Origin: Alphaproteobacteria bacterium
GTDB taxonomy: Bacteria > Pseudomonadota > Alphaproteobacteria > UBA828
Length of the DNA: 64,000 nucleotides
Direction of reading: 5' to 3'
Assembly: GCA_965214705.1 (NCBI GenBank)
Contig: OZ243972.1
Span: 1,248,001-1,312,000, forward strand
Positions 1 through 64,000 of this stretch are shown one piece after another (within the stretch, counting starts at the first letter, position 1; each line of letters opens with the position of its first letter). Position numbers and translations under genes: made by a program. Under the pieces are notes generated by a model. It was not told where the DNA came from. It was given only the letters and a program-made list of their open reading frames with translations, and did not search any database.

Positions 1-1153
1 GCTCCGGGTGCCAGCCCTTGCGCCACTCCTCGCCCATCGTCGGGTTCTGGGTGCAGCGGATCGGCGACATCGTGAAGTCGCCCGAGACGCAGATGTTGCA
101 GCCGATGCACTCGCGAATGTCGTCGAGGCGCCCTTCCTCGATCTTCCTGGGCAGGAACGGGTCGGCGATGGAGGGTCGGGCGCAGCCGATGAAATCGGCG
201 ATCCCCTTGTTGACGACCGAGACCATTCGGTCCGGCGAGGTATAGCGCCCGACGACGACGACCGGCTTGGTGGTGAGCGTCTTCACGCCCTGGACGAAGG
301 GCTCCTGCCCGCCTTCGGCGCCGAACCGCGATGTGCGGGAATCGTTGGGCCAGGCCGCAAGCGACAGGTCCCAAAGGTCCGGCAGCTCGGCGACGAGTCC
401 GATCAGCTCCTCCACCTCCGCCTTTTCCAGGCCGTCCGCGCCGAGCAGCTCGTCGACGGCGATCCGGCACGGCACGGCGCAGGTGTCGCCCACGGCTTCC
501 CGCGTATCGGTCAGCAGCTCCTCCAGCAGGCGCACGCGGTTGCGCGCAGACCCGCCGTACTCGTCGCTCCGCCGATTGTGATGGCGGGAGAGGAAGTGGT
601 GCAGGATGGTAAGCGCGTGGCCGGCGTAGACGTAGATGAGGTCGAACCCGGCCTCACGCGCCCGAAGCGCCGCCGCGCGATGCCAGCGGCGGAGGTCGCG
701 GATGTCCTGTTTGTCCATGGCACGGGCCTGTATCGGCTCGTAGCCAGCGGTCGTGACCGGGATAGCCGAGGCCGCCAGGGGCACCTCTCTCGCGTAGTGG
801 TTGGCGGCGTGGGGGCCGTTGTGGGCAAGCTCGATCCCTGCCAGCGCGCCGAACTCGTGGATTCGGTCCGCGGTCCGCGCGAGCGTCGGGATGTCGCGAT
901 CGTCCCAGAGCCGGAGCTCGATGAAGGGGGCGACGTCCGACGTGGGGTGGATTTCCACCTCCTCGGTACAGACCACGGCCCAGCCGCCCTCCGCCTTGAC
1001 CCCGCGCATCCAGGCGAGCGCGGTGGGGTCGCGGTGGCCCATGCCGTTGCAGTGCGGCACCTGGAAGAAGCGGTTCTTCGCGGTCACTGGGCCGATCGCA
1101 ACCGGCTCGAAGAGCACGTCGAAGCGGGGGTCGCGCTGTGCGCCGCTGGTCAT
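1..1153 (-). CDS. NADH:flavin oxidoreductase, trimethylamine/dimethylamine/histamine dehydrogenase family (runs off left edge)
   Basis: Not in the ORF track; read by hand from ATG at 1153: MTSGAQRDPRFDVLFEPVAIGPVTAKNRFFQVPHCNGMG...GGWAVVCTEEVEIHPTSD...IRECIGCNIC. VPHC is the cysteinyl-FMN site and CxxCxxC the 4Fe-4S motif of the TMADH family. Confidence 0.85.
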   Translation of the reverse strand, partial: MTSGAQRDPRFDVLFEPVAIGPVTAKNRFFQVPHCNGMGHRDPTALAWMRGVKAEGGWAVVCTEEVEIHPTSDVAPFIELRLWDDRDIPTLARTADRIHEFGALAGIELAHNGPHAANHYAREVPLAASAIPVTTAGYEPIQARAMDKQDIRDLRRWHRAAALRAREAGFDLIYVYAGHALTILHHFLSRHHNRRSDEYGGSARNRVRLLEELLTDTREAVGDTCAVPCRIAVDELLGADGLEKAEVEELIGLVAELPDLWDLSLAAWPNDSRTSRFGAEGGQEPFVQGVKTLTTKPVVVVGRYTSPDRMVSVVNKGIADFIGCARPSIADPFLPRKIEEGRLDDIRECIGCNICVSGDFTMSPIRCTQNPTMGEEWRKGWHPE

Positions 1154-4100
1154 TCTCAATCTCCGTCAGTCGCCGAGGCGCAGCTTACGCCATCGCGGCC
1201 CGTCGTGAGACGGGAAGACGTAGTTAGCCCCCTGCCTCGGCGAGCAGCGACGCGTTGCCACCGGCCGCCGTGGTGTCGACACAGAGGTGGCGCTCCAGCA
1301 CGTAGCGCTCGGGCGCTGACGCCTCCGCGATCAGCGGCAGGATGAGGCCGGGGCGCCGTGCGAGCGCGGTGCGCATCGCGGCGAGCACGTCGCGATCCGC
1401 GGCGCAGGCGACAGCGGCGATGCCCGACAGGGTAGTGAGTGCCCCTGGCACGACCTGGCCGTCGAGCACGACCACGCACGGATCGATGGCGTGACCGGTG
1501 AGCGCCGCGCTCGCGCCGTCCGCGACCGCCACCACAGCGTTGCCCGCGTCGCGGGCTGCCGCGACCTGCGCGCGGACCGCGTCGGCGCCTGGGCCGAGGC
1601 AGAGCACCACGCCACGGGGCGCGAACGAGAGCCGGTTGGATTCGCCGGTGGGGCCGGGGAGGTCCAGCGGTGCGAAGCGGCCGCCGTCCCCGCGATGCGC
1701 TCTGGCCGCGAGCACACGCCCGGCGTCAGCGATGGCGGCGGCGAGCAACGCCTCGCTGATTACCGCGCCGGAGGGCCGGCCTCCGGCGGGAGCGGCACCG
1801 ACCATGAGGCGTTGTACGTAGTGGGGACCGCCGGCCTTCGGCCCGGTGCCGCTCAGGCCTTCGCCACCGAACGGCTGCGAGCCCACCACCGCGCCGATCT
1901 GGTTGCGATTGACGTAGATGTTGCCCGCGCGCACGCGATCCACGATGTGCTGAACGCGGTCGTCGATGCGGGTGTGCAGGCCGAAGGTGAGGCCGTAGCC
2001 AGCCTCGTTGACGGCGTCGACAACGGCGTCGATCTCGTTGGCGCCGAAGGTCGCGACGTGCAGCACCGGCCCGAAGATTTCCTCTTCGAGCGCCTCGATG
2101 CCGGCGACCCCGAGCACCGTCGGCGGTACGAATGTGCCGTCCCCCGGCGCCGCGAGCCGCTTGAGCAGGCGTCCCTCCTGTTCGGCCTCTGCGCAGTGTG
2201 CCTCGATGCGATCTCGCGCGTCTTGGTCGATCACCGGGCCGATATCGGTGGCAAGGTTCCACGGGTCGCCGAGGCGAAGCGCGTCCATGGCGCCGAACAG
2301 CATCTCCAGAATCCGCGCCTCGACCTCGCGCTGGATGTAGAGGATGCGCAGCGCCGAGCAGCGCTGGCCGGCACTCTGGAAGGCGGAGGCCACGATGTCC
2401 CGCACCGCCTGCTCGGGCAGCGCCGTGGAATCGACAATCATCGCGTTGAGCCCGCCGGTCTCTGCGATCAGCGGTGCATCGGGCGCGAGGTGTTCGGCCA
2501 TTGCCCGGTCAATCAGCCGGGCGGTCTCGGTCGAGCCGGTGAAGCACACGCCATCGAAGCGGGGGTCGGCGACCAGCGTTCCGCCCACCGAGGCGCCATC
2601 GCCCGGCAATAGCTGCAAGGTGTCGCGCGGGATGCGCGCCTCGTGCATCATTGCGACCGCGCGCGCCGCGATCAGCGGGGTCTGCTCGGCCGGCTTGGCG
2701 ACGACCGCGTTGCCCGCCGCGAGTGCTCCGAGAATCTGGCCCGAGAAGATAGCGAGCGGGAAGTTCCAGGGCGAGATGCAGGCGATCACGCCGCGGGGAG
2801 TGCATCGGCGCTCGCGGTGCGAGCTCAGAGCCTCGCCTGCGTAGAAGCGCGCAAAGTCGCAGGCCTCGCGCACCTCCGCCACGCAGTCTGGCAAGGTCTT
2901 GCCGGCCTCGCGGGCAGCGAGCGCGAAGAGTTCAGGTGCGCGCTCCTCGTAGAGATCGGCTACGTGGCAGAGCCGGCTTGCGCGTTCCTCGACGCTTAGC
3001 GTTGCCCACGTCACGGCGCCGTCTCGCGCCGCCTCGAGGGTTATTTCGATGTCGGCCCGCGCCGCTTGAGTGACGTAACCGACGATCTCGTCCGGCCGCG
3101 CTGGGTTCCGTACCGCCGCACGCCCGGCGCCAACGGCGTCGCCGGCGATCATCGGCCCGGCTTCCCAAACCTCGGTACGGAAGGGCTGGCGCGCAGCCTC
3201 GATCGCGTCGACGGTGAGCGGATCGGCGAGGTCCCACCCCTTCGCATTGCGGCGGGCTGGCATGAAGATATCGGGAGGTGCCGCGATGGCCGGGTTTGCG
3301 ACCGCGACTCCGCATTCTTCCACTGCCGCCACGGGATCGCGCGCGATCTCCTCCGCCGTCACGCTCTCGTCCACGATCTGGTTTACGAAGGAACTGTTGG
3401 CGCCGTTCTCCAGCAGACGGCGGACGAGATAAGCGAGCAGGTCGTGATGGGCGCCCACCGGCGCGTAGATACGGCAGCGGAGGCCATGCGCCGCGCGCAT
3501 TGCCGCATGGAGGGCTTCGCCCATGCCGTGCAGGCGCTGGAATTCGAAGTCCGTTCCGCCGCCCGCCATGTGCAGCACCGCCGCCACCGTGTGTGCGTTG
3601 TGGGTGGCGAACTGTGGATAGAGGCGGTCCGTCATTCCGAGCAGCTTGCGCGCGCACGCGAGGTAGGCGACATCGGTGCTCGCCTTGCGGGTGAACACCG
3701 GGAAGCCGGCGAGGCCCTGTATCTGGGCGCGCTTGATCTCCGTGTCCCAGTAGGCGCCCTTGACCAGCCGCACCATGATGCGGCGCCCGTGCAAGCCCGC
3801 GAGCGCGTAGGTCCAGTCGATGACGTGCGCCGCCCGCTTGCCGTAGGCCTGCACCACGACGCCGAAGCCGTCCCACCCTGCGAGCGCCGGGTCAACCAGC
3901 ACCGCCTCGATGACATCGAGCGAGAGGTCGACGCGGTCCGCCTCCTCGGCATCCACGTTGAGGCCGATGCCGGCCGACTTGGCGAGCAGCGCCAGCGCGC
4001 CGAGGCGGGCCGTGACCTCTGTCAGCACCCGGTCACGCTGCGCAAACTCATAGCGCGGGTGGAGCCAGGGCGAATTTGTCCAAGCCTGATTTTTGAGTTC

Positions 4101-4218
4101 TGCGCTACGAGTTGACCTTGGGTCTGGTCAGCGCGCGCCAACCCTGCTATGGATTGAGGCGACTGGATTCGCGGTGTTCTGCTGCGGATCGGCTTCGAGC
4201 AGGGGGACGGTTTCTACG

Positions 4219-5277
4219 GTGGATCTTTCCGAGGTCGATGTCGCTGCTGTCCGGCCGGAGGACGAGGCCCGGTTCCGCGCGCTGATGGAGGGGCATCACT
4301 ACCTGGGTGCGTCTGCGAAGGTGGGGGCGACGGCGTGGTACGTCGCCCATCGGCGCGGCGAGTGGCTGGCGCTGGCCGTGTTTTCGGCTGCGGCGCGCAA
4401 GTGCCGGGCGCGGGACGAGTGGATCGGCTGGGACTTCCGCACGCAGCACGGGCGGCTGCATCTGATCGCGAACAACGCGCGCTTCCTGATCCTGCCGGGA
4501 CGGGGTGTTCCGAACCTCGGCTCGCGGGTGCTGGGGCTTTGCGCGCGGCGCTTGGCGCGCGACTGGCCGGCCCGCTTCGGCCACCCCGTGCTGATGCTGG
4601 AAACATTCGTGGACGCGGCGAGGTTCCGGGGCACGGTCTACCGGGCGGCTGGATGGCTGGCGGTCGGCCAGACCCGCGGCTTCCGGCGCCACCGCTCGGG
4701 CTATGTCGCCGGCTCGACGCCGAAGCTTGTGCTGCTGCGCCCCCTGGTTCCCGACGCCTGCCGCCGGCTGTCCGCTGCCGGGCTGGATCGGGAGTTGTGG
4801 AAGAAAGGAGTTCCGAGAACCATGATCAGCGCCGCTCAGCAAGAGTCGCTCTACGCCTACTTCAAGGACATCGACGACCCCCGCACGCGCAAGGGACGGC
4901 GGCATTCGCTGCCCAGCGTGCTCGCGCTTGCGAGTGGCGCGACGCTCTGCGGCATGCGAGGCTGGAAGGCCATCTCCGAGTGGGTCGACGATCTCGGCGA
5001 GAAGGCGCTGGCCCGCTTCGGCGTGCGGCTGCGCGACGGGGTGCGCCGGCCGCCTTCGATGTCGACCATCCGCAATGTGGTGATCCGGGTGGACCCGGAC
5101 CAGTTGGACGAGGCGTTGCGCAAGTGGCAGGAGGCCCACGGCTCAGGCGACGCGGCGCTTGCCATCGACGGCAAGACCCTGAGGGGGGCCATCGACGAGG
5201 ACGGGACCCAGGCTCATGTCATGAGCGCGGTCGGGCACGAGACCAAGGCCACGCTCGCCCAAAAAAACTTCTCCTGA
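4219..5277 (+). CDS. IS orfA: DUF4338 (DruA-like) domain fused to the ISAs1 transposase N-terminal part
   Basis: HHYLG, RDEWIGW, NNARFLILP and ETFVD...GTVYRAAGW (DUF4338-like), then DPR...HSL and LAIDGKTLRG (ISAs1). A possible internal start exists at ATG 4822 after an AAAGGAG RBS. Confidence 0.8.
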   Translation: MDLSEVDVAAVRPEDEARFRALMEGHHYLGASAKVGATAWYVAHRRGEWLALAVFSAAARKCRARDEWIGWDFRTQHGRLHLIANNARFLILPGRGVPNLGSRVLGLCARRLARDWPARFGHPVLMLETFVDAARFRGTVYRAAGWLAVGQTRGFRRHRSGYVAGSTPKLVLLRPLVPDACRRLSAAGLDRELWKKGVPRTMISAAQQESLYAYFKDIDDPRTRKGRRHSLPSVLALASGATLCGMRGWKAISEWVDDLGEKALARFGVRLRDGVRRPPSMSTIRNVVIRVDPDQLDEALRKWQEAHGSGDAALAIDGKTLRGAIDEDGTQAHVMSAVGHETKATLAQKNFS

Positions 5278-6011
5278 AAGTCGGGGCCGACGAGGAGACA
5301 AAGCGCACCAACGAGATCGGCACCGTGACGGCGCTGGTGGACCTGATCCCGAACATCGCGGGCAAGACGGTCACGACGGACGCGCTGCTAACCCAGCGCA
5401 AGTTCGCCCGCTACCTGCTCGACCGGGGCGCGCACTTCATGTTCATCGTGAAAGGGAACCAGAAGACCATGCGGGACGATGTGACGCTGCTCTTCGAAGA
5501 GGCGCCGGAGCGTGAGCCTGACTTCGAGGAGGAGGCCGCGCTGTCGCACGGACGCATCGAGCAGCGGGCAATCTGGACGAGCACGGAGTTGAACGGCTTT
5601 CTCGACTTCCCGGGCGTCGGCCAGGTCTTCATGATCGAGCGCTCCCGCCAGGACAAGAAGACCGGCGAGACCGGCACCGAGACCGCCTACGGGATCTCCA
5701 GCCACACGCCCGGCACGGCCAACGCGCAGAGCCTGCTCGCCCTCAACCGCGGCCACTGGTGCATCGAGAACAGCTCGCACCACTGCCTCGACTGGACCTG
5801 GGACGAGGACCGCAGCCGCATACGCACAGGCTTCGGCCCCGAGAACATGACCCGCCTGCGGCGCTTCGCCATCGGCCTGATCAAGGGCCGGGGGCTCGAG
5901 GTCGCCTCGACCGTGCGCAGGCTCGCCCGCAACGTCCGCGCCGTCCTCGACTTCCTGAAAATGACCGGGAACACCCAGCCGAGGACCGCAAAGCGCGCCG
6001 CGCCGGCCTGA
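5262..6011 (+). CDS. IS orfB: ISAs1 transposase C-terminal DDE part, in the -1 frame, reached through A_AAA_AAC
   Basis: NEI, TTDALLTQ, VKGNQ, HGRIEQR, RGHWCIENSSHHCLDWTWDEDRSR. Slippery heptamer at 5262-5268 followed by a hairpin at 5271-5297. Confidence 0.85.
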   Translation, partial: KKLLLKVGADEETKRTNEIGTVTALVDLIPNIAGKTVTTDALLTQRKFARYLLDRGAHFMFIVKGNQKTMRDDVTLLFEEAPEREPDFEEEAALSHGRIEQRAIWTSTELNGFLDFPGVGQVFMIERSRQDKKTGETGTETAYGISSHTPGTANAQSLLALNRGHWCIENSSHHCLDWTWDEDRSRIRTGFGPENMTRLRRFAIGLIKGRGLEVASTVRRLARNVRAVLDFLKMTGNTQPRTAKRAAPA

Positions 6012-7022
6012 ACCCCGGCGCCCGGCAAGCCGGGCGCAAAGATCGTACCTGCCTCGCTCCCGACCACGCCGGTGGCGCGATCCATCATGTCGGGGCACCG
6101 CCAAATCGCGACGGCACCGCCCGCACCGCCCACACGGTAATGCCAGAACCCTCTGACCGAACCGGATGCTCGGCCAGACCCCGCCGCAAACCCCGCAACA
6201 AAGCCGATCCGCACAACCCGTGGCCAGAACTCAACTGCCTACCAGCCGCTTGGACAAATTTGCCCTGCGGGTGGAGCGCCGAGAGCTTGACCGAAACCCC
6301 CGGCCGGTCGCGGATGGGTGCGCCCCTGCCGACATCCGCAAGCGCGGTGATAGAATCGGAATAGGCGAGGTGGTAGCGACGCGCGTCCGCCTCGGTGCGG
6401 GCCGCTTCGCCCAGCATGTCGTAGGAGAAGCTGTAGCCCTGCGCCTCCAGCTCGGCGGCACGGGCCATGGCCTCGCCCATGTCGCGCCCGAGCACGAACT
6501 GGTGCCCGAGCTCGCGCATCGCCTGGGCGACCGCCGCGCGGATGACCGGCTCGCCGAGCCGCTTGACCGCGCCGTGCAACGCGCCGGCGAGGCCCTCCTC
6601 CGTATCGCCCAGCACCTTGCCGGTCAGCAGCAACGCCCAGGTGGAAGCGTTGACCAGCGGCGAGCTCGATTGCCCCAGATGCGCCGCCCAGTCCGACGCC
6701 GCGATCTTGTCCTCGATCAGCGCGTCGATGGTCTCGGTGTCCGGCACCCGCAGCAGCGCTTCGGCGAGGCACATGAGCGCCACGCCCTCGCGAGACGAGA
6801 GCCCGTACTCGGCGAGGAAGCCCTGCATGATCGAGGCGCTGCCGCCCGCCCGGACGGTGCGGACCAGATCGGCCGCGCGCGCGGAAATGGCATCGCGGTC
6901 CGCCGGCATGAGGCCCGCGGTTTCCACCATGCAGCGCACCGCCAGGACCTCGTCTTCGAGAGTGGCGGCGCGCATCGCCGCCCGAATGTCGGAGAGACGC
7001 TGTGACTGCCGGCAGGCGCGGC

Positions 7023-7964
7023 TCACCGCCGTTGGCCGCCCGCGCTGATCCCGATGGCGGCGAGGATGACCAGCCCGGTGGTGAGGTCGCGGTAGAAGGG
7101 ATCGGCGTTCAGGATGTTGAAGCCGTTGCTGATCAGCGCCAGCAGGAAGACGCCGCCGAGGCTGCGCCACACCGCGCCGGCCCCGCCGTAGATGCTGGTG
7201 CCGCCCAGGATCACGGCGGCGATGGCCTGCAGCTCCATGCCCTGCCCAGCCGCCGCCTGTCCCAGTGCCACGCGGGAGGTCGCGATGATCGAGGCGAGCC
7301 CCGCCGCAAACCCCGCAATGGCAAAGGTGGCGGTCTTCACGCGGTCCGTCCGGATGCCGGAGAGTACCGCCGCCTCCTCGTTGCCGCCGACGGCGAAGAC
7401 CCGCCGCCCGAAGGCGGTCCGGGTCAGCGCGAAGGTCAGGATGATGGCGAAGACCGCCATGATCCAGACGGCGATGAAGACTCCGCCCGCCTTGTCGCGC
7501 CCGAGCCAGGTGAAGGTGTCCAGGCGGACGGAGATCAGCCGCCCGTCGGAGATGACGATGGCGACACCCTTGAAGATCAGACTCGTGGCGATGGTGGCGA
7601 GGAAGGAATGCACCCGGAGCGCATTGATCACCACGCCGTTCATGGTGCCGAGGATGAGGCCGATGAAGGGCGCCAGGAAGAGACCGAGATAGGGATCCAC
7701 ATGGAGCGCGATCCAGGCCGACATGACCGAGCCCATGGAGAAGATCGCCGCCACCGAGAGGTCGAACCCGCCTGCGATGATCACCAGCGTCATCGCCGAG
7801 GCCATGATCGCGAGCGGCGCGTTCTGGTTGAGTATGTTCAGCAGGTTGCGGGGCGTCAGGAAGTTCTCCGACAGCATGCTGAGCGCGATGACCAGGAACA
7901 CGATCATGATCAGGACCGCGTAGGTCTGCAGGAAGCGACCGATATGGAAGCTTCCGATCATCAC
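7023..7964 (-). CDS. Sugar-type (RbsC-like) ABC transporter permease
   Basis: Multiple TM helices; GGFDLSV, GRRVFAVGGNEEAAVLSGI, ELQAIAAVILGGTS. Confidence 0.92.
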   Translation of the reverse strand: MMIGSFHIGRFLQTYAVLIMIVFLVIALSMLSENFLTPRNLLNILNQNAPLAIMASAMTLVIIAGGFDLSVAAIFSMGSVMSAWIALHVDPYLGLFLAPFIGLILGTMNGVVINALRVHSFLATIATSLIFKGVAIVISDGRLISVRLDTFTWLGRDKAGGVFIAVWIMAVFAIILTFALTRTAFGRRVFAVGGNEEAAVLSGIRTDRVKTATFAIAGFAAGLASIIATSRVALGQAAAGQGMELQAIAAVILGGTSIYGGAGAVWRSLGGVFLLALISNGFNILNADPFYRDLTTGLVILAAIGISAGGQRR

Positions 7965-9475
7965 GCGGCCCCGCGCCGTTGGCTCTGGTGCTGGAAGAGC
8001 AGCGCGAGAAGGTCCGCTTCGCTGGACTCCTCCGGGATCACCTCTTCCACGATGCGGCCGCCATCGGCCAGATAGGCGCGATGGGCGAGACCCAGCACCT
8101 CCTCGATTTCGCTGGAGATGAGCAGGACGGCGGTCCCGCTCGCCGCGAGCTCCGCGATCGCGAAGTGAATTCGCTCACGGGCGCCCACGTCCACGCCGCG
8201 GCTCGGCTCGTCGAGAATCACGATGTCGGGATTCTCCATGAGCCACTTGCCGATCAGGACCTTCTGCTGATTGCCGCCGGAAAAGGTCGCGACGTTGCCG
8301 TTGGGGTCCGCCGGGCGCACACGAAAGTGCTCGATCAGGCTTAGGGCGCGCGAGCGTTCGGAGCGGCGTCGCATGACCCCAAGGTGCGCGAAGCGGCCGA
8401 GATGAGGCAAGGTCATGTTGGGGGAGACGCGCATGGTCAGGATGAGGCCCTGCTTGCGGCGGTCCTCCGGCGACATCACCATGCCCAGCCCGGCAGAGCG
8501 TCGGATGGAGCGTTTGCGGTAGCTCTCGCCGCGGAGCCGGACCTCGCCGCCCGTCGCCGGGTCCGCGCCGACGATGGCACGGGCGATCTCGCTCCTGCCG
8601 CTGCCCACGAGGCCGGTGAGGCCCACGATTTCTCCGCGCCCCACCCAGAGGCTCGCGCCGTTGGCGCCCTGCTCGCTCTCCAGGTCCTCGACTTCCAGCA
8701 CGGGCTCAGGATTTTCGGGGCGGACCTTCGGCGGAAACGGAGTCTCGCTCTTGCCGCCGCCCAGCATCGCCGCCACCAGGCTCGACCGGGTCTCGCCTGC
8801 GGCCGGCGCCGTCTTCACGTGCTTGCCGTCGCGGAGCACGGTGATCCGGTCAGAGACCTCGAGAATGTCGTGAAGAAAGTGCGAGACGTAGATGATCGAG
8901 CGTCCTTCGTCCCGCAGCGCCCGCATCGCCGAGTGAAGCTGTGTCACTTCGTCCCGCGAGAGAGAAGACGTGGGCTCGTCCATCACGATGATCCGCGCCT
9001 CGCGCGCGAGCGCCCGGAGGATTTCGATCTTCTGCTGGTCGGCGATCGGGAGCCGGGACACGATGGCATTGGGGTCGAGCTGAAAGCCGCTCGCTTCCAT
9101 CAGGTCGGAGAGGCGCTCCGCCTCGGTCCGGCGCAGCACGCCCCAGCGCTGGTCCTCCAGGCCGAGGAAGACGTTCTCGGCTACCGTCAGTGCCGGGACG
9201 AGCTGGAGCTCCTGGTGCATGATCGCGACGCCCTTGGAGAGCGCCGAGAGAGGATCCCACGCGCTCGCCCGCTCGCCAAAGACATCGAGCGTGCCCGCGC
9301 TCGCGGCGTAGTAGCCGCCGAACACCTTGCCGAGCGTCGACTTGCCGGCGCCGTTCTCGCCGATCAGCCCGTGGATTTCGCCCGGCAGGATGTCCACCGA
9401 GACGTCGCTGAGAACCCAGACGCCCGCGAAGGCGACGCCGATCCCGTTAGCTCGTAGCGCCGGCTCGTCAGCCAT
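7961..9475 (-). CDS. Sugar-type (RbsA-like) ABC transporter ATP-binding protein, tandem domains
   Basis: GENGAGKST, MDEPT, SGGNQQK, LDEPSRGVDVG. Confidence 0.93.
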   Translation of the reverse strand: MADEPALRANGIGVAFAGVWVLSDVSVDILPGEIHGLIGENGAGKSTLGKVFGGYYAASAGTLDVFGERASAWDPLSALSKGVAIMHQELQLVPALTVAENVFLGLEDQRWGVLRRTEAERLSDLMEASGFQLDPNAIVSRLPIADQQKIEILRALAREARIIVMDEPTSSLSRDEVTQLHSAMRALRDEGRSIIYVSHFLHDILEVSDRITVLRDGKHVKTAPAAGETRSSLVAAMLGGGKSETPFPPKVRPENPEPVLEVEDLESEQGANGASLWVGRGEIVGLTGLVGSGRSEIARAIVGADPATGGEVRLRGESYRKRSIRRSAGLGMVMSPEDRRKQGLILTMRVSPNMTLPHLGRFAHLGVMRRRSERSRALSLIEHFRVRPADPNGNVATFSGGNQQKVLIGKWLMENPDIVILDEPSRGVDVGARERIHFAIAELAASGTAVLLISSEIEEVLGLAHRAYLADGGRIVEEVIPEESSEADLLALLFQHQSQRRGAA

Positions 9476-9483
9476 AACCGTGA

Positions 9484-11205
9484 TCAGACGCGCGGCTGCG
9501 ATCCCTCTTCGTCAACGACGAGGTCCGAGGTGATCCGGACGCCATAGTCCCTCCAGGCTCCTTCAGGAGAAACGTAACCCCGAAGCACGTCGCGCTGCAC
9601 CTCCTCGAACGGGCGCGCCTTGGGAGCGCCGTTGCCGCCGCCGCCGCCCGTCCAGGTCTCGACCACCGTGCCGGCGGCGACCGGCCGCGCCCGCATCTTG
9701 AGCGGCCCTTCGGCCGACCCGTCGGGGTGGGTGATCTCGACCTTCGGGCCCCGTGCGTCTTTGCCGCCGTTCAACCCCCAGGCTGGCGTCAGCGAGCGCT
9801 CGAACCAGAGAGCGCAGTAGCAGTCCTCCAGCGTCTTGTAGCGGCGCAGGACGCCGCAGCCGCCGCGGTGCCGGCCCGGCCCGCCGGAATCGGGGCGGAT
9901 GGCGAACTCCTCGAGGCGGACGGGGAACTTCGTCTCCATCACCTCGGCGGGGATGTTGCGGAAGCTGCCGTTCACCAGGTTGATCAGCGCGCTCTGGCCG
10001 TCGCCGTCGTTGCGGCCGCCCCAGCCGCCGGCGGTTGCCTCGATGGACATCCACTGGCCCCGCTTGCGGTCGACCGAGAAGAAGAGAGACACCATCGAAT
10101 CCCCGTAGTGGGCGGCGGTCGAGCGCTCGGGGATCGCTTCGGAGAGGCAGGAGATGAAGAGGTCCGCGAGCAAGCCCAAGCCGGTGAAGTACCACTCGCA
10201 GGCCGCAGGCTCCTTGGCGTTGAAGAGGCAATCGTCCGGGATGCGGACGGTCATCGTCTCGAACGAGCCGCCGGTGATCGCGCGCTCCGGGTTGATCATC
10301 GTCTTGTAGGCGAGGCGGAGGAGCGACACGGTCTGGCTCGCACCGCAGTTGACCGAGCCGGGGACGATGCCCGAGGAGCCTGCGAGGTCGACGATCAGCT
10401 CCTCACCCTCGACCGTGAGCGTGAGCGCGACCTTCACCGGGTCGTCGCCCGCGCCGTCGCTGTCCAGATAGCCTTCGCGGTACCAGGTGCCGTCCTTGAT
10501 CGCCGCGATCGCCTCGCGGTCCATGCGGCGGGCCTGCTCGAAGATGTTTTCGCAGGCGGCCCGGTAGGTTTCGATGCCGATGCGGTCGAGCAACTGGGAA
10601 AGCCTGCGCTCGCCGGTGCGAACGGCGGCGATCTGGGCGTCCAGGTCGCCGATGCTTGTGTCCGGCATGCGGGTGTTGAGCCGCAGCAGGTCGAACCATT
10701 CGCGGATGGGCTTGCCCTGCGCGACGATGCGGGTCGGCCCGAGACGCAGCCCCTCCTGGTAGATGTTCGTGGAGCCCATGACCGTGCCAGGGTCGATGGC
10801 GCCGATGTCGTTCCAGTGCGCGCGCGCGGCGCCAAAGCCGATCAGCTCGCCGCCGAAGAAGATGGGCCCGACCACCGACACGTCATGCAGGTGCGAGCCC
10901 TGCATGTAGCTGTCGTTCATGATGAAGACATCGCCTGGGGCGATGTCGTCGCCGTAATACTCCATCACGTGGTGGACGTTGGCGTCGATGGCGCCGATGA
11001 AGAGCGGCACGCCGCTGGACTGGCCCAGCATGTTGCCGTCCGCGTCCAGCAGCCCGACGGCGCTGTCCCGGCCTTCGTAGATCACCGCCGAGTGGGCGGA
11101 GCGCCAGAGCGAGGCATTCATGTCCTCCGCGCAAGAGACGACGAAGTTGCGCACGATCTCGGTCGTGACCGGGTCTGCGATGTTGCGCAGCATCGGGTCG
11201 TTCAT
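9484..11205 (-). CDS. Hydantoinase B / oxoprolinase family subunit
   Basis: Start [18 protein letters not shown] at 11205 (ATGA overlap with the upstream gene); [35 protein letters not shown]. Confidence 0.9.
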
Positions 11206-11582
11206 GATCCCGCCTCCTTCGTCATGGAGAGGTGGCCGCCCTCGATCACCGTGGCGTTCCAGCCCGGCGGCACCAGCGTCGTCGCCGTCGACTCCTCGAT
11301 GATCGCGGGGCCCGGCACGGCATCGCCGATTTCGAGCCCATTGCGGTCGAGCACCGGCGTCTTCAGCGGCCGGCCGGCGAAGATGACATCCCGCTCGCGC
11401 GTGGGCCGCGCGACCTCGCGCGCGGGCGGCGCGGAAGCCGGTCGCGCCAGCCGGCCGAGCGCGGCCAGGCGGATATTCGCCATCTCGACGCGGTTCTCCG
11501 GGCTGGAATGGCCGTACTGGCGGTCGTATGCCGCATCGAAGCTCTTGCGCACGGCATCCATGTCGATGGTCCCGTTCGGCAC

Positions 11583-13930
11583 CTCTCAACTACCCACTGT
11601 TGAGTCAGTTCCATGTTTGATCATGTCCAGGTCCTTCAAGGCACGGTAGGTGAGGGTGGCGTGTCGCAGGTAGACGTAGCCCTTCCAGAGCAGTTGGGTT
11701 CCCGGCAGGGGCTGCCGTTTTCGTGGATCGAAGCCGGCGAACCTGGCGACATCGATGACGAAGGTGCGGATGTCCGGGGGCTTGTCGGGCGGCGGACGGG
11801 CGCGAACCATGCCGTAGGCCATCAGCCTGATGTAGAGGATGGCGATTTCGTCGTCCGAGACGACGTGGTTGGCCGGGGTGTCCGGCTTGTCGCGCGCGAT
11901 GCGTTCGAGATCGAAGACGTGGCAGGCGGTGATGGCATCGAAGGCGACACACTTTCGCAGGTCGTCGGCGTGGTCGAGCTTTCGGTCCTCGACGCGGGTG
12001 CCGGTCTTCAGAACCTTGAAGTACTCCTCGATGGTCCATCGGCGCTCGTACCAGGTGACGACGGTCTGGGCGGTCTCGGCGTCGGCGCTGCCCTCGGTGC
12101 TCAGCAGCAGCCAGTTGAGCGGGTCCTTGCCGGCGGGCGGGTCGGGTTCGGTCGCGGACACGACGAGCATGTCGACCGGCTCCCGGCTCTCGGCGTCGCG
12201 CGGTGGCGCCAGACTGACCCTGGCGGCGCGCAGCTCCAGCGTTGCCGTGCGCCTGGACCGCGCCCGCTTGCCGCCGCAGGCGCCGATCTCCACGGTCTTG
12301 CCGGCAAGGCGCGGGAGAGCGGCGACATGCTCCCACACGCTCTCCTCCTCGCCGCTCTCAAGGATCACCCGCCGCTGTGCCGACCGGCGCGCGCGCACCA
12401 GCAGCGCCGCGCCTTGCGATGCGGCCCTGGTGAGCAACGCCCAGATGTCGCCCTCCCGGTCGCAGACCGTGACCACCCGCGTCGCAGGGCAGGCGCGGGC
12501 CAACTCCTGCGCCCGCTCGTGCCCGCGCAGCCAGCGTTCACTCTCGATTTCCCTGTCGTCGCCGTCGCGGAAGCTCGCATCAAGGGCGAACACGCCGAGC
12601 GGCCGCCCGGCCGCGTTGAGCGCCAGACCCACATGCGCCACCAGTCCGCACGTGCCCTTGCCGCCGCCGCCCACCCCGACGAGGCCTTCGGTCGCTTTGA
12701 GCCCGTCGTAGTTCAGCGTGGTGGTGTCCTGGATCGCGAGAACGATGTCCTCAAGCTGGCAGCGCTCCACCATCGTTGCCCGGTGCGGCTCCAGGATGTG
12801 CTCCATGCTCACCTTCCCGCTCGACAGCAGCCGGTAGGCCGCCTTGCGCTCCGGCCGGGCCGGAAAGATCGCCGGGATCGCGGCCCCCGGGCGCTCCAGC
12901 CACGCCCGTCCCATGCGCTCGATCCGATCGCGGACCCGGCCGTCAGGATGCGTGCTGCGCGCATATTCCCGCCCCGCCCAGTCCGTGTCCTCGTCCATGT
13001 GCAACGCCGGCGCCGCACGGATGTCCCGGGCCGGCTCGGCGCACAAGATGGCCTGCCAATCCGCCGCCAGCGGCTTCATCCACACCGTCCGCGCCGCCCC
13101 GGCGGCGGACCCCGGCGGCTGGCCCGAGGTGTGCTGGGAACAGCACCGCCAGCCCGCCGCCCGGTAGCAGGTGCCGGCATGCTCGGGGCCGACATAGCTG
13201 TAGGCCAGGACCGGCCGCGCCCTGTAGGCCGTCTCCCAGTCCGCCGCCACGCGCCCGGCCGCCAGCTCCAGCACCCGCGAGGCCAGACCGTGGACGCGCA
13301 CGCCGGGCAGAAGCAGGAAGCGATGGTTGTTGATCAGGAGCGGCAGGTTCAAAGCCCGCGCGTCCGCCGACCAGCCGATAAAGTCGTCGCGCGCCTTCTG
13401 GTGCCAGCTCGCGGCGCAAAACCCGATGCCGCCGAGGCGGCCGTGAAGCGAGGAACGCACCCAGTAGCGCAGCTGCCCGCCCGGAGCCCGCGCCCAGCCT
13501 TGCGGGTGGTGCGTCGCAATCATCGCTTGCCACAGTTGCCGCTCGGCATCGCCGTCGACCGGCTCCAGTGTCACCGAGCCCAGATCCGCAAGCCGGCAGC
13601 GAAGCGAAAGGTCGGGGTAGGCTTCGATGGGCGCACTCTCGCGACGCCCCCGGCCGAACGCCGCCCGCGCCGCCGGCAGCGCGAGCCCGAGCTTGTCCGC
13701 CAGAACCGGCAGAGCCTTGCGCGCGGACGCAAGACAGTGCTCGCCCCGATCGCCGGTCCAGTCCTCAAGCGCGCAGAGATCGCGGGCAAGAGAACTGCGA
13801 GTGCGGCCCTCCTCCAGGACCGCCTTGCTCAACCACTCGATCGTGTCGGCGTGAAACTGGTGAAGGCCAACTTGCATGGCACGACATGTAGCCCACACCA
13901 CTCATTGAGTCAACTGTGGACCGGTGTGAG
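11583..13930 (-). mobile_element. IS4-family (IS50/Tn5-like) insertion sequence (2348 bp) with DUF4338 domain
   Basis: 9-bp target duplication GTTCGGCAC at 11574-11582 and 13931-13939. Imperfect 25-bp terminal IRs CTCTCAACTACCCACTGTTGAGTCA vs CTCACACCGGTCCACAGTTGACTCA (18/25). Confidence 0.88.
11586..13901 (-). CDS. DUF4338-IS4 (Tn5-like) transposase fusion
   Basis: N-terminal HHPQG, RDDFIGW, NNHRFLLLP and GTCYRAAGW, then AAYRLL, IQDTTTLNY, CDREGD, WLLLST, YERRWTIEEYFKVLKTG and PGTQLLWKG (IS50 YREK motif). Exact start codon uncertain. Confidence 0.88.
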   Translation of the reverse strand: MVWATCRAMQVGLHQFHADTIEWLSKAVLEEGRTRSSLARDLCALEDWTGDRGEHCLASARKALPVLADKLGLALPAARAAFGRGRRESAPIEAYPDLSLRCRLADLGSVTLEPVDGDAERQLWQAMIATHHPQGWARAPGGQLRYWVRSSLHGRLGGIGFCAASWHQKARDDFIGWSADARALNLPLLINNHRFLLLPGVRVHGLASRVLELAAGRVAADWETAYRARPVLAYSYVGPEHAGTCYRAAGWRCCSQHTSGQPPGSAAGAARTVWMKPLAADWQAILCAEPARDIRAAPALHMDEDTDWAGREYARSTHPDGRVRDRIERMGRAWLERPGAAIPAIFPARPERKAAYRLLSSGKVSMEHILEPHRATMVERCQLEDIVLAIQDTTTLNYDGLKATEGLVGVGGGGKGTCGLVAHVGLALNAAGRPLGVFALDASFRDGDDREIESERWLRGHERAQELARACPATRVVTVCDREGDIWALLTRAASQGAALLVRARRSAQRRVILESGEEESVWEHVAALPRLAGKTVEIGACGGKRARSRRTATLELRAARVSLAPPRDAESREPVDMLVVSATEPDPPAGKDPLNWLLLSTEGSADAETAQTVVTWYERRWTIEEYFKVLKTGTRVEDRKLDHADDLRKCVAFDAITACHVFDLERIARDKPDTPANHVVSDDEIAILYIRLMAYGMVRARPPPDKPPDIRTFVIDVARFAGFDPRKRQPLPGTQLLWKGYVYLRHATLTYRALKDLDMIKHGTDSTVGS

Positions 13931-15611
13931 GTTCGGCACCGGGATGGTGAGGACATATTCCTGCCCGTAGTAGCGGAAGTCGATGGCCCGCTCGAAGGCG
14001 ATGGCGTCCTCGGCGATGCCCTCGGCCAGCAGGTGCTGGCGGCCGTTCTCCTCGAGCCCCGCGAACGCGGCTTCGAGGACCGCGAGGTCCATGAGGTCCC
14101 AGAAGGAGTAGAGCGTTTCCTTGTAGTCGCGCCGTACGTCCGTTTGCAGCATGCCCCAGGCGGAGAACGCGCCGGGGTGCACCGGCACGATCACCTCGCG
14201 GATTTGCAACTCCTCGGCGAGCGCGCCCGCCTGTGCCGGCCCGGCTCCGCCGAAGGCCACGAGGGAGAAGTCCCGCGGATCGATGCCGCGCTGCACCGTG
14301 ATCGTCCTGATCGCATCCGCCATCTTGGCGTTCACGACATCCACGACCCCTTGCGCCATGGCCTCGGTCGTGAGCCCGAACGTCTCGCCGACCGTCGTGA
14401 GCGCCGCGCCCGCCGCGTCGCGATCCAGCGCCATTGCACCGCCGGAGAAGTTGGCGCCGTCAAGCCGGCCGAGCACGAGGTTGGCGTCGGAGACCGTGGG
14501 CTCGGTCCCGCCCAGCCCGTAGCAGGCCGGCCCCGGCATCGAGCCGGCGGATTGGGGGCCGACACGCATGGCGCCCGCCTCCTCCCACGCGATGGAGCCG
14601 CCGCCGGCGCCGATGACGTGGATATCCACCACCGACATCTGGACCGGCAGCCCCTCCAGCTTGGCATGGTTGGAGCCGGACGGCAGCCCGTCGATGATCA
14701 GGCTGGCGTCGAAGGAGGTCCCGCCCATGTCGATGCAGATGAGATTGGGCCGGCCGGTCGCGGCGGAGAGCGCCCTGCCGCCGATGGCGCCGCCGACCGG
14801 GCCGGAGAGCAGCGTCTGCAGCGGGGTCTCGCTGGCGGATTCCGCGGTCATCACGCCGCCGTTTGACTGCATGACGTGCAGGCCCCGGCCTTCCGGCAGG
14901 CGATCGCCGAGGCCGCCGATCAGTGTCTCCAGGTATCCCCGCACCACCGGCGCGAGGTAGCTGTCCATCACCGCGGTCGAGGTCCGCTCGAACTCCCGCC
15001 ACTCGGGCGAGACCCGGTGCGAGAGCCCGATGGGGATGTCGGGCAGGCGGGCGCGCAGGTACTCGGCCGCCTCCAGCTCGTGCGCGGGGTTCTTGAAGGA
15101 GAAGAGGAAGGCGATGGCGATCGCCTCGAAACCCTCCTCCCTCACCGCAGCGACGAGGCGGTCGAGATCGCTCGTCTCAAGAGGCGTCACGGCCTCGCCG
15201 GTGGCCGCCATCCGCTCCCGCGCCGTGAACGTGTACTCCAGCGGCGTGAGCGGCTCGGGCTTGTTCCAGCGGATCGAGAAGATCTCGCCGCGGTCGTTGC
15301 CCTGGATCGTGTAGATGTCGCGGAAATTCTCGGTGGTGAGCAGCGCCACCTTGGCGCCCCGCCGGGTGAGCAGCGCGTTCAGCCCCACCGTCGTGCCGTG
15401 GACGAAGAAGTCGATTGCGGCTTCGGTCGGGATCGCCGCCTCGATACCCCGGAGCACCGCAAGCGCCGGGTCGTCCGGCGTCGAGAGAACTTTGGCAGCA
15501 CCGCAGGCGCCGGTCTCGCAATCCTGATAGACGATATCCGTGAACGTGCCGCCGATATCGGCGGACACCCGGTAGTGTCGGGTCAAATCACCACCTCCCG
15601 GCGCAAAGGCG

Positions 15612-15637
15612 CCGCCGGGGCCCGAAGGCCCCGGCGG
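15612..15637 (-). terminator. Intergenic GC-rich stem-loop after the SBP gene (mRNA stabiliser or attenuator)
   Basis: On the minus strand CCGCCGGGGCC-TTCG-GGCCCCGGCGG: a perfect 11-bp stem with a cUUCGg loop and no U-tract. Confidence 0.55.
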
Positions 15638-15647
15638 GTAACGTTGG

Positions 15648-16646
15648 TTACTGCTCCCACTCGCCCCTGAAGTCGGGGTTGGCGTCGAGAATGGCCTTGT
15701 CGATCATGGCCTGGAGCGGACCCGAGACGTCCATGTTGATGGCGTTGTCCACGGGCTTGCCCTCGATGGCGTTGGCGATCTGCTCCATGGCGAGCGCGCC
15801 CATGGTCTTGGGGAAGTAGGCGAGGGTTGCATCCCAGCGCCCTTCACGGATCGCCTCGATCGAGATCGCCGCGGCGCCGCCGCCGATGAGGTAGAGGTCG
15901 GCCACGTTGTAGCCCTCGGCCTCCAGCGCGATCTCAGCACCCACCAGGTGCTGGTCGGCGTTCGACAGCACCACGTGCACGTCCCGCGCCGCCTGCAGCA
16001 TGTCCTGCATCGCCTTCAGCGAGGTATCCGGCGAATACCAGCCCTCGCCGACCCCCACCACCTTGATGTTGGGGTACTGGGCCAGAACCTTCTCGAAGGT
16101 CTCAAGCCGCAGATTGTCGAAAGGGAAGGTCTTGAAGCCGATGATGATGATGACGTTGCAGGGGTCCTTGTCAGCGCAATACGCCGCGGCGGCCTCGGCC
16201 TGCCAGGTGGCGCCGTCGACGGGCGGCGATGCGACGGTCGACGTGATGCCGGGCACCTGCGGCTCCAGAGTGGTGAGGTCCGGCCCGATGGGGAAGAGCA
16301 CGGTCGCGATCGGCACACCGGCCTCGATCACCTGCTCGAACGCGCCGGAGATGCCGACGGGGTCGTTGGGCGCCACGATCATGCCCTCGAAGCGGCCGCT
16401 GGCGAGCACGTCCTCGATCTGGCTGTACTGGTGGATGGCGTCGAACTTGCCGTCATAGATCTCGGCCTCGTAACCGAGCTTGATGGCCATTTCCTCGACA
16501 CCTTCGTACGTCGCCTGGTTGAAGCCGTTCTGCGAAGAGGCGGCGAAGAAGGCGACCTTCTTCGATTGCGCCATTGCCGGCGCGGCCAGCGCAACGGCGG
16601 AGGCGAGGGCGACGGCCCCAAGCAGCAGCGTGATGGATCGCGTCAT
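15648..16646 (-). CDS. Sugar-type ABC transporter substrate-binding protein (Peripla_BP_4)
   Basis: Signal peptide MTRSITLLLGAVALASAVALAAPAMA; RBS GAAGGGAG upstream; RbsB-like motifs. Confidence 0.88.
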   Translation of the reverse strand: MTRSITLLLGAVALASAVALAAPAMAQSKKVAFFAASSQNGFNQATYEGVEEMAIKLGYEAEIYDGKFDAIHQYSQIEDVLASGRFEGMIVAPNDPVGISGAFEQVIEAGVPIATVLFPIGPDLTTLEPQVPGITSTVASPPVDGATWQAEAAAAYCADKDPCNVIIIIGFKTFPFDNLRLETFEKVLAQYPNIKVVGVGEGWYSPDTSLKAMQDMLQAARDVHVVLSNADQHLVGAEIALEAEGYNVADLYLIGGGAAAISIEAIREGRWDATLAYFPKTMGALAMEQIANAIEGKPVDNAINMDVSGPLQAMIDKAILDANPDFRGEWEQ

Positions 16647-16706
16647 GTCGATGTCTCCCTTCTGCGTCTTGACCCACACGTAGTTTATCACCTTGACTCA
16701 CCCGTA

Positions 16707-16732
16707 GCATATTATTATGCAAACATAATGCA
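16707..16732. promoter_or_regulatory. Putative GntR operator in the divergent promoter region
   Basis: AT-rich overlapping inverted repeats GCATA-TTAT-TATGC and ATTATG-CAAA-CATAAT between the SBP gene and gntR. Confidence 0.45.
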
Positions 16733-16773
16733 ATCGTTCAAGGCGAGAATTTTGGCAGTCTGAGCCACGGCGC

Positions 16774-17505
16774 ATGGCAGCGGAGATCAAGGTACGCCCC
16801 CGAAAGCGCGGGCGCCGCGGCGCTCTGCAGGTGTACGACGTGCTGCGCGAGGAGATCCTCTGGGTGCGCATCGCGCCGGGCTCCGCTCTGGACGAGACCG
16901 CCCTTGCCGCCCGCTTCGAGGTCTCGCGCACACCCATCCGGGAGGCCCTGCTCCTGCTCGCGGGCGAACGGCTGGTCCAATTCCTGCCGAACCGGACCAG
17001 CATCGTGGCGCACTTCTCGCTCGACAACACCGGCGACTATCTGGATACCGCGCTGATCATCTCCCGGGCCATGGCGCGGGCGGCGGCGCTCTCCGGCCGG
17101 GCCGAGGCGGCGCCGTTGAACGATCACGTGCACCGCTTCGTCCAGGCTGTGGAGGACGATGACTGGGAGGCGTCGCTCAAGAGCGAGTTGGCGGCGCTTC
17201 GACATCTGGCAGGGCTTTCCCGCAATATCTTCCTGATCAAGTTCTTCGATGAGGTGATCGATGCCGGCATGCGCATGCGGGTTCTCCACTACTATCCCAA
17301 CGCGACTGCAGAGGAGCGCCGCGCCTCGGTCGGTCGCATGAAGGCGCTGGTCGGGGCGGTGCTCGCCGGGGACGCTGCCGCGGGCGACCGCGCGATCGAG
17401 CGCATGATTCTGGCGGACTTGGCGATCATCGTCCGCTCGCTAGAGCCCCGCTTCGGCGGGGAGATGCGGCTGGAGCGCTTCGGCCAGGGGCTCAGCGCGC
17501 TATGA
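16774..17505 (+). CDS. GntR-family (FCD) transcriptional regulator
   Basis: LDETALAARFEVSRTPIREAL wHTH. Confidence 0.9.
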   Translation: MAAEIKVRPRKRGRRGALQVYDVLREEILWVRIAPGSALDETALAARFEVSRTPIREALLLLAGERLVQFLPNRTSIVAHFSLDNTGDYLDTALIISRAMARAAALSGRAEAAPLNDHVHRFVQAVEDDDWEASLKSELAALRHLAGLSRNIFLIKFFDEVIDAGMRMRVLHYYPNATAEERRASVGRMKALVGAVLAGDAAAGDRAIERMILADLAIIVRSLEPRFGGEMRLERFGQGLSAL

Positions 17506-18602
17506 CGGGCCATGACCTGCGCCGCGACCGCGCAGCCGCGCTGATTCGGGGTGCGGGCCTGGATGCCGCCGCCTTCGTGCCGGGGCCGAGCTTTCAATAT
17601 CTCACTGGCCTCGACTTCCCGCTGATGGAGCGCCCGACGCTGCTCTTCGTTACCGGGAAGGCCCAGATGCTCGCCATCATGCCCGAGCTTGAGCGCCTCA
17701 AGTGGTCGACCACCTTCCCCGACGCCGAGACCTTCTACTGGCAGGACAGCGACGGCTTCGAGCACGCCTTCGAGGCCGCGCTGCGCGCGTTGGGGGCTGC
17801 GGCCCTCGGCGTCGAAGGCGGGCGGATGCGCATGTTCGAGTACGATGCGCTGCGCCGGCATATGGGGAACGGCGAGGTGCGGAATGCCGACGCGGCCCTG
17901 CAGCCGCTCCGCATCGCCAAGGACGAGGACGAGATCGCGAGCCTCTCCCGCGCCATCGAGATCAGTCAGCTGGCGCTGGGCGAGACCCTGGACGAGGTCC
18001 GGGCCGGCGATACCGAGCGGGCCATTGCGGCGTTGTTGAAAACCCGGATGCTGGCGCATGGCTCGGACGGGTTCGGCTTCGAGCCCATCGTGCTCGCGGG
18101 CGCCAAGGCGGCAAACCCGCACGGCACGCCGGACGATGCGCTGCTCAGGCCCGGCGACGCGCTGCTGATCGATTTCGGCGCGAAGATCGACGGGTTCAGC
18201 GCCGACATCACGCGGACCTTCTTCTGCGAGCATGTGGACGACCGCCACGCGGAGATATACGAGACCGTGCGCGCGGCGAATGCATTGGGGCGCCGCATGG
18301 CCGGGCCCGGAGTCACGGCGCACGAGCTGGATACGGCGGTGACCGACGTGCTCCGCGCCTCGCCCTTCGCCGACATGATCGTGCACAAGACCGGCCACGG
18401 CCTCGGGCTCGACGTGCACGAGGCGCCGCAGGTCATGGTCGGCAACCACCGGACGCTGGAACCCGGCTTCGTCATCACCATCGAGCCCGGCCTCTACGGC
18501 GCAGGCGATGTCGGCATCCGGATCGAGGACGACGTGACCATCACCGAGGACGGCGCTCTCTCGCTCACCTCGTTCCCGCGCGAGCTTCGCCTGATCGGTT
18601 AG
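17502..18602 (+). CDS. Xaa-Pro peptidase (M24B family)
   Basis: IDFG, SADITRT, HKTGHGLGLDVHE, TIEPG, IRIEDD. Confidence 0.92.
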   Translation: MTGHDLRRDRAAALIRGAGLDAAAFVPGPSFQYLTGLDFPLMERPTLLFVTGKAQMLAIMPELERLKWSTTFPDAETFYWQDSDGFEHAFEAALRALGAAALGVEGGRMRMFEYDALRRHMGNGEVRNADAALQPLRIAKDEDEIASLSRAIEISQLALGETLDEVRAGDTERAIAALLKTRMLAHGSDGFGFEPIVLAGAKAANPHGTPDDALLRPGDALLIDFGAKIDGFSADITRTFFCEHVDDRHAEIYETVRAANALGRRMAGPGVTAHELDTAVTDVLRASPFADMIVHKTGHGLGLDVHEAPQVMVGNHRTLEPGFVITIEPGLYGAGDVGIRIEDDVTITEDGALSLTSFPRELRLIG

Positions 18603-18855
18603 CTCGGCTCGACTGCCAGGGCCGGAGCGTCCCCGCGATTCCCCGGACCATGGTGCGATGCAAGGCGCGCGGCGAGCGCGTCAGGATCGCACCATGCCAT
18701 GCGAGAGCGCGCCGCCCGTAGTCACCGCCGTCATCCTCGCCTGTCCCCATGGCTTCCCACCCATCTCGCCTAATCCCGGCGTGTCCCGCATGAAAATTGT
18801 TTGTCGGACGTGGGACGCGGAATCGGATCGCAAAGGCGGTGAGAGATGCAGACGA

Positions 18856-19623
18856 TCAGTCGTCGCTCTGCCGGCGCTTGAGCCTTTCGGCGCCGGCGCG
18901 GAGGCGGGCCTGCGCCTCGTCGCCGGACCAAATCTCGACCTGGCGGGCGATCCGGGTAGGCATCTGCTCCCGCAGGTCGGCGCAGAACTTGCCGAGCCGC
19001 ATGCGCTTGGATTCCACGAAGGCCTCCGGCGCGAGGTCGCGCAGGAACAGCAGGCGCTCCCACGCCATTCTCTCGATGTCTTCCTTGGGTCCGACGTCAT
19101 GAACGAGGCCCAGCGTGCGGCCCTCCTCGACGCGGACCAGCTTTCCGGTGTAGATCAAGTCAGAGGCGACGAAATCTCCGGCGACGAAGCGCAGGAGCTG
19201 GTCGCCGTAATAGGGGTTGGGCACGCCGAGCAGGATTTCGGGCTTGCCGATCAGCACCCGCCCGGTGGCGGCGTAGCGGTAATCGCAGGCCAGGTAGATG
19301 GCCATGCCGCCGCCGATGGCGTGGCCCTTGATGGCGCCAACGATGGGCAGCGGCGATTCCAGCATGGCGAGGATCAGTCCCGCCAGCGTCTCGAACATCT
19401 CCTTGATTTCGGCGCGCGAGCAGGCGAGCGCCCAGTCGAGGTCGACGCCGTTGCAGAAGAATTTTTGGCCGCCGCAGAGCATGGCGCCGCGGGCCTCACG
19501 GTCGGCGTCTTCGACCGCGTGCGCGAGGTCCTGGATGACCGCCGTGGTCAGCGCGTTGGCGGTGCCGTTTTTGAGGCGGATACGGAGGCAGTCGTCCTGG
19601 CGTTCGCAGAGAATGCTGGCCAT
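18856..19623 (-). CDS. Enoyl-CoA hydratase/isomerase family protein
   Basis: Start MASILCER at 19623; FCNGVDL, GHAIGGG, PEILLG. Confidence 0.85.
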   Translation of the reverse strand: MASILCERQDDCLRIRLKNGTANALTTAVIQDLAHAVEDADREARGAMLCGGQKFFCNGVDLDWALACSRAEIKEMFETLAGLILAMLESPLPIVGAIKGHAIGGGMAIYLACDYRYAATGRVLIGKPEILLGVPNPYYGDQLLRFVAGDFVASDLIYTGKLVRVEEGRTLGLVHDVGPKEDIERMAWERLLFLRDLAPEAFVESKRMRLGKFCADLREQMPTRIARQVEIWSGDEAQARLRAGAERLKRRQSDD

Positions 19624-19646
19624 GACCCTCTCCCTCGGTGTTCCGC

Positions 19647-20060
19647 TCAATCCCGGCGCGGCCGGAAGCGCGGCAGCGTGAGCGTCTCCGTCACGCGGTC
19701 GAACGCCACCTCGACCGGGAGCCCGACCCGCAGCGAATCCGCCGGGCACTCGACGATGTTCGCGGTCAGCCGCACGCCCTCCGCAAGCTCGATTTGCGCC
19801 ACCGCGTAAGGGATATCGGCCTTGAACGCCGGGAACCAGTCCTGATGAACCACGGTCCAGGTGGAGACCGTGCCGTGACCCTGCACCTCCTCCCAGCCGA
19901 TCCGCTCGGAGAAGCAGGCGGGGCAGACCGGGCCGGGCGGCCAGTGCCACACGGCGCAATCGCCGCACCGGGGCAGGCGGAGCGCGCCCTCGTGCGCGCT
20001 CTCCCAGAAGCGCGCGTTGTCCGGGTTGATGCACGGCGTGGGCTTCTCGTAGGCGCTCAT
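19647..20060 (-). CDS. DUF35 Zn-ribbon/OB-fold protein (thiolase partner)
   Basis: CGDC...CPAC and GTVSTWTVV; adjacent to a thiolase. Confidence 0.88.
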   Translation of the reverse strand: MSAYEKPTPCINPDNARFWESAHEGALRLPRCGDCAVWHWPPGPVCPACFSERIGWEEVQGHGTVSTWTVVHQDWFPAFKADIPYAVAQIELAEGVRLTANIVECPADSLRVGLPVEVAFDRVTETLTLPRFRPRRD

Positions 20061-20078
20061 TGTCCGGCCCCGGCCGCG

Positions 20079-21257
20079 TCAGTTCCGCAGGATCACGGAA
20101 TCGCCCCAGGTCGTTGCCCATTGCAGGGCGCGGGCGTCGGCGATCTGGCGCGGCCCGGCCTCGCCCCGCAACTGGCGCACCATCTCGCAGAGCGAGTTCC
20201 AGCCGGCCACATGAGCCTCCGAGAGCAGGCCGCCGGAGGTGTTGACCGGCAGCGCGCCGCCGGGGCCGATGCGGCCCTCCTGCACGAAGGCCGCCGCCTC
20301 CCCCGGCGCGCAGAAGCCGAAGCGCTCCAGCACGAACAGCACCAGCGGCGAGAAGGCGTCGTAGGTGTAGAGGCCCTGGATCGCCTCACGCGGAATGTCG
20401 GCGGAGCGGTAGACCGCGAGATCGCGGGCGGCCGGGCTTGCCGGGCGGGCGCTGCTCTGCTGATTGATGCCGAGACCCGGCGGCGCGAAGATGAACTCGT
20501 TGCGGCCCGCCGCCATGCCTTGCATCCCGGTGATGAAGACCGGGCGTTGCCTAAGGTCGCGGGCATGCTCGGCCGCCGTTACCAGAACCACGGCCGCGCC
20601 GTCGCTCACGATGCAGCAATCGAAGAGCCGTAGCGGGTCCACCACCATGCGCGAGGCCTGGTGGTCGGCGACGCTCATGGGCTTTCGCATCACCGCCAGC
20701 GGGTTGAGTCGCGCGTGAGCGCGGAGCGCCACCGGCACCGCGGCAAGCTTGCCGCCGGTCGTGCCGTAGAGCGCCATGTAGCGCTGCATGGCGAGCGCGG
20801 CGCCGCCCGCCGGTGCGGTGAGGCCGTAGTGCGGCGTCTCCGCGTGGGTGCCGCCGGTCTCGCGGTAGCCCTCGAAGTCGTGCGGCCCGCCGAGGATATC
20901 GCGCTCGCGGGTGAAGCTCAGCACGTTCACGCAGGCGACGACGTTCGCCATGCCGGTTGCGACCGCCATCGCCGCGGTCTGAAGGCTGCCGGTGACGAAG
21001 CGGCCGTGGGTCCAGGCCTGGTTGACGAAGTCGATCTCGAGGCCGAAGGCCTGGGCGACCTGGTCGTAATCGACGCCGAGCGGCCAGCCGATGTGGATGG
21101 AGAGTCCGTCGATGTCGCCCCGCTCGAGCCCCGCGTCCGTGAGTGCCGCCTTGAAGGCCTGAGCGGCGAGCGCGAGCTGGCTCTCGGGCAGGTGGCGGCC
21201 GAACCTGCTGGTGCCGATGCCGACGATCGCCGCCCTGTCGCGCAGCGCTTCCGACAC
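20079..21257 (-). CDS. Thiolase-family protein (SCP-x / lipid-transfer-like)
   Basis: GTG start at 21257 (VSEALRDRAAIVGIG); DCCIVSDGA, YDAFS, NTSGGLLSEAH. Confidence 0.85.
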   Translation of the reverse strand: MSEALRDRAAIVGIGTSRFGRHLPESQLALAAQAFKAALTDAGLERGDIDGLSIHIGWPLGVDYDQVAQAFGLEIDFVNQAWTHGRFVTGSLQTAAMAVATGMANVVACVNVLSFTRERDILGGPHDFEGYRETGGTHAETPHYGLTAPAGGAALAMQRYMALYGTTGGKLAAVPVALRAHARLNPLAVMRKPMSVADHQASRMVVDPLRLFDCCIVSDGAAVVLVTAAEHARDLRQRPVFITGMQGMAAGRNEFIFAPPGLGINQQSSARPASPAARDLAVYRSADIPREAIQGLYTYDAFSPLVLFVLERFGFCAPGEAAAFVQEGRIGPGGALPVNTSGGLLSEAHVAGWNSLCEMVRQLRGEAGPRQIADARALQWATTWGDSVILRN

Positions 21258-22843
21258 TACGCCGAGTCCGTGTCGAAGAACTCGACGAGGCGGGCCTTTT
21301 GGAGCTTGCCGGTGGTGGTGAGGGGCAGCGCTCTGGCGGTGACGAAGCGAAATTCCCGCGGCACCTTGTAGGCGGCGAGGTGGGCGGAACAATGAGCGGT
21401 GAGCGCATCGGCCGTCGGCTGGGCGCCGTCGCGCGGCACGATGACGGCGGCGACCCGCTGGTCGCGCTCCGGGTCCGGCAGGCCGATCACGTAGGCGAGC
21501 TCGACCGCTGGCACTTCGGTCAGCACCGCCTCGACCTCCGCCGGGGAGACGTTGATGCCGCCGGTCTTGATCATCTCCTTGAGCCGCCCGCGGAAGTGCA
21601 GGAAGCCCTCCTCATCGAGCAGCCCGAGATCGCCGGTGCGGAAGTAGCCGTCGTGAAAGCTCCGCTCGTCCAGCGCCGGGTCCTTGTAGTAGCCGCAGGT
21701 GACGTAACCCTTGACCAGGATCTCGCCGACGGAGCCGGCCGTCAGCGGCGCGAGGCTTTCGGGGTCGGCGATGACGATGTCGACGCCCGGCAGCGCCCGG
21801 CCGACTGTGTTGAGTCGCTTCTCCAGCGGGTCGTCCACGTCGGTGACGTTGGAATTGCCGTAGGTCTCGGTCAGCCCGTAGATGTTGCAGGTCTCGGTGA
21901 CGCCGAGGTCGATCAGGCGCTCGATCTGCTCCGGCGAGCCCAGAGTCGCGCCCGCGCGCAGCGAGGAGATGTCGCGCGCCCGCCGCTCCGGGTGCTGCTC
22001 CAGCGCGTGCACCATGTTGGGCGTGCCGTAGAAGACGGTGCAGCGCTCGGCCTCGATCAGCCTGAGCGCCTCGCCGGCGTCGAAGTGCTCCTGCAGCACG
22101 ATGCAGCCCGCGTGGGTCATAACGGCGAAGAGCGCGTTCTCGCAGCCGAGGCCCCAGAAGAGAGAGACGGCCAGCCAGAGCCGGTCGCCAGGGCGCAGAT
22201 GCAGGCGCTCGCCGATGTTCCACATGTTCTGGATCAGGGCGTAGTGCTGCAGCTGCACGCCCTTGGGCAGCGCCGTGGTGCCCGAGGTGTAGAGCAGGTA
22301 GGCGACGTCCTCGCCGCGCACGGCGGCCTGGGCGCTATCGATCACCGCATCGTCGACGGTCTCCGCCAGGTCCCACAGCGTCTCGAAGCGCCGCGCCGGG
22401 TGATCGGGCGGGCCGCCGACACGCACGATCCCCTGCACGCCCGCGAGCGCATCGCCTTCGCGGGCGAGCGCGTCGAGGGTCTCCAGGTAGTCGTACTTGA
22501 GGAAGCGGTCGACCGTGATAAGGAACTTGGTGTCGGAGTGCTTGAGCACGTGGGCGAGCTCGCGCGCCGTCGCCCAGGTGTTGATGGCGACCATGGCGCC
22601 GCCGAGGAGGGTAATCGCGAAATCCGCGAGGAGCCACTCGGGCCGGTTGCCCATGAGGAGGCCGACCTTGTCGCCGCGTCGGACGCCCAGCGCGTGGAGG
22701 CCCTTCGCCAGCCGGCGCACTTCGTCCCGCAGCCCGCGATAGCTGAGCCGGGTCTCACCGTCGACCAGCGCCTCGTGGTCTGGGTAGCTTGCCGCCAGCT
22801 CGTCGAGCAGGGCCGGAATGGTCTTCGCGTTGGGCGCTTGCAT
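21257..22843 (-). CDS. Acyl-CoA synthetase / AMP-binding enzyme
   Basis: Real start MQAPNAK at 22843; YTSGTTALPKG, YGLTE, TGDLG, PLTTTGK. Confidence 0.92.
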   Translation of the reverse strand: MQAPNAKTIPALLDELAASYPDHEALVDGETRLSYRGLRDEVRRLAKGLHALGVRRGDKVGLLMGNRPEWLLADFAITLLGGAMVAINTWATARELAHVLKHSDTKFLITVDRFLKYDYLETLDALAREGDALAGVQGIVRVGGPPDHPARRFETLWDLAETVDDAVIDSAQAAVRGEDVAYLLYTSGTTALPKGVQLQHYALIQNMWNIGERLHLRPGDRLWLAVSLFWGLGCENALFAVMTHAGCIVLQEHFDAGEALRLIEAERCTVFYGTPNMVHALEQHPERRARDISSLRAGATLGSPEQIERLIDLGVTETCNIYGLTETYGNSNVTDVDDPLEKRLNTVGRALPGVDIVIADPESLAPLTAGSVGEILVKGYVTCGYYKDPALDERSFHDGYFRTGDLGLLDEEGFLHFRGRLKEMIKTGGINVSPAEVEAVLTEVPAVELAYVIGLPDPERDQRVAAVIVPRDGAQPTADALTAHCSAHLAAYKVPREFRFVTARALPLTTTGKLQKARLVEFFDTDSA

Positions 22844-23044
22844 GTCGCTGCTGTCGCCAGGGATCGGTCGCCGGAGAATAGTCCGCGCGCGGGGGCGGGT
22901 GAACCGTCGCGCTCGGCGGTGTAGGTTAGCGATGGCGCGCGTCTTCCGGCCCTTCCAGCCTGAGCGACGCTCGCAGCCCGCCCGAACGTATTCCCTTTGC
23001 GCCCCGACGAGATCTCCATTCCGCAAGGTAGGACGCACGAAACA

Positions 23045-24190
23045 ATGGCCAGCGACGTATCGACGATGCACCCCGACGACGCAGCCGAATGGCGCGCACG
23101 CAACGTGCCGGTCTTCAACGAGAACCGCTTCAAGCTCGGCGTCTTCGGGCAGAACTGCTCCAACGGCTGCACCATCACGCACGCTGAGACGACCTTCGAG
23201 CCGACCTACGAGCACAGCGTGAAGATCAGCCAGCTTGCGGACCGGCTCGGCTTCGAGTTGCTGGTGCCGGTGGGGCGCTGGCGGCACTTCGGCGGAACCA
23301 TGCAGTTCAACGGCAACAATCTGGAGGTCTACACCTGGGCCGCCGCGATGGCCTGCCACACGACGGACATCATGGTCTTCGCCACCTCGCACGTGCCGAC
23401 GGTGCATCCCATCTTCGCCGCCAAACAGGCCGCCACCATCGACAACATTTCCAGCGGGCGCTTCGGCCTGAACGTCGTCTGCGGCTGGTTCAAGCCGGAG
23501 ATCGAGATGTTCGGCATGGACCAGCTCGACCACGACGAGCGCTACGTCATGGCGGACGAATGGCTCTCCATCGTGAAGCAGCTCTGGGCCGAGGACGACT
23601 TCGACCACGAGGGCACGTACTACAGGGTCAACCAGGGATTCCTGGCGCCGAAGCCGATCCAGCGGCCCCACCCGGTGGTGATCAACGCGGGCTCCTCGCC
23701 GGCGGGCCGCGAGTTCTCCGCCAAGCTCGCCGATTTCAACTTCCTCTCGATCACGACGATGGAGAAGGCCGCGGAGATCGTGAAGGACATCCACGCCCGC
23801 GCCGCGAAGCACGGGCGCCGCTGCGGCGTGATGAGCTACGGCCTGGTGTGCTGCCGCGATACCGAAGCCGAGGCCCAGGCGCTCTACCGGCGCATCGTCG
23901 ACGAGGGCGACTGGGGCGCGACCAACACGATCATCGAGCTGATGCTCGGCGAGAACTACTCCTACGGTTCGAACAAGGAGCAGCTTCGCGCCATGGGCGA
24001 GCGCTTCATCGCCGGCTGGGGCGGCTACCCGCTGGTCGGCACGCCGGAGCAGGTGGTCGAAAAGATGCTCGCCATCGCCGACATCGGCGTCGAAGGATTC
24101 ATCCTCTCGTGGCTCGACTACCACGAGGAGCTGAAGTATTTCGGCGAGAAGGTGATGCCGCTGATGCGACAGGCGGGGCTGCGCGTGTAG
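23045..24190 (+). CDS. LLM-class (luciferase-like) flavin-dependent monooxygenase
   Basis: FKLGVF, GRFGLNVVCGW, INAGSSPAGREF, LVGTPEQV. Confidence 0.88.
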   Translation: MASDVSTMHPDDAAEWRARNVPVFNENRFKLGVFGQNCSNGCTITHAETTFEPTYEHSVKISQLADRLGFELLVPVGRWRHFGGTMQFNGNNLEVYTWAAAMACHTTDIMVFATSHVPTVHPIFAAKQAATIDNISSGRFGLNVVCGWFKPEIEMFGMDQLDHDERYVMADEWLSIVKQLWAEDDFDHEGTYYRVNQGFLAPKPIQRPHPVVINAGSSPAGREFSAKLADFNFLSITTMEKAAEIVKDIHARAAKHGRRCGVMSYGLVCCRDTEAEAQALYRRIVDEGDWGATNTIIELMLGENYSYGSNKEQLRAMGERFIAGWGGYPLVGTPEQVVEKMLAIADIGVEGFILSWLDYHEELKYFGEKVMPLMRQAGLRV

Positions 24191-24319
24191 TCGCATAACT
24201 CTTGCCGCGCCTGGACCCCGCGGTACGGGTGACACCGGAACTTGTTCAGGTTCCGCAGTCGCGGCGGTATGGGATAGAGTAGCCGCCGCAAGCTGAACGG
24301 AGGGCAGAGGACGGGGCCC

Positions 24320-24817
24320 ATGTCCGACTACACGACCGAGCTCGGATCGCTCGACGACTACCGCAAGGGCGGGGTCCACATCATCAACGACGATCCGCGC
24401 AACTACGTCTTCTCCAACGTGTTCGAGGTGGCCGGCAAGTCGGCGCCGTTCGAGCGCGTGTGCGTCGCCAAGAACCTGGAGTACGCGATCGAGATCATGC
24501 GCGTCGAAGGCGCCTCGCCCTGGTTCACGGCGGGCCACGACGAGTTCGCGCTCTGCCTCGACGGCCGGATCGAGGTCGAGCTGATGAAGCATGGCGGCGA
24601 CGCGCCGGAGGGCGACGGCGCACACGCGCTCGATGGCGAGCCCGACGGCCCCCGCATGGGGCGCATCCGCGCCGGACGCGGCCACCTGACCCTGCTGCCG
24701 GCACAAGCCGCCTACCGCTTCTCGGCCGAGGCGCCGAGCGTGGTCCTGTTCCAGACGATCGACGGCCCGCTTACCATCGAGCGCTGGGCCGAGATCTGCC
24801 AGACCGGCGAGGAGTGA
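24320..24817 (+). CDS. Hydroquinone 1,2-dioxygenase small subunit (PnpC1/HqdA-like cupin)
   Basis: GSLDDYRKGGVHIINDDPRNYVFSNVFEVA...KNLEY...HDEF...WAEIC; paired with the large subunit. Confidence 0.8.
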   Translation: MSDYTTELGSLDDYRKGGVHIINDDPRNYVFSNVFEVAGKSAPFERVCVAKNLEYAIEIMRVEGASPWFTAGHDEFALCLDGRIEVELMKHGGDAPEGDGAHALDGEPDGPRMGRIRAGRGHLTLLPAQAAYRFSAEAPSVVLFQTIDGPLTIERWAEICQTGEE

Positions 24818-24822
24818 GAGCG

Positions 24823-25815
24823 ATGTCCGCACAGACCGCACAGGCCGCCTACTCGGCCTCCGATCCCGACAACTACACCGGCTATCGCACCTTCCAGATC
24901 GGCGGCTTCGGCTTCCGCCGCGACGAGTATTTCGCCTACGTCTCCTGGCCGGACGGCTCGCATCTCATGCCGGTGGACGCCTTCCTGCGCGCGCTGGTGC
25001 GCGAGGTGGCGTGGAACTTCTTCTACGGCACCCTCAACTTCGACGACGTGTTCGGCACCACCAACCTCTACGGCCAGGTCGAGCTCTACATCGGGCGCTT
25101 CAACGACGCCTACCGTGACAACGGCCGCGACTATTCGGAGACCATCGATTCCGACGACCTGAGGGCGACCTTCCAGGCCATGCTCGACGACTGGACCAAC
25201 GCCGGTTACGACCCCTTCACGGCCCCGCAGGAGACGGCGCAGCCCTTCGGCCGCAAGAGTGGGCGCAACCCCGAGGCCCTCGGCCGCGTGCGGGTGACGG
25301 CGAAGCGCATGGTCGGCCTGCCCGACGATGCGCCGCTGCGGACCGACGAGAGCGGCTACCCGGTCAACCGCATGTTCGCCGACGTGGCGCAGGACGAGCC
25401 GGAGGTCGAGATCGAGCCCGGCTTCGAGAACGAGGTGCAGTCCTTCAACCTCTTCGCCTACCTCTCGCGCTCGGACGTGACCTGGAACCCGTCCGTCTGC
25501 TCCGTGGTGAAGGACAGCCTGTTCTGCCCCACGTCCGAGGAGTTCATCCTGCCGGTGGAGCACGGCAACGACCGGGTGGAGTGGTTCATCCAGCTCTCGG
25601 ACGAGATCGTCTGGGAGGTGAAGGACAAGCATTCGGGCGACCCCCGCGCGGTGGTGACCATGCGGGCGGGAGACGTCGCCTGCATGCCGGCGGATATTCG
25701 CCACCAGGGCTTCTCGCCCAAGCGCTCGATGCTGCTGGTGTGGGAGAACGCCTCGCCGGCGATCCCCGAGATGATCGCCAAGGGCGAGGCGCCGATCGTG
25801 CCCGTGCGCTTCTAG
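24823..25815 (+). CDS. Hydroquinone 1,2-dioxygenase large subunit (PnpC2/HqdB-like)
   Basis: Start MSAQTAQ at 24823; FRRDEYF, AWNFFYG, LSRSDVTWNPSV, PVEHGNDRVEWF, MPADIRHQG. Confidence 0.82.
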   Translation: MSAQTAQAAYSASDPDNYTGYRTFQIGGFGFRRDEYFAYVSWPDGSHLMPVDAFLRALVREVAWNFFYGTLNFDDVFGTTNLYGQVELYIGRFNDAYRDNGRDYSETIDSDDLRATFQAMLDDWTNAGYDPFTAPQETAQPFGRKSGRNPEALGRVRVTAKRMVGLPDDAPLRTDESGYPVNRMFADVAQDEPEVEIEPGFENEVQSFNLFAYLSRSDVTWNPSVCSVVKDSLFCPTSEEFILPVEHGNDRVEWFIQLSDEIVWEVKDKHSGDPRAVVTMRAGDVACMPADIRHQGFSPKRSMLLVWENASPAIPEMIAKGEAPIVPVRF

Positions 25816-25874
25816 CCGCCCGGCGCCCGCTCCCCACCCGTACCACCGCGTTCGCGTCCCGGCACGTCCGGCGC

Positions 25875-26747
25875 ATGACCGAGATCGTCCCGCTCGCCGA
25901 CGCGGTGTCGTCGCTCATCCATGACGGCGATACCGTCGCTATGGAGGGCTTCACCCACTTGATTCCCCATGCCGCCGGCCACGCGGTGGTCCGCGCAGGG
26001 CTGAAGGACCTCACGGCGGTGCGGATGACGCCGGACCTGATCTACGACCAGCTCATCGGCATGGGCTGCGTCAAGAAGCTGGTGTTCTCCTGGGGCGGCA
26101 ATCCGGGGGTGGGCTCGCTGCACCGCTTCCGCGACGCGGTGGAGAAGGGCTGGCCCCGGCCGCTCGAGATCGAGGAGCGGAGCCACGCCGACCTCGCCAA
26201 CGCCTACGTCGCGGGTGCGAGCGGGCTGCCCTTCTCGGTGATCCGGGGCTACGTCGGCTCGGACCTGCCGGCGCACAACCCGATCATCAAGTTCATCACC
26301 TGTCCCTTCACCGGGGAGAAGCTCGCGGCGAGCCCTGCCATCTGCCCCGACATCGCGGTGATCCACGCCCAGCAGGCCGACCGCAAGGGCAACGTCATGC
26401 TCTGGGGCATCTCCGGCGTGCAGAAGGAGGTGGCGCTTGCGAGCAAGACGGTGCTCGTCACGGTGGAGGAGGTCGTGGACGAGCTGGAGCCCCGGCCGTG
26501 CTCGGTGCACCTGCCGCACTGGGTGGTGACCGCCGTCTCGCCCGCGCCCGGCGGCGCCAGGCCCTCCTACGCGCTCGGCTACTACAAGCGGGACAATACG
26601 TTCTACGAGGCCTGGGACGGGATCGCGCGGTCGCGCGAAGCGTTCACCGCCTGGATGGAGCGCCACGTGCTCGGCACCGAGGATTTCGCGGGCTTCGAGC
26701 GGAGCGTCGCTGCCGCGGCGGTTGCCGAGGGCGCCCGGCAGGCGTAG
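25875..26747 (+). CDS. CoA-transferase subunit A (3-oxoadipate/glutaconate CoA-transferase, CatI-like)
   Basis: Start MTEIVPL at 25875; EGFTHLIP, RMTPDLIYDQLIG, FSWGGNPGVGSLHRFRD, HAQQAD. Confidence 0.88.
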   Translation: MTEIVPLADAVSSLIHDGDTVAMEGFTHLIPHAAGHAVVRAGLKDLTAVRMTPDLIYDQLIGMGCVKKLVFSWGGNPGVGSLHRFRDAVEKGWPRPLEIEERSHADLANAYVAGASGLPFSVIRGYVGSDLPAHNPIIKFITCPFTGEKLAASPAICPDIAVIHAQQADRKGNVMLWGISGVQKEVALASKTVLVTVEEVVDELEPRPCSVHLPHWVVTAVSPAPGGARPSYALGYYKRDNTFYEAWDGIARSREAFTAWMERHVLGTEDFAGFERSVAAAAVAEGARQA

Positions 26748-26782
26748 ATAAGGCCCGCGCTGCCCATCGGGCGGCGGACCGC

Positions 26783-26872
26783 GGAGGGGTGCCGGAGTGG
26801 TCGAACGGGGCGGTCTCGAAAACCGTTGTACGCGCGAGCGTACCGTGGGTTCGAATCCCACCCCCTCCGCCA
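26783..26872 (+). tRNA. tRNA-Ser(CGA)
   Basis: GGAGGGG acceptor stem pairing with CCCCTCC-G-CCA; anticodon arm GCGGT-CTCGAAA-ACCGT; long variable arm; GGGTTCGAATCCC T-arm. Confidence 0.96.
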
Positions 26873-26950
26873 CTTATTCTAACTAACATATTGATATATA
26901 ACTATTTTCTGAAACAATGAAATGATGAGTCCCTCACTCATACCCTCACT
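26873..26950. other. Putative att junction with integrase arm-type repeats
   Basis: Very AT-rich segment right after CCA, ending in the direct repeat CCCTCACT-CATA-CCCTCACT (26931-26950). Confidence 0.5.
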
Positions 26951-27170
26951 GCGCTCGACATAGCGCCAGCCCGCCGTCCCGCTCGCCGTTCTCCTCCCAC
27001 CGCAACCGCGCCGCCCGATCGACGGTCCGCCGACCTCCGGCAACCCCTTGCCGGGCGAGCCGCAATGCCGGTTCGACCCTCATGGCGCGACCCGACGTTA
27101 CCGGCCCCTCCATGTCCGATCGCGCGGTCGCAATACGTCCGGGCGGAATCCGTCCCGGTGCCGCCAGGCC

Positions 27171-27404
27171 TCATGGACTATTCCGATCCGCCTGTCCGGC
27201 ATCGTTGGGCGCCCCACCGGCACGCGGCAGCGACTCGAGCCAATCATCGATATCCTTGCGCCGCCAACCGATCGATTGCACGCCCAGCTTGAGCGGCCGC
27301 GGGAACGTGCCCTCGCGATACCGGCGATGGATCGTGCCCTTGCTCATTCCCGTCAGCCGCGCGACCTCCGGCAGTCGCAGGATCTTCGGCTCCGATTTGG
27401 CCAT
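27171..27404 (-). CDS. AlpA-family phage/ICE regulator (excisionase-like)
   Basis: ILRLPEVARLTGMSKGTIHRRYREGTFPRPLKLGVQSIGWRRKDIDDWL. Confidence 0.9.
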   Translation of the reverse strand: MAKSEPKILRLPEVARLTGMSKGTIHRRYREGTFPRPLKLGVQSIGWRRKDIDDWLESLPRAGGAPNDAGQADRNSP

Positions 27405-27455
27405 TCCAATTCCTTCCGTTTCGTTGATTCTCCGCGTTCTTGCATCCCGTCAGCG

Positions 27456-28058
27456 CTACGGCCTGCGCACGACCAGCGCGCAATCCACCTCGGCCTCCAT
27501 CCGCCTCGCCTCGACCGCGCAGTCGACGATGGTCCGGCCGTGGGTCTCCCATATCCATCCGCTCCAGCCACCGCTCGGATCGTGCAAGGGGATCGGCTGG
27601 AACTCCTTCTGCACGAGCACGCCGAGCAGCAGGGCGGCCGGGACGGCGGCGGCCATCGCCGCCGTCTTCCAGCGTCGTTGCCAGCGCCGGTCCTCCTCCA
27701 CCCACCGCCCCAGGTCGGCCCTGCAGCTTCCCAATTCGCCGGAGAGCCCCACCGCCGCGTCCACCGCCGCCTTGTAGTCCGGGTCCGTTTCGAGCAGCCG
27801 GCCCACCAGCTTCTTCGTGTCGCCCACGGTCTCGCCGATGGCGCCTGTTGCCTTGGCGAGCTTGTCGAACGCCCCTTTCGTCGGTCCCGGCGCCGGACAC
27901 TTCTTCTCTTCCAGCCGCCTGTCGATGACTTCCAGCCGGGCCAGGATCTCGCCCATCACCGATGGACGGGCCTGCTCCGCCCCATCTTCCGGTCCGCCGT
28001 TCCCGGCGTCCCCGCCAGGCCCGCTTCGCTTGTTCATGCCCGGGTTGTCCGCACTCAT
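27456..28058 (-). CDS. Hypothetical coiled-coil protein with one TM helix
   Basis: ATG at 28058 overlaps the coupling-protein stop (ATGA) and has a GGAGAGAGG RBS; TM segment AAMAAAVPAALLLGVLV. Confidence 0.55.
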   Translation of the reverse strand: MSADNPGMNKRSGPGGDAGNGGPEDGAEQARPSVMGEILARLEVIDRRLEEKKCPAPGPTKGAFDKLAKATGAIGETVGDTKKLVGRLLETDPDYKAAVDAAVGLSGELGSCRADLGRWVEEDRRWQRRWKTAAMAAAVPAALLLGVLVQKEFQPIPLHDPSGGWSGWIWETHGRTIVDCAVEARRMEAEVDCALVVRRP

Positions 28059-30034
28059 GTCCTCTCTCCTCCCAGGAGCTTCAGCGGCCGCGCCTTCCGG
28101 GCCTCCCTGTTGCCTCGCCGATCCGCCTTCTGCTTGCGCAGCACGAAGGGGTTGGGATCGGCCAGACGGTCCGAATCGGGACGCCGCCAGTAGCACGCGT
28201 GGTGCAGGTGCAGCGCATCGCGCGGCAGGTCCTTCGCCGCCGCGATCACGTATTGCCGGTCCGGTCCCAGCGTCATCAGCGCGTCGGGCGTCACCACGCG
28301 CTCACGCACCAGGGACGTCGACTCGCCCGCCTGCCACTGGGTGTTGGCGGTAACGATGCGGCTCTCGGCGACAGTCCCCGACCGGCTCTCGGTCCTTCCC
28401 TCGAAAGTCGCGGTGCCGATCGCCTTCGAGAGCTCCTCCGCGCCCTCGGCGTCGGTGCGCGGGAAGCCCAGCACCTGGACCACCTCCGCCAGGTGAAGCA
28501 GCGTCTTGCGGTGCTCCTTTCCCCAGCTCGAATCCAGCGCCGAGATCGACTGGGCAAAGCACCAGAAGTGGACGCCCTTGCCGGCCGCCATGGTGTAGCC
28601 GTCCATCACCGGCTTGAGGAAGCCGATGCGCGGCATCTCGTCGATGACGATCAGCATGTCGCGCTGCAGCGGCTCGATGCCGGCGATCGCGTTGGGGATG
28701 GCGACCCAGAGCCGGAGCCAGCCCTTGACGTGCTCGACGGTCTCCTCGGGGGCGACCACGAAGAGGTCGGTGTGTCCGTCCGCCAGGCTCAGCGGGTCGA
28801 AGCTCGACCGCGCGGTGTTGGCGAGCAGCTCCGGGTAGTTGAGGAACGCCAATTGGTTGGCGACCGTGGTGAAGTTGGAGCCGCCTTCCTCCCTGCCGAC
28901 CTGGGCCTGGCGTTCGACCGCGATACGCGCGAGGCCGCCCGCGAAGGGCTCCTCCTTCCTGAAGGCCTCGGCGAAGCCCTCGCGCGCCTCGGGCGAGGCC
29001 GACAGCATCTCGTGAACCGTCTTGAGAGTGCGTTTGTATGGCGGCTCCTTGAACCGCACCCACGCCGTGTAGCCGGCGACGATGGCGCGCGCGGACTCGT
29101 AGAAGTGCCGGGTGTTGTCGTGGGCCCCGGGACGGGGCGGTGTGAGCAACGCGTCGAGCAGCACGTTGATGTCGCGCACGGCGAGGCTGTCGTCGTCCCG
29201 AATGAACTCCAGCGGGTTGTAGGTCGCGCTGCGGACATCGGGCAGATGGCAGTCCTCGAACTCTCTGCCGTGCGCCTTCACTACCCCGAAGGGGTCGAGA
29301 AGCACCGCGCGGCGCCCCAGTTCCCGCCGCCGCCGCGACGCGATGCACCAGAGCTCGCCGCGCGGATCGATGGTAACGGTCGATCCGTCGAAGCCCCGCT
29401 CGTCCGGCGTGAGCAGGTTGAGCGCGATCAGCGCCCCCTTGCCGGTGCGGGGCGGGGCCACGGTGATGGCGGAGCCTTCGAGCGACCAGCCGATGAGCGG
29501 CGCGTTCCGGCCCGCGCCCCACTGCCCGAGCAGGATGCCCCGGCGCTTCGCCAGCCTGCGCAGGAAGCGGCGGCCCAGCAGGCTCGCATGTCCGTGCAGG
29601 TCCGACTCCGCGCGCCGCCGGCGCTCTCCCCCGCCGAGACGGCGCAGGCTCGCGAAGGCAACCTCGAACCAGAGCACGGTCAGCAGCACGACGGCCGGGC
29701 CGGGCACCACGAGCAGCACCAGGCTCACCCCGTCGAGCCGGTCCAGCCACGCCATCACGGCCCCGAACGAGGGCGCGTGCCGGAGCGGCCGCACGATGCC
29801 GGTCCAGAACGAAGCGGCGCCCACAGCGAGGCCTCCGCCGTAGAGCCCGAAGCGGACCCCGCGAAATGCGTCCTTGCGGTCGCTGGCGAAGTAGGCGAGC
29901 AACGACGCCCCCACGGCGAGGCCGAGGCCGGCAGCGGCGGCGTCTTCCGGCCGGTATCCGTTGACCAGCCACGCCGCCCAGGCCGATCCGGCGGCAAGCA
30001 GGAGGGCGCAGAGGCCCGGCTGGACGTATCTCAT
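28055..30034 (-). CDS. virD4: Type IV coupling protein, VirD4/TraG family
   Basis: Start MRYVQPG; N-terminal TMs; LHGHA, APPRTGKG (Walker A), IDPRGE, LDPF, YNPL, IVIDEMP, FAQS, LVRERVVTPD. Confidence 0.85.
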   Translation of the reverse strand: MRYVQPGLCALLLAAGSAWAAWLVNGYRPEDAAAAGLGLAVGASLLAYFASDRKDAFRGVRFGLYGGGLAVGAASFWTGIVRPLRHAPSFGAVMAWLDRLDGVSLVLLVVPGPAVVLLTVLWFEVAFASLRRLGGGERRRRAESDLHGHASLLGRRFLRRLAKRRGILLGQWGAGRNAPLIGWSLEGSAITVAPPRTGKGALIALNLLTPDERGFDGSTVTIDPRGELWCIASRRRRELGRRAVLLDPFGVVKAHGREFEDCHLPDVRSATYNPLEFIRDDDSLAVRDINVLLDALLTPPRPGAHDNTRHFYESARAIVAGYTAWVRFKEPPYKRTLKTVHEMLSASPEAREGFAEAFRKEEPFAGGLARIAVERQAQVGREEGGSNFTTVANQLAFLNYPELLANTARSSFDPLSLADGHTDLFVVAPEETVEHVKGWLRLWVAIPNAIAGIEPLQRDMLIVIDEMPRIGFLKPVMDGYTMAAGKGVHFWCFAQSISALDSSWGKEHRKTLLHLAEVVQVLGFPRTDAEGAEELSKAIGTATFEGRTESRSGTVAESRIVTANTQWQAGESTSLVRERVVTPDALMTLGPDRQYVIAAAKDLPRDALHLHHACYWRRPDSDRLADPNPFVLRKQKADRRGNREARKARPLKLLGGERT

Positions 30035-30077
30035 TGCGAAGCTCCTGTGGCGCCGAGGGGATCGATCCGTGGCATCG

Positions 30078-32375
30078 TCAGCCTCCGGTTCCGCTGCGCC
30101 CGGCGCGCGCACCCACTCGGACCGCGCCCAGCCGGGTCATGCCTGCGACCGCGGTCCCGCCGGTCCGCTCGCCGCCGTCCTCCCCGGCGCCGGCGCGTCC
30201 GCCGATCCAGTCGAGGACGGCGCCCGGCAGCAGGTCGATCAGCTTGAAGGACGCGTTCATCAGCCCGTAGGCCACGATCACGTAGAGCGCGAGCATGGCG
30301 AGGAACCCGACGGGGCCGAGCCCGGCGCTCGCGCCGGCGTCCCGCATCTGCGGCAGCCAGACCTGGTTGAACAGCCCGATCGCGGCCAGGAACACGAAGT
30401 AGCCGAGGATGAGGCCCAAGAGCATCAGCGCGGGCCGCAGCACCAGCGCCGGGAGGAACAGCCAGCCTTGCCGCGTGGCCTGTACGGTGAGCCGGTTCCC
30501 GTCCTCGCGGGTGACGTGGGCGGCTGCGAACACGGTGACGGCCAGAACCGCGACGGCCACGTTGAGGATCCAGCCGAGAATGCCGAACAGGAAGCGGATG
30601 AAGGGGAGCGCAGGCAGCACGTAGGCCAGGACGGCGCCCGCGACGATGAGGAGTCCGAGCAGGGTCGAGACCAGGGCGTCCGAGACCTGCCAGGCCGATT
30701 CGAAGACGTCGAGCCCCTTGCCGATGAAGGGGATGGATTCGAGCAGCCCCGAGCCGGTCGCGGCGCCCATGAGCGCCACGACGGCGGCGAGCGCGGCGTT
30801 CAGGAGGCCGTGGCCCAGCGCGGCCAGGTCGGCGATGGGGTTGCCGCTGTCGGCGAGGATGACGGAGTCCAAGTCGATGAACTCGAGCAGCCCCGACATC
30901 ATGCCGCGGCTGTCGCCGTCCGACGAAGGGAGCGCGCCGGCGCCGGCGTTGGCGGCCGACAGCAGCATCGGGTGGTAGCGGCTGGAGCGGGCGAGCTGCG
31001 CCGCCACACCTTTGACGGCAGCGTCTGCCGAAGGGACCCACTCGTCGAGGCTCGGCACCGGAAGCGCCACCGAGGGCACGTTGTGGGCGGCGGCCTGGAA
31101 GAGGCCGACGCGATGCGCGATGGTGTTGAAGAAGGACGCGGCGGCCATCCAGGACGCCTCGCGCGCGTCCTCCGCCACCACCCGCGCGAGGGTCTCGCGC
31201 TCCTCCGAGGCGGCTTGCGTCAGCGCGTCGTCGAGCACCCTCGAATAGGCGTCGGCCAGGTCCTCACCTGCCAGCAGAGCGTCGATGTCGGGCAGCGGGC
31301 GGCCGTAGAGCGGGGTCCCGGGCACGTAGTGGGCGGCGAGGCCGGCGGCGATCGAGCGGATGGCCGGCAGCAGGCCGGTGAGCGCGCGGCGATGACCCTC
31401 GGCCGCGAGGCCCGGCGCGCCGTCCGCCTCGAGCCCTGTGAAGCGGATCGAACCGCACATGCCGTCCGGCATGCCGCGGCCGTCCCCGTCGTAGCCAAGC
31501 GTCACCCCGCCGTCGTCCTCATCTTCGTCGATCTCGACGTAAGGGTCGTCGCCGGCTTGGGCCGCGCTCTCGTTGGCGGCCCGGGCGCAGGTCTCGGCAA
31601 TCAGGGTGCGGGAGATCGCGGCGCGCCAGAGCGCCTCGCGGGGGCGCGGCACGATCGGCCGGCTCTCGGCCAGCGCCTCTTCCGAGAACGGCTTCCAGAC
31701 GGCGTTGGCGAAGTCGCCGCCGAGATGGGCGAGGCCCACCACCGCGTGCTGCGCCCCGTTGAGCCCGCCCGGCAGCGGCGCCATCAGGGCGACGGCCGCG
31801 ACGATGCGCACGATCGCCCAGGCGCCGAAGCCGAAGCGGCCCTCGCGGGCGGTGTCGACGGTGCCCGCGGCGGCGTGCCAGACCAGCAGGAAGCCGGCGA
31901 GCACCAGCACGCCGGCGTTGAAGGCGAACAGCATGTCGCCCACGGCGGACGACCGGTCTCCGGCACGAGTGTCCGCGCCGAGACCGCCCAGGAAGGCCAG
32001 CACCTCGCGCGTCAGGCTGTCGGTGTCGGCAAAGAGGCCGCGATCGATGGTCTGTGCCGACGCAGGATCGGGCGGCGGGATCGCAGCCACGGCGAGACCC
32101 GCGGCAGCGAGCAGCAGGACGAGCCAGAGGAGGCCGGGACGGAACCGCCCGGTCCGTGGACCGGCCACGACGCGCGGATCTTCCGCTCCGTCACTGACGC
32201 CCGCCGCCGGGCCGCCGCTAACGGCCTCTCCTTCGTCTCCGGCGTCCGTCCCGGCAGGCGACGGCCCCGGCCGGCACGCCAATTCGATCAGCGCGCGCAG
32301 CACGGCCGCCGACCGCAGCACGGCCGCGAGCGGCCGGCCGAGCTCGAGGGCGAACAGGAAGCGGAGCGGGCGCAT
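30078..32375 (-). CDS. dotA: DotA/TraY family inner-membrane protein
   Basis: FNAGVLV...GTVDTAREG, VRIV...MAPLPGGLNGAQ, WMAAASFF, YVLPALPFIRF, LVLRPALMLLG, SFKLIDLLPGAVLDWIG. Start is approximate. Confidence 0.85.
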   Translation of the reverse strand: MRPLRFLFALELGRPLAAVLRSAAVLRALIELACRPGPSPAGTDAGDEGEAVSGGPAAGVSDGAEDPRVVAGPRTGRFRPGLLWLVLLLAAAGLAVAAIPPPDPASAQTIDRGLFADTDSLTREVLAFLGGLGADTRAGDRSSAVGDMLFAFNAGVLVLAGFLLVWHAAAGTVDTAREGRFGFGAWAIVRIVAAVALMAPLPGGLNGAQHAVVGLAHLGGDFANAVWKPFSEEALAESRPIVPRPREALWRAAISRTLIAETCARAANESAAQAGDDPYVEIDEDEDDGGVTLGYDGDGRGMPDGMCGSIRFTGLEADGAPGLAAEGHRRALTGLLPAIRSIAAGLAAHYVPGTPLYGRPLPDIDALLAGEDLADAYSRVLDDALTQAASEERETLARVVAEDAREASWMAAASFFNTIAHRVGLFQAAAHNVPSVALPVPSLDEWVPSADAAVKGVAAQLARSSRYHPMLLSAANAGAGALPSSDGDSRGMMSGLLEFIDLDSVILADSGNPIADLAALGHGLLNAALAAVVALMGAATGSGLLESIPFIGKGLDVFESAWQVSDALVSTLLGLLIVAGAVLAYVLPALPFIRFLFGILGWILNVAVAVLAVTVFAAAHVTREDGNRLTVQATRQGWLFLPALVLRPALMLLGLILGYFVFLAAIGLFNQVWLPQMRDAGASAGLGPVGFLAMLALYVIVAYGLMNASFKLIDLLPGAVLDWIGGRAGAGEDGGERTGGTAVAGMTRLGAVRVGARAGRSGTGG
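31955..31974 (-). repeat. 15-bp family unit in dotA (ADTRAGD)
   Basis: GGTCTCCGGCACGAGTGTCC. Confidence 0.8.
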
Positions 32376-32380
32376 GGCGT

Positions 32381-33574
32381 TCAGTTGGCGCCCGCCGCCG
32401 GGTTGGCGAGGCCGGGCAGGCGCCGCATCTCTTCCACACCCAGCGCGAGCGCGGCAGCGTCGATGGCGCCCCGCCGCTCGTCGGTGCGGTAGCGCTGCCA
32501 GTCGAGCATGAGCGAAACCGCCTGGAGCGTGACCAGCTCGCGCAGCAGGTTCTCGGCCGACATCCCCTGGAGGCGCACGAACCAGTCGGGGTCCTCGAAG
32601 CGGCGGCTCGCGAGCAGCTCGAGGAGCTCGTAGCGGCTCACCGGGTTCCCGGCATCGCGCCGTGATATCCCGGCAACGGCCGCAGCCCATGCGCCGAGCG
32701 CGGCGCCGGGCGCCCTGAGCGAGCGGGCGCCGGCGAAGTAGTCGGCGGCCAGCGCCGTCCTTGCGTCCGCCGCGCGCGCGAGCAGCACGCGGCGGCGCTC
32801 GCGCTCGGTATCGGCGGAGGCGAGCGGCGGCGGGTCGTGCACCACGGGCGCGGCGAGATTGCGCGAGAGCTCGATCGCCGAGCGCAGCTCTTCCCCGCTC
32901 GCGAAGGTGCGGCGGTCGAACAGCGTGCCGGCCCTGAGATCCGCGCCGTGCATGGCGTGCACGCCCCGGCAGACACTCGTGCCGAAGAGCGCGGGGTCCT
33001 CGCCGGCGCGTGCCGCGTTGCAATAGGTCTGCGTGAGGGTCTCGAAGCGAGCGGCGTCGCCGGCCGCTGCGCCGGGACGGTCGACTACGGCCCGGTCGCC
33101 CGTGATCCGCCCGGTCTCGGTAATGGCGGCGCTCGCCCTGGCGCGGGCGCTTGCCGCGCCCGTCGCGGCGAGTCCCGCGAGTCCGGTGATCCCCTCGCAG
33201 GCGCCCCGGGCGGGGCGGCGCGCCCGCATGGCCTCGGTCTCGGCCGCCTCGCGCGCGATCTGCGCCTGCAGCCTGGTCTGCGAATCGAGCGCGCCGGTGA
33301 TCGCCCTGGCGCTCTGGGCGGTGTAGCCCGAGAGCTGTCCGGTCTGGAGGCGGAGCGCCTCGACGATGGCGCGCTCCATCTCGTCGATCTCTTGCGTGAG
33401 ATCCCGGATGACGCGGCTCGCCTCGCGGCGGTCGTCGTCGGTACGGTCGCAGGCGTGAGCCAATGCCTGTGCCGGCGCCAGGAGCGCAGCCCCCAGGAGC
33501 ACGGTCGCGGCCAGGGCGGCCCCGGCCGACCCGCTGGTGCCGAGGCCCGAGGGTGTGTAACGTCTCGCGCTCAT
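32381..33574 (-). CDS. Secreted conjugation protein, TraW (IncI)-like
   Basis: Signal peptide and coiled coil; C-terminal SRYELL...RRFEDPDWF...ENLLRELV; lies just upstream of dotA/traY. Confidence 0.55.
   Translation of the reverse strand: MSARRYTPSGLGTSGSAGAALAATVLLGAALLAPAQALAHACDRTDDDRREASRVIRDLTQEIDEMERAIVEALRLQTGQLSGYTAQSARAITGALDSQTRLQAQIAREAAETEAMRARRPARGACEGITGLAGLAATGAASARARASAAITETGRITGDRAVVDRPGAAAGDAARFETLTQTYCNAARAGEDPALFGTSVCRGVHAMHGADLRAGTLFDRRTFASGEELRSAIELSRNLAAPVVHDPPPLASADTERERRRVLLARAADARTALAADYFAGARSLRAPGAALGAWAAAVAGISRRDAGNPVSRYELLELLASRRFEDPDWFVRLQGMSAENLLRELVTLQAVSLMLDWQRYRTDERRGAIDAAALALGVEEMRRLPGLANPAAGAN
32971..32988 (+). repeat. 15-bp family unit in the traW-like gene (FGTSV)
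   Basis: AGACACTCGTGCCGAAGA. Confidence 0.7.
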
Positions 33575-34146
33575 CGGCCGCCCTCCACCACGCCCCGGAA
33601 CAGCTCGGCATCCGCGTCGTTCGCCCGAATGTCGTCGAGGACATTGCGCCTCTCCCAGTCGAGGTCGAGGCCGGGAAGTCGGCGGGCCGGCACGGTGTAG
33701 ACCGATGCGTCGAGCCCCCTGCCCAGGTAGCGGCGGTAGGCATCGCGCGCCACCGCGCAGAGGCGCCGCCGCGCCAGATCGAGGATGTCGTCGAGCGCGC
33801 CCGCCGGATCGAACAGCACGTCGAAGGCGCGGTAGTCGAACAGGTCCCGGATGCAGGAGAAGTCGAAGATGGAATCGGGGTTGCGGATGCCCTGGTCGGG
33901 ATGGCGGATAATGGCGAGATCGGCCTCGACACCGGCCTCGGCGCTTTTCGCCAGCGCCTCGGCCACCGCCGGATCGCACGCGTCAGCCTGCGCGTCAGCG
34001 TGGCCGACGGAAGCCTGCCCGCCTGGATCGCTGCTTGCCGCCGCCCCGCCGCCTGGCGGCGCCTGCGCGGAAGACTGCGCCTCCGCCGGCGCCGCCCACA
34101 GAAGCAGAACGAGCGCCGCCACAGGCGCGCGCCTGAACTTACTCAT
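33571..34146 (-). CDS. Hypothetical secreted Cys-containing protein in the transfer operon
   Basis: Start MSKFRRAPVAALVLLLWAAPAEA (signal peptide); CDP...PDSIFDFSC...LC; translationally coupled on both sides. Confidence 0.6.
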   Translation of the reverse strand: MSKFRRAPVAALVLLLWAAPAEAQSSAQAPPGGGAAASSDPGGQASVGHADAQADACDPAVAEALAKSAEAGVEADLAIIRHPDQGIRNPDSIFDFSCIRDLFDYRAFDVLFDPAGALDDILDLARRRLCAVARDAYRRYLGRGLDASVYTVPARRLPGLDLDWERRNVLDDIRANDADAELFRGVVEGGR

Positions 34147-34603
34147 CGCCCGCCCCGTCATCGGCCCCCGGGTCCTCGGCCCGAGGGTCCTCGGCCCGAG
34201 GGTCTCCCGCCTCGGGTTCTCCGGCAGGCTCCCCGGCGCCGTCCGCATGGCCCGCGCCGGCCTTCGGCCTGAGCACGTTCACCACGCCCTGCGGGCCGGC
34301 GACGATGACCTCCGTCACCTTCCGCCTGATGCCCTTGCCGTCGTCGTACTCGCGGGTGGCGAGCCGGCCCTCGACCAGCACCGGGGAGCCCTTGCGCACC
34401 ATGTCCTCGACCGGCTTGACCGCGCCGCCGTAGACGACGATGCGGTGCCAGTCCGTCTTCTCGACCGCAGCCCCGCCCTCGCCCTTCCAGCGCCGCGTGG
34501 TGGCAAGCGTGAACCAGGCGGTCCTCTCGTCCTCCGACAGCTTGCGCCCCTCGGGATCGCGGCCCGCATGGCCCAGCAGCGTGACCCTGTTCATGTGCAA
34601 CAT
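34139..34603 (-). CDS. ssb: Single-stranded DNA-binding protein
   Basis: MNRVTLLGHAGRDPE, TDWHRIV, KGSPVLVEGRL. The tail is built from repeat units (GDPRAEDPRAEDP) and lacks the usual DDIPF end. Confidence 0.9.
   Translation of the reverse strand: MLHMNRVTLLGHAGRDPEGRKLSEDERTAWFTLATTRRWKGEGGAAVEKTDWHRIVVYGGAVKPVEDMVRKGSPVLVEGRLATREYDDGKGIRRKVTEVIVAGPQGVVNVLRPKAGAGHADGAGEPAGEPEAGDPRAEDPRAEDPGADDGAGDE
34161..34207 (-). repeat. 3 x 15-bp family array in the ssb tail
   Basis: TCGGCCCCCGGGTCC TCGGCCCGAGGGTCC TCGGCCCGAGGGTCT. Confidence 0.85.
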
Positions 34604-34621
34604 GTCCTGCCTCCTTTCGGC

Positions 34622-37600
34622 TCAGGGTTGAGATCGGGCCGGCCCGTTCGGGACCGGCCGGGGTGAATCCGATGTCTCGTGCGCGGCCGCGCGCGCGACC
34701 TCCTCCGCGAGCCGGTCGAGCACGGCCTCCTCCGACGCCGCACGTCCGGTGTCCGGCGAATCCGGACGCGCGAGCTCGCCCTCGATACGCGGCCGAGCGG
34801 TGCCCTCCGGGAACGCCCGTGCCAGCGCCGCCCGGGCGCGGGCTGGCGGCAACTGGCCGTAGAGCCGTCTCCGCAGCGCGACGTCCGCCGGGCTGGTGGT
34901 GAGCGCCCAGAGCTCGACCGGGCCCGGCGTGTTGACGACGAGCTGCTCGAAGCGCCCGCCCTGGCCGGCGGCGATCAGCAGCGCCGGCGCCCCGTCCCGT
35001 CCGGGTCCGGTGAGCCGGTAGCGGATGACGTCCGAGAGCGTGTCGCTCAGCCCGAAGGCGGCCGCGAGCGCCTCGGCTTCCTTCGCCTTGCCGCCGGAGC
35101 CCAGGATCCAGTATCGGTTGGCGAGCTCGGCGAGCGCGCCGCCGAAGTCGTCGAGCCGCTGCGAGGCGAGTGCGAGGCGCACCCGGAGCTTCCGGGCCTC
35201 GCGCACGTCGCGCTCGACCTGGGCGCGCGCGGCCGGCGCGCCGGCGGTGCGGTGGAACTCGTCGTAGCAGAGCCGCTTCGGCGATTCGCGGATGTCGCGC
35301 AGCCTGGCCGCGTGCCAATCCCGGTAAGGCTCCGGAATCGCGCCGAGCGCGTCCTCGCCGATCCACCAGTGGCGGGTCAGCGCGTGGCGCGCGAGCAGAT
35401 AGAAGGCGGCGGACTGCCGGTCGGCCTCGGCCGAGCCCTGCGGCGCGACCTCGGCGAGATCGATCGCCGCGAGCCGCGCGCCGCCGACGTCGAAGGCGGT
35501 AGGAGAAAACATCACCGGCCAGTCGCCGGAGAGAGCCGTCAGGATGCGGATGAAGGCCTGGGTGACGCTCTCGCCGCCGCTGCCGTATCTCGCATCCCCC
35601 ACCAGCCCCTGAACGGCGGGCTCGCGCGCGCTCGCCAGCAGGTCGGCGAGGACCGGCACCGCGTAGCGCTGCGCCCGCGCGGCCGCATCGATGGCGCCCG
35701 CCTCGAACAGCAAGTCCACCACCTCCCACCAGAGCGGGCTCTCGGGGAGGCGGAGGCCTGACGCCGCGATCGCGGCGTCCACGTCTGCGTCGCGGCCTTC
35801 CGTGTAAGCGTGGGGCTCGGCTCCGGCCACCTTGTCCGAGCGCATCTCGTAGGCGCCCGTCAGCGCCGGCCCCAGCAGCTCCCGCATGCCGTCCGGCACG
35901 CCGGCGGCGGAGCCTCGGGCCGGACACTCGTGCCGCAGACCCGCCGGCGTCACCATCAGGCCGAGCAGGTTCATCAGGAAGGCGCGCTCGGCAGGCAGCG
36001 GCGCGCGGCAGCCGAGCTGCGTGTCGCAGGGGTTGATCGCATGCTCGGGCGTCATGCGGAGCGGGAACCAGCCCGCCTCGTGGCGGCGGCCGGGCGGCAG
36101 GGCCTCGCGGACCAGCGAGATCAGCCCGGAGGACGACGGGCCGATGTCGATCACCGCGGCCAGCGGAAGGCTCGCCTGGCCGCCCTGCAGCGAGAACGCC
36201 AGGCCCAGGGCGTTCATCAACACCGACTTGCCCTGGCCGGGCAGGCCGTAGATCAGCTCGAAGCCATAGTCGCCGCCCTCTGCCGGGGCCAGCGGCAGAG
36301 GCTTGCCGTCGGGCGAGCGGAACAGGTGCGCGGCCTCCGCCCCGGAGGAGAGCCGCGAGAGCGGCGCGGGCCGGCTGACCGGGAAGAGGTGCAGGGCCTC
36401 GGACAGGGGGGCCAGGGCGGGTTCCGCGGTGGCGCCGCAGCAGAAGCCCGGGACCGAAGCGCAATAACTCTCCAGCGGATCGCCCGTGAGCGGCGTGAAC
36501 ACCGCCTCGCCCCAGCCCTCGGCCACCTGCTGCAGGCGGCCGAGGCGGACGGCGAGCGCCGTCTCTCCGTCTTCCGCGCCGACCCAGGTGAGGGTGCCTA
36601 AGCGCAGCCGGACGATGGCATGCGCGTCTTCGCCGAGCGCCGCGAGGTCCCGAAGCGCGTTGCGGGCGAGCAGGCTGTCCGACGACGAGAACGCGAGGAA
36701 GGAAGAGGCGACGCGGGAAACGGTCGTATCCAGGCGGTGCATGCCGCCGCCCTCGATCAGCAGCGAGAGGCGGCAGGGGAGGCCCGCGCCCGCGAGCCCC
36801 GCCATCAGCTCGGAGAACGGCCGGGCCCTGCGCGGCCCCAGCGACATGTCGAGCGCGCCGTAGAGGCGCCCGCCGATGCGGATGCCGCCGCCGGTCCGCT
36901 CGGGCTCGCGCACCAGCAGCTGCGGGGCGAGCGGCGGCGGGAAGGCGCCTGTGTCGGGCGGCTCGGTGAACCGCGCCGGCGCATCGTTGGCGCCGGTCAC
37001 CGGGCGCCAGTCGGATGCAGTCGAGGCCGCGCCGTTCACCATGCGCCGCATGAGGCGAAGCGCGTCCTCCTCCGGCAGCCTCCGGCCTTCGATCCCGGTC
37101 TCCGCGAGCACAGCCACGACCGCGTCGAGCAGCGCCTCGTGACGCGCCCACAGTCCTTCGAGCGCGAGATGAGGGCACTGCGCCTCACCGGCCTCGGGCA
37201 GCCAGTCCCTGAGCTTCCTGCGGAGCCCCTTGCGGTCCCGCTCCAGGCGGTCGCGCGGCAGCACGGAGGGCCGGGTCCAGCAGGCCAGCACCAGGGTCTC
37301 GGCCGCGATCAGCGGGGCCAAACGACGCGCCCGCTCGACCAGCAGGTCGTCGAGGTCCAGCCCGAGCCGGCGGGCCTGTCGCCGCGCGGCCTCGGCATGC
37401 GCCTCGGCGAGACCCCCGGCTTCGTCGGGCGCGCGCTCGAACACCATGTGGAGCGCATGGCCGGGATGGGCGAAGGCGGTGTTGAGCCTGAGCGCGGCGA
37501 CCTCCACGAAGCGGTCGAGCTCTTCCGCGCCCATCATCGAGCGGGTGCCGTCGAGACCGATCAGCGAGACCAGCGAGCCGTCGTGGCACACCAGCACGCC

Positions 37601-37720
37601 GCCGCCGCCTTCGAGGGGAACGGCCGCCTGCGGCGCCAGGAAACTCTCCAGCGGCTTGCGGCGCAGCGTCCAGCTCAGGCGCTGCAGGTCGTCGGCGGCG
37701 GCAGCCAGGGAGAGCGGCAT
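34622..37720 (-). CDS. icmB: IcmB/DotO/TraU VirB4-like ATPase of a type IVB secretion system
   Basis: Start MPLSLAAAADD; DGSLVS, FRSPDGK, GLPGQGKS (Walker A), IDIGPSS, INPCDTQLGCR, CYDEFHRT, REARK, ELWALTT. Confidence 0.9.
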   Translation of the reverse strand: MPLSLAAAADDLQRLSWTLRRKPLESFLAPQAAVPLEGGGGVLVCHDGSLVSLIGLDGTRSMMGAEELDRFVEVAALRLNTAFAHPGHALHMVFERAPDEAGGLAEAHAEAARRQARRLGLDLDDLLVERARRLAPLIAAETLVLACWTRPSVLPRDRLERDRKGLRRKLRDWLPEAGEAQCPHLALEGLWARHEALLDAVVAVLAETGIEGRRLPEEDALRLMRRMVNGAASTASDWRPVTGANDAPARFTEPPDTGAFPPPLAPQLLVREPERTGGGIRIGGRLYGALDMSLGPRRARPFSELMAGLAGAGLPCRLSLLIEGGGMHRLDTTVSRVASSFLAFSSSDSLLARNALRDLAALGEDAHAIVRLRLGTLTWVGAEDGETALAVRLGRLQQVAEGWGEAVFTPLTGDPLESYCASVPGFCCGATAEPALAPLSEALHLFPVSRPAPLSRLSSGAEAAHLFRSPDGKPLPLAPAEGGDYGFELIYGLPGQGKSVLMNALGLAFSLQGGQASLPLAAVIDIGPSSSGLISLVREALPPGRRHEAGWFPLRMTPEHAINPCDTQLGCRAPLPAERAFLMNLLGLMVTPAGLRHECPARGSAAGVPDGMRELLGPALTGAYEMRSDKVAGAEPHAYTEGRDADVDAAIAASGLRLPESPLWWEVVDLLFEAGAIDAAARAQRYAVPVLADLLASAREPAVQGLVGDARYGSGGESVTQAFIRILTALSGDWPVMFSPTAFDVGGARLAAIDLAEVAPQGSAEADRQSAAFYLLARHALTRHWWIGEDALGAIPEPYRDWHAARLRDIRESPKRLCYDEFHRTAGAPAARAQVERDVREARKLRVRLALASQRLDDFGGALAELANRYWILGSGGKAKEAEALAAAFGLSDTLSDVIRYRLTGPGRDGAPALLIAAGQGGRFEQLVVNTPGPVELWALTTSPADVALRRRLYGQLPPARARAALARAFPEGTARPRIEGELARPDSPDTGRAASEEAVLDRLAEEVARAAAHETSDSPRPVPNGPARSQP
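35909..35942 (+). repeat. 2 x 15-bp family units in icmB (GLRHECPARGS)
   Basis: GGAGCCTCGGGCCGGACACTCGTGCCGCAGACCC. Confidence 0.75.
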
Positions 37721-37728
37721 GGCTCCTC

Positions 37729-38181
37729 CTACAGCCTCGGCTTGAGGACGGTGTGGCTGCCGCCGTCGATGCCGAAGGTGTCGCCCAGCGCATTGATGAC
37801 GGCGGGTGCCGCGATCAGCGCGACGCCGATCAGGATGGCGATCAGGCCCGAACCGATGGTGGTCTGCTGGGGGTGGTCGACGTGGCGCTTCAGCTTCAGC
37901 AGTCCGAAGCCGACGATGGCGGCGCCGATGATGTAGAAGGCGATGGCGATCAGCCCCGGCACGGTCTCCAGGTCGCCCGCCGCCTCCTGGGCCATGTCCC
38001 CGAGGGAGACCGCCAGCGCCGGGCCCGTGCTCCAGACACTGGTGCCGGAGAGCCACGCCGCGCCCATCAGGGCGGCCGCGACGGGGCCGGGGGACGGAAC
38101 CGCCCCCACACTCGGTGAACGGGGACTCTTCAACTCCAGCAGGATGCGCCGGACGTTTCGCGGGAGGGCTGCGAGGCTCAT
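37729..38181 (-). CDS. IcmD/DotP/TraR-like small membrane protein
   Basis: Two TM helices; YIIG...GLLKLKRH.DHPQQ...LIAAP; lies between icmC-like and icmB. Confidence 0.65.
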   Translation of the reverse strand: MSLAALPRNVRRILLELKSPRSPSVGAVPSPGPVAAALMGAAWLSGTSVWSTGPALAVSLGDMAQEAAGDLETVPGLIAIAFYIIGAAIVGFGLLKLKRHVDHPQQTTIGSGLIAILIGVALIAAPAVINALGDTFGIDGGSHTVLKPRL

Positions 38182-38243
38182 CGGATGTCCTTTCAGCGGA
38201 TGCCCGGCATCCTTCGATGCTTCGCATCGTTCGGTGCTCCGCA

Positions 38244-38783
38244 TCAGTCGATGCTCAGCACTTCGATGCCGAGGCTGGTCTGGACGGCGTCGATCACGGC
38301 GCCGAGGTGCCAGGCGGCGATGCCGCCGGCCATGTGGGCGAAGGCCCGGGCGCCGCCGGCGCCGGGCCTGCCGTCGGCAGCTGCGCGGAGCACGAAGGCG
38401 CCCCGGACGAAGGCGAAGAGCCCGACCAGGGCGACCAGGGCGAACACGGCCGCCAGCAGCGCGTCGTAGTCGGCGCCGCGCCCCCTGTAGCCCAGGCTCG
38501 CGGTGCCGGGCGGGTTCGCCGTGCCGAACAGGCTCTCGCTCGCCGCCCCGAGCCAGGAGGGGAGCGCCGCGAGCACGATGCAGATGACGAAGCTGAGCGC
38601 CGTGCCGCCGGCCGACGGCGCATGGAACTTGTCCTCCGAGGTCTTGAGCAGCCGCAGCAGCCCCTGGGCGAGCGCCATCAACGCGAGCAGGTAGCAGACG
38701 ACCGCGACCAGGATCAGCAGGCCTGGCTCGAGGTCGCGGACCAGCGAGATCATGGCCCGGCCAAGGTCGTTCGACTCAGCCAT
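38244..38783 (-). CDS. IcmC/DotE/TraQ-like membrane protein
   Basis: Start MAESNDLG; four hydrophobic segments; LVGLFAFVRG...AHMAGG. Confidence 0.7.
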   Translation of the reverse strand: MAESNDLGRAMISLVRDLEPGLLILVAVVCYLLALMALAQGLLRLLKTSEDKFHAPSAGGTALSFVICIVLAALPSWLGAASESLFGTANPPGTASLGYRGRGADYDALLAAVFALVALVGLFAFVRGAFVLRAAADGRPGAGGARAFAHMAGGIAAWHLGAVIDAVQTSLGIEVLSID

Positions 38784-39873
38784 CGGGGGAGTCCTTCGTA
38801 CCCGGCGGCGCGGCGAACACCACCACCAGCTCGGTGTCGCGCGCGATACGCACGGTGGGCCGGTCCGGCGCGTTCTCGAGCAGCACGTCGCCGGCGGTGC
38901 GGGCCGCCGTGGCAAGCCCGGCATGGACCGCCTCGCGGGTCGACGACTCCAGACGCTCGTATCGGACGTCGTCCCCGATCACCACGGTCTGCGACGGCCG
39001 GGAGAGGGCGGTCAGGAAGCCCTCGGCGAAGCGCACGGCCGACGGCAGCAGCACGCGCTCGAACCAGTGGCTGTCGACCTCCCCGTCCACCCCGTAGCAG
39101 GCGCAGTCCAGCCCGGCGGCCCAGGCATCGATCGCAAAGCTCCGCCCCCTGTATTCGACGCGGCCGAGCCGCAGCACCAGACGTTCGCCCACCAGCGTGA
39201 ACGCGCCGGAGGCGACGGCTCCCGCAAGCGGCGGCTCCAGTAGCTCCAGCAGCACCGGGCCGGGGTAGTCGGAGTCGACGGCATACATGGTGCGGGCGTA
39301 GAGCCCGGTCCCGGCCGCGATCCGCGGCAGACCCTCGGGCCGGAGAATGGACGCGGCCGCCGGCGGCTCCCGTCCGGCCTCCGGCAGAGGATCCCTGCCC
39401 TCGACGGCAGCGGGATCGCGGGCGGCCGCCGGATAGCGCACACGCACGATCTCGGGCGGCCGCGTCCAGGCCTCGATCAGCACGCCGACGAGACCCTCGG
39501 GCCGCGGGTCGCCGTGGCCCCGGTCCTCCCGGCCGGAAGCGGGAGCACTTTCGGGCCGGCGCCAGGCCTCGTAGGCCGGCTGCGGCGGAGTCGGCGCGCG
39601 GGCCGGCTCTCCTGCGGACCCGGAGGGCGCATCGGCACCGCGCGCCGTCGACGGCCCCTGGAAGACCGGCAGGAAGGTCTCGCCGGCCTCGCGGGCCGCA
39701 TCGAGGCGCTGCCGGTCGCGCTCGTCGAGCGTGTCGCGGTAGGCCGGCGGCACGGCGTCCTCGGGGTCGAGCCTGAGATCGCGGTTGTCGGGGACCTGCG
39801 CCAGGCCGGGACCGGCGAGGCCCGCCACCAGCCATACGGCCAGCAGGACACTCATATGTATAACGCCCGACAC
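38776..39873 (-). CDS. dotG: DotG/IcmE/TraO (VirB10-like) protein
   Basis: AGTGLYA...VDSDYPGPV...GEVDSHWFERVLLPSAVRFAEG...PTVRI. Confidence 0.78.
   Translation of the reverse strand: MSGVIHMSVLLAVWLVAGLAGPGLAQVPDNRDLRLDPEDAVPPAYRDTLDERDRQRLDAAREAGETFLPVFQGPSTARGADAPSGSAGEPARAPTPPQPAYEAWRRPESAPASGREDRGHGDPRPEGLVGVLIEAWTRPPEIVRVRYPAAARDPAAVEGRDPLPEAGREPPAAASILRPEGLPRIAAGTGLYARTMYAVDSDYPGPVLLELLEPPLAGAVASGAFTLVGERLVLRLGRVEYRGRSFAIDAWAAGLDCACYGVDGEVDSHWFERVLLPSAVRFAEGFLTALSRPSQTVVIGDDVRYERLESSTREAVHAGLATAARTAGDVLLENAPDRPTVRIARDTELVVVFAAPPGTKDSPDG
39329..39504 (+). repeat. Two single 15-bp family units in dotG (39329-39346, 39490-39504)
   Basis: AGACCCTCGGGCCGGAGA and GAGACCCTCGGGCCG, both read as RPEGL. 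Confidence 0.75.
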
Positions 39874-39909
39874 GCCGCGCCCCCCGCGCCGCGTCCTTGC
39901 CTTCAGTCC

Positions 39910-40926
39910 TCATTGCCGGTCTCCCACCCTGAGGGTGTCCTGCCAGTCGGCATCCGTTCCCGAGTCCGAGAGCGCCAGCCGTTTCTCGCGGCCCCCGTCG
40001 CTCACCAGGACGAGAGGCGTGTCGGCGAGGCGGTAGGCCCAGCGGCCGCCGGGTCCGCGCTCCGCCGCCAAGGGTCCCGGCGAGAGCAGGTGGGCGCGGG
40101 TCAGCAGCAGCAGGTCGCCGCCCCGGCGCCAGGCGCGGTCCCCGGCCGTGCCGCCCTCGATCGCCAGACGCTCGGCATCCGCAGGCACGGCGCCGCCGAG
40201 AAGTGCGAGCAGAACCGGATCGCCCGCATGGAAGCCGCGCGGGGCGGCGAGAACGCCCGGATCGGCGTTGGGCCCGGGAACGCCGAGGCGGATCTCCACA
40301 CGGAAGTCCGCGTCGGCGCCGGTGCCGCGCAGGCTGGCGACCACCGGCTCCGCGAGGCTCACGAGCTTCACCACCGCGTTGCCGCGCTGGTAGGCGGCGG
40401 CCGGCGCGAGATAGAGCAGATGGCTTGCCATAGGGCTGCCACCCGACACCTTCCCGCCGGTGTCGCTGTCTGCGCCCGGCGGCAGGAACCGGCGGTCGAC
40501 CAGCGCCTCCTCGATCGGCCATGGCGCGCCGGTGGAATCGGTGAACGAGAGGACGGTGACGTAGCCGCGCCTGAGCGCGATCTCCGGGACACTCGTGCCG
40601 GAGATCCCGCCGCCCTGCGCGCCGTCCAGCCGCACACGGCGGATGCGCCCCTGCGGCGCCTCCCCCGCGCCCCTTGCCGTGGCTTCCTGCGTCTCGCGCA
40701 GGATGCGCCCCAGAATCTCGATCTGCTCCTGCGTGAAGGGCAGCGCCGCCCGGCCCTGGCGGGCCGCGTCATCGTCGGTGAGCGCATGGGCGGACCAGGC
40801 GTCGACCGTCCGCTCCAGCGGCACCCCTGGGCCCCCAGGCGCCTTGTCCTGCGCCGCAGCGGGAGACGCGGCGAGCGTAGCCAACAATGCCGCAAGCGGC
40901 AGGGACGAGAGCGTTTGCATCCTCAT
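39910..40926 (-). CDS. dotH: DotH/IcmK/TraN outer-membrane core protein
   Basis: Start MRMQTLSS with signal peptide; PFTQEQI, GYVTVLSFTDSTGAPWPI, GNAVVKL, GPNA. In frame with upstream dotI, with no stop between them. Confidence 0.82.
   Translation of the reverse strand: MRMQTLSSLPLAALLATLAASPAAAQDKAPGGPGVPLERTVDAWSAHALTDDDAARQGRAALPFTQEQIEILGRILRETQEATARGAGEAPQGRIRRVRLDGAQGGGISGTSVPEIALRRGYVTVLSFTDSTGAPWPIEEALVDRRFLPPGADSDTGGKVSGGSPMASHLLYLAPAAAYQRGNAVVKLVSLAEPVVASLRGTGADADFRVEIRLGVPGPNADPGVLAAPRGFHAGDPVLLALLGGAVPADAERLAIEGGTAGDRAWRRGGDLLLLTRAHLLSPGPLAAERGPGGRWAYRLADTPLVLVSDGGREKRLALSDSGTDADWQDTLRVGDRQ
40588..40604 (+). repeat. 15-bp family unit in dotH (SGTSV)
   Basis: GACACTCGTGCCGGAGA. 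Confidence 0.78.
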
Positions 40927-41610
40927 GTCCCCGCTCCGCGGCCCGAGGGTCTCTGGCCCGAGAGGTCTCTGGGCCGAGGCTCCCTTGCCGGCGATGAGCT
41001 GCTCGATGGCGATCCCGGCGGGGCGCTCGTCGAGCGGCACCCGCATCACCAGCACCTGCGCGACCAGCTCCTGGCTGACGCGGCGCGTTCCGGCCGAGAA
41101 GGTGACCAGCAGGGGGAACTCGACGGCCCAGCCGACGCGGCCCGCGAAGAAGCGCGTGTCCACGATCACAGGCGCGCCCTGGGCCACCGCCGAGGCCACC
41201 TGCAGGTTGCCGCGCAGCCGGTCGAGGAAGAGGCTCTCGTCGAGGCCCTTGAGGAACGACTCGTAGCCCGAGTCCGTAAAGTACTCGCGGATGCCCGACA
41301 GCCTGAGCCGCCAGTCGTGGTGGCCGAGGGTGAAGGCCTCGGTCACCGCCGACACGGTCCAGTTCCTGAGCGCCGCGTCCGACATGATCGGCTCGTCGAG
41401 CGGGGTGAGGCGCACCAGCCGCCCGTCCGGGGTCGCGGCAACCGCGATGTAGACCGTCGAGTGCATCCAGACGTAGCCCGCAAAGGCGCAGGCCGTCAGC
41501 ACGTTGCAGGCGAGCAGCCAGCCGGCCGCCCGGCGCCAGCCGTGGTGCTGGTCGCGGTGGAACGCGAATCTCTTGGCCGCCGCGCGCACGGCCTGCAGGC
41601 GGCTACTCAT
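40927..41610 (-). CDS. dotI: DotI/IcmL/TraM protein (reads through into dotH)
   Basis: Start MSSRLQ at 41610; TM; ATPDGRLVRLTPLDEP, W...AVTEAFT, YFTDSGYESF, GIAIEQ. Confidence 0.82.
40940..40979 (-). repeat. 15-bp family array at the dotI/dotH junction (one unit 16 bp)
   Basis: GGCCCGAGGGTCTCTGGCCCGAGAGGTCTCTGGGCCGAGG. Confidence 0.8.
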
Positions 41611-42595
41611 GGCCGTCTCCCACCCGAGGGTCTCGGGGCCGAGGCTCTCCGGCACGAGTGTCTCCCACCCTGAGGGTGTCCTTGAGCCAGGCGCCGACGT
41701 CGTCGATGTCGCCGATCCGGCGTCCGACCGTGCCGTCCCTGCCGCGCCAGGCGATGAGCGGCACGCCGCTCGCGCCCCATCGGTCGAGCAGCGCGTTGTT
41801 GCGGGCGATCCGTTCCGCGCCGGTCTCCGGCCCGAGGGTCTCCGGCACGAAAGTCTCCGGCCCGAGTGTCCGGTCGGCCGTGCCGCCGCCCTCGAACCAT
41901 GCTCGGGCCGGGTCGGGGTGTGCCGCGATCGCCACCGCGCGGCGCGCGGCGTCCGCGCCGAGTACCGCCACCGGCACGACGCGGAGCTGCAGCCGTCCTT
42001 CAAGCGCCGCCCGGCCGAGCCTCGCCGCCGCCGAGCGGGACCACGAACAAGTCGCATCGCCCAGCAGAACGACCACGGGTCCGCGTGTGCCGAGGGTGAA
42101 TCCGAAGGCCGATGCGGAGCGCTCGAACAGCCCTGACAGAGAGACTGCCGGAGAGAGGCTGCCCGAGCTCTCGATCTCGGCATGCGCGCTAAGCGCCGCC
42201 GCACCGGATCTCTCCGCCGCGCCCCTGTCGACCCTGCGCCCGGCATCGACAGCGGGGCGGGCCGCCGCGAGCTGAGCGCCGGTGATCTCCGTCCCGTCCG
42301 GTCCGTAGAGCAGGCCCGCGACCGCGTGGCCGTCCCCGGTGACGTAGAGGCCGTAGCCGGTGCCCACCGCCGGCGTGACGAAGTAGCCGTCGAGCCCGCC
42401 GCGCGAACCGAGCGCGAGAACCTCCGCGCCGTTGGCGCGCAGCGCCGAGACCAGACCCTCGGGCCGGAGACCCTCGGGCCGGAGACCCTCGGGCCGGAGA
42501 CCCTCGGCCTCGCCCCCGGCCGCGACCGCCTTTCCCGCCGCCACCGACGCGGCCAGGAAACCAGCCAACAAGATATGTCTGAGCCGGTCCTTCAT
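41603..42595 (-). CDS. DsbC/DsbG-like thioredoxin-fold protein (IncI TrbB-like), CxxS variant
   Basis: Signal peptide; YVTGDGHAVAGLLY, DATCSWS, VPVAVL, NNALL...GVP. Confidence 0.7.
   Translation of the reverse strand: MKDRLRHILLAGFLAASVAAGKAVAAGGEAEGLRPEGLRPEGLRPEGLVSALRANGAEVLALGSRGGLDGYFVTPAVGTGYGLYVTGDGHAVAGLLYGPDGTEITGAQLAAARPAVDAGRRVDRGAAERSGAAALSAHAEIESSGSLSPAVSLSGLFERSASAFGFTLGTRGPVVVLLGDATCSWSRSAAARLGRAALEGRLQLRVVPVAVLGADAARRAVAIAAHPDPARAWFEGGGTADRTLGPETFVPETLGPETGAERIARNNALLDRWGASGVPLIAWRGRDGTVGRRIGDIDDVGAWLKDTLRVGDTRAGEPRPRDPRVGDGHE
41615..41682 (-). repeat. About 4 x 15-bp family array at the 3' end of the trbB-like gene
   Basis: GTCTCCCACCCGAGG GTCTCGGGGCCGAGG CTCTCCGGCACGAGT GTCTCCCACCCTGAGGGTGTCC. 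Confidence 0.85.
41822..41871 (-). repeat. 3 x 15-bp family array in the trbB-like gene (TLGPETFVPETLGPET)
   Basis: GGTCTCCGGCCCGAG GGTCTCCGGCACGAA AGTCTCCGGCCCGAG TGTCC. Confidence 0.88.
42453..42507 (+). repeat. 3.5 x 15-bp perfect array in the trbB-like gene (GLRPE x3)
   Basis: (AGACCCTCGGGCCGG)x3 AGACCCTCGG. Confidence 0.92.
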
Positions 42596-43098
42596 GGCTT
42601 GCCTCCTCCTTCCGCCGGAGCCGGCAGCCGGTGGGTCACGACCAGCGCCGTCCCGCCCTCGGACCGTGCTGCCGCCGGCGCATGCGGCAGATGCGACAGG
42701 CCCCGGAACAACGCCTGCACCGCGTCCATGAACCCGCCCTCGAAGGCGGCCGCTCCGTCCAGGCGCCAGCCGCGGTCGGTCAGGAACAGCACCTCCACGT
42801 CGGCCCGAACGCCCCAGCGCGCCAGCACCTCGCGCAGCCTCTCTCCGGCATGCACACGCCAGACACTCGTGCCGGAGACACTCGTGCCAGAGACACTCGT
42901 GCCGGAGACATCCCGGCCGGGAACGGGGGCGGGCTCGATGTCCGCCGCGGCGGCGCCTGTGCTCCCGTCCCGTGCGTCCGCCTGGCGCGCTGGCACCTCC
43001 GCCTGCGCGGCGTCCGTCTCCGGCGGCACGTAGCGGAACCCGGCCGAGGCCGGCGCCGCCGACACCGCGAGAAGCAGAACCGTGAGTGCCGCCCCCAT
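42592..43098 (-). CDS. TcpQ-domain (PilL-like) secreted protein
   Basis: Start MGAALTVLLL; WRVHAGERLREVLARWG...FEGGFMDAV. Confidence 0.7.
   Translation of the reverse strand: MGAALTVLLLAVSAAPASAGFRYVPPETDAAQAEVPARQADARDGSTGAAAADIEPAPVPGRDVSGTSVSGTSVSGTSVWRVHAGERLREVLARWGVRADVEVLFLTDRGWRLDGAAAFEGGFMDAVQALFRGLSHLPHAPAAARSEGGTALVVTHRLPAPAEGGGKP
42861..42910 (+). repeat. 3 x 15-bp array in the TcpQ-domain gene (VSGTS x3)
   Basis: (AGACACTCGTGCC[G/A]G)x3 AGACA. Confidence 0.92.
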
Positions 43099-43502
43099 CA
43101 CCCGAAGTCGGTGAAGCGGCGCAGGCGCGAGGCGTGGAGCGCCCGGCGGCGCCCGGCGCTCAAGCCGCGCAGCGCCCGCACGGCGGCGCGGAATCGGTAG
43201 CCCCGCGCTTCCGCCGCCCGGCAGCCCAGCATCGCCGCGACGACCGCCGCCGTCGTCCACCAGGTCGGCAGGAACAGCCACGGCACCGCCAAAACCAGCA
43301 GGCGGGCGTCGAAGACCCACGCCCTTACCGGGCGCATCGAATCCCGCCACGCCACAGGGGACCCTCGGGCCGGAGAACTCCCTGGTCCAGGGGACCCTCG
43401 GGCCGGAAAACTCCCTGGTACAGGGGACCCTCGGGCCGGAGAACTCCCTGGTACAGGGGACCCTCGGGCCGGAGAACTCCCTGGCACCTCGTTCGTCTTC
43501 AT
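43098..43502 (-). CDS. icmT: IcmT/TraK family protein with a repeat-derived N-terminal extension
   Basis: WRDSMRPVRAWVFDAR...GY.F.AA.R.LR; preceded by 4 x (VPGSSPARGSP). Confidence 0.8.
   Translation of the reverse strand: MKTNEVPGSSPARGSPVPGSSPARGSPVPGSFPARGSPGPGSSPARGSPVAWRDSMRPVRAWVFDARLLVLAVPWLFLPTWWTTAAVVAAMLGCRAAEARGYRFRAAVRALRGLSAGRRRALHASRLRRFTDFG
43355..43487. repeat. Tandem array of 4 x 33 bp (CAGGGGACCCTCGGGCCGGAGAACTCCCTGGTA)
   Basis: Units start at 43355, 43388, 43421 and 43454, with at most one or two mismatches and no spacers. Confidence 0.95.
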
Positions 43503-43517
43503 GCCGCTCTCCCTTTC

Positions 43518-44696
43518 TCATGCCCTGCTGCTCCCTCCGGCCTTGTCTGCTGCCACCCCGGCCCTCTCGTTGCCGGCGAGGATCCGCCTGAGCCCGTCCT
43601 CCGCGATCAGCCCCCGGTCGCGCGCCTTCCTGGCGGCCGCCGCGAGATCGTTGCCGGTGGCAGCCAACGCCGTGCCGATCGTCGCGGGCCATGTGGCCTG
43701 CGGGCTCTCCAGAAGCGCCGCCTTGAGGTGGGCGTCGAAGGCGAGCCACTCGCGAACGGCCGTGCGCCCGCCTTGCGGATTGGGCAGCAGCACCTGGGTC
43801 ACCACGAGAGTCATGGCGTCGATCAGCGCCGCGCCACGTTCGGCCCGCTCGTGTGCGGGGAACTCCGCCAGCATGCGCCGCACCGTCGCCGCCACCCCGA
43901 TGGTGTGGGCGGTGGAGAACACGGCAATGCCGCAGTCGGCCGCCCGCACCACGGCCTCGACCGTCTCCCGGTCGCGCGCCTCGCCCACGATCACGGCCGC
44001 GGGGCGGCGCCTCAGGCTCGACCTGAGTCCGTCGCCGAAACTCGGGAAGTGGCGGGGGATCTCGGCCGAGGACATCAGCGCGGTGTCCGTGGCGATTCCG
44101 TCGAAGACGTACTCGATCGGCGCCTCGTAGGACTGAATGCGCCCGGCGCCCCGCTCCAGCAGACGCCGCGTGCCGGCGGCGAGCAGGGTGGACTTGCCCG
44201 ATCCCGGCACGCCGGTGACCAGGGTGAGCCCCCTGCAGAGGTCCCACGAGCGCACGATCTCGTCCTCGATGCCGAGATCGCCGAAACTGGGCGGCCTGCC
44301 GGGCAGCACGCGAAGCGTGATGTTGACCGCGAACCCGGCCGCGCCCTGGACGGGCGCGAGGTTGCAGCGGAAGCGCTGCGAGAGGCCACGCGCCAGCCGG
44401 ATCGAGTGGGAGCAGTCGATGGCGCGGCCCGAGCGCAGGATGCCCTCGCCGGTGGCGTCGTAGAGGCGGTTGCAGAGCGCCCCCATGACCACGCCGTCCA
44501 GCGGCGCGGCGGTGACGCGCGAAAGCCGTCCATCGATCTCGAGGAAGGCGGGCGAGCCGGTCTGGAAGGCGATGTCGGAGGCGCCGCGGTCCGAAGCCCA
44601 CAAGAGGAAGCTGTCCAGCCCCTCGGCCGGGAAGCCGTGCGCGGCTTCCGGCCACCAGGCCGTCCGGTCGCTCTGCGCGTCGGGCCACGGCCTCAT
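43518..44696 (-). CDS. dotB: DotB/TraJ PilT-like ATPase
   Basis: Start MRPWPDAQ; ASDI, RFRCN, GVPGSGKST, EAPIEY, LRRRP...VGEARD, TAH. Confidence 0.88.
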   Translation of the reverse strand: MRPWPDAQSDRTAWWPEAAHGFPAEGLDSFLLWASDRGASDIAFQTGSPAFLEIDGRLSRVTAAPLDGVVMGALCNRLYDATGEGILRSGRAIDCSHSIRLARGLSQRFRCNLAPVQGAAGFAVNITLRVLPGRPPSFGDLGIEDEIVRSWDLCRGLTLVTGVPGSGKSTLLAAGTRRLLERGAGRIQSYEAPIEYVFDGIATDTALMSSAEIPRHFPSFGDGLRSSLRRRPAAVIVGEARDRETVEAVVRAADCGIAVFSTAHTIGVAATVRRMLAEFPAHERAERGAALIDAMTLVVTQVLLPNPQGGRTAVREWLAFDAHLKAALLESPQATWPATIGTALAATGNDLAAAARKARDRGLIAEDGLRRILAGNERAGVAADKAGGSSRA

Positions 44697-45523
44697 CGGG
44701 CGCCTCCCGCCGGCGGCGCCCAGCGCCGGGCATCGAGTTCGAACCGCGCCGGACCGACGATGCGCACGGTCGCCGTGCCGATCCGCATCAGGCTCTCGTG
44801 GCCCGAAACCCCGGACCGCTCGATCTCGATGCCGGGCGCGGTGACCCTGGCGGCGCGGCGGAGCCGGTGCCAGAGAATGACGCCCTCGAAGGTGCGGCTG
44901 AGGCGGTCGAGATCGGCGGCGAAGATGTCGTCGGCAAGCGCGCGCCCTTGCGCCCAGCCATCGGCCAGCAGGCGGCGCCAGCGGGCGTCCTCGCCGCGAT
45001 CGCGCGGGAACAGGACTGAAGCCGGCGGCTCGGCCGGCTGCCACGCACGCCGCAGCCAGTCGCGCCAGTCGGGCGCCGCACTCACCAGCCGGGCCGGCTC
45101 GACGATCCTGAGCATCCTCTCGGCGCTCGCCGCTTTCACCCCGGCCCGTTCCAGCCGGAAGGCCCGGCGGGTCTCGGCCACGACCGGCGGCAGCACCGTG
45201 AACCCGTCCTGGCGCAGCGCCAGGTCTCCGAAGCGGTAGATGGCGCCGAGCCTCGCGGCATGCCGGTCCAGCATCGCCTCGATCTCCCAGGCGCGGCGGG
45301 CCAGCCCCGCGCGCGAGCCGAACCCCAGTGCGGCAAGCCGCACGGCGGTCGCACGCTTCTCGGCGGCGAAGGAGATCTCGGGTCCGGCCTCCGGCACGAA
45401 TTCCTGAAGCGACGCGAGGTCCATGGGCTCCGCTGTTGCTGCGCCGGCGGCCGGAACCGGGGCGGCCAGAACTGCGATGGGCACGAAGACCGCCGCGGCA
45501 ATGAGCGAAGGGCGCCCCCGCAT
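44693..45523 (-). CDS. dotC: DotC/TraI family protein
   Basis: AALGFGSRAGL, YRF..L, VLPPVV, APDWRDWL, GWAQG...A..IF...L.RL.R.F.G. Confidence 0.85.
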   Translation of the reverse strand: MRGRPSLIAAAVFVPIAVLAAPVPAAGAATAEPMDLASLQEFVPEAGPEISFAAEKRATAVRLAALGFGSRAGLARRAWEIEAMLDRHAARLGAIYRFGDLALRQDGFTVLPPVVAETRRAFRLERAGVKAASAERMLRIVEPARLVSAAPDWRDWLRRAWQPAEPPASVLFPRDRGEDARWRRLLADGWAQGRALADDIFAADLDRLSRTFEGVILWHRLRRAARVTAPGIEIERSGVSGHESLMRIGTATVRIVGPARFELDARRWAPPAGGAR

Positions 45524-46038
45524 CACCCGTCCTCCCCGGGCGCCGGCACGGCTTCGGGTGCGGCCCAGTCGAGAAGGATCGTTTCGCGGGCAGCGTCCAC
45601 CGTGAGCGTCGCGGCTGTGCCGGCGCGGAGCCCGGCGTCCCGCAGGACGGCGATCAGCGGCTTCCCGTCCGCCTCGACGGCGACGATCAGCGGCCGCGCC
45701 GGCGGGCGCCCGGCCACGAGAAAGCGGTAGCCCGCGCGGCGCGCCAGCGCCGCCGCCAGCGTCTCGAGCGGCCCGGCCCAGTCGAGCGTCACCGGCCGGC
45801 GCAGGGCCTCCGGCACGCTGTCGAGGCCGGGCAGTGCGGCCTCCGGGTCCGGCGCGGGCAGCGTCCGGGCGAGCGAGGCCAGCGCGCGCTCCGCGCGTTC
45901 CGCCGCCTCGACGAGACGCATCTCCGCCGGATCGACCGGCAGGGCCGCCGGCGCGGGCAGGGGCGCTTCCGGCGCCCACATGCAGCCCGCGAGCGCGGCC
46001 GCGCACAACGCCGGCGGCATCGCGGCGAGCAGCCTCAC
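45523..46038 (-). CDS. dotD: DotD/TraH lipoprotein
   Basis: Lipobox LAGC; L.EAA..A...L..LA, VTLDWAGPLE, GYRF, LRDAG. Confidence 0.85.
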   Translation of the reverse strand: MRLLAAMPPALCAAALAGCMWAPEAPLPAPAALPVDPAEMRLVEAAERAERALASLARTLPAPDPEAALPGLDSVPEALRRPVTLDWAGPLETLAAALARRAGYRFLVAGRPPARPLIVAVEADGKPLIAVLRDAGLRAGTAATLTVDAARETILLDWAAPEAVPAPGEDG

Positions 46039-47348
46039 CAGCCGGCTCCGCCGGGGTCGTCCACCACCAGGTGGCGGTTCGCCGGGTAGGCTCGGGCCGA
46101 GAGCGTCCGGCGCGTCGCAGGACCGCTCAGCAGCAGGTCGGCGGCCTCCAGGAAGCCGCCCTCGAAGCGCGCCGCCGCGCCCAGGCCGTAGTCGCGCCCC
46201 GCGTTCCAGACCAGCGTCCAGCCCGCGCCGGCCGCCCAGCTTTCCAGCACGCCGCGCAGCGTCCCGTGCTTCTCCGGATCGACGGTCCAGCTCTCGCCGC
46301 CCGTGTCGGGCTCGCCGGCGGCAGGCTCATCGCCCGCGCCCTCTTGCGTGCCCGTCCTCTCGATGTCGGCACCGGCCGCCGGGCTGCGCTGCGCGAGGTC
46401 CCAGTAGCGGTGGAAGACCACGGCGCCGTCCTCAGGCACGAGTGTCTCCGGCCCCAGGGTCTCCGGCACGAGGGTCTCCCAGGACCAGTCGTAGCCGCTG
46501 AGCGAGGCGACGCGGTCCAGCAGCCCGGACAGCGGTCCCTGCCAGGCGAGGCGAAGCGGCGGGGGATCGTCGAGGACCGCGGCGCCGCCGGCGATGCGGG
46601 CCGGCCGCTCCTCGATCCGCATCTCGATGTCCGCGAGCGAAGACAGACGCCTCACCAGCGCCGGGAAGGGCAGGCTCTCGCCCCCTTCGAACGAGACCTC
46701 CCGTGCCCCGAGGGCGGGAGGCAAGGCCACCGGCACGGGCGCCAGCTCGGTCGCCCGAAGCGGTGCCGGTTCCCCGCTGCCGGGGACGGCCGGCCGGGGA
46801 ACGGCCGTCACGTCCCGCGCGTCCGCGGTCCGAGGGTCACCGGCACGAGTGTCCCCCGCCAGGGCGACCCCGAAGTTCATGCAGAGGAACACCGCGGCGG
46901 CGCCCGCGCACATGCCCGGACCGAGCGGCACCAGGCCCTTGCGGAAGGGCCGGCCGCGCTTCTTCTGCATGCAGTATCGGTGAGCGAGCGCGAAGCCGGA
47001 GCCCAGCAGCATGGACCAGGCGAGGCCCGTGACGCCGAGCAGGAAACCCATAGCCCCCAGCATCATCGCGTCGCCCGGATAGAGCGGCCAGCGCTTGCCG
47101 CACCACTGCGCCAGCGCGATCGGCACCATCGCGGCGGCCACGCCCAGCGACGCCCCGAGCACGGCGCTCACCAGTCGCGGCCAGGCGCCGCCGGACTCGG
47201 TCCCCGCGCTTCCCAGGAAGCGCCACGCGGCGGCCGCGCCGAGCAACGCCAGCACCATGCGCGGATCCACCATGGCGCGGCGCGCGTCATGGACGGCGAT
47301 TGCCGCCATCGCCGCGAGCACGGCGCCTGCGAGTATCGCGTCGGTCAT
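46035..47348 (-). CDS. Prepilin peptidase (A24, PilU-like) fused to a PilL/TcpQ-like periplasmic domain
   Basis: N-terminal VHDARRAMV, PGDAMML and VPLGPGM; C-terminal WQGPLSGLLDRVA and TLRGVLESWA..AGW.LVW...FEGGF. Confidence 0.7.
   Translation of the reverse strand: MTDAILAGAVLAAMAAIAVHDARRAMVDPRMVLALLGAAAAWRFLGSAGTESGGAWPRLVSAVLGASLGVAAAMVPIALAQWCGKRWPLYPGDAMMLGAMGFLLGVTGLAWSMLLGSGFALAHRYCMQKKRGRPFRKGLVPLGPGMCAGAAAVFLCMNFGVALAGDTRAGDPRTADARDVTAVPRPAVPGSGEPAPLRATELAPVPVALPPALGAREVSFEGGESLPFPALVRRLSSLADIEMRIEERPARIAGGAAVLDDPPPLRLAWQGPLSGLLDRVASLSGYDWSWETLVPETLGPETLVPEDGAVVFHRYWDLAQRSPAAGADIERTGTQEGAGDEPAAGEPDTGGESWTVDPEKHGTLRGVLESWAAGAGWTLVWNAGRDYGLGAAARFEGGFLEAADLLLSGPATRRTLSARAYPANRHLVVDDPGGAGW
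46431..46479 (-). repeat. 3 x 15-bp array in the PilL-like domain (ETLVPETLGPETLVPE)
   Basis: CTCAGGCACGAGTGT CTCCGGCCCCAGGGT CTCCGGCACGAGGGT CTCC. Confidence 0.88.
46821..46854 (-). repeat. 2 x 15-bp units at the peptidase/PilL junction (GDTRAGDPRTAD)
   Basis: GTCCGCGGTCCGAGG GTCACCGGCACGAGT GTCC. Confidence 0.78.
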
Positions 47349-47740
47349 GGCTGCACCTCTTCCGCCTGCTCGTCATCCGCCTCGGCCGCCTCCCCGAAGG
47401 TCGCGGGTAGCGCCCGGCACCAAGGCTTCACGGCCGGATCGACGCAGAGCTCCGCAGCCAGCACGGCAGGCCCGGCAGCGCCTTCGGCGCGCTCGCGGTT
47501 CCACGCCAGCAGCGCCGCCTGGGCCTGGCCGAGCCCCCGCAACAGGCGGATCTCCGCGCGCAGCCGTTCCAATTCGATGAACGCCCGCTCGCTGTCCCAG
47601 GCTTCGCCGCGACTCACCGAACTCTCGCTCTCGCCCCAGACCGGCAGCGGCCGTCCAACAACCGCCAACGCGGCAATCAGCCCGATCGCCAGAACCCGGC
47701 CCGCGACTCCCTTCACCGGCTTTTTCCGTGCCATGCTCAT
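47345..47740 (-). CDS. Hypothetical small secreted/coiled-coil protein of the pilus operon
   Basis: Start MSMARKKPV with a hydrophobic signal; translationally coupled to both neighbours. Confidence 0.5.
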   Translation of the reverse strand: MSMARKKPVKGVAGRVLAIGLIAALAVVGRPLPVWGESESSVSRGEAWDSERAFIELERLRAEIRLLRGLGQAQAALLAWNRERAEGAAGPAVLAAELCVDPAVKPWCRALPATFGEAAEADDEQAEEVQP

Positions 47741-48906
47741 CACCGGCACCCCTGGCAGCGCCCGACGACGAGCCGGGAGAAGCCTGCGTTGTCGGCGTCG
47801 AGCCGCGTCCCCGCCCGGACCCGCGTGGCCGTGACGGAGGCGGCCGAGACCGAGTCCGCCGTCACCGCGGGCGCGGTCACCGACCCGGCATCGAGGCCGC
47901 CCAGCCGGGCCGTGCCGGCGGCGACGGCGCCTGCCGCCCCGATCGAGCCCGCTTCGACCGGCCCCGCCGCCTCGACCGTTTGAGCGCGCACGGCGCCCGT
48001 GACCGTCATTCCGCCGGCGGTGACCGGACCTTCGATCCGTCCGGCCCCTGCCGCGATCTCCCCGGCCGCCTCCACATTGCCGGCCACCCGCAGCGCCCGG
48101 CCCACCAGCAGGTCGCCGGTCACGGCGAGGTCGCCGCCGGCCTCCAGGTCGGTCTCGACCTCCAGCGCCGCCGCCTCGATGGTGCCGGCGCCCTCGATGG
48201 CGTTTCCCCCCATGTCGAGGTCCGCCTCCATCCGGTTGGCCTCCGCGAAGCCGGGAATGGCCACCCGGTAGAGCGCATCGCCGAAGACGCTCGAGTGGTC
48301 GAAGCGCCGCAGCGTGGCGAGAGCGCCCTCCGCCGGGGCGCCCGCGAAGGCCGCGCGGAAGGCGCCCACGTCGGCGTCCACCGCTGGACCCGAGAGCCGG
48401 GACGGGCCGGCCAGCCCCATCCGGGGACCCGCCGCCTCCAGCAGCGCCGCGGCCGGGCGCACCGTGTCTCCGGCCCCCACCGTCTCCGTGATGAGCAGGT
48501 CGAAGGCGTCGGAGCCGGCCGCGAGCACCAGCACCCGGTAGCCGCGCCCGAGCGCATCGGTCTCGGAGAATTCGGCGGTCAGCGAGCCGTCGGACTTGAG
48601 CGCCGCGAGCGTGAGTTCGGAAGGACCGCCCCGCGCCTGCGCCAGCAGGGCCGGGAAGCGGCTGTGCGCGTACGAAGACGCCGCCTCGGCGAGCACCGCG
48701 AGCTGCATCGCGGCCAGATGCCCGCGTTTCTCCAGCGCCCGGGTCTCGAAGAAGACCGAGGCCCCGAGCACCAGCATGCCCAGCAGCCCCAGCGCCAGCA
48801 GCGCCCCGAAGAGACTCAGTCCGCGACTCGGTCCGCGACCGAGCCGCAGCCGCAGTCTCCGGCTGGAAGCGCGGCGGCTGCGTATTCCTGGCAGGGTGCA
48901 TCTCAT
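47740..48906 (-). CDS. PilV-like minor pilin/adhesin (shufflon-PilV N-terminal family)
   Basis: Basic leader + G|LSLFGALLALGLLG; LYRVAIPGFAEANRMEADLDMGGNAI; beta-repeat stalk; C-terminal CQGC. Confidence 0.7.
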   Translation of the reverse strand: MRCTLPGIRSRRASSRRLRLRLGRGPSRGLSLFGALLALGLLGMLVLGASVFFETRALEKRGHLAAMQLAVLAEAASSYAHSRFPALLAQARGGPSELTLAALKSDGSLTAEFSETDALGRGYRVLVLAAGSDAFDLLITETVGAGDTVRPAAALLEAAGPRMGLAGPSRLSGPAVDADVGAFRAAFAGAPAEGALATLRRFDHSSVFGDALYRVAIPGFAEANRMEADLDMGGNAIEGAGTIEAAALEVETDLEAGGDLAVTGDLLVGRALRVAGNVEAAGEIAAGAGRIEGPVTAGGMTVTGAVRAQTVEAAGPVEAGSIGAAGAVAAGTARLGGLDAGSVTAPAVTADSVSAASVTATRVRAGTRLDADNAGFSRLVVGRCQGCR

Positions 48907-48913
48907 GCCTGCC

Positions 48914-50119
48914 TCACTCACCTTCGCAGCCGGCGCAGGTGCCGACGGTGAGCAGTCCGGAGATCGTCGCATCGGGACCGTAGACGCCGCCCGCCGCCGT
49001 CCGCGACCCGCTCAGCGCCCCGGCGACGCTCAGCGTCTCGCCGGCCAGCCCCCGCGCCGCTGCGGCGCCCTGGACCGAGGCCGCGCCCGCGACAGACAGC
49101 GCCGCGGCGTCGAGTGACCCCGCCGTGTGCAGTGCGCCGGCCTCGAGTTTCCCCGTGGCGTTCACCCGGTCCGCTATGAGCCGTTCTGTGAGCGCCGCGC
49201 CCACCACGATCTCGGCGCTGACCGCAAGTCGCTGCGCCGCGAGCTCGCCGGCCTCGACGGTCTCGGCCGTCACGCCATGCGCCTCGGCTTCGCCTCCGAT
49301 ATCTGCCATGCCGCCGACCGCGATATCCGTCCCGATCTCCGCCGCCTCCGCGCCCACCTCGCCGGCGGCCAGCACGTGCCGCCGCGCCGGGTCGGCCGGG
49401 TCCGCCGCCCCGGGCGGAGCCATGCGGAGCGCCGTTTCCATACGGTTGAGCCAGGGCCGGCCCGGCTGGGCGCGGCGGTAGAGCGCGCGCTCCCGGTAGC
49501 GAAGCCCGAGGTCGGCGGTGACCCAGAGCGCGTCCTCGGCCATCGCGCGGCCCATGGCGGCCTCGATGGCCGGCCGGTGCGCCTCCATGAGAGGGCCGCC
49601 GCCCGGCGCGAGCGCGGCCAGCCCGCCTTCCAGGGCGCCCTCGCGGAGCGCCGTGGGCCGGGATGAAGGCGATGGTTCGAGGACGCCGAAGGCCATCGGC
49701 ACCGGGGAATGCCCCGGTACGCCGCTCCCCATACCGTCTGCGATCACGCCCAGCGTCATCGCGGCATGGCGGCCCGGCCGCTCCCGCAGGTCCGGCGGGG
49801 CAGCGCCCAGCGTGCGCAGCCGGGCCACGGTGAGCAGAACGCCCACCTGCATCTCGAGCGCCGCCTCGAACGCGTCCGCGTGGAGCTGCGTCGCCCGGTG
49901 CGCCGCATGCACCCACGCGCCGAACACCCGGCCGGCGGCGCGGTCCAGCGCCGGCAGACGTTCGGCATCGCGCGCCTCGTAGTGCGCCGCGAGCGCAGCG
50001 CCCGCCAGCGAGGCCAGCAGCAGCACGCCCAGAAGCGCGCCCGCGCCCAGCAGGCGCCTCGGCGCCGGGGTCCGCAGTCCGGTCCGGTTCGCCGGGCCGG
50101 TCATGCCGGGCGCATTCAT
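48914..50119 (-). CDS. Second PilV-like minor pilin/adhesin
   Basis: N-terminal hydrophobic helix; LYRRAQPGRPWLNRMETAL; beta-repeat stalk; C-terminal CAGC. Paralogous to the neighbouring gene. Confidence 0.62.
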   Translation of the reverse strand: MNAPGMTGPANRTGLRTPAPRRLLGAGALLGVLLLASLAGAALAAHYEARDAERLPALDRAAGRVFGAWVHAAHRATQLHADAFEAALEMQVGVLLTVARLRTLGAAPPDLRERPGRHAAMTLGVIADGMGSGVPGHSPVPMAFGVLEPSPSSRPTALREGALEGGLAALAPGGGPLMEAHRPAIEAAMGRAMAEDALWVTADLGLRYRERALYRRAQPGRPWLNRMETALRMAPPGAADPADPARRHVLAAGEVGAEAAEIGTDIAVGGMADIGGEAEAHGVTAETVEAGELAAQRLAVSAEIVVGAALTERLIADRVNATGKLEAGALHTAGSLDAAALSVAGAASVQGAAAARGLAGETLSVAGALSGSRTAAGGVYGPDATISGLLTVGTCAGCEGE

Positions 50120-50754
50120 CCGAAGGTGAACCCGATGTCGTTGGCCGCATCGCCGTCGTCGCAGTTGGCGGTCACCTGCGCGTTGGTCACCGGCGAGGCC
50201 AGCGCGGTGCCGTTGACCGTCATCGAGATCAGGCCGGCGCGGGCGCGGCTGCGCCCGGCGAAGGCGTCGCCCAGCGCCGCGCAGATGGCGTCGTCCACGT
50301 CCTCGAAGGTGATCCGGAAGCGGTTGGTGACCCCGCCCGGCCCGCCGACCACCGTCACGGCGCCGCCGAAGGGGTGGCGGATCGCCGCGCTGTTGTTGAC
50401 CAGAACCCGCGCCCCGCCGGGGATGCCGCCGCGCCGGTCGATGGCGGGCACCAGGTCGGCGTTGTTGCCGTAGCTCGGCGCCCCGGCGAAGGCCGCCTCG
50501 ACGTTGGCGCGGAGCTGGCTCAGCAGCGTGAGCGCCGCCGAGCGGTTGGCGGACTCGCGGGCCGCGTTGTAGGTGCCGACGGCGCCGACGATCACCACGG
50601 CGGCCAATCCGAGGCCGAGCAGCACGCCGAACAGGCTGAAGCCGCGCCGATAGCGCCTCGCGGCGAGCCGCCGCATGGTTCTGCGGACGCCCTGGCGCGC
50701 CGCGCCGGAACGGGGGAGCGGGGCTGCGGGGACTGAAGCTTCGGTTCCTCTCAT
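50116..50754 (-). CDS. pilS: Type IVb major pilin (PilS family)
   Basis: Long basic leader + RRG|FSLFGVLLGL; HPFGGAVTV, F.ITF..V....C, C-terminal Cys pair. Confidence 0.82.
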   Translation of the reverse strand: MRGTEASVPAAPLPRSGAARQGVRRTMRRLAARRYRRGFSLFGVLLGLGLAAVVIVGAVGTYNAARESANRSAALTLLSQLRANVEAAFAGAPSYGNNADLVPAIDRRGGIPGGARVLVNNSAAIRHPFGGAVTVVGGPGGVTNRFRITFEDVDDAICAALGDAFAGRSRARAGLISMTVNGTALASPVTNAQVTANCDDGDAANDIGFTFG

Positions 50755-50774
50755 GTCGTCTCCTGTGGCGTACG

Positions 50775-51830
50775 TCAGGCCCGGCCGGCCTGCTGGAGGA
50801 TCGAGAACATGGCGTCGATGCCGGCGGCGACGGCCAGGGTGACGAGGATCAGCAGCGCCGCGTTGAGCCCGGCGGCGCGGGTCCTGAGCAGGTCCTCCGA
50901 GCGGTCCACCCAGCGCGCCACGAAGCGCGCGAGCTTCGCCTCCCAGCCCGGCACGCCGTCGAGCGCCGCCACCACCGGCACCAGCGCCGGGTCGGGGAAG
51001 CCGTGGCCCGCGAGCGTCATGGCGCGCCCGAGGCCCGCGCCCCGCGCCATGTGGCGCTGGATGGCGCCGATGCGGTGGCGCGCGTAGGGCGCGGCGCGGC
51101 GCCTGAAGTCCTCGAAGGCGCGGTCGTTGAGATCCAGTCCGGCGCCCAGGAACTCCAGCACCACGAACAGGAAGGCCGAGCCCGTGACGGTGCGGTAGAG
51201 CGAGAAGGGCGCGACGCGGTCGAGCGCCGTCCGCCCCGGCCCGGTCCAGTGCACCATGGCGATGCCCACGGGCGCCGCCACGGCGGCGCAGAGCGCCGCG
51301 AACCCCAGCGGCCGCTCGTGGAGCCAGACGGATGCGGTGCGGAACACCGACGCCGCCGGCCCCCAGCGCTCGGGCGGCACCACGCCCTCCAGCACCGGCA
51401 CGAACCAGCCGCCCGCCGCCCACAGCATGGTGACGACGGCGACGCCCAGCAGCAGCGGCATGGCGAGGGCCTTCCTCACCGCCGCCATCTGGCGCTCGCG
51501 CAGCTCCGCCACCCGCGCGGCGGCGGCGAAGAGCCGGCCGGCGTCCACCCTGCCGTAGGCCTCGAATATCATCGCCTCGGCCGAGGGCACCGAGGCCGCC
51601 ATGGCCTCTCCGAAGCGCCCCTCCGGCAGCGCCCGGCGCCAGGACGCGATCAGGCGGGCGCGCGCGCCCCGCCCGGCGAGGGCCTGGCCGGTGACGTCGA
51701 GCGCGCGCTCCAGCTCGAAGCCGGCGTCCAGCAGATCGGCCACCGTCCGGAAGCAGTCGACGCGCGCCTTGCGCCCCATGACCAGCGCGGCATGGAGGCG
51801 GCGCAGAGCGGTGACGAACCGGGCGATCAT
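50775..51830 (-). CDS. pilR: Type IVb pilus platform protein (PilR/GspF-like)
   Basis: Start MIARFVT; LDRVAPFSLYRTVTGSAFL, GHGFPD; TM segments. Confidence 0.8.
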   Translation of the reverse strand: MIARFVTALRRLHAALVMGRKARVDCFRTVADLLDAGFELERALDVTGQALAGRGARARLIASWRRALPEGRFGEAMAASVPSAEAMIFEAYGRVDAGRLFAAAARVAELRERQMAAVRKALAMPLLLGVAVVTMLWAAGGWFVPVLEGVVPPERWGPAASVFRTASVWLHERPLGFAALCAAVAAPVGIAMVHWTGPGRTALDRVAPFSLYRTVTGSAFLFVVLEFLGAGLDLNDRAFEDFRRRAAPYARHRIGAIQRHMARGAGLGRAMTLAGHGFPDPALVPVVAALDGVPGWEAKLARFVARWVDRSEDLLRTRAAGLNAALLILVTLAVAAGIDAMFSILQQAGRA

Positions 51831-53584
51831 GCGGACTCTCCGGCTTCTTCGGGCACCGGGTCGGCCTGGGCCTCGTGCTCCCCGGCGCCGCCCTTGAGCA
51901 GCGCGTCGAAGGGGTCGACGGCGCCCTGCCTCACCAGGGCGCGGATGCGCACTCCGATCGGGACGCCGCCCAGCTCGCTCCGCCACCAGGCCCACGCCCC
52001 GAGCGGGTCGCCCTTGCGCACGAAGCGCAGGTAGCCCGCGTCGGGGCGGATGGTCTCGCAGATCGCGGTCTGGCCGAGATAGCCGTTCCAGGCCCGGGCC
52101 GAGACCTCGCCGCCGTCCGCGCGCCGGCACTCGGGGCAGCCCTCGGCATTCCTGAAGCGCAATCCCTCGAGCCCGCCGAGGCGGGCAGCCAGCCCCTCGG
52201 GCACGGCGCGGCCGCCCGCCGGACGGTCCAGCGCGCAGGCGCCGCAGAGCCGCGGCAGCAGGGTCTGCTTCATCAGCAGCGCCACGTTGCCGGGCTTCGC
52301 CACCTCGGCCGCGCCCACCCCCATGTCGATCAGCCGGAAGGGGATGGCGTTGGCGTTGTGGACATGGATGGTGGTCCAGATCTGGTGCCCGGTGTCGACG
52401 CACTGCAGCACCTGCCGGGCGGCGTCGGCGTCGCGGATCTCGGAGACCATGCCCGACGCCGGATGCACCCGGCAGAAGTGCATCAGCGCCTGGCTGAAGT
52501 GCCCGGCGCGGGTCTCGCCGGCGCCGGCCGTCGGCACCGCGATCTGCAGCGCGCCGGGAATGCGGTACTCGACCGGGTCCTCCAGGGTGACCAGGTTGAG
52601 CTGGCCCGCCATCTCGGCCATCTGCAGCGCGAGGTTGACGGCGAGCGTGGTGGACTTGCCGTCGCCGGCGCGGCCGCCGATGAAGACACCGCCCTGCATC
52701 GCCATGCGGATCTCGGCGAAGAGCGCGGCCTCTTTCGCCGAGAAGCCGAGGCCCTCGAGCGTCGTGCCGGGGTCCAGGCGGTCCGTGTAGAAGAGGCGGG
52801 CGAAGAGATGGTCGGCGTCGGGGTCGTGGGGTCCGCGCTCGCAGCGCAGCGCCGAGATGCCGCCCGGCAGCGGCACCGGGCCGCCGGCGCGGATGGAGAA
52901 GCCCTGAAAGGAGGCGCGGCGGTAGCTGGTCTGGGACGAGCCCTCGTCCTTGCAGTGGAAGAGGAAGCCCATCGCCTGGCGGCCTTCCTCGGCGGTGAGC
53001 GGCGCACTCAGCGGCAGCTTGCGGTCGTTGACGATGGCGAAGACCCTGCAGGCGTCGCGGCCCTGCTCGAAGACCACGTCGCTCGCCTTCGCGGCTGCGG
53101 CGTCGGCGAGGAGCCGGCGCAGGCGGTCGGCCGCTCCGCCGCCGGCGGCCGTGTTCTCGCCTTCCTGCGCGCGCCAGAGCGCGGCGATCTCCTCCAGCGC
53201 CGCGCTCTCCTCGGCGAGCGCCGGCGGGATCGCGCCGGACTCGCGCAGCGCCACCAGGTCGAGGCGCAGCCGGTCGTCGGCCTCGTAGCCCTCGGCGATC
53301 AGGCAGCGCCCGTCGGTGAACACCGCACAGAGCCGCCGGAAGCGGGCATCCATCGCGCTGCTGCGGATCGGCAGGTCGGAGGCCCGAGGGTCTCCGGCAC
53401 GACTGTCCGCGGCACGAGTGTCTCCGGCACGAGGGTCCGTTCTCGGCGCCGGACCCGTCAGCCCGGCCAGCGCCGGCCCGCCCCGGCCCCCGCCGAGCCG
53501 GAACATCGCGGCCGCGGCCTTCGAACGCAGGCGCGTGCGCATGCGGTTGCACCGGAGGCCGAGCCAACGGCCGAGCCGCCTCAC
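51827..53584 (-). CDS. pilQ: Type IVb pilus assembly ATPase (PilQ/GspE-like)
   Basis: ASDV, GRAGDGKSTT, TLEDPVEY, SEIRD, TGHQIWTTIH, Q.L.PRLC..C, GC.EC. GTG start inferred. Confidence 0.87.
   Translation of the reverse strand: MRRLGRWLGLRCNRMRTRLRSKAAAAMFRLGGGRGGPALAGLTGPAPRTDPRAGDTRAADSRAGDPRASDLPIRSSAMDARFRRLCAVFTDGRCLIAEGYEADDRLRLDLVALRESGAIPPALAEESAALEEIAALWRAQEGENTAAGGGAADRLRRLLADAAAAKASDVVFEQGRDACRVFAIVNDRKLPLSAPLTAEEGRQAMGFLFHCKDEGSSQTSYRRASFQGFSIRAGGPVPLPGGISALRCERGPHDPDADHLFARLFYTDRLDPGTTLEGLGFSAKEAALFAEIRMAMQGGVFIGGRAGDGKSTTLAVNLALQMAEMAGQLNLVTLEDPVEYRIPGALQIAVPTAGAGETRAGHFSQALMHFCRVHPASGMVSEIRDADAARQVLQCVDTGHQIWTTIHVHNANAIPFRLIDMGVGAAEVAKPGNVALLMKQTLLPRLCGACALDRPAGGRAVPEGLAARLGGLEGLRFRNAEGCPECRRADGGEVSARAWNGYLGQTAICETIRPDAGYLRFVRKGDPLGAWAWWRSELGGVPIGVRIRALVRQGAVDPFDALLKGGAGEHEAQADPVPEEAGESA
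53381..53439 (-). repeat. 4 x 15-bp array in the pilQ N-terminus (DPRAGDTRAADSRAGDPRA)
   Basis: GGCCCGAGGGTCTCC GGCACGACTGTCCGC GGCACGAGTGTCTCC GGCACGAGGGTCCG. Confidence 0.88.
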
Positions 53585-54672
53585 GGACCGTCTCCCGGCC
53601 GCGCGCGGTACGGCAGCAGGGCCGCCTCGCCGCTCTTCCCGGCACCGGTCACCCGCATGCCGGGCGGGCGTCCGGCGATGGCCGCCACCGTGCCCGCGCC
53701 CGGCAGTGCGTCGCCCTCGCGCACGAACCACACACCCATCCCGTCGGTGACGCCGGCACGGAGCGCACCGGCGCTGCCGATGATCGAGAACCAGCCGTAG
53801 CGCGGGGACGGCGGCGCTTCCTGCGCCACCCCTTCCGGAGCCGTGAGCTCCGTGAGCAGCGGCGACGCCTCCATAGTCCGCATGACCGTCGGTTCGCGCA
53901 CCGGTTCCGCGGCGAGCTCGGGGACCGCGTCGAGAGAGTTCATGAGTGTCTCGGGCGCCGGCTCGCGGGTGGCCTCACGCAGCTCCCTCAGCCGCGCCTC
54001 GGTCTCGAACAGCGCGGTGACGATCTCCTGGCGCTCGCGGCAGAGAGTGAGGATCTCCAGCTCGATCGCCAGCGCAGACAGCGCGTCCGCCTCGCCGGCC
54101 GCACCGGCCAGCAACCGCTTCAGCAGCCCGCGGGGGCAGCCCTCCGCCGCGAACACCGGTGCGGACGCGGCGGGCAAACCGGGCTCTCCCGCGACGATCC
54201 CCGACAGGGCCTCCAGCAGGCGGCTGCCGGCTGCCGAGGCGTCCGGCTCCGCTCGCAATTCGTTTGTCTGCTCGGTCGGCAAGCCGGACGTCGTCGCGCC
54301 GGCCACAGTCCCGGTCGATCCGTCCAGTCCGGCGGGCACGGCTTCGGCCATCCCGGTCACGGAGGTCCCGTGCCCGACGCCCGGTTGCTCCGCCGGCGGC
54401 TCTGCCTTGATATCGTCCAGGCCCATACGGGCTGAAGCGGCCGTTTCCGGTAGAGCCGAACCTTCGTGGGCAGGCGTGGATGACGCATCCGGCGCCGCCT
54501 CCAGCGAGGACGCCCCCGCCCCGTCCGCGGCGGTCTCCTGCGAGCCATCGATCGCCGCGCCGGGGAAGGGCATGAGCATTCCGTCCTCGGCCGCCGCCCC
54601 TTCCGCAGCCGTCAGTGCGGCGGCAAGCACGAGCCCGGCGACGCAGGCCGCCCGGTGACGCCCTACCCTCAT
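53581..54672 (-). CDS. PilP-like pilus accessory protein (low-complexity N-terminus, coiled coil)
   Basis: Signal peptide; C-terminal IIGSAGALRA...VREGDALPG...VAAI. Confidence 0.55.
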   Translation of the reverse strand: MRVGRHRAACVAGLVLAAALTAAEGAAAEDGMLMPFPGAAIDGSQETAADGAGASSLEAAPDASSTPAHEGSALPETAASARMGLDDIKAEPPAEQPGVGHGTSVTGMAEAVPAGLDGSTGTVAGATTSGLPTEQTNELRAEPDASAAGSRLLEALSGIVAGEPGLPAASAPVFAAEGCPRGLLKRLLAGAAGEADALSALAIELEILTLCRERQEIVTALFETEARLRELREATREPAPETLMNSLDAVPELAAEPVREPTVMRTMEASPLLTELTAPEGVAQEAPPSPRYGWFSIIGSAGALRAGVTDGMGVWFVREGDALPGAGTVAAIAGRPPGMRVTGAGKSGEAALLPYRARPGDGP

Positions 54673-55886
54673 CGCGCCGGCAATCCCGCCCGGCCGGCGA
54701 GGGCCCGCCAGGGATAGCGGGCCGTTCCCTCCAGGCCCTCCAGCGCCACCACCAGCTCGCCCCGCGACCAGCGCCACGTGCCGGCAACCGTCTCCGCGCC
54801 GCCGCCTCCGGCCGTCAGCGTCCCGTCCGGACGAAGCCGAACCACGGTACCGGGGCGTTCCCCTGTCCCTGCGCGCCCCGGGAAAGGAAGCGCCAACGGC
54901 GTGCCTGCCGCCGCCAGCCGGTCGGTGATGCGCATCGCGGCGAAGCGCTCGCCGGTGGGAAGGAAGGGAAGCGCGTCGCCGATGCGGTAGCGCGGGCGGA
55001 TCGGCAGCCGCTCGTAATGGACCGCGATCTCCGTGCCGCCTGCCGCCGGCACCAGCCGGCCGGTGTCGGCCACGCCGCCGTCCTGATCCAGTAGCCAGAG
55101 CTCGTCGCCCCCGGCGCCCAGCACGAGCACGTGCCGCGCTCCGGCGGTGTCCGTCAGCACGAACCCGTCGTTCTCGGCGAGGAACCTCGCGAGGTCCGCG
55201 CCCGGCAGCCGGTCGCGGCCCTGCGCGGCCGCGACCCCGGTCGCACCGGGACCGCGCAGGTGCGAGCCGGGGGCGTTGCGCACCGGCGCCTCCGGGTCCT
55301 GCGCCATCATCGCCTCGAAGGCGGCTGCGGTCTGCTTCCCGTTGACCGGCAGCCCGGCGGGCAGGGCGAGGCCGGGACAGGCCTCCTTCATCGCCTTGGG
55401 CCAGCTCTCCTGCACCCAGCCGCGCGAGGCCACCGCCCACCGGCCGTCCCAGCGGGACGCCGCCTCGTTGTGAAGCCCTCCCGTGTCCGGATCGTAGAAG
55501 AGAGGGGTGTGGCCCCGGCGCCTGCCCGGATCCGGCTCCGCGCCCGGCTCGAGATAGTTGTAGAGCGACCTGAAGGCGCGGGACGGCACCACCCGCCAGC
55601 GCGCCCCGGCTCCCGCATGAGCGCCGCCCAGGTGGGCGCAGGCCAGCAGCGCGCCGTCGGGGCCGTGCCAGTGCGCCCATACCGTGCCCCGGTCGTCGGC
55701 CCGGGCGGCGTTGGGCCGCTCCAGCACCCAGACCCGGCCCGACAGCAGGTCCTCGAAGAACGCAGCCGAGTGGGAGCTCAGGTTGGCGCCCGGCGGGGCG
55801 GCCTGTCCCCAGGCGGCGTCCGCCGCAGCGAACAGCGCCGCAAGTCCTGCTGCCGCGGCAGCGCCCCGCATCGATGCCCGCCTCAC
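54669..55886 (-). CDS. Hypothetical secreted protein
   Basis: Signal peptide (AAAGLAALFAAADAAWG); globular Trp-rich sequence; coupled to neighbours. Confidence 0.55.
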   Translation of the reverse strand: MRRASMRGAAAAAGLAALFAAADAAWGQAAPPGANLSSHSAAFFEDLLSGRVWVLERPNAARADDRGTVWAHWHGPDGALLACAHLGGAHAGAGARWRVVPSRAFRSLYNYLEPGAEPDPGRRRGHTPLFYDPDTGGLHNEAASRWDGRWAVASRGWVQESWPKAMKEACPGLALPAGLPVNGKQTAAAFEAMMAQDPEAPVRNAPGSHLRGPGATGVAAAQGRDRLPGADLARFLAENDGFVLTDTAGARHVLVLGAGGDELWLLDQDGGVADTGRLVPAAGGTEIAVHYERLPIRPRYRIGDALPFLPTGERFAAMRITDRLAAAGTPLALPFPGRAGTGERPGTVVRLRPDGTLTAGGGGAETVAGTWRWSRGELVVALEGLEGTARYPWRALAGRAGLPAR

Positions 55887-57556
55887 GGCCGGCCCCCGGA
55901 ATGAACCGACCCACGGCCGGCCGCCGGCATCCAGCGCTCCTTCAGCCGGCGCACCATCGAGACGTAGACCCGGAAGGCGCCGTCCCCGTCCCCCGCCGCG
56001 ACCCGGGCCACGGCCTCGTCGATCCGTCCCGCGATCCATGACCACTCCGCATGGCCGGGCGGGATGGCGGCCACGATGCCGGGCGCGATGGCGTAGTACT
56101 CCGCCACCAGCGCCCGGCGCTCCGCCGTGCGCGCCATGTAGCCGTCGCGGAAGGCGCGCAGCGCCGTCAGCGTCGGCCCGTCGTCGGCCTCGCCGCGCAG
56201 CCCGGCGACCGCCGCGGTCAGGAAGCAGCCCCCGCCTCCGTCGCCGCTTCCGGGGCCGCCGCCTCCGCTGCCGTCGGTGCCGCAGGTGCCCTCGCCGGGG
56301 CCGTCGCCGCCCGGACTGGTGCCGCCGCAACCGTCGTTGCCAGGTCCGCCGTCGCCCGGCCCTCCGGCGCCGGGACCGCTGCCGCCGGGGCCGCCCCAGT
56401 CCGGCTCCTCCTCCGGCACGCAGTCGTCGCGCTCCAGCGCCCAGGCAGTGCGGATCGTCTGCGTCACCGGGGCCGCGTCCCAGGGGAACTGTGTCGAGCG
56501 CAGCGTCACCGTGCGCCGGTAGCCGAGGCTCCCCACGTGACCCGCCGGGCACGGACCCGTCCTCGCTTCCTCGTGCGACCTCTCGCTCACCACGGGTTCG
56601 GGCGGCGGGGGCAGGGCGTCGCCGGTCCAGCAGCTCGTGGACACGAACTCGGGCGGCCCCAGCGCCTCGCCTGCCGCCGTCACCGTCCTCTGCCGCCGCC
56701 ACACCTCGCGGCCTTCCATGCGCCGGTTGTGGGGAGGACCGGCATCCCAGTGGCAGGCCAGCGTGTAGTGCTCCCACTGGCTGTAGTCGGCCCGGCAGAG
56801 GTCGATCGAGACCTCCCAGGCGCCTTCCGCGGGCTCGCCCACGGCGTTGCCGCGCCCGTCGTAGGACTGCGTCACCTCGCGGATCAGGGTGCGGCCGTCG
56901 CCGTGCTCGCCGTCGCCGCAGGGCTCATCCCTGCGCTCGCGCGTCACCCGCTCCGTCGTATGCGCGAAGGGATCGCGCACCGTGCCCGCCAGCGCGGCGC
57001 GTCCGGAGGGGAGCGGACCGCCCACCGCGGCCGACGACAGGCAGGCCGGCAGCGCCACCGCCGCGCGCCCCGCGCCGCCCCGAGCGATGCCGTTCTCCAG
57101 CCAGTGCAGCGCGGGATTGCGGCCGTCGCCGTAGGCGTGGGGCGCGGCATGGACCGCGCGGTGGTCCGGACCGACACCCTTCAGCCTCTCCGGCGCCAGG
57201 TAGACCAGCAGCACGTCGTCGCAGTAGCGGGCCTCGAGCCCGCGTTCCGTCCACGAGGCCTGCCAGCCGGTCCCGGCCGGCGGCACCGCGCCCGGCCATG
57301 CCGTTGCGGCAGCCGCCTCGTCCAGGATGAAGGTCTCGAGCCGCCGCCATGCGGTCTCCACAGCGTGCGCGTGCGCCAGCGCCTCCTGTCTGTAGACCCG
57401 GTCGTCCGGCGCGACCTGTGCCTGCGCGGAACCCGCCGAGACCATGACGAATGCGCCGATGCCGCCCAGCAGCCACGCCCGGTAATCGCGGCTTCCACGC
57501 TGCCGCCGCCTGTCCGTCGCCGTGCCCTCAGCTTCCATGCCCGTTCTCCTCTCCAT
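55883..57556 (-). CDS. Secreted Cys-rich protein with Gly/Pro linker and C-terminal CFI-box-CTERM-like domain
   Basis: Signal peptide; repeated C..G..G...R modules; GGPG repeats; GGCFLTAAV...DDGPTLTALRAFRDGYM...LVAEYYAIAP. Confidence 0.72.
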   Translation of the reverse strand: MERRTGMEAEGTATDRRRQRGSRDYRAWLLGGIGAFVMVSAGSAQAQVAPDDRVYRQEALAHAHAVETAWRRLETFILDEAAAATAWPGAVPPAGTGWQASWTERGLEARYCDDVLLVYLAPERLKGVGPDHRAVHAAPHAYGDGRNPALHWLENGIARGGAGRAAVALPACLSSAAVGGPLPSGRAALAGTVRDPFAHTTERVTRERRDEPCGDGEHGDGRTLIREVTQSYDGRGNAVGEPAEGAWEVSIDLCRADYSQWEHYTLACHWDAGPPHNRRMEGREVWRRQRTVTAAGEALGPPEFVSTSCWTGDALPPPPEPVVSERSHEEARTGPCPAGHVGSLGYRRTVTLRSTQFPWDAAPVTQTIRTAWALERDDCVPEEEPDWGGPGGSGPGAGGPGDGGPGNDGCGGTSPGGDGPGEGTCGTDGSGGGGPGSGDGGGGCFLTAAVAGLRGEADDGPTLTALRAFRDGYMARTAERRALVAEYYAIAPGIVAAIPPGHAEWSWIAGRIDEAVARVAAGDGDGAFRVYVSMVRRLKERWMPAAGRGSVHSGGRP

Positions 57557-58865
57557 CCTGGAACTCCGGCCCCATGCCGGAGTCCGGACCGCCCCCGGCG
57601 GCCGGTCCGGGCGTCTGCAGCCCGGACGCGGGGATCCGCACCGGCGCCGCCGGCCGCCCGTCCAGCCGCCACGGTCCTTCGGCCCCGCGCGAGAGCGCGG
57701 TGATCTCCAGCCCGTCGATGCCGCCCACCAGCGGCGCCAGGCGCGTCAGCGGACCCGGATCCTCGATCGCGATCCGCCAGCCGCCGTCCGCGCCGCGGGC
57801 GTAACCCACGGCGCCGCCGCCGGTGCCGAGCGCGCGGTCCACGTCGCGCCGAAGCGCCAGGAACGGGGGCGCCGGTGCGTCCGCGATGCGCAGCACCGGG
57901 CCGAGCGGGACCGCCGCCCAGGCCCTTGCGCCGGCCACCGCCGCCGCGTGCCAGCCCGAGAGGTGCCTCTCCGCGAGCCGACGCTGGATCGCCTCCGCGT
58001 GGCCGTCCGCCAGCCGCCAGCGCACCAGCAGCACCGCGCGGCCCGCGAGATCGGGAACCAGCGCCGAGAGCTCCGCGTCCTCGAAGCGGGCGACGCACTC
58101 GATGCGCTCGATGCGCCAGGCCGGAAGGAAGGGCGGGTGCTCGATCAGCGCCCGCCGGCAGGCCGAGATCAGCGCGGCCCCGTCGACCGAGACCGGCAGC
58201 TCGGGGTCCGGCGGCGGCTCCGCCGGCGCGGGCGCCGTTTCGGGCGCAGCGAGCCATTCGAGAAGCGCCTCGCCTTCGAACCAGACAGCGGCGACCGCCG
58301 CCAGAACCGCGAAGCCCAGCAGGGCCGGGACGGGCCGAAATCCCGCGCGCCGCGCCGCCGCGCGCTCCAGCGCGATCGATCCACCGGCCTTCGAGGCCGT
58401 CTCGCCGAGCGCCGCCGTGTCCAGCACCGCGACGTCCGCGCCCGCGATCTCCGCCCGCAGCCCCGGCGTGGCGTACAGCGTCCAGCCCAGCGCCCGCGCC
58501 CGTTCGAACGCCTCCAGCGCCGCCGCCCGGTCCTCGAACACCTCGTCGCCGTCCGCCAGCACCGCGCCGCCCCGCGCCTTCACCAGCGCATAGCGGCGTC
58601 CGCCGCCGGACGAGTCCGCGTCGGCCTCGACCAGCGCCATCCAGAACTCGCCGTCGATGCAGTCCAGCAGCGCGAGCGCGAGCGCCGGAAGGCCCTCCGG
58701 GTTGTCGGCCGGATCGCCGGCGGCGAAGCCGGTGCGCTCCCGGTGGTGGACGTACCAGGGCCGCCCGAGACGGCGGGCCGTCCGCGCGGTCGCGCCGGGG
58801 CCGCTCCGCTCCAGCCAATAGAGGCCGGCCGCGTAGAAGCGCCCGCCCACCGCGATCGCGCTCAC
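57528..58865 (-). CDS. pilO: Type IVb pilus accessory protein PilO2-like
   Basis: GTG start VSAIAVGGRFYAAGLYW; ALALAL, YALV...GAVLADGD; central TM; C......PAW....C. Confidence 0.72.
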   Translation of the reverse strand: MSAIAVGGRFYAAGLYWLERSGPGATARTARRLGRPWYVHHRERTGFAAGDPADNPEGLPALALALLDCIDGEFWMALVEADADSSGGGRRYALVKARGGAVLADGDEVFEDRAAALEAFERARALGWTLYATPGLRAEIAGADVAVLDTAALGETASKAGGSIALERAAARRAGFRPVPALLGFAVLAAVAAVWFEGEALLEWLAAPETAPAPAEPPPDPELPVSVDGAALISACRRALIEHPPFLPAWRIERIECVARFEDAELSALVPDLAGRAVLLVRWRLADGHAEAIQRRLAERHLSGWHAAAVAGARAWAAVPLGPVLRIADAPAPPFLALRRDVDRALGTGGGAVGYARGADGGWRIAIEDPGPLTRLAPLVGGIDGLEITALSRGAEGPWRLDGRPAAPVRIPASGLQTPGPAAGGGPDSGMGPEFQDGEENGHGS

Positions 58866-60550
58866 AGCGGTTCTCCCGGGCTGCCGGGGCGTTCCCCTGT
58901 ACCAGGGAGCTCTCCTGTACCAGGGAGCTCCCCTGTCTCGGCGATGCCCAGAGGCGCACCGATCTCGGCTTTCACCAGCAGAACCTGCTCGGTGCGCGAC
59001 AGCGCCCCGCGCCGCGCGCCGCCGGGAAACGGCACGTCCTCGGAGAAGGTCCCGGAGCTCTCCGACTCCGCGCGGCGGGTCGAGAACCCGGTCACCAGCA
59101 GGGTCTCTCCCCGGCGTATCCGCTGGGTCACCTGCACCGCGCGGCTGGCGTAGGCCGGGAGCTGGATGGTGGTGCCGCCGCCGGAGACCTCGCGGAACGC
59201 CGGACGGTCCCGCAGGCTCGCGAAGAGCCGCACCAGCACCTCGCCCGGCCCGGTGATGCGCGGGATGTAGCTCGCGGCGAAGCCCGACGAGACCGTGCCC
59301 GGCACGATCTCGGTCTGCGCGATGCCGTCCCCGGCCGTGGTGCGCTGCTCCTTGACGTAGGCTTCCTTGTAGAGCTCGAAGAACTGCGCCGGCTTGCCGT
59401 TGAGCGAGGGGATGTCCGCCGACAGCACCCGCGACACCGTCCCTGCGCTCGACAGCGCCCGCACCGTTGCCGCGAGCGTATCGCTCACCGCGGCGGAAGG
59501 CCTGACGATCGCCACCGCTTCCGGCGTCACCGCGAGTTGAGCGGACGTGCCGAACAGCTCCTTCACCAATGCCGCCAGGCCGAGCCCGTAATCGGCTTCG
59601 CGCTCCATCCGCACCGCGTAGACGTGCACCGAGAGCGTGACCGGCCGCAGCACCTCTCGGTTGAGATACCTCAGGAAGCCCCGCACCCGGTGGATGTCGC
59701 GCGGCGTGCCCGTGACGAGCAGCGAGGCATTGGACGGCGCTGCCGTCACCGCCGCGCCCGGATCCACGAGGGCCGCTGCCTGCGCCTCGATCTCGGGCCA
59801 GGGGTCGTACTCGGTCTCGGCCGCGATCGACTGCCGGGTCAGCACGCCGCCGCCCTCCTCGCCGCCCGACGCCGCATCGTCGGTCGAGCCGGAAGCCCGG
59901 TAGCGCTGCGTGCCGGCGAGCGCATGGATGCGGAACACCACCGCCTGCCGGCGCACGATCTCGACGGCGCCGCCCTCGCCGTCGTAGCGCCAAACATAGC
60001 CGGGCGGTTCCGTCCAGGCGTCGAGCAGCGCATCGAGCGGGCCGGTCCAGACGCCGCCGTCGGGCGACAGACCGTCGACGCCGAAGCCGGCGGGAGAGTC
60101 CGCGGGGGAGGTATCGCCCCCCGCCGGAGGCGATCCGGCGAAGCGCACCGGAATCCCCGTCGCCGCCTCGATCCGCCGCGCCAGCACCGAAGCCTCGCCG
60201 ATCCCGGCCAGCGGCAGAGTGACAGCATCCGGCTGCAGGAGCTGCGCCGGCAGGGTCGTCTCAGCCGCGTGCTCCTGCGTCGAGAGCCCGAGCCAGGGGC
60301 GTTGCTCGATCACCCGGATCGCGGAGAAGCGCGGCCGCTCCGGCGCCTCCCTCAGCGCCCGGACCTCGCGCGCCGCCGCGTCGGTCTCGCTGCGCGCTTC
60401 TTCCCGGACCGCCGATCCGCAGCCCGACAGAAGGACCGCGCAAAGGATCGTCAGCACCAGCTCCCGGCCCAGGCGCCGATGGCGGCAACCGAACCCGCGG
60501 CGGCCCGTCAATGGGGTCTCGATGAGATCGGAAAACCGCGCTGCCGACAT
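58862..60550 (-). CDS. pilN: Type IVb pilus lipoprotein secretin (PilN/BfpB family)
   Basis: Lipobox LSGC; WTGPLDALLD, LLVTGTP, LNGKPAQF, PGTVSSGF...PRI, IQLP, GETLLVTGF. Confidence 0.85.
   Translation of the reverse strand: MSAARFSDLIETPLTGRRGFGCRHRRLGRELVLTILCAVLLSGCGSAVREEARSETDAAAREVRALREAPERPRFSAIRVIEQRPWLGLSTQEHAAETTLPAQLLQPDAVTLPLAGIGEASVLARRIEAATGIPVRFAGSPPAGGDTSPADSPAGFGVDGLSPDGGVWTGPLDALLDAWTEPPGYVWRYDGEGGAVEIVRRQAVVFRIHALAGTQRYRASGSTDDAASGGEEGGGVLTRQSIAAETEYDPWPEIEAQAAALVDPGAAVTAAPSNASLLVTGTPRDIHRVRGFLRYLNREVLRPVTLSVHVYAVRMEREADYGLGLAALVKELFGTSAQLAVTPEAVAIVRPSAAVSDTLAATVRALSSAGTVSRVLSADIPSLNGKPAQFFELYKEAYVKEQRTTAGDGIAQTEIVPGTVSSGFAASYIPRITGPGEVLVRLFASLRDRPAFREVSGGGTTIQLPAYASRAVQVTQRIRRGETLLVTGFSTRRAESESSGTFSEDVPFPGGARRGALSRTEQVLLVKAEIGAPLGIAETGELPGTGELPGTGERPGSPGEPL
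58891..58937. repeat. Tandem 18-bp repeat (about 2.5 units, CCTGTACCAGGGAGCTCT) at the pilN 3' end
   Basis: Encodes TGELPG x2-3; reverse complement of the 18-bp half of the 33-bp unit at 43355. Confidence 0.85.
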
Positions 60551-60649
60551 CTCCGCATCGCCTCCTTCGGGCATCGAAGGCGCGCAAGAGAACCCGGAGA
60601 ATCGCGGCTGTCAACGGATAAAAGTCAATGGAAACAATCGTCTAATCAT

Positions 60650-60705
60650 ACTCCAGACCACTCGGGACTACCCGGTGACACTCCAGACTACTCAGGACCA
60701 CGACC
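60650..60705. promoter_or_regulatory. Helically phased 10-bp repeats upstream of the pil/tra operon
   Basis: ACTCCAGACC-ACTCGGGACT-ACCCGGTGAC-ACTCCAGACT-ACTCAGGACC in an AT-richer intergenic region. Confidence 0.55.
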
Positions 60706-60748
60706 GAAATTTTTTTGCCCCGGTCCCAATTGCCGCCACCCCGGCGTC

Positions 60749-61012
60749 TCATTCTTCCGTTTCCTCGGGTTCTTCGGTCTCTTCGGACTCCCCGGTCGAC
60801 TCCGAATCGTCGCTCCCCTCCGGGGGCGAGCCCCGCTTGTGCCGCGCCATCCAGTCGTCGAGGTCGGCGCGGTCGTAGATCACCCGGCGGCCCCACCTGG
60901 CATAGGGCGGACCGTCGCCCGCCCAGCGCATCCGGTGCAGAGTCGTAGGACTGAGACCGACATAGGCGGCGGCCTGCCGCGTGTCGAGATAGCGGGGCGC
61001 GAGCTCGTTCAT
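60749..61012 (-). CDS. HTH_17 excisionase-like protein (RdfS-like)
   Basis: MNELAPRYLDTRQAAAYVGLSPTTLHRMRWAGDGPPYARWGRRVIYDRADLDDW; acidic tail. Confidence 0.85.
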   Translation of the reverse strand: MNELAPRYLDTRQAAAYVGLSPTTLHRMRWAGDGPPYARWGRRVIYDRADLDDWMARHKRGSPPEGSDDSESTGESEETEEPEETEE

Positions 61013-61061
61013 GGCGTCTCTCCGGCAATGGACCGGAGCGCAATGAACCAGCCTGCGGTCG

Positions 61062-61110
61062 CCGCCGGCAGGGGAGATTCCAGAGCCTCCCCGGAATCTC
61101 CCCCCGGCGG
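61062..61110. promoter_or_regulatory. Inverted repeat between the DUF2285 gene and the rdfS-like gene
   Basis: GGGGAGATTCC-N11-GGAATCTCCCC (61071-61103), extended by CCGCCGG/CCGGCGG. Confidence 0.5.
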
Positions 61111-61140
61111 CGGTGCGGCGTGTGGCGGACCGCCGCCGGC

Positions 61141-61862
61141 CTATGCTTCCGCGAGGAGCTTCAGGTAGCCGCCGTTCATGAGCCAGAGGGACCTGGCGAC
61201 GCGCCAGCGCACGCGCGCCCGTATGGGGCTGTCCGTACGCCACTCCTTCGCCACCTTCCTCTTCCCGTAGAGATCGACGGCGATCAGACGGTGGCTCTTG
61301 CCGGCGAGCCTGGCGTCGAGGACAAGGAGCAGTTCCTCGTCCGTTACCCGCCGGCGGCCTCTTTTTTGGTCTTCGCCCTGCCGATGGGCCACAGCTCGGC
61401 GACCCGCTGCAACCGCTCCTGCAGGTCGCTCGAGGGCGGCAATCGCAGCAGGTCGACTCCGCCGGCCGGATCGAACGCTGCACCGTCGGCGATCCGAATC
61501 TGCACGGAGTCCTCGCCCTGTTCGACCTTGACGATCATCGGTCCGCTCTTGAGGCGCAGCCCCGACAGCCTCACGTCCGGCACGCCCAGCAGCTCCGCAA
61601 GCGCCGGCGCCCCCGGCATCGGCATGGCCTCCAGCGTCGGCGCCTCCGTCCAGAACGGCGACGCCGGACCCGCCTCGTCCAGCGGGTCCTCCCAGGCGAG
61701 CAAGCCCCACGAGGCCGCTTCGAGATCGCCCTCTGTCTGCCGCCGCAACGGGAAGGGTGCCGCCTCGACCCGTGCCGGCTCCGCACATGCTCGCCGCGCT
61801 TCCCTGTAGGCAGGGTTCCGTTGCAGGAACTTCCAGGCTCTGGCCGCTTCGGTGTTGCTCAT
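61141..61862 (-). CDS. FseA-like transcriptional activator (DUF6499 + DUF2285), split by a -1 frameshift near 61362-61367
   Basis: Frame 0 (61862-61344): AWKFLQRNPAY...SWGLL..EDP...PFW. The -1 frame (to 61141): LLVLDARLAGKSHRLIAVDLYG...W...RARVRWRV...LMNGGYLKLL. The frames overlap at ACC AAA AAA GAG. Confidence 0.75.
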
Positions 61863-62173
61863 GATCTTTCTTCCTTTGGTTGCCGAGGATGAACTCGGGT
61901 CGGCGCCTCCTTGCGGGGCGCGCCGATTCCAGGGAACGGCGGTACGTCCGTGCCTGCGCCTTGCCGAGCGAAAGACGTCGCGAAGAAGCCGGCGTATGTT
62001 CCGGGCCGTTCATGTCCGGTGCGGCGGTGTGCACGCCACAAGGGACGCAACGACGATCCCGCTTCGCTCGGCGCTTGCACCTTCGCCCTGCTCCCGGACC
62101 GGCGTGCGTTTCGAGTCGGACCGCAGTATATTCCGTATCGAACGAGAAAACGCTCCGAATTGGACAGAGACCC

Positions 62174-63433
62174 ATGTCCAACCAGATCGTCGACCGCAAT
62201 GCGTTCGTGGCGCGCCACGCCGAGGCGCGGGTCCGCGAAGCGCTGACCGATACCCGGATCGTGGCCATCGTCGGCCCGCGCCAGTCCGGCAAGACCACGC
62301 TCGCACGCCACATCGCCGACGGCGACGGCCGCACCTTCATCACCCTCGACGACGACCAGTTCAGGCGCTTCGCCGAAGACGATCCCATCGGCTTCATGCG
62401 CGGACAGAACTCCCTCGTCATCGACGAAATCCAGCGCGCGCCGGGACTCGTCCTCGCCCTCAAGAAGGCCGCCGACGAGGATCCGCAGCCGGGGCGCTTC
62501 CTGATCACCGGCTCGGTCGACCTGTTCAGGGGCTCGATCTCGCCCGACTCGCTGGCCGGCCGGGTGGAAACCGTCGAGCTGCTGCCGTTCTCGCAGGCCG
62601 AGATCGCAGGCGCCGGCCCCTCCCGGTTCCTCGACCGCGCCTTCGCCGGCGACTTCCCCGCCCTCGCAGCCACGGGCGTGACCGAAGGTCTGATCGACCG
62701 GGTCCTGTCCGGCGGTTTCCCGCCGGCCCTGTCCCGCCCGTCGCCGGGGCGCCGCGCGGCCTGGCTGCGCGCCTATGCCCGCTCGCTCGCCGACCGCGAC
62801 GTCTCCGACATCGCCGCCGTCGACAAGCGCGACGAAATGGCCCGCCTGATCGACCATGCGGCCGTGTCCGCAGGCCGGCTCCTCAACATGTCCTCCCTCG
62901 GATCGCACCTCGGCGTGGACAGCAAGACGGTCGACCGCTGGCTCGTCCTGCTCGAGCACATGTTCCTGGTCCGCCGCATTCGCGCCTGGCACCGCAGTGG
63001 GCTGAAGAGGCTCGTCAAGACGCCCAAGCTGCAATTCATGGACTCCGGCCTCCTCGCGGCCCTCCAGCGGGTGGGACCGGCCGACATCGCCAAGGACCGC
63101 CAGAAGCTCGGACCGCTCCTCGAATGCTTCGTCCATGCCGAGGTCGCCAAGGCCGCTGCGCTCGCCGAGGAACCGACGGCGATCGCCCACTACCGCGACA
63201 AGGACAAGGTCGAAGTCGACCTGGTCCTCGAGCGCCCGCCCGGCGCGGTCGTCGGCATCGAGGTCAAGGCGGGTGCGACGGCGCGGCCGGAGCAATTCCG
63301 GGGACTGGCGCGGCTGCAGGAAGCCACGGGCCGCCGCTTCGCCTGCGGCATCGTTCTCCACGACGGCGAGCGCGTGCAGCGGGCGGCGCCCGGATTGTTC
63401 GCCATGCCCTTCAGGATGCTCTGGCAGGCCTGA
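62174..63433 (+). CDS. AAA+ ATPase (AAA_14) with DUF4143 PD-(D/E)xK-like C-terminus
   Basis: Start MSNQIVD; GPRQSGKTT, IDEIQR, LITGS, SLAGR, GGFP, DSGL, EVDLV...IEVK. Confidence 0.88.
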   Translation: MSNQIVDRNAFVARHAEARVREALTDTRIVAIVGPRQSGKTTLARHIADGDGRTFITLDDDQFRRFAEDDPIGFMRGQNSLVIDEIQRAPGLVLALKKAADEDPQPGRFLITGSVDLFRGSISPDSLAGRVETVELLPFSQAEIAGAGPSRFLDRAFAGDFPALAATGVTEGLIDRVLSGGFPPALSRPSPGRRAAWLRAYARSLADRDVSDIAAVDKRDEMARLIDHAAVSAGRLLNMSSLGSHLGVDSKTVDRWLVLLEHMFLVRRIRAWHRSGLKRLVKTPKLQFMDSGLLAALQRVGPADIAKDRQKLGPLLECFVHAEVAKAAALAEEPTAIAHYRDKDKVEVDLVLERPPGAVVGIEVKAGATARPEQFRGLARLQEATGRRFACGIVLHDGERVQRAAPGLFAMPFRMLWQA

Positions 63434-63847
63434 ACCTCGAAGCCTCGCCTCGGCGTGGCCTTGGCCGAGGGGGTTTCCCACGCGGCAGGGGAGTCCGGCT
63501 CGCGCCCGGCGGAGAGGGGCCCATCGGGCGATCAGGCGGTCTTCCAAATCGGCGAAGGAGGACGTGCGCCGGCGGCGGCGGGGAGCAGGGAAGCCGGGCA
63601 GCGGTCGAACCGCCGGCATGCGCTTCGCGGCCGGTCCGGCCCGGTGCGTGGCCGGCCCTTCCGGCGGTTCGCGTCCCGCCGAGCGCGGGAACGCGGTTGC
63701 GGCGCACCTGACCCTCCCCTCCGGCATCGGCTTGGTAACCCCGGTCCCTTCGAACTATGGTGCGGGCGTGCGGACGGTCCGACACGGGAACCCATGCCCG
63801 CCGACCGCCGCGGGCACATCGCCGGTGAATTCGACCGAGTCGTTTCG

Positions 63848-64000
63848 ATGATGAAGCTTGAGAGCATCCTTCCCGGCACCCGGCTCGCGGGCATCCTCGG
63901 CGACGGCGCGGTGGAGGTCGTCGCCACCCGCGCCTACGGACCCGGCGCCGTCGAGGTGACCTGGAAGGGGCCGGACGGGCTCGGCCAGCGGATTCTCTTC
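63848..64000 (+). CDS. N-terminus of a probable SNF2-family helicase (defence-associated); runs off right edge
   Basis: MMKLESILPGTRLAGILGDGAVEVVATRAYGPGAVEVTWKGPDGLGQRILF resembles the N-termini of SNF2/DUF3883 helicases; only 51 codons are visible. Confidence 0.5.
   Translation, partial: MMKLESILPGTRLAGILGDGAVEVVATRAYGPGAVEVTWKGPDGLGQRILF

Follow-up and report, generated by a model that had tools for sequence, protein, structure and literature searches.

RPE, intragenic REP and MIRU are in-frame selfish repeats; the 15-bp family analysed here is a new variant of this kind, and its unit was found described nowhere in print, as far as the literature search reached. The unit has the consensus GAC(C/A)CTCG(G/T)GCCGGA, with two main variants, GACCCTCGGGCCGGA and GACACTCGTGCCGGA, neither of which contains a stop codon in any frame (by inspection, as originally claimed). 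The family is real: in the window (the whole stretch of 64,000 nucleotides that was analysed, to which all coordinates refer) the two variants gave 24 and 26 matches at up to 2 mismatches, against 1.03 and 0.46 expected, and none of 100 dinucleotide shuffles reached either count. Merged, they make up 33 units in 17 arrays that span 31,959-53,437, with 0 units at the same threshold in 1-31,958; the original prediction had seen none, by eye, in the 26.8-kb chromosomal half. Of the roughly 18 sites predicted, 16 hold a unit (up to 2 mismatches) within 18 bp of the expected position, and the repeat that closes the proposed interval, 31955-58937, belongs to a second, 18-bp family. Tandem Repeats Finder picks up the arrays independently (e.g., 42453-42507, period 15, 3.7 copies, 100% match; 43354-43484, period 33, 4 copies). 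The genes of the unit-bearing region are all on the minus strand and the units are present in both orientations, as had been claimed.

In the element of the window (E1), the single unit at 31959..31973 (minus strand; GACACTCGTGCCGGA), read as DTRAG in a DotA/TraY-family gene, is a clean 15-bp insertion that is missing in the related element E4 and in the four other aligned elements covering the site, the native, empty site being G^GAC (the caret marks the joint). Other single units are on the plus strand, antisense to their genes: 32972..32986 (GACACTCGTGCCGAA; FGTSV), in a TraW-like gene, faces a 15-bp gap in E4; 39330..39344, an exact copy (LRPEGL), lies in the TrbI-like gene outside the TrbI domain; 39492..39506 (GACCCTCGGGCCGCG; PRPEGL), also in the TrbI-like gene, is common to L010, L012 and L014; and 40588..40602 (SGTSV) is inside the DotH/IcmK domain envelope, at a site where E4 has 2 units, L008 3 and L013 1. 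The unit at 38035..38049 (plus; GACACTGGTGCCGGA), which runs antisense to a small TraQ-like ORF, had been missed in the earlier list; it is present in E1, L008 and L010, absent from E4 (15-bp gap), L012 and L013, and represented in L009 by a more diverged 15-bp copy, below the calling limit of 2 mismatches. Two listed sites did not hold a full unit: 33544 is an 11-mer, ACCCTCGGGCC, within a partial or degenerate unit (33513..33554, minus) in a 40-bp segment private to E1, and 39918 falls in a diverged 18-bp-type relative (39915..39940, minus; 15-bp unit not matched at up to 2 mismatches) that lies directly upstream of a start codon and provides a GGGAGA Shine-Dalgarno-like motif.

Arrays show a similar variety of settings. 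About 3 units (34157..34204, minus) lie in the C-terminal tail of the element SSB, at about residues 134-143 (the OB fold takes up residues 4-101), in a 75-bp segment missing from E4; E2 and E3 likewise have units in the tail of their SSB. In the ORF of the large IcmB/VirB4-like ATPase, two antisense units with a 13-nt offset (35910..35937, plus; LRHECPARGS), 30 bp in total, lie where E4 and five further elements have a gap of 30 bp and L013 has one unit. At the DotI-DotH junction (40937..40983, minus; about 2.6 units, RPLGPETLGPR; 31-bp gap in E4) the DotI frame of E1 continues into the start codon and signal peptide of DotH. Three arrays lie in the DsbG-like gene: about 4 mixed units at the C-terminus, directly upstream of the next start codon (41615..41681, minus; 60-bp gap in E4, filled in 6 of 8 elements with varying copy numbers); three units read as RTLGPETFVPETLGPE (41822..41870, minus; 0 to 5 units among homologues, some with a DTRAG reading); and 3.7 perfect antisense units directly after the signal peptide (42453..42507, plus; LRPEG three times, 0 to about 6 copies among homologues). 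An antisense array of 3.3 units (42861..42910, plus; SGTSV three times) is directly N-terminal of a TcpQ domain; six of the eight elements have 1-3 units at this site. Four compound 33-bp units (43354..43484, plus; SPARGSPVPGS), each a 15-bp unit fused to an 18-bp unit of the second family (CTCCCTGGTACAGGG type), lie at the N-terminus of a small ORF, opposite a 114-bp gap in E4; L013 has inverted units at the same site. Three units read as ETLVPETLGPETLVPE (46431..46479, minus; common to 5 of 8 elements, 1-6 units) are in the linker between prepilin-peptidase-like and TcpQ domains of a protein that also carries one unit with a degenerate neighbour (46821..46853, minus; DTRAG; 3 units in E4, 2 in L009). 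Finally, about 4 units read as DPRAGDTRAADSRAGD (53374..53439, minus) precede the T2SSE ATPase domain in a PilQ-type pilus ATPase, on its N-terminal side, and the E4 array is one unit shorter.

Alignment of eight related elements yielded 36 sites, of which 17 are private to one element and 0 are occupied in all eight. The gaps are clean (15, 30, 45, 60, 75 and 114 bp) and the empty sites read native G^GA or G^GAC; the arrays are followed by GA in 105 of 142 cases and preceded by a purine in 134 of 142, and the register of the unit (GAC...GGA) is constant, in either orientation, next to the native GA. These alignments indicate that a whole unit, or a few units, arrive at places that are empty in sister elements, and that the arrays appear to gain and lose copies afterwards. 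Local slippage cannot explain the dispersal, as had been argued, because almost half of the sites are private and the empty ones contain no seed beyond G^GA. Orientation is sense in 95 units and antisense in 60. Neighbouring arrays share neither variants (P = 0.76) nor orientation (P = 0.13) above chance, so a simple spread from the nearest copy is unsupported. Private units are presumably young, yet they are only slightly nearer the consensus (0.63 mean mismatches) than units at sites present in 4 or more elements (0.76; sites in 2-3 elements, 0.98).

The 7.9-Mb genome has 36 exact copies, and every one is inside five conjugative elements (171 kb, 2.2% of the DNA), two of them IncI/Dot-Icm-like and three unrelated and F-like, and 258 kb of DNA with at least 72% GC elsewhere in the genome contained 0 matches. 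With up to 1 mismatch, 83 copies were within the five elements and 9 elsewhere, against 0 and 2, respectively, for the reversed motif. A search of 20 further genomes from the genus recovered the unit in 15; outside the genus it was at background level. Public runs yielded metagenome contigs only; among those with a double unit, 16 of 18 encode relatives of these elements' genes, and on rare occasions a unit on a metagenome contig lies in an ordinary gene (for a hydantoinase in one case, an anti-sigma gene in another). The family is thus not specific to one element, contrary to what had been supposed.

Five of the six frames are translated at sites with an unambiguous coding frame on both flanks (GC3 and substitution periodicity, not an annotation, served to infer the frames): DTRAG/DPRAG, ETLVP/ETLGP, SGTSV/SGPRV, LRPEGL/LRHEC and SPARGS. 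The sixth, RPSGRR/RHSCRR, which the original prediction had also counted as read, was confined to gene junctions or ambiguous sites and accounts for 2 of 395 unit-like pentapeptides in 120 homologues; this Arg/Cys-rich frame is almost never used. The DNA is conserved and the peptide is not, as had been proposed, since homologues of the DsbG-like family differ at one site between an ETLGP and a DTRAG reading, and some alignment sites carry opposite orientations in different elements. Thirteen E1 arrays lie in proteins that match a family, and about 11 of them fall outside the domain envelopes (by the author's own comparison of coordinates, not a scripted count), in line with the predicted preference for linkers and termini, and some copies are outside reading frames, at gene junctions. 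The visible copies are those that keep the frame and lie in tolerant places (linkers, protein ends and gene junctions), and the peptides are therefore by-products.

The best explanation, with a probability of about 0.5, is that the unit is a DNA-level, self-propagating insertional minisatellite of conjugative elements, filtered by selection for frame and tolerant positions. New copies would be templated by units already present on the same or a co-resident element, through a short template switch (copy-choice) in which the unstructured GGAGA spacer would act as microhomology, most plausibly during single-stranded replication or repair of the element in rolling-circle transfer; the copy number would later drift via slippage, and the weak dyad of the unit (positions 3-5 versus 8-10) may promote pausing or folding of the strand. 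Copying from resident units is suggested by rare sub-variants common to different arrays of one element (23 of 697 pairs versus 14.8 +/- 3.7 with shuffled labels, P = 0.03). E2 and E3 are about 95% identical overall and share 7,963 bp at 99.96%, a tract that suggests active recombination between co-resident elements and counts in favour of the same explanation. The nearly constant register argues against it: many registers would be expected from a generic microhomology switch, and a single one rather from an enzyme that cuts at a defined site. Only an assumption (single-stranded replication, closed gene pool) accounts for the confinement to conjugative elements, and one F-type element of the same genome (F4) is free of repeats. 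The pattern points to an undescribed way for mobile DNA to acquire short repeats.

An unlikely alternative is that the unit is a miniature mobile element served by a dedicated enzyme, which would cleave single-stranded DNA at the GGA^GAC joint and transfer the 15-nt segment to another G^GA. The constant register and consistent GA flank would fit such an enzyme, as would the small dyad with its co-varying positions, and possible movers are an HUH nuclease of relaxase type encoded by the elements and some transfer-module protein that has escaped recognition. TrwC-family relaxases are linked to each of the genome's eight type IV secretion loci (36 TrwC matches genome-wide). According to the available text of PMC3264647, a 17-bp target of TrwC from plasmid R388 (the nick site and one hairpin arm) is enough for strand transfer and integration, a size class to which the 15-18-bp units also belong. 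However, the frequent occurrence of both orientations misfits an enzyme confined to the transferred strand, transfer should be disrupted by dozens of functional nick sites in its operon, the genome has 0 matches to a Y1/RAYT transposase, and no oriT was located for comparison with the unit. Moreover, the F-type element F4 has zero repeats despite its TrwC relaxase, coupling protein and SSB. Nor was a reverse transcriptase or polymerase gene specific to repeat-bearing elements found, of the type that had been suggested as the writer: the genome's reverse transcriptases are mostly group II intron-like, with a distribution that does not follow the elements, and a dnaE2 cassette is on one element only. 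No gene family divides repeat-bearing from repeat-free elements, except for a weak hint concerning an RdfS-like HTH gene (HTH_17).

This gene stands first in the transfer operon of the seven loci with repeats and was undetected at F4, a distribution that favours a third, quite improbable reading, in which the units are selected binding sites, arranged as a grid over the transfer genes, of a protein of the element (the RdfS-like HTH, an FseA-like activator or a ParB-like clamp) that would mark, silence, activate or organise the region. It would agree with the confinement to conjugative elements and the sharing of one unit by two unrelated element types of one genus, and the available text of PMC12409273 offers a possible precedent, a ParB-like CTP clamp with long-distance action on an ICE. 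Positions 4 and 9 of the dyad co-vary in a complementary manner (A-T 76, C-G 56 and G-C 3 of 155 units; 0.205 versus 0.078 in shuffles), which could reflect a selected structure or binding site instead of neutral DNA. On the other hand, the HTH domain of E2 is no nearer to those of E1/E4, which share its unit, than to those of I3/I4, which have other units; the sites are inside genes, not promoters, as well as in the hydantoinase and anti-sigma genes, and insertion of whole units is an odd route to binding sites. Between the two mechanisms originally offered, insertion fits better than a grid, because of the high turnover, the lack of any conserved position and the coexistence of several unit families (at least two in one element).

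It is very improbable that the units act in mRNA as small hairpins affecting stability, processing or ribosome pausing in any orientation or frame. Their independence of both would agree with this, as would the 4/9 co-variation and the 5-bp GC stems and 3-5-nt loops of the 18-bp relatives, but no position is conserved, the dyad of the 15-bp unit has only 2 nt at its centre, which is insufficient for a loop, and the variable stem pair of the 18-bp family (9-15) is paired in 13 of 29 distinct units, being mismatched about as often. Two arrays were folded on both strands and four more on the gene strand; seven of these eight stretches did no better than dinucleotide shuffles (z -1.23 to +0.83), the exception being the 33-bp array at 43354..43484 (z = -2.6). 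Selection as a flexible protein linker module, with DNA similarity as a side effect, is scarcely credible and contradicted by the frame data, since one DNA unit gives five unrelated peptides, a single site is read in two frames among homologues and some junction copies are not translated, despite the location of most copies in linkers, tails and junctions and the richness of the peptides in Pro, Gly, Thr and Glu.

Related IncI-like elements bear 18-bp relatives instead of the 15-bp unit, composed of a short GC hairpin and a GGAG/GGAAC spacer; they share its plan, so the process appears to be general to this element pool and not tied to one sequence. The repeat that closes the predicted interval (58893..58936, minus; 2.4 copies of TCCCCTGTACCAGGGAGC, detected by Tandem Repeats Finder; 36-bp gap in E4) is of this second family, also present as arrays in L019 and in two further MPF_I elements of the genome.

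The 15-bp units of the window are real and constitute an insertional minisatellite, defined at the DNA level, that conjugative elements carry. At ≤2 mismatches, the threshold used for unit detection, the two variants have 24 and 26 matches in the window, where dinucleotide-preserving shuffles of the same sequence predict 1.03 and 0.46, and none of the shuffles approaches the observed counts. Pooled, the variants amount to 33 units in 17 arrays that span positions 31,959-53,437; the most frequent 11-mers of the window are k-mers of the unit, and the arrays are recovered independently by Tandem Repeats Finder. The original prediction had listed 18 sites, of which 16 contain the unit; site 33544 holds only a partial unit, site 39918 only a diverged relative, and a unit site at 38035 was missing from the list. 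The repeat-bearing region has a GC content of 73-77%, and the first 28 kb of the window 66-71%. Array length ranges from 1 to 6 units among 116 arrays in ten elements (62 singles, 27 doubles and 23 triples). A further hairpin-type repeat family is found within the operon at 38199-38269, the junction of two TraQ-like ORFs, where a 17-bp repeat in 4.3 copies contains small perfect hairpins (GATGC-NNN-GCATC); E4, the paralogue of the window's element (E1) in the same genome, lacks 51 bp of it (3 x 17, a multiple of 3).

Across the genome (67% GC) a scan found five dense unit clusters, the GC content of each being 72-75%. Five conjugative elements, adding up to 171 kb (2.2% of the genome), account for all 36 exact units, and the chromosome proper contains none. 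Allowing one mismatch, 83 matches are inside the five elements versus 9 outside (0 versus 2 for the reversed motif), and at ≤2 mismatches the 111 matches outside are at control level (93). No match with ≤1 mismatch occurs in 258 kb of other genome DNA with a GC content ≥72%, consistent with a restriction of the motif to conjugative elements. The unit had been called element-specific, a description that does not hold, as it is carried in this genome by five elements of two unrelated conjugation types. E4 and E1 are 75-84% identical at the nucleotide level, and E2, E3 and E5 are F-type elements (MPF_F, with TraC, TraH, TraU, TraN, TrwC and an integrase) that share only ssb with E1 as DNA. A Pfam search of the genome identified four DotH and four TraC_F loci and no match to the VirB4 family; among these eight type IV secretion loci the 15-bp family is present at five, 18-bp families are present at I3 and I4 (the other MPF_I loci), and the F-type locus F4 has none. 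The transfer-module blocks of the five repeat-bearing elements (~20-40 kb each, 72-76% GC) exceed in GC both the rest of their own element and the host genome, in the two element types alike. The mobile load of this genome is very heavy, with 36 TrwC relaxase-domain matches and 57 reverse-transcriptase matches besides its type IV secretion loci.

When E1 and E4 are aligned, unit sites appear as clean gaps of 15, 30, 60, 75 and 114 bp, in both directions, surrounded by alignable coding sequence. An alignment of eight elements, in which some sites are ambiguous, gives 36 sites: 17 are private to one element, none is filled in all eight, and several have opposite orientations in different elements. 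F-type elements show the same presence/absence behaviour, and copy number at shared sites differs between elements. It had been predicted that the units are clean insertions and that slippage cannot account for their dispersal, and both claims are upheld by the alignments with orthologues, where empty sites are seen in related elements. Later copy-number change at shared sites is of the kind expected from a slippage-driven VNTR; the first copies are not, because private single units face clean gaps without any seed. In an age test, units found in a single element did not clearly match the consensus better than those at shared sites, and adjacent arrays are not clustered in variant or orientation, as nearest-neighbour spread would have it. 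Seven public runs, none of them listed as RNA, contain the sequence. In four runs from one study (mixed-community contigs), the only joint at an array, at 41614-41684, matches E4 sequence. Larger insertions without E1 counterpart are also present in E4 (C1:3464026-3471420), of 1336 and 828 bp at the window equivalent of 37053-37067 and of 492 and 2495 bp at that of 39305-39322; they sit in the VirB4-like and TrbI-like genes, the same insertion sequences recur in E3 and elsewhere, and E4 is probably transfer-defective.

At known empty sites the inserted block begins with G1 and ends with A15 of the unit, and the native sequence at the insertion point is G|GA or G|GAC. The flanks of 142 arrays have a purine before the array in 134 cases and GA after it in 105. 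This register and target rule is strong, not absolute, because a few insertion events use other microhomologies (GACC or CGYGCCGG). Gene junctions are favoured by arrays, the native Shine-Dalgarno motif GGAGA is identical to the spacer of the unit, and some arrays now provide the ribosome-binding site of the next gene. At 40870-41010 no stop codon interrupts the DotI frame of E1 in the repeat, so that it stays open up to the DotH start codon and signal peptide (…GKGASAQRPLGPETLGPRSGDMRMQTLSS…), and in E4 the DotI stop codon overlaps the DotH start codon; the two frames of E1 seem to have been fused by repeat insertion, gene frames being taken throughout from sequence and not from annotation.

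At the protein level the unit is read in unambiguous frames (those in which both flanks agree) as D(T/P)RAG, ETL(V/G)P, SG(T/P)(S/R)V, LR(P/H)E(G/C)L and SPARGS, with 95 units in sense and 60 in antisense orientation. The use of all six frames had been proposed; five stand at unambiguous sites, and the sixth, rich in Arg and Cys, does not, being found only at ambiguous junctions and in 2 of 395 unit-like peptides of the DsbG-like family. Arrays of E1 are mostly outside domain envelopes. The DsbG-like protein has 497 homologues, and the best 120 of them carry 0-10 unit-like pentapeptides (none in 12/120). Five insertion hot spots are visible in an alignment of 30 homologues, one of which has the sequence ...TLGPETFVPETLGPE... 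in part of the proteins and ...TRAGDTRARDTRAGD... in another part, and four proteins contain a single DPRAG inside an otherwise invariant stretch. The structure model built from the 30-sequence alignment supports no claim about loops, because its mean pLDDT of 39.5 makes it unusable.

Exact units were found in 15 of 20 further genomes from this genus, where they reach 33 copies and cluster on few contigs, in 2 of 28 genomes from other genera of the order (1-2 copies each) and in 12 of 400 genomes of a class-wide sample (1-2 copies each), a sample in which the reversed control gave a single copy in 10 genomes. Most relatives compared are metagenome assemblies, and the fetched DotI-DotH relatives are labelled as Rhodospirillales, Alphaproteobacteria or Defluviicoccus MAGs. 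Seven top-listed DotI-DotH relatives (best-segment protein identity 68-79%) have 8-31 units per ≤21.5 kb, and eleven others (50-82%), some of them equally GC-rich, have none; several of these repeat-free loci contain dispersed 18-bp families of their own. Scattered units in two same-genus genomes hit a TraN junction (four copies), a ParB_N protein, a TrwC relaxase and a strawberry-notch-like helicase, genes that are typical of conjugative elements, and 16 of the 18 metagenome contigs recovered with a double-unit scan encode relatives of the genes of these elements. In the remaining two of these contigs the unit is found in ordinary, non-conjugation genes: a hydantoinase/oxoprolinase that is 24 residues (SGTSVSGTSV...) longer at this point than its homologue in the window's genome (L047, 1075-1104), and a zf-HC2/TPR anti-sigma factor with about nine ETLGP repeats in its linker (L052, 4251-4280). 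The exact double unit has 0 matches in viral contigs, and a 1.9-kb query with five arrays retrieved only a spurious 46-bp match from PLSDB plasmids. No description of the unit was found in the main text of the openly accessible literature searched, in which no paper contains the exact unit strings.

Regarding how the units reach new sites, rare sub-variants are common to arrays of one element above expectation (P = 0.03), and E2 and E3, which are ~95% identical overall, have 7,963 bp in common that are 99.96% identical (~C1:1966687-1974649 versus C1:3026690-3034652), which indicates that co-resident elements have recently undergone gene conversion. Copying from resident units, together with exchange between co-resident elements, is therefore plausible, with template switching and a dedicated strand-transfer enzyme as candidates for the copying mechanism. 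A more ambitious alternative is that a dedicated activity of the elements themselves, or one met during transfer, writes short hairpin-plus-spacer units at G|GA in a fixed register, and that the arrays serve the elements. The activity could be a relaxase-like strand transfer, or it could reside in a protein of the IncI-like transfer module that is so far unrecognised. If true, such a sequence-writing system would belong to a new class, the arrays could be, for instance, self-marks, or loading sites that are recognised from one co-resident element to another, and it would explain why one unit is common to unrelated F-like and IncI-like elements of the genus while sister elements have other units. 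We consider it unlikely. A reverse transcriptase or recombinase co-occurring with the motif had been suggested and was not found among the candidates examined: Y1/RAYT proteins (PF01797) have 0 matches in this genome (98% complete), in a search that was positive in 6 of 14 control genomes, and reverse transcriptases do not track the elements. Their 57 genome matches are mostly identical group II intron-like copies that are scattered, with one weaker match beside E1 (C1:1344452) and none within E2, E3 or E5. The imuB-dnaE2 cassette was rejected as writer, being present on E1 only and absent near the other repeat-bearing elements, and the TrwC relaxase, the coupling protein and SSB do not discriminate, as they are present at the repeat-free F4 too.

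A set of protein-binding sites would fit the co-occurrence of an HTH_17 gene with the repeats (7 loci with versus 1 without), which is weak support for a predicted unit-binding protein; operators, iterons or parS sites keep conserved positions, usually in non-coding DNA, and here no site is universal and nearly half are private. As for structure in the unit itself, the two positions that distinguish the variants, 4 and 9, are partners in the dyad, and the pairs at these positions among 155 units are A-T (76), C-G (56), G-C (3) and others (20). Their covariation on 53 distinct units is 0.205, versus 0.078 +/- 0.020 in shuffled data and ≤0.044 for slid partners, which is suggestive only, because two master copies would yield the same pattern. 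The dyad has 4 pairs, is imperfect and leaves a 2-nt centre. A function as RNA hairpins was dropped as leading idea because, of eight stretches folded (two arrays on both strands and four more on the gene strand), seven are no stabler than shuffles. The 18-bp relatives combine 5-bp GC stems with a GGAG/GGAAC spacer; compensatory changes suggested by their Tandem Repeats Finder consensus were not upheld in single units cut at GAAC, and in one case a hairpin across the unit joint fits instead, in our reading. A protein repeat domain (e.g., pentapeptide repeats) can be dismissed, as one unit gives five different peptides and not a peptide conserved in one frame.

The closest parallels to this minisatellite are the RPEs and intragenic REPs, the MIRUs and the Borg repeats, each of which differs in a defining feature. 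RPEs are ~105-146 bp long according to a review that counts REPs among the smallest known repeats (PMC3184786), and intragenic REPs are described in Di Nocera et al. 2013 (PMC3733652) as GTAG/CGTC-tagged palindromes of 21-65 bp that form real hairpins. Like them, the units look selfish, are inserted in-frame in unrelated genes and tolerated as extra peptide, occur as singles, dimers or groups, and occupy different sites in related genes (PMC3733652). As with RPEs, they are in-frame DNA of unrelated genes whose orthologues are without it, although RPEs have ~100-150 bp with long palindromic arms, and the unit has 15 bp. REPs, as presented in the same text, are genome-wide and mostly intergenic, and the GTAG type accompanies RAYT transposases (PMC3733652), whereas the units are confined to conjugative elements of a genome without RAYT. 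Compared with the REP/REPtron hairpin of ~20-40 bp, the unit is short and its dyad weak; inspection of both variants on both strands shows neither a GTAG nor a CGTC tag, and head-to-tail arrays in a single register, unlike in RPEs or REPs, are the rule. MIRUs, which PMC3184786 describes after Supply et al. 1997 as intergenic repeats of 40-100 bp on the chromosome, resemble the units in being a dispersed minisatellite at many loci with variable-number tandem arrays, in lying at gene junctions of operons, where they are read through and overlap neighbour genes, and in having filled and empty sites with short direct repeats, with no mobilising enzyme known for either (PMC3184786). They differ in that the units have 15-18 bp, are mostly intragenic in both orientations and are found in conjugative elements only.

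Borg repeats, according to Schoelmerich et al. 2023 (PMC9879509), have their own unit per locus and are A-rich, and a local origin without external template is inferred by the authors. They share with the units their abundance in a mobile or extrachromosomal element, their virtual absence from the host chromosome, the maintenance of frame in ORFs, disordered segments, fast turnover and flanking partial repeats (PMC9879509), but here one unit (~70% GC) occurs at dozens of loci, in unrelated elements and different genomes, and empty sites are seedless. PARCELs, described in 2010 as 25-residue domains defined by protein profiles in ORFs of unknown function (PMC2996958), are likewise tandem intragenic repeats with DNA dyad symmetry, linked to mobile elements and dispersed through horizontal transfer and shuffling within genomes (PMC2996958); unlike them, the unit has no conserved peptide and its hosts are well-known conjugation proteins. 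Finally, strand transfer by TrwC works on a minimal 17-bp oriT target consisting of a hairpin arm and the adjacent cut site (Agundez et al. 2012, PMC3264647). The likeness is in size class (17 versus 15-18 bp) and in an enzyme family present on all these elements, although TrwC integrates whole transferred molecules, and is not known to scatter short units.

The units are smaller than REPs, and they were clearly inserted many times. Conjugation genes that are essential received them, as did genes of other, unrelated elements in the same genome, and yet the chromosome was spared. Intragenic short repeats are usually ascribed to slippage or known palindromic transposons. These elements have hundreds of filled and empty sites, many of them in the homologues of a single protein. 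They are thus a clean natural system for asking how short sequences get copied elsewhere in bacterial DNA, whether relaxases or the single-stranded intermediates of transfer cause this particular kind of mutation, and how disordered linkers, gene fusions and ribosome-binding sites originate in secretion machines. In practice, the repeats can mark this pool of mobile elements in metagenomes, and they are a caution for gene callers and assemblers.

All genes from ~27 to 61 kb of the window are on the minus strand and encode an IncI/Dot-Icm-like (MPF_I) conjugation apparatus and a type IVb pilus; the gene names given in the original prediction are broadly right according to domain searches. They include the coupling protein, DotA/TraY, a TraW-like protein, SSB, a large VirB4-like ATPase, two TraQ-like proteins, a TrbI-like protein, DotI, DotH, the DsbG-like oxidoreductase, TcpQ-like proteins, the DotB/TraJ ATPase, T4SS_TraI, a prepilin-peptidase-like protein, PilV (with the shufflon N-terminal region), PilS, the PilQ-type ATPase and a secretin. 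E1 extends past the window to ~C1:1,343,000, and this part, without units, carries defence-like cargo, an IS110 element, the imuB-dnaE2 cassette and the TrwC relaxase. The cargo (L053, C1:1309865-1323187) looks like a defence island and comprises an AAA/DUF4143 ATPase, a SNF2-type helicase with a NOV_C domain, a DUF1156 methyltransferase-like protein and a DUF499 protein with a Swt1-like HEPN domain. Beside the relaxase, at C1:1331242-1336502, genes for a Y-family ImuB-like protein and a DnaE2-like Pol III alpha subunit, with an adjoining unassigned ORF, constitute an error-prone polymerase cassette. At 60749-62673 two ORFs in different frames overlap: the FseA-like one, with a DNA-binding domain of the DUF2285/RovC type, extends over the start of the other, which has a C-terminal HTH_17 (RdfS-like) domain, and the GC-frame map shows two changes of coding frame in this stretch, an arrangement that we take to be reminiscent of the frameshift-dependent FseA of Mesorhizobium symbiosis islands.
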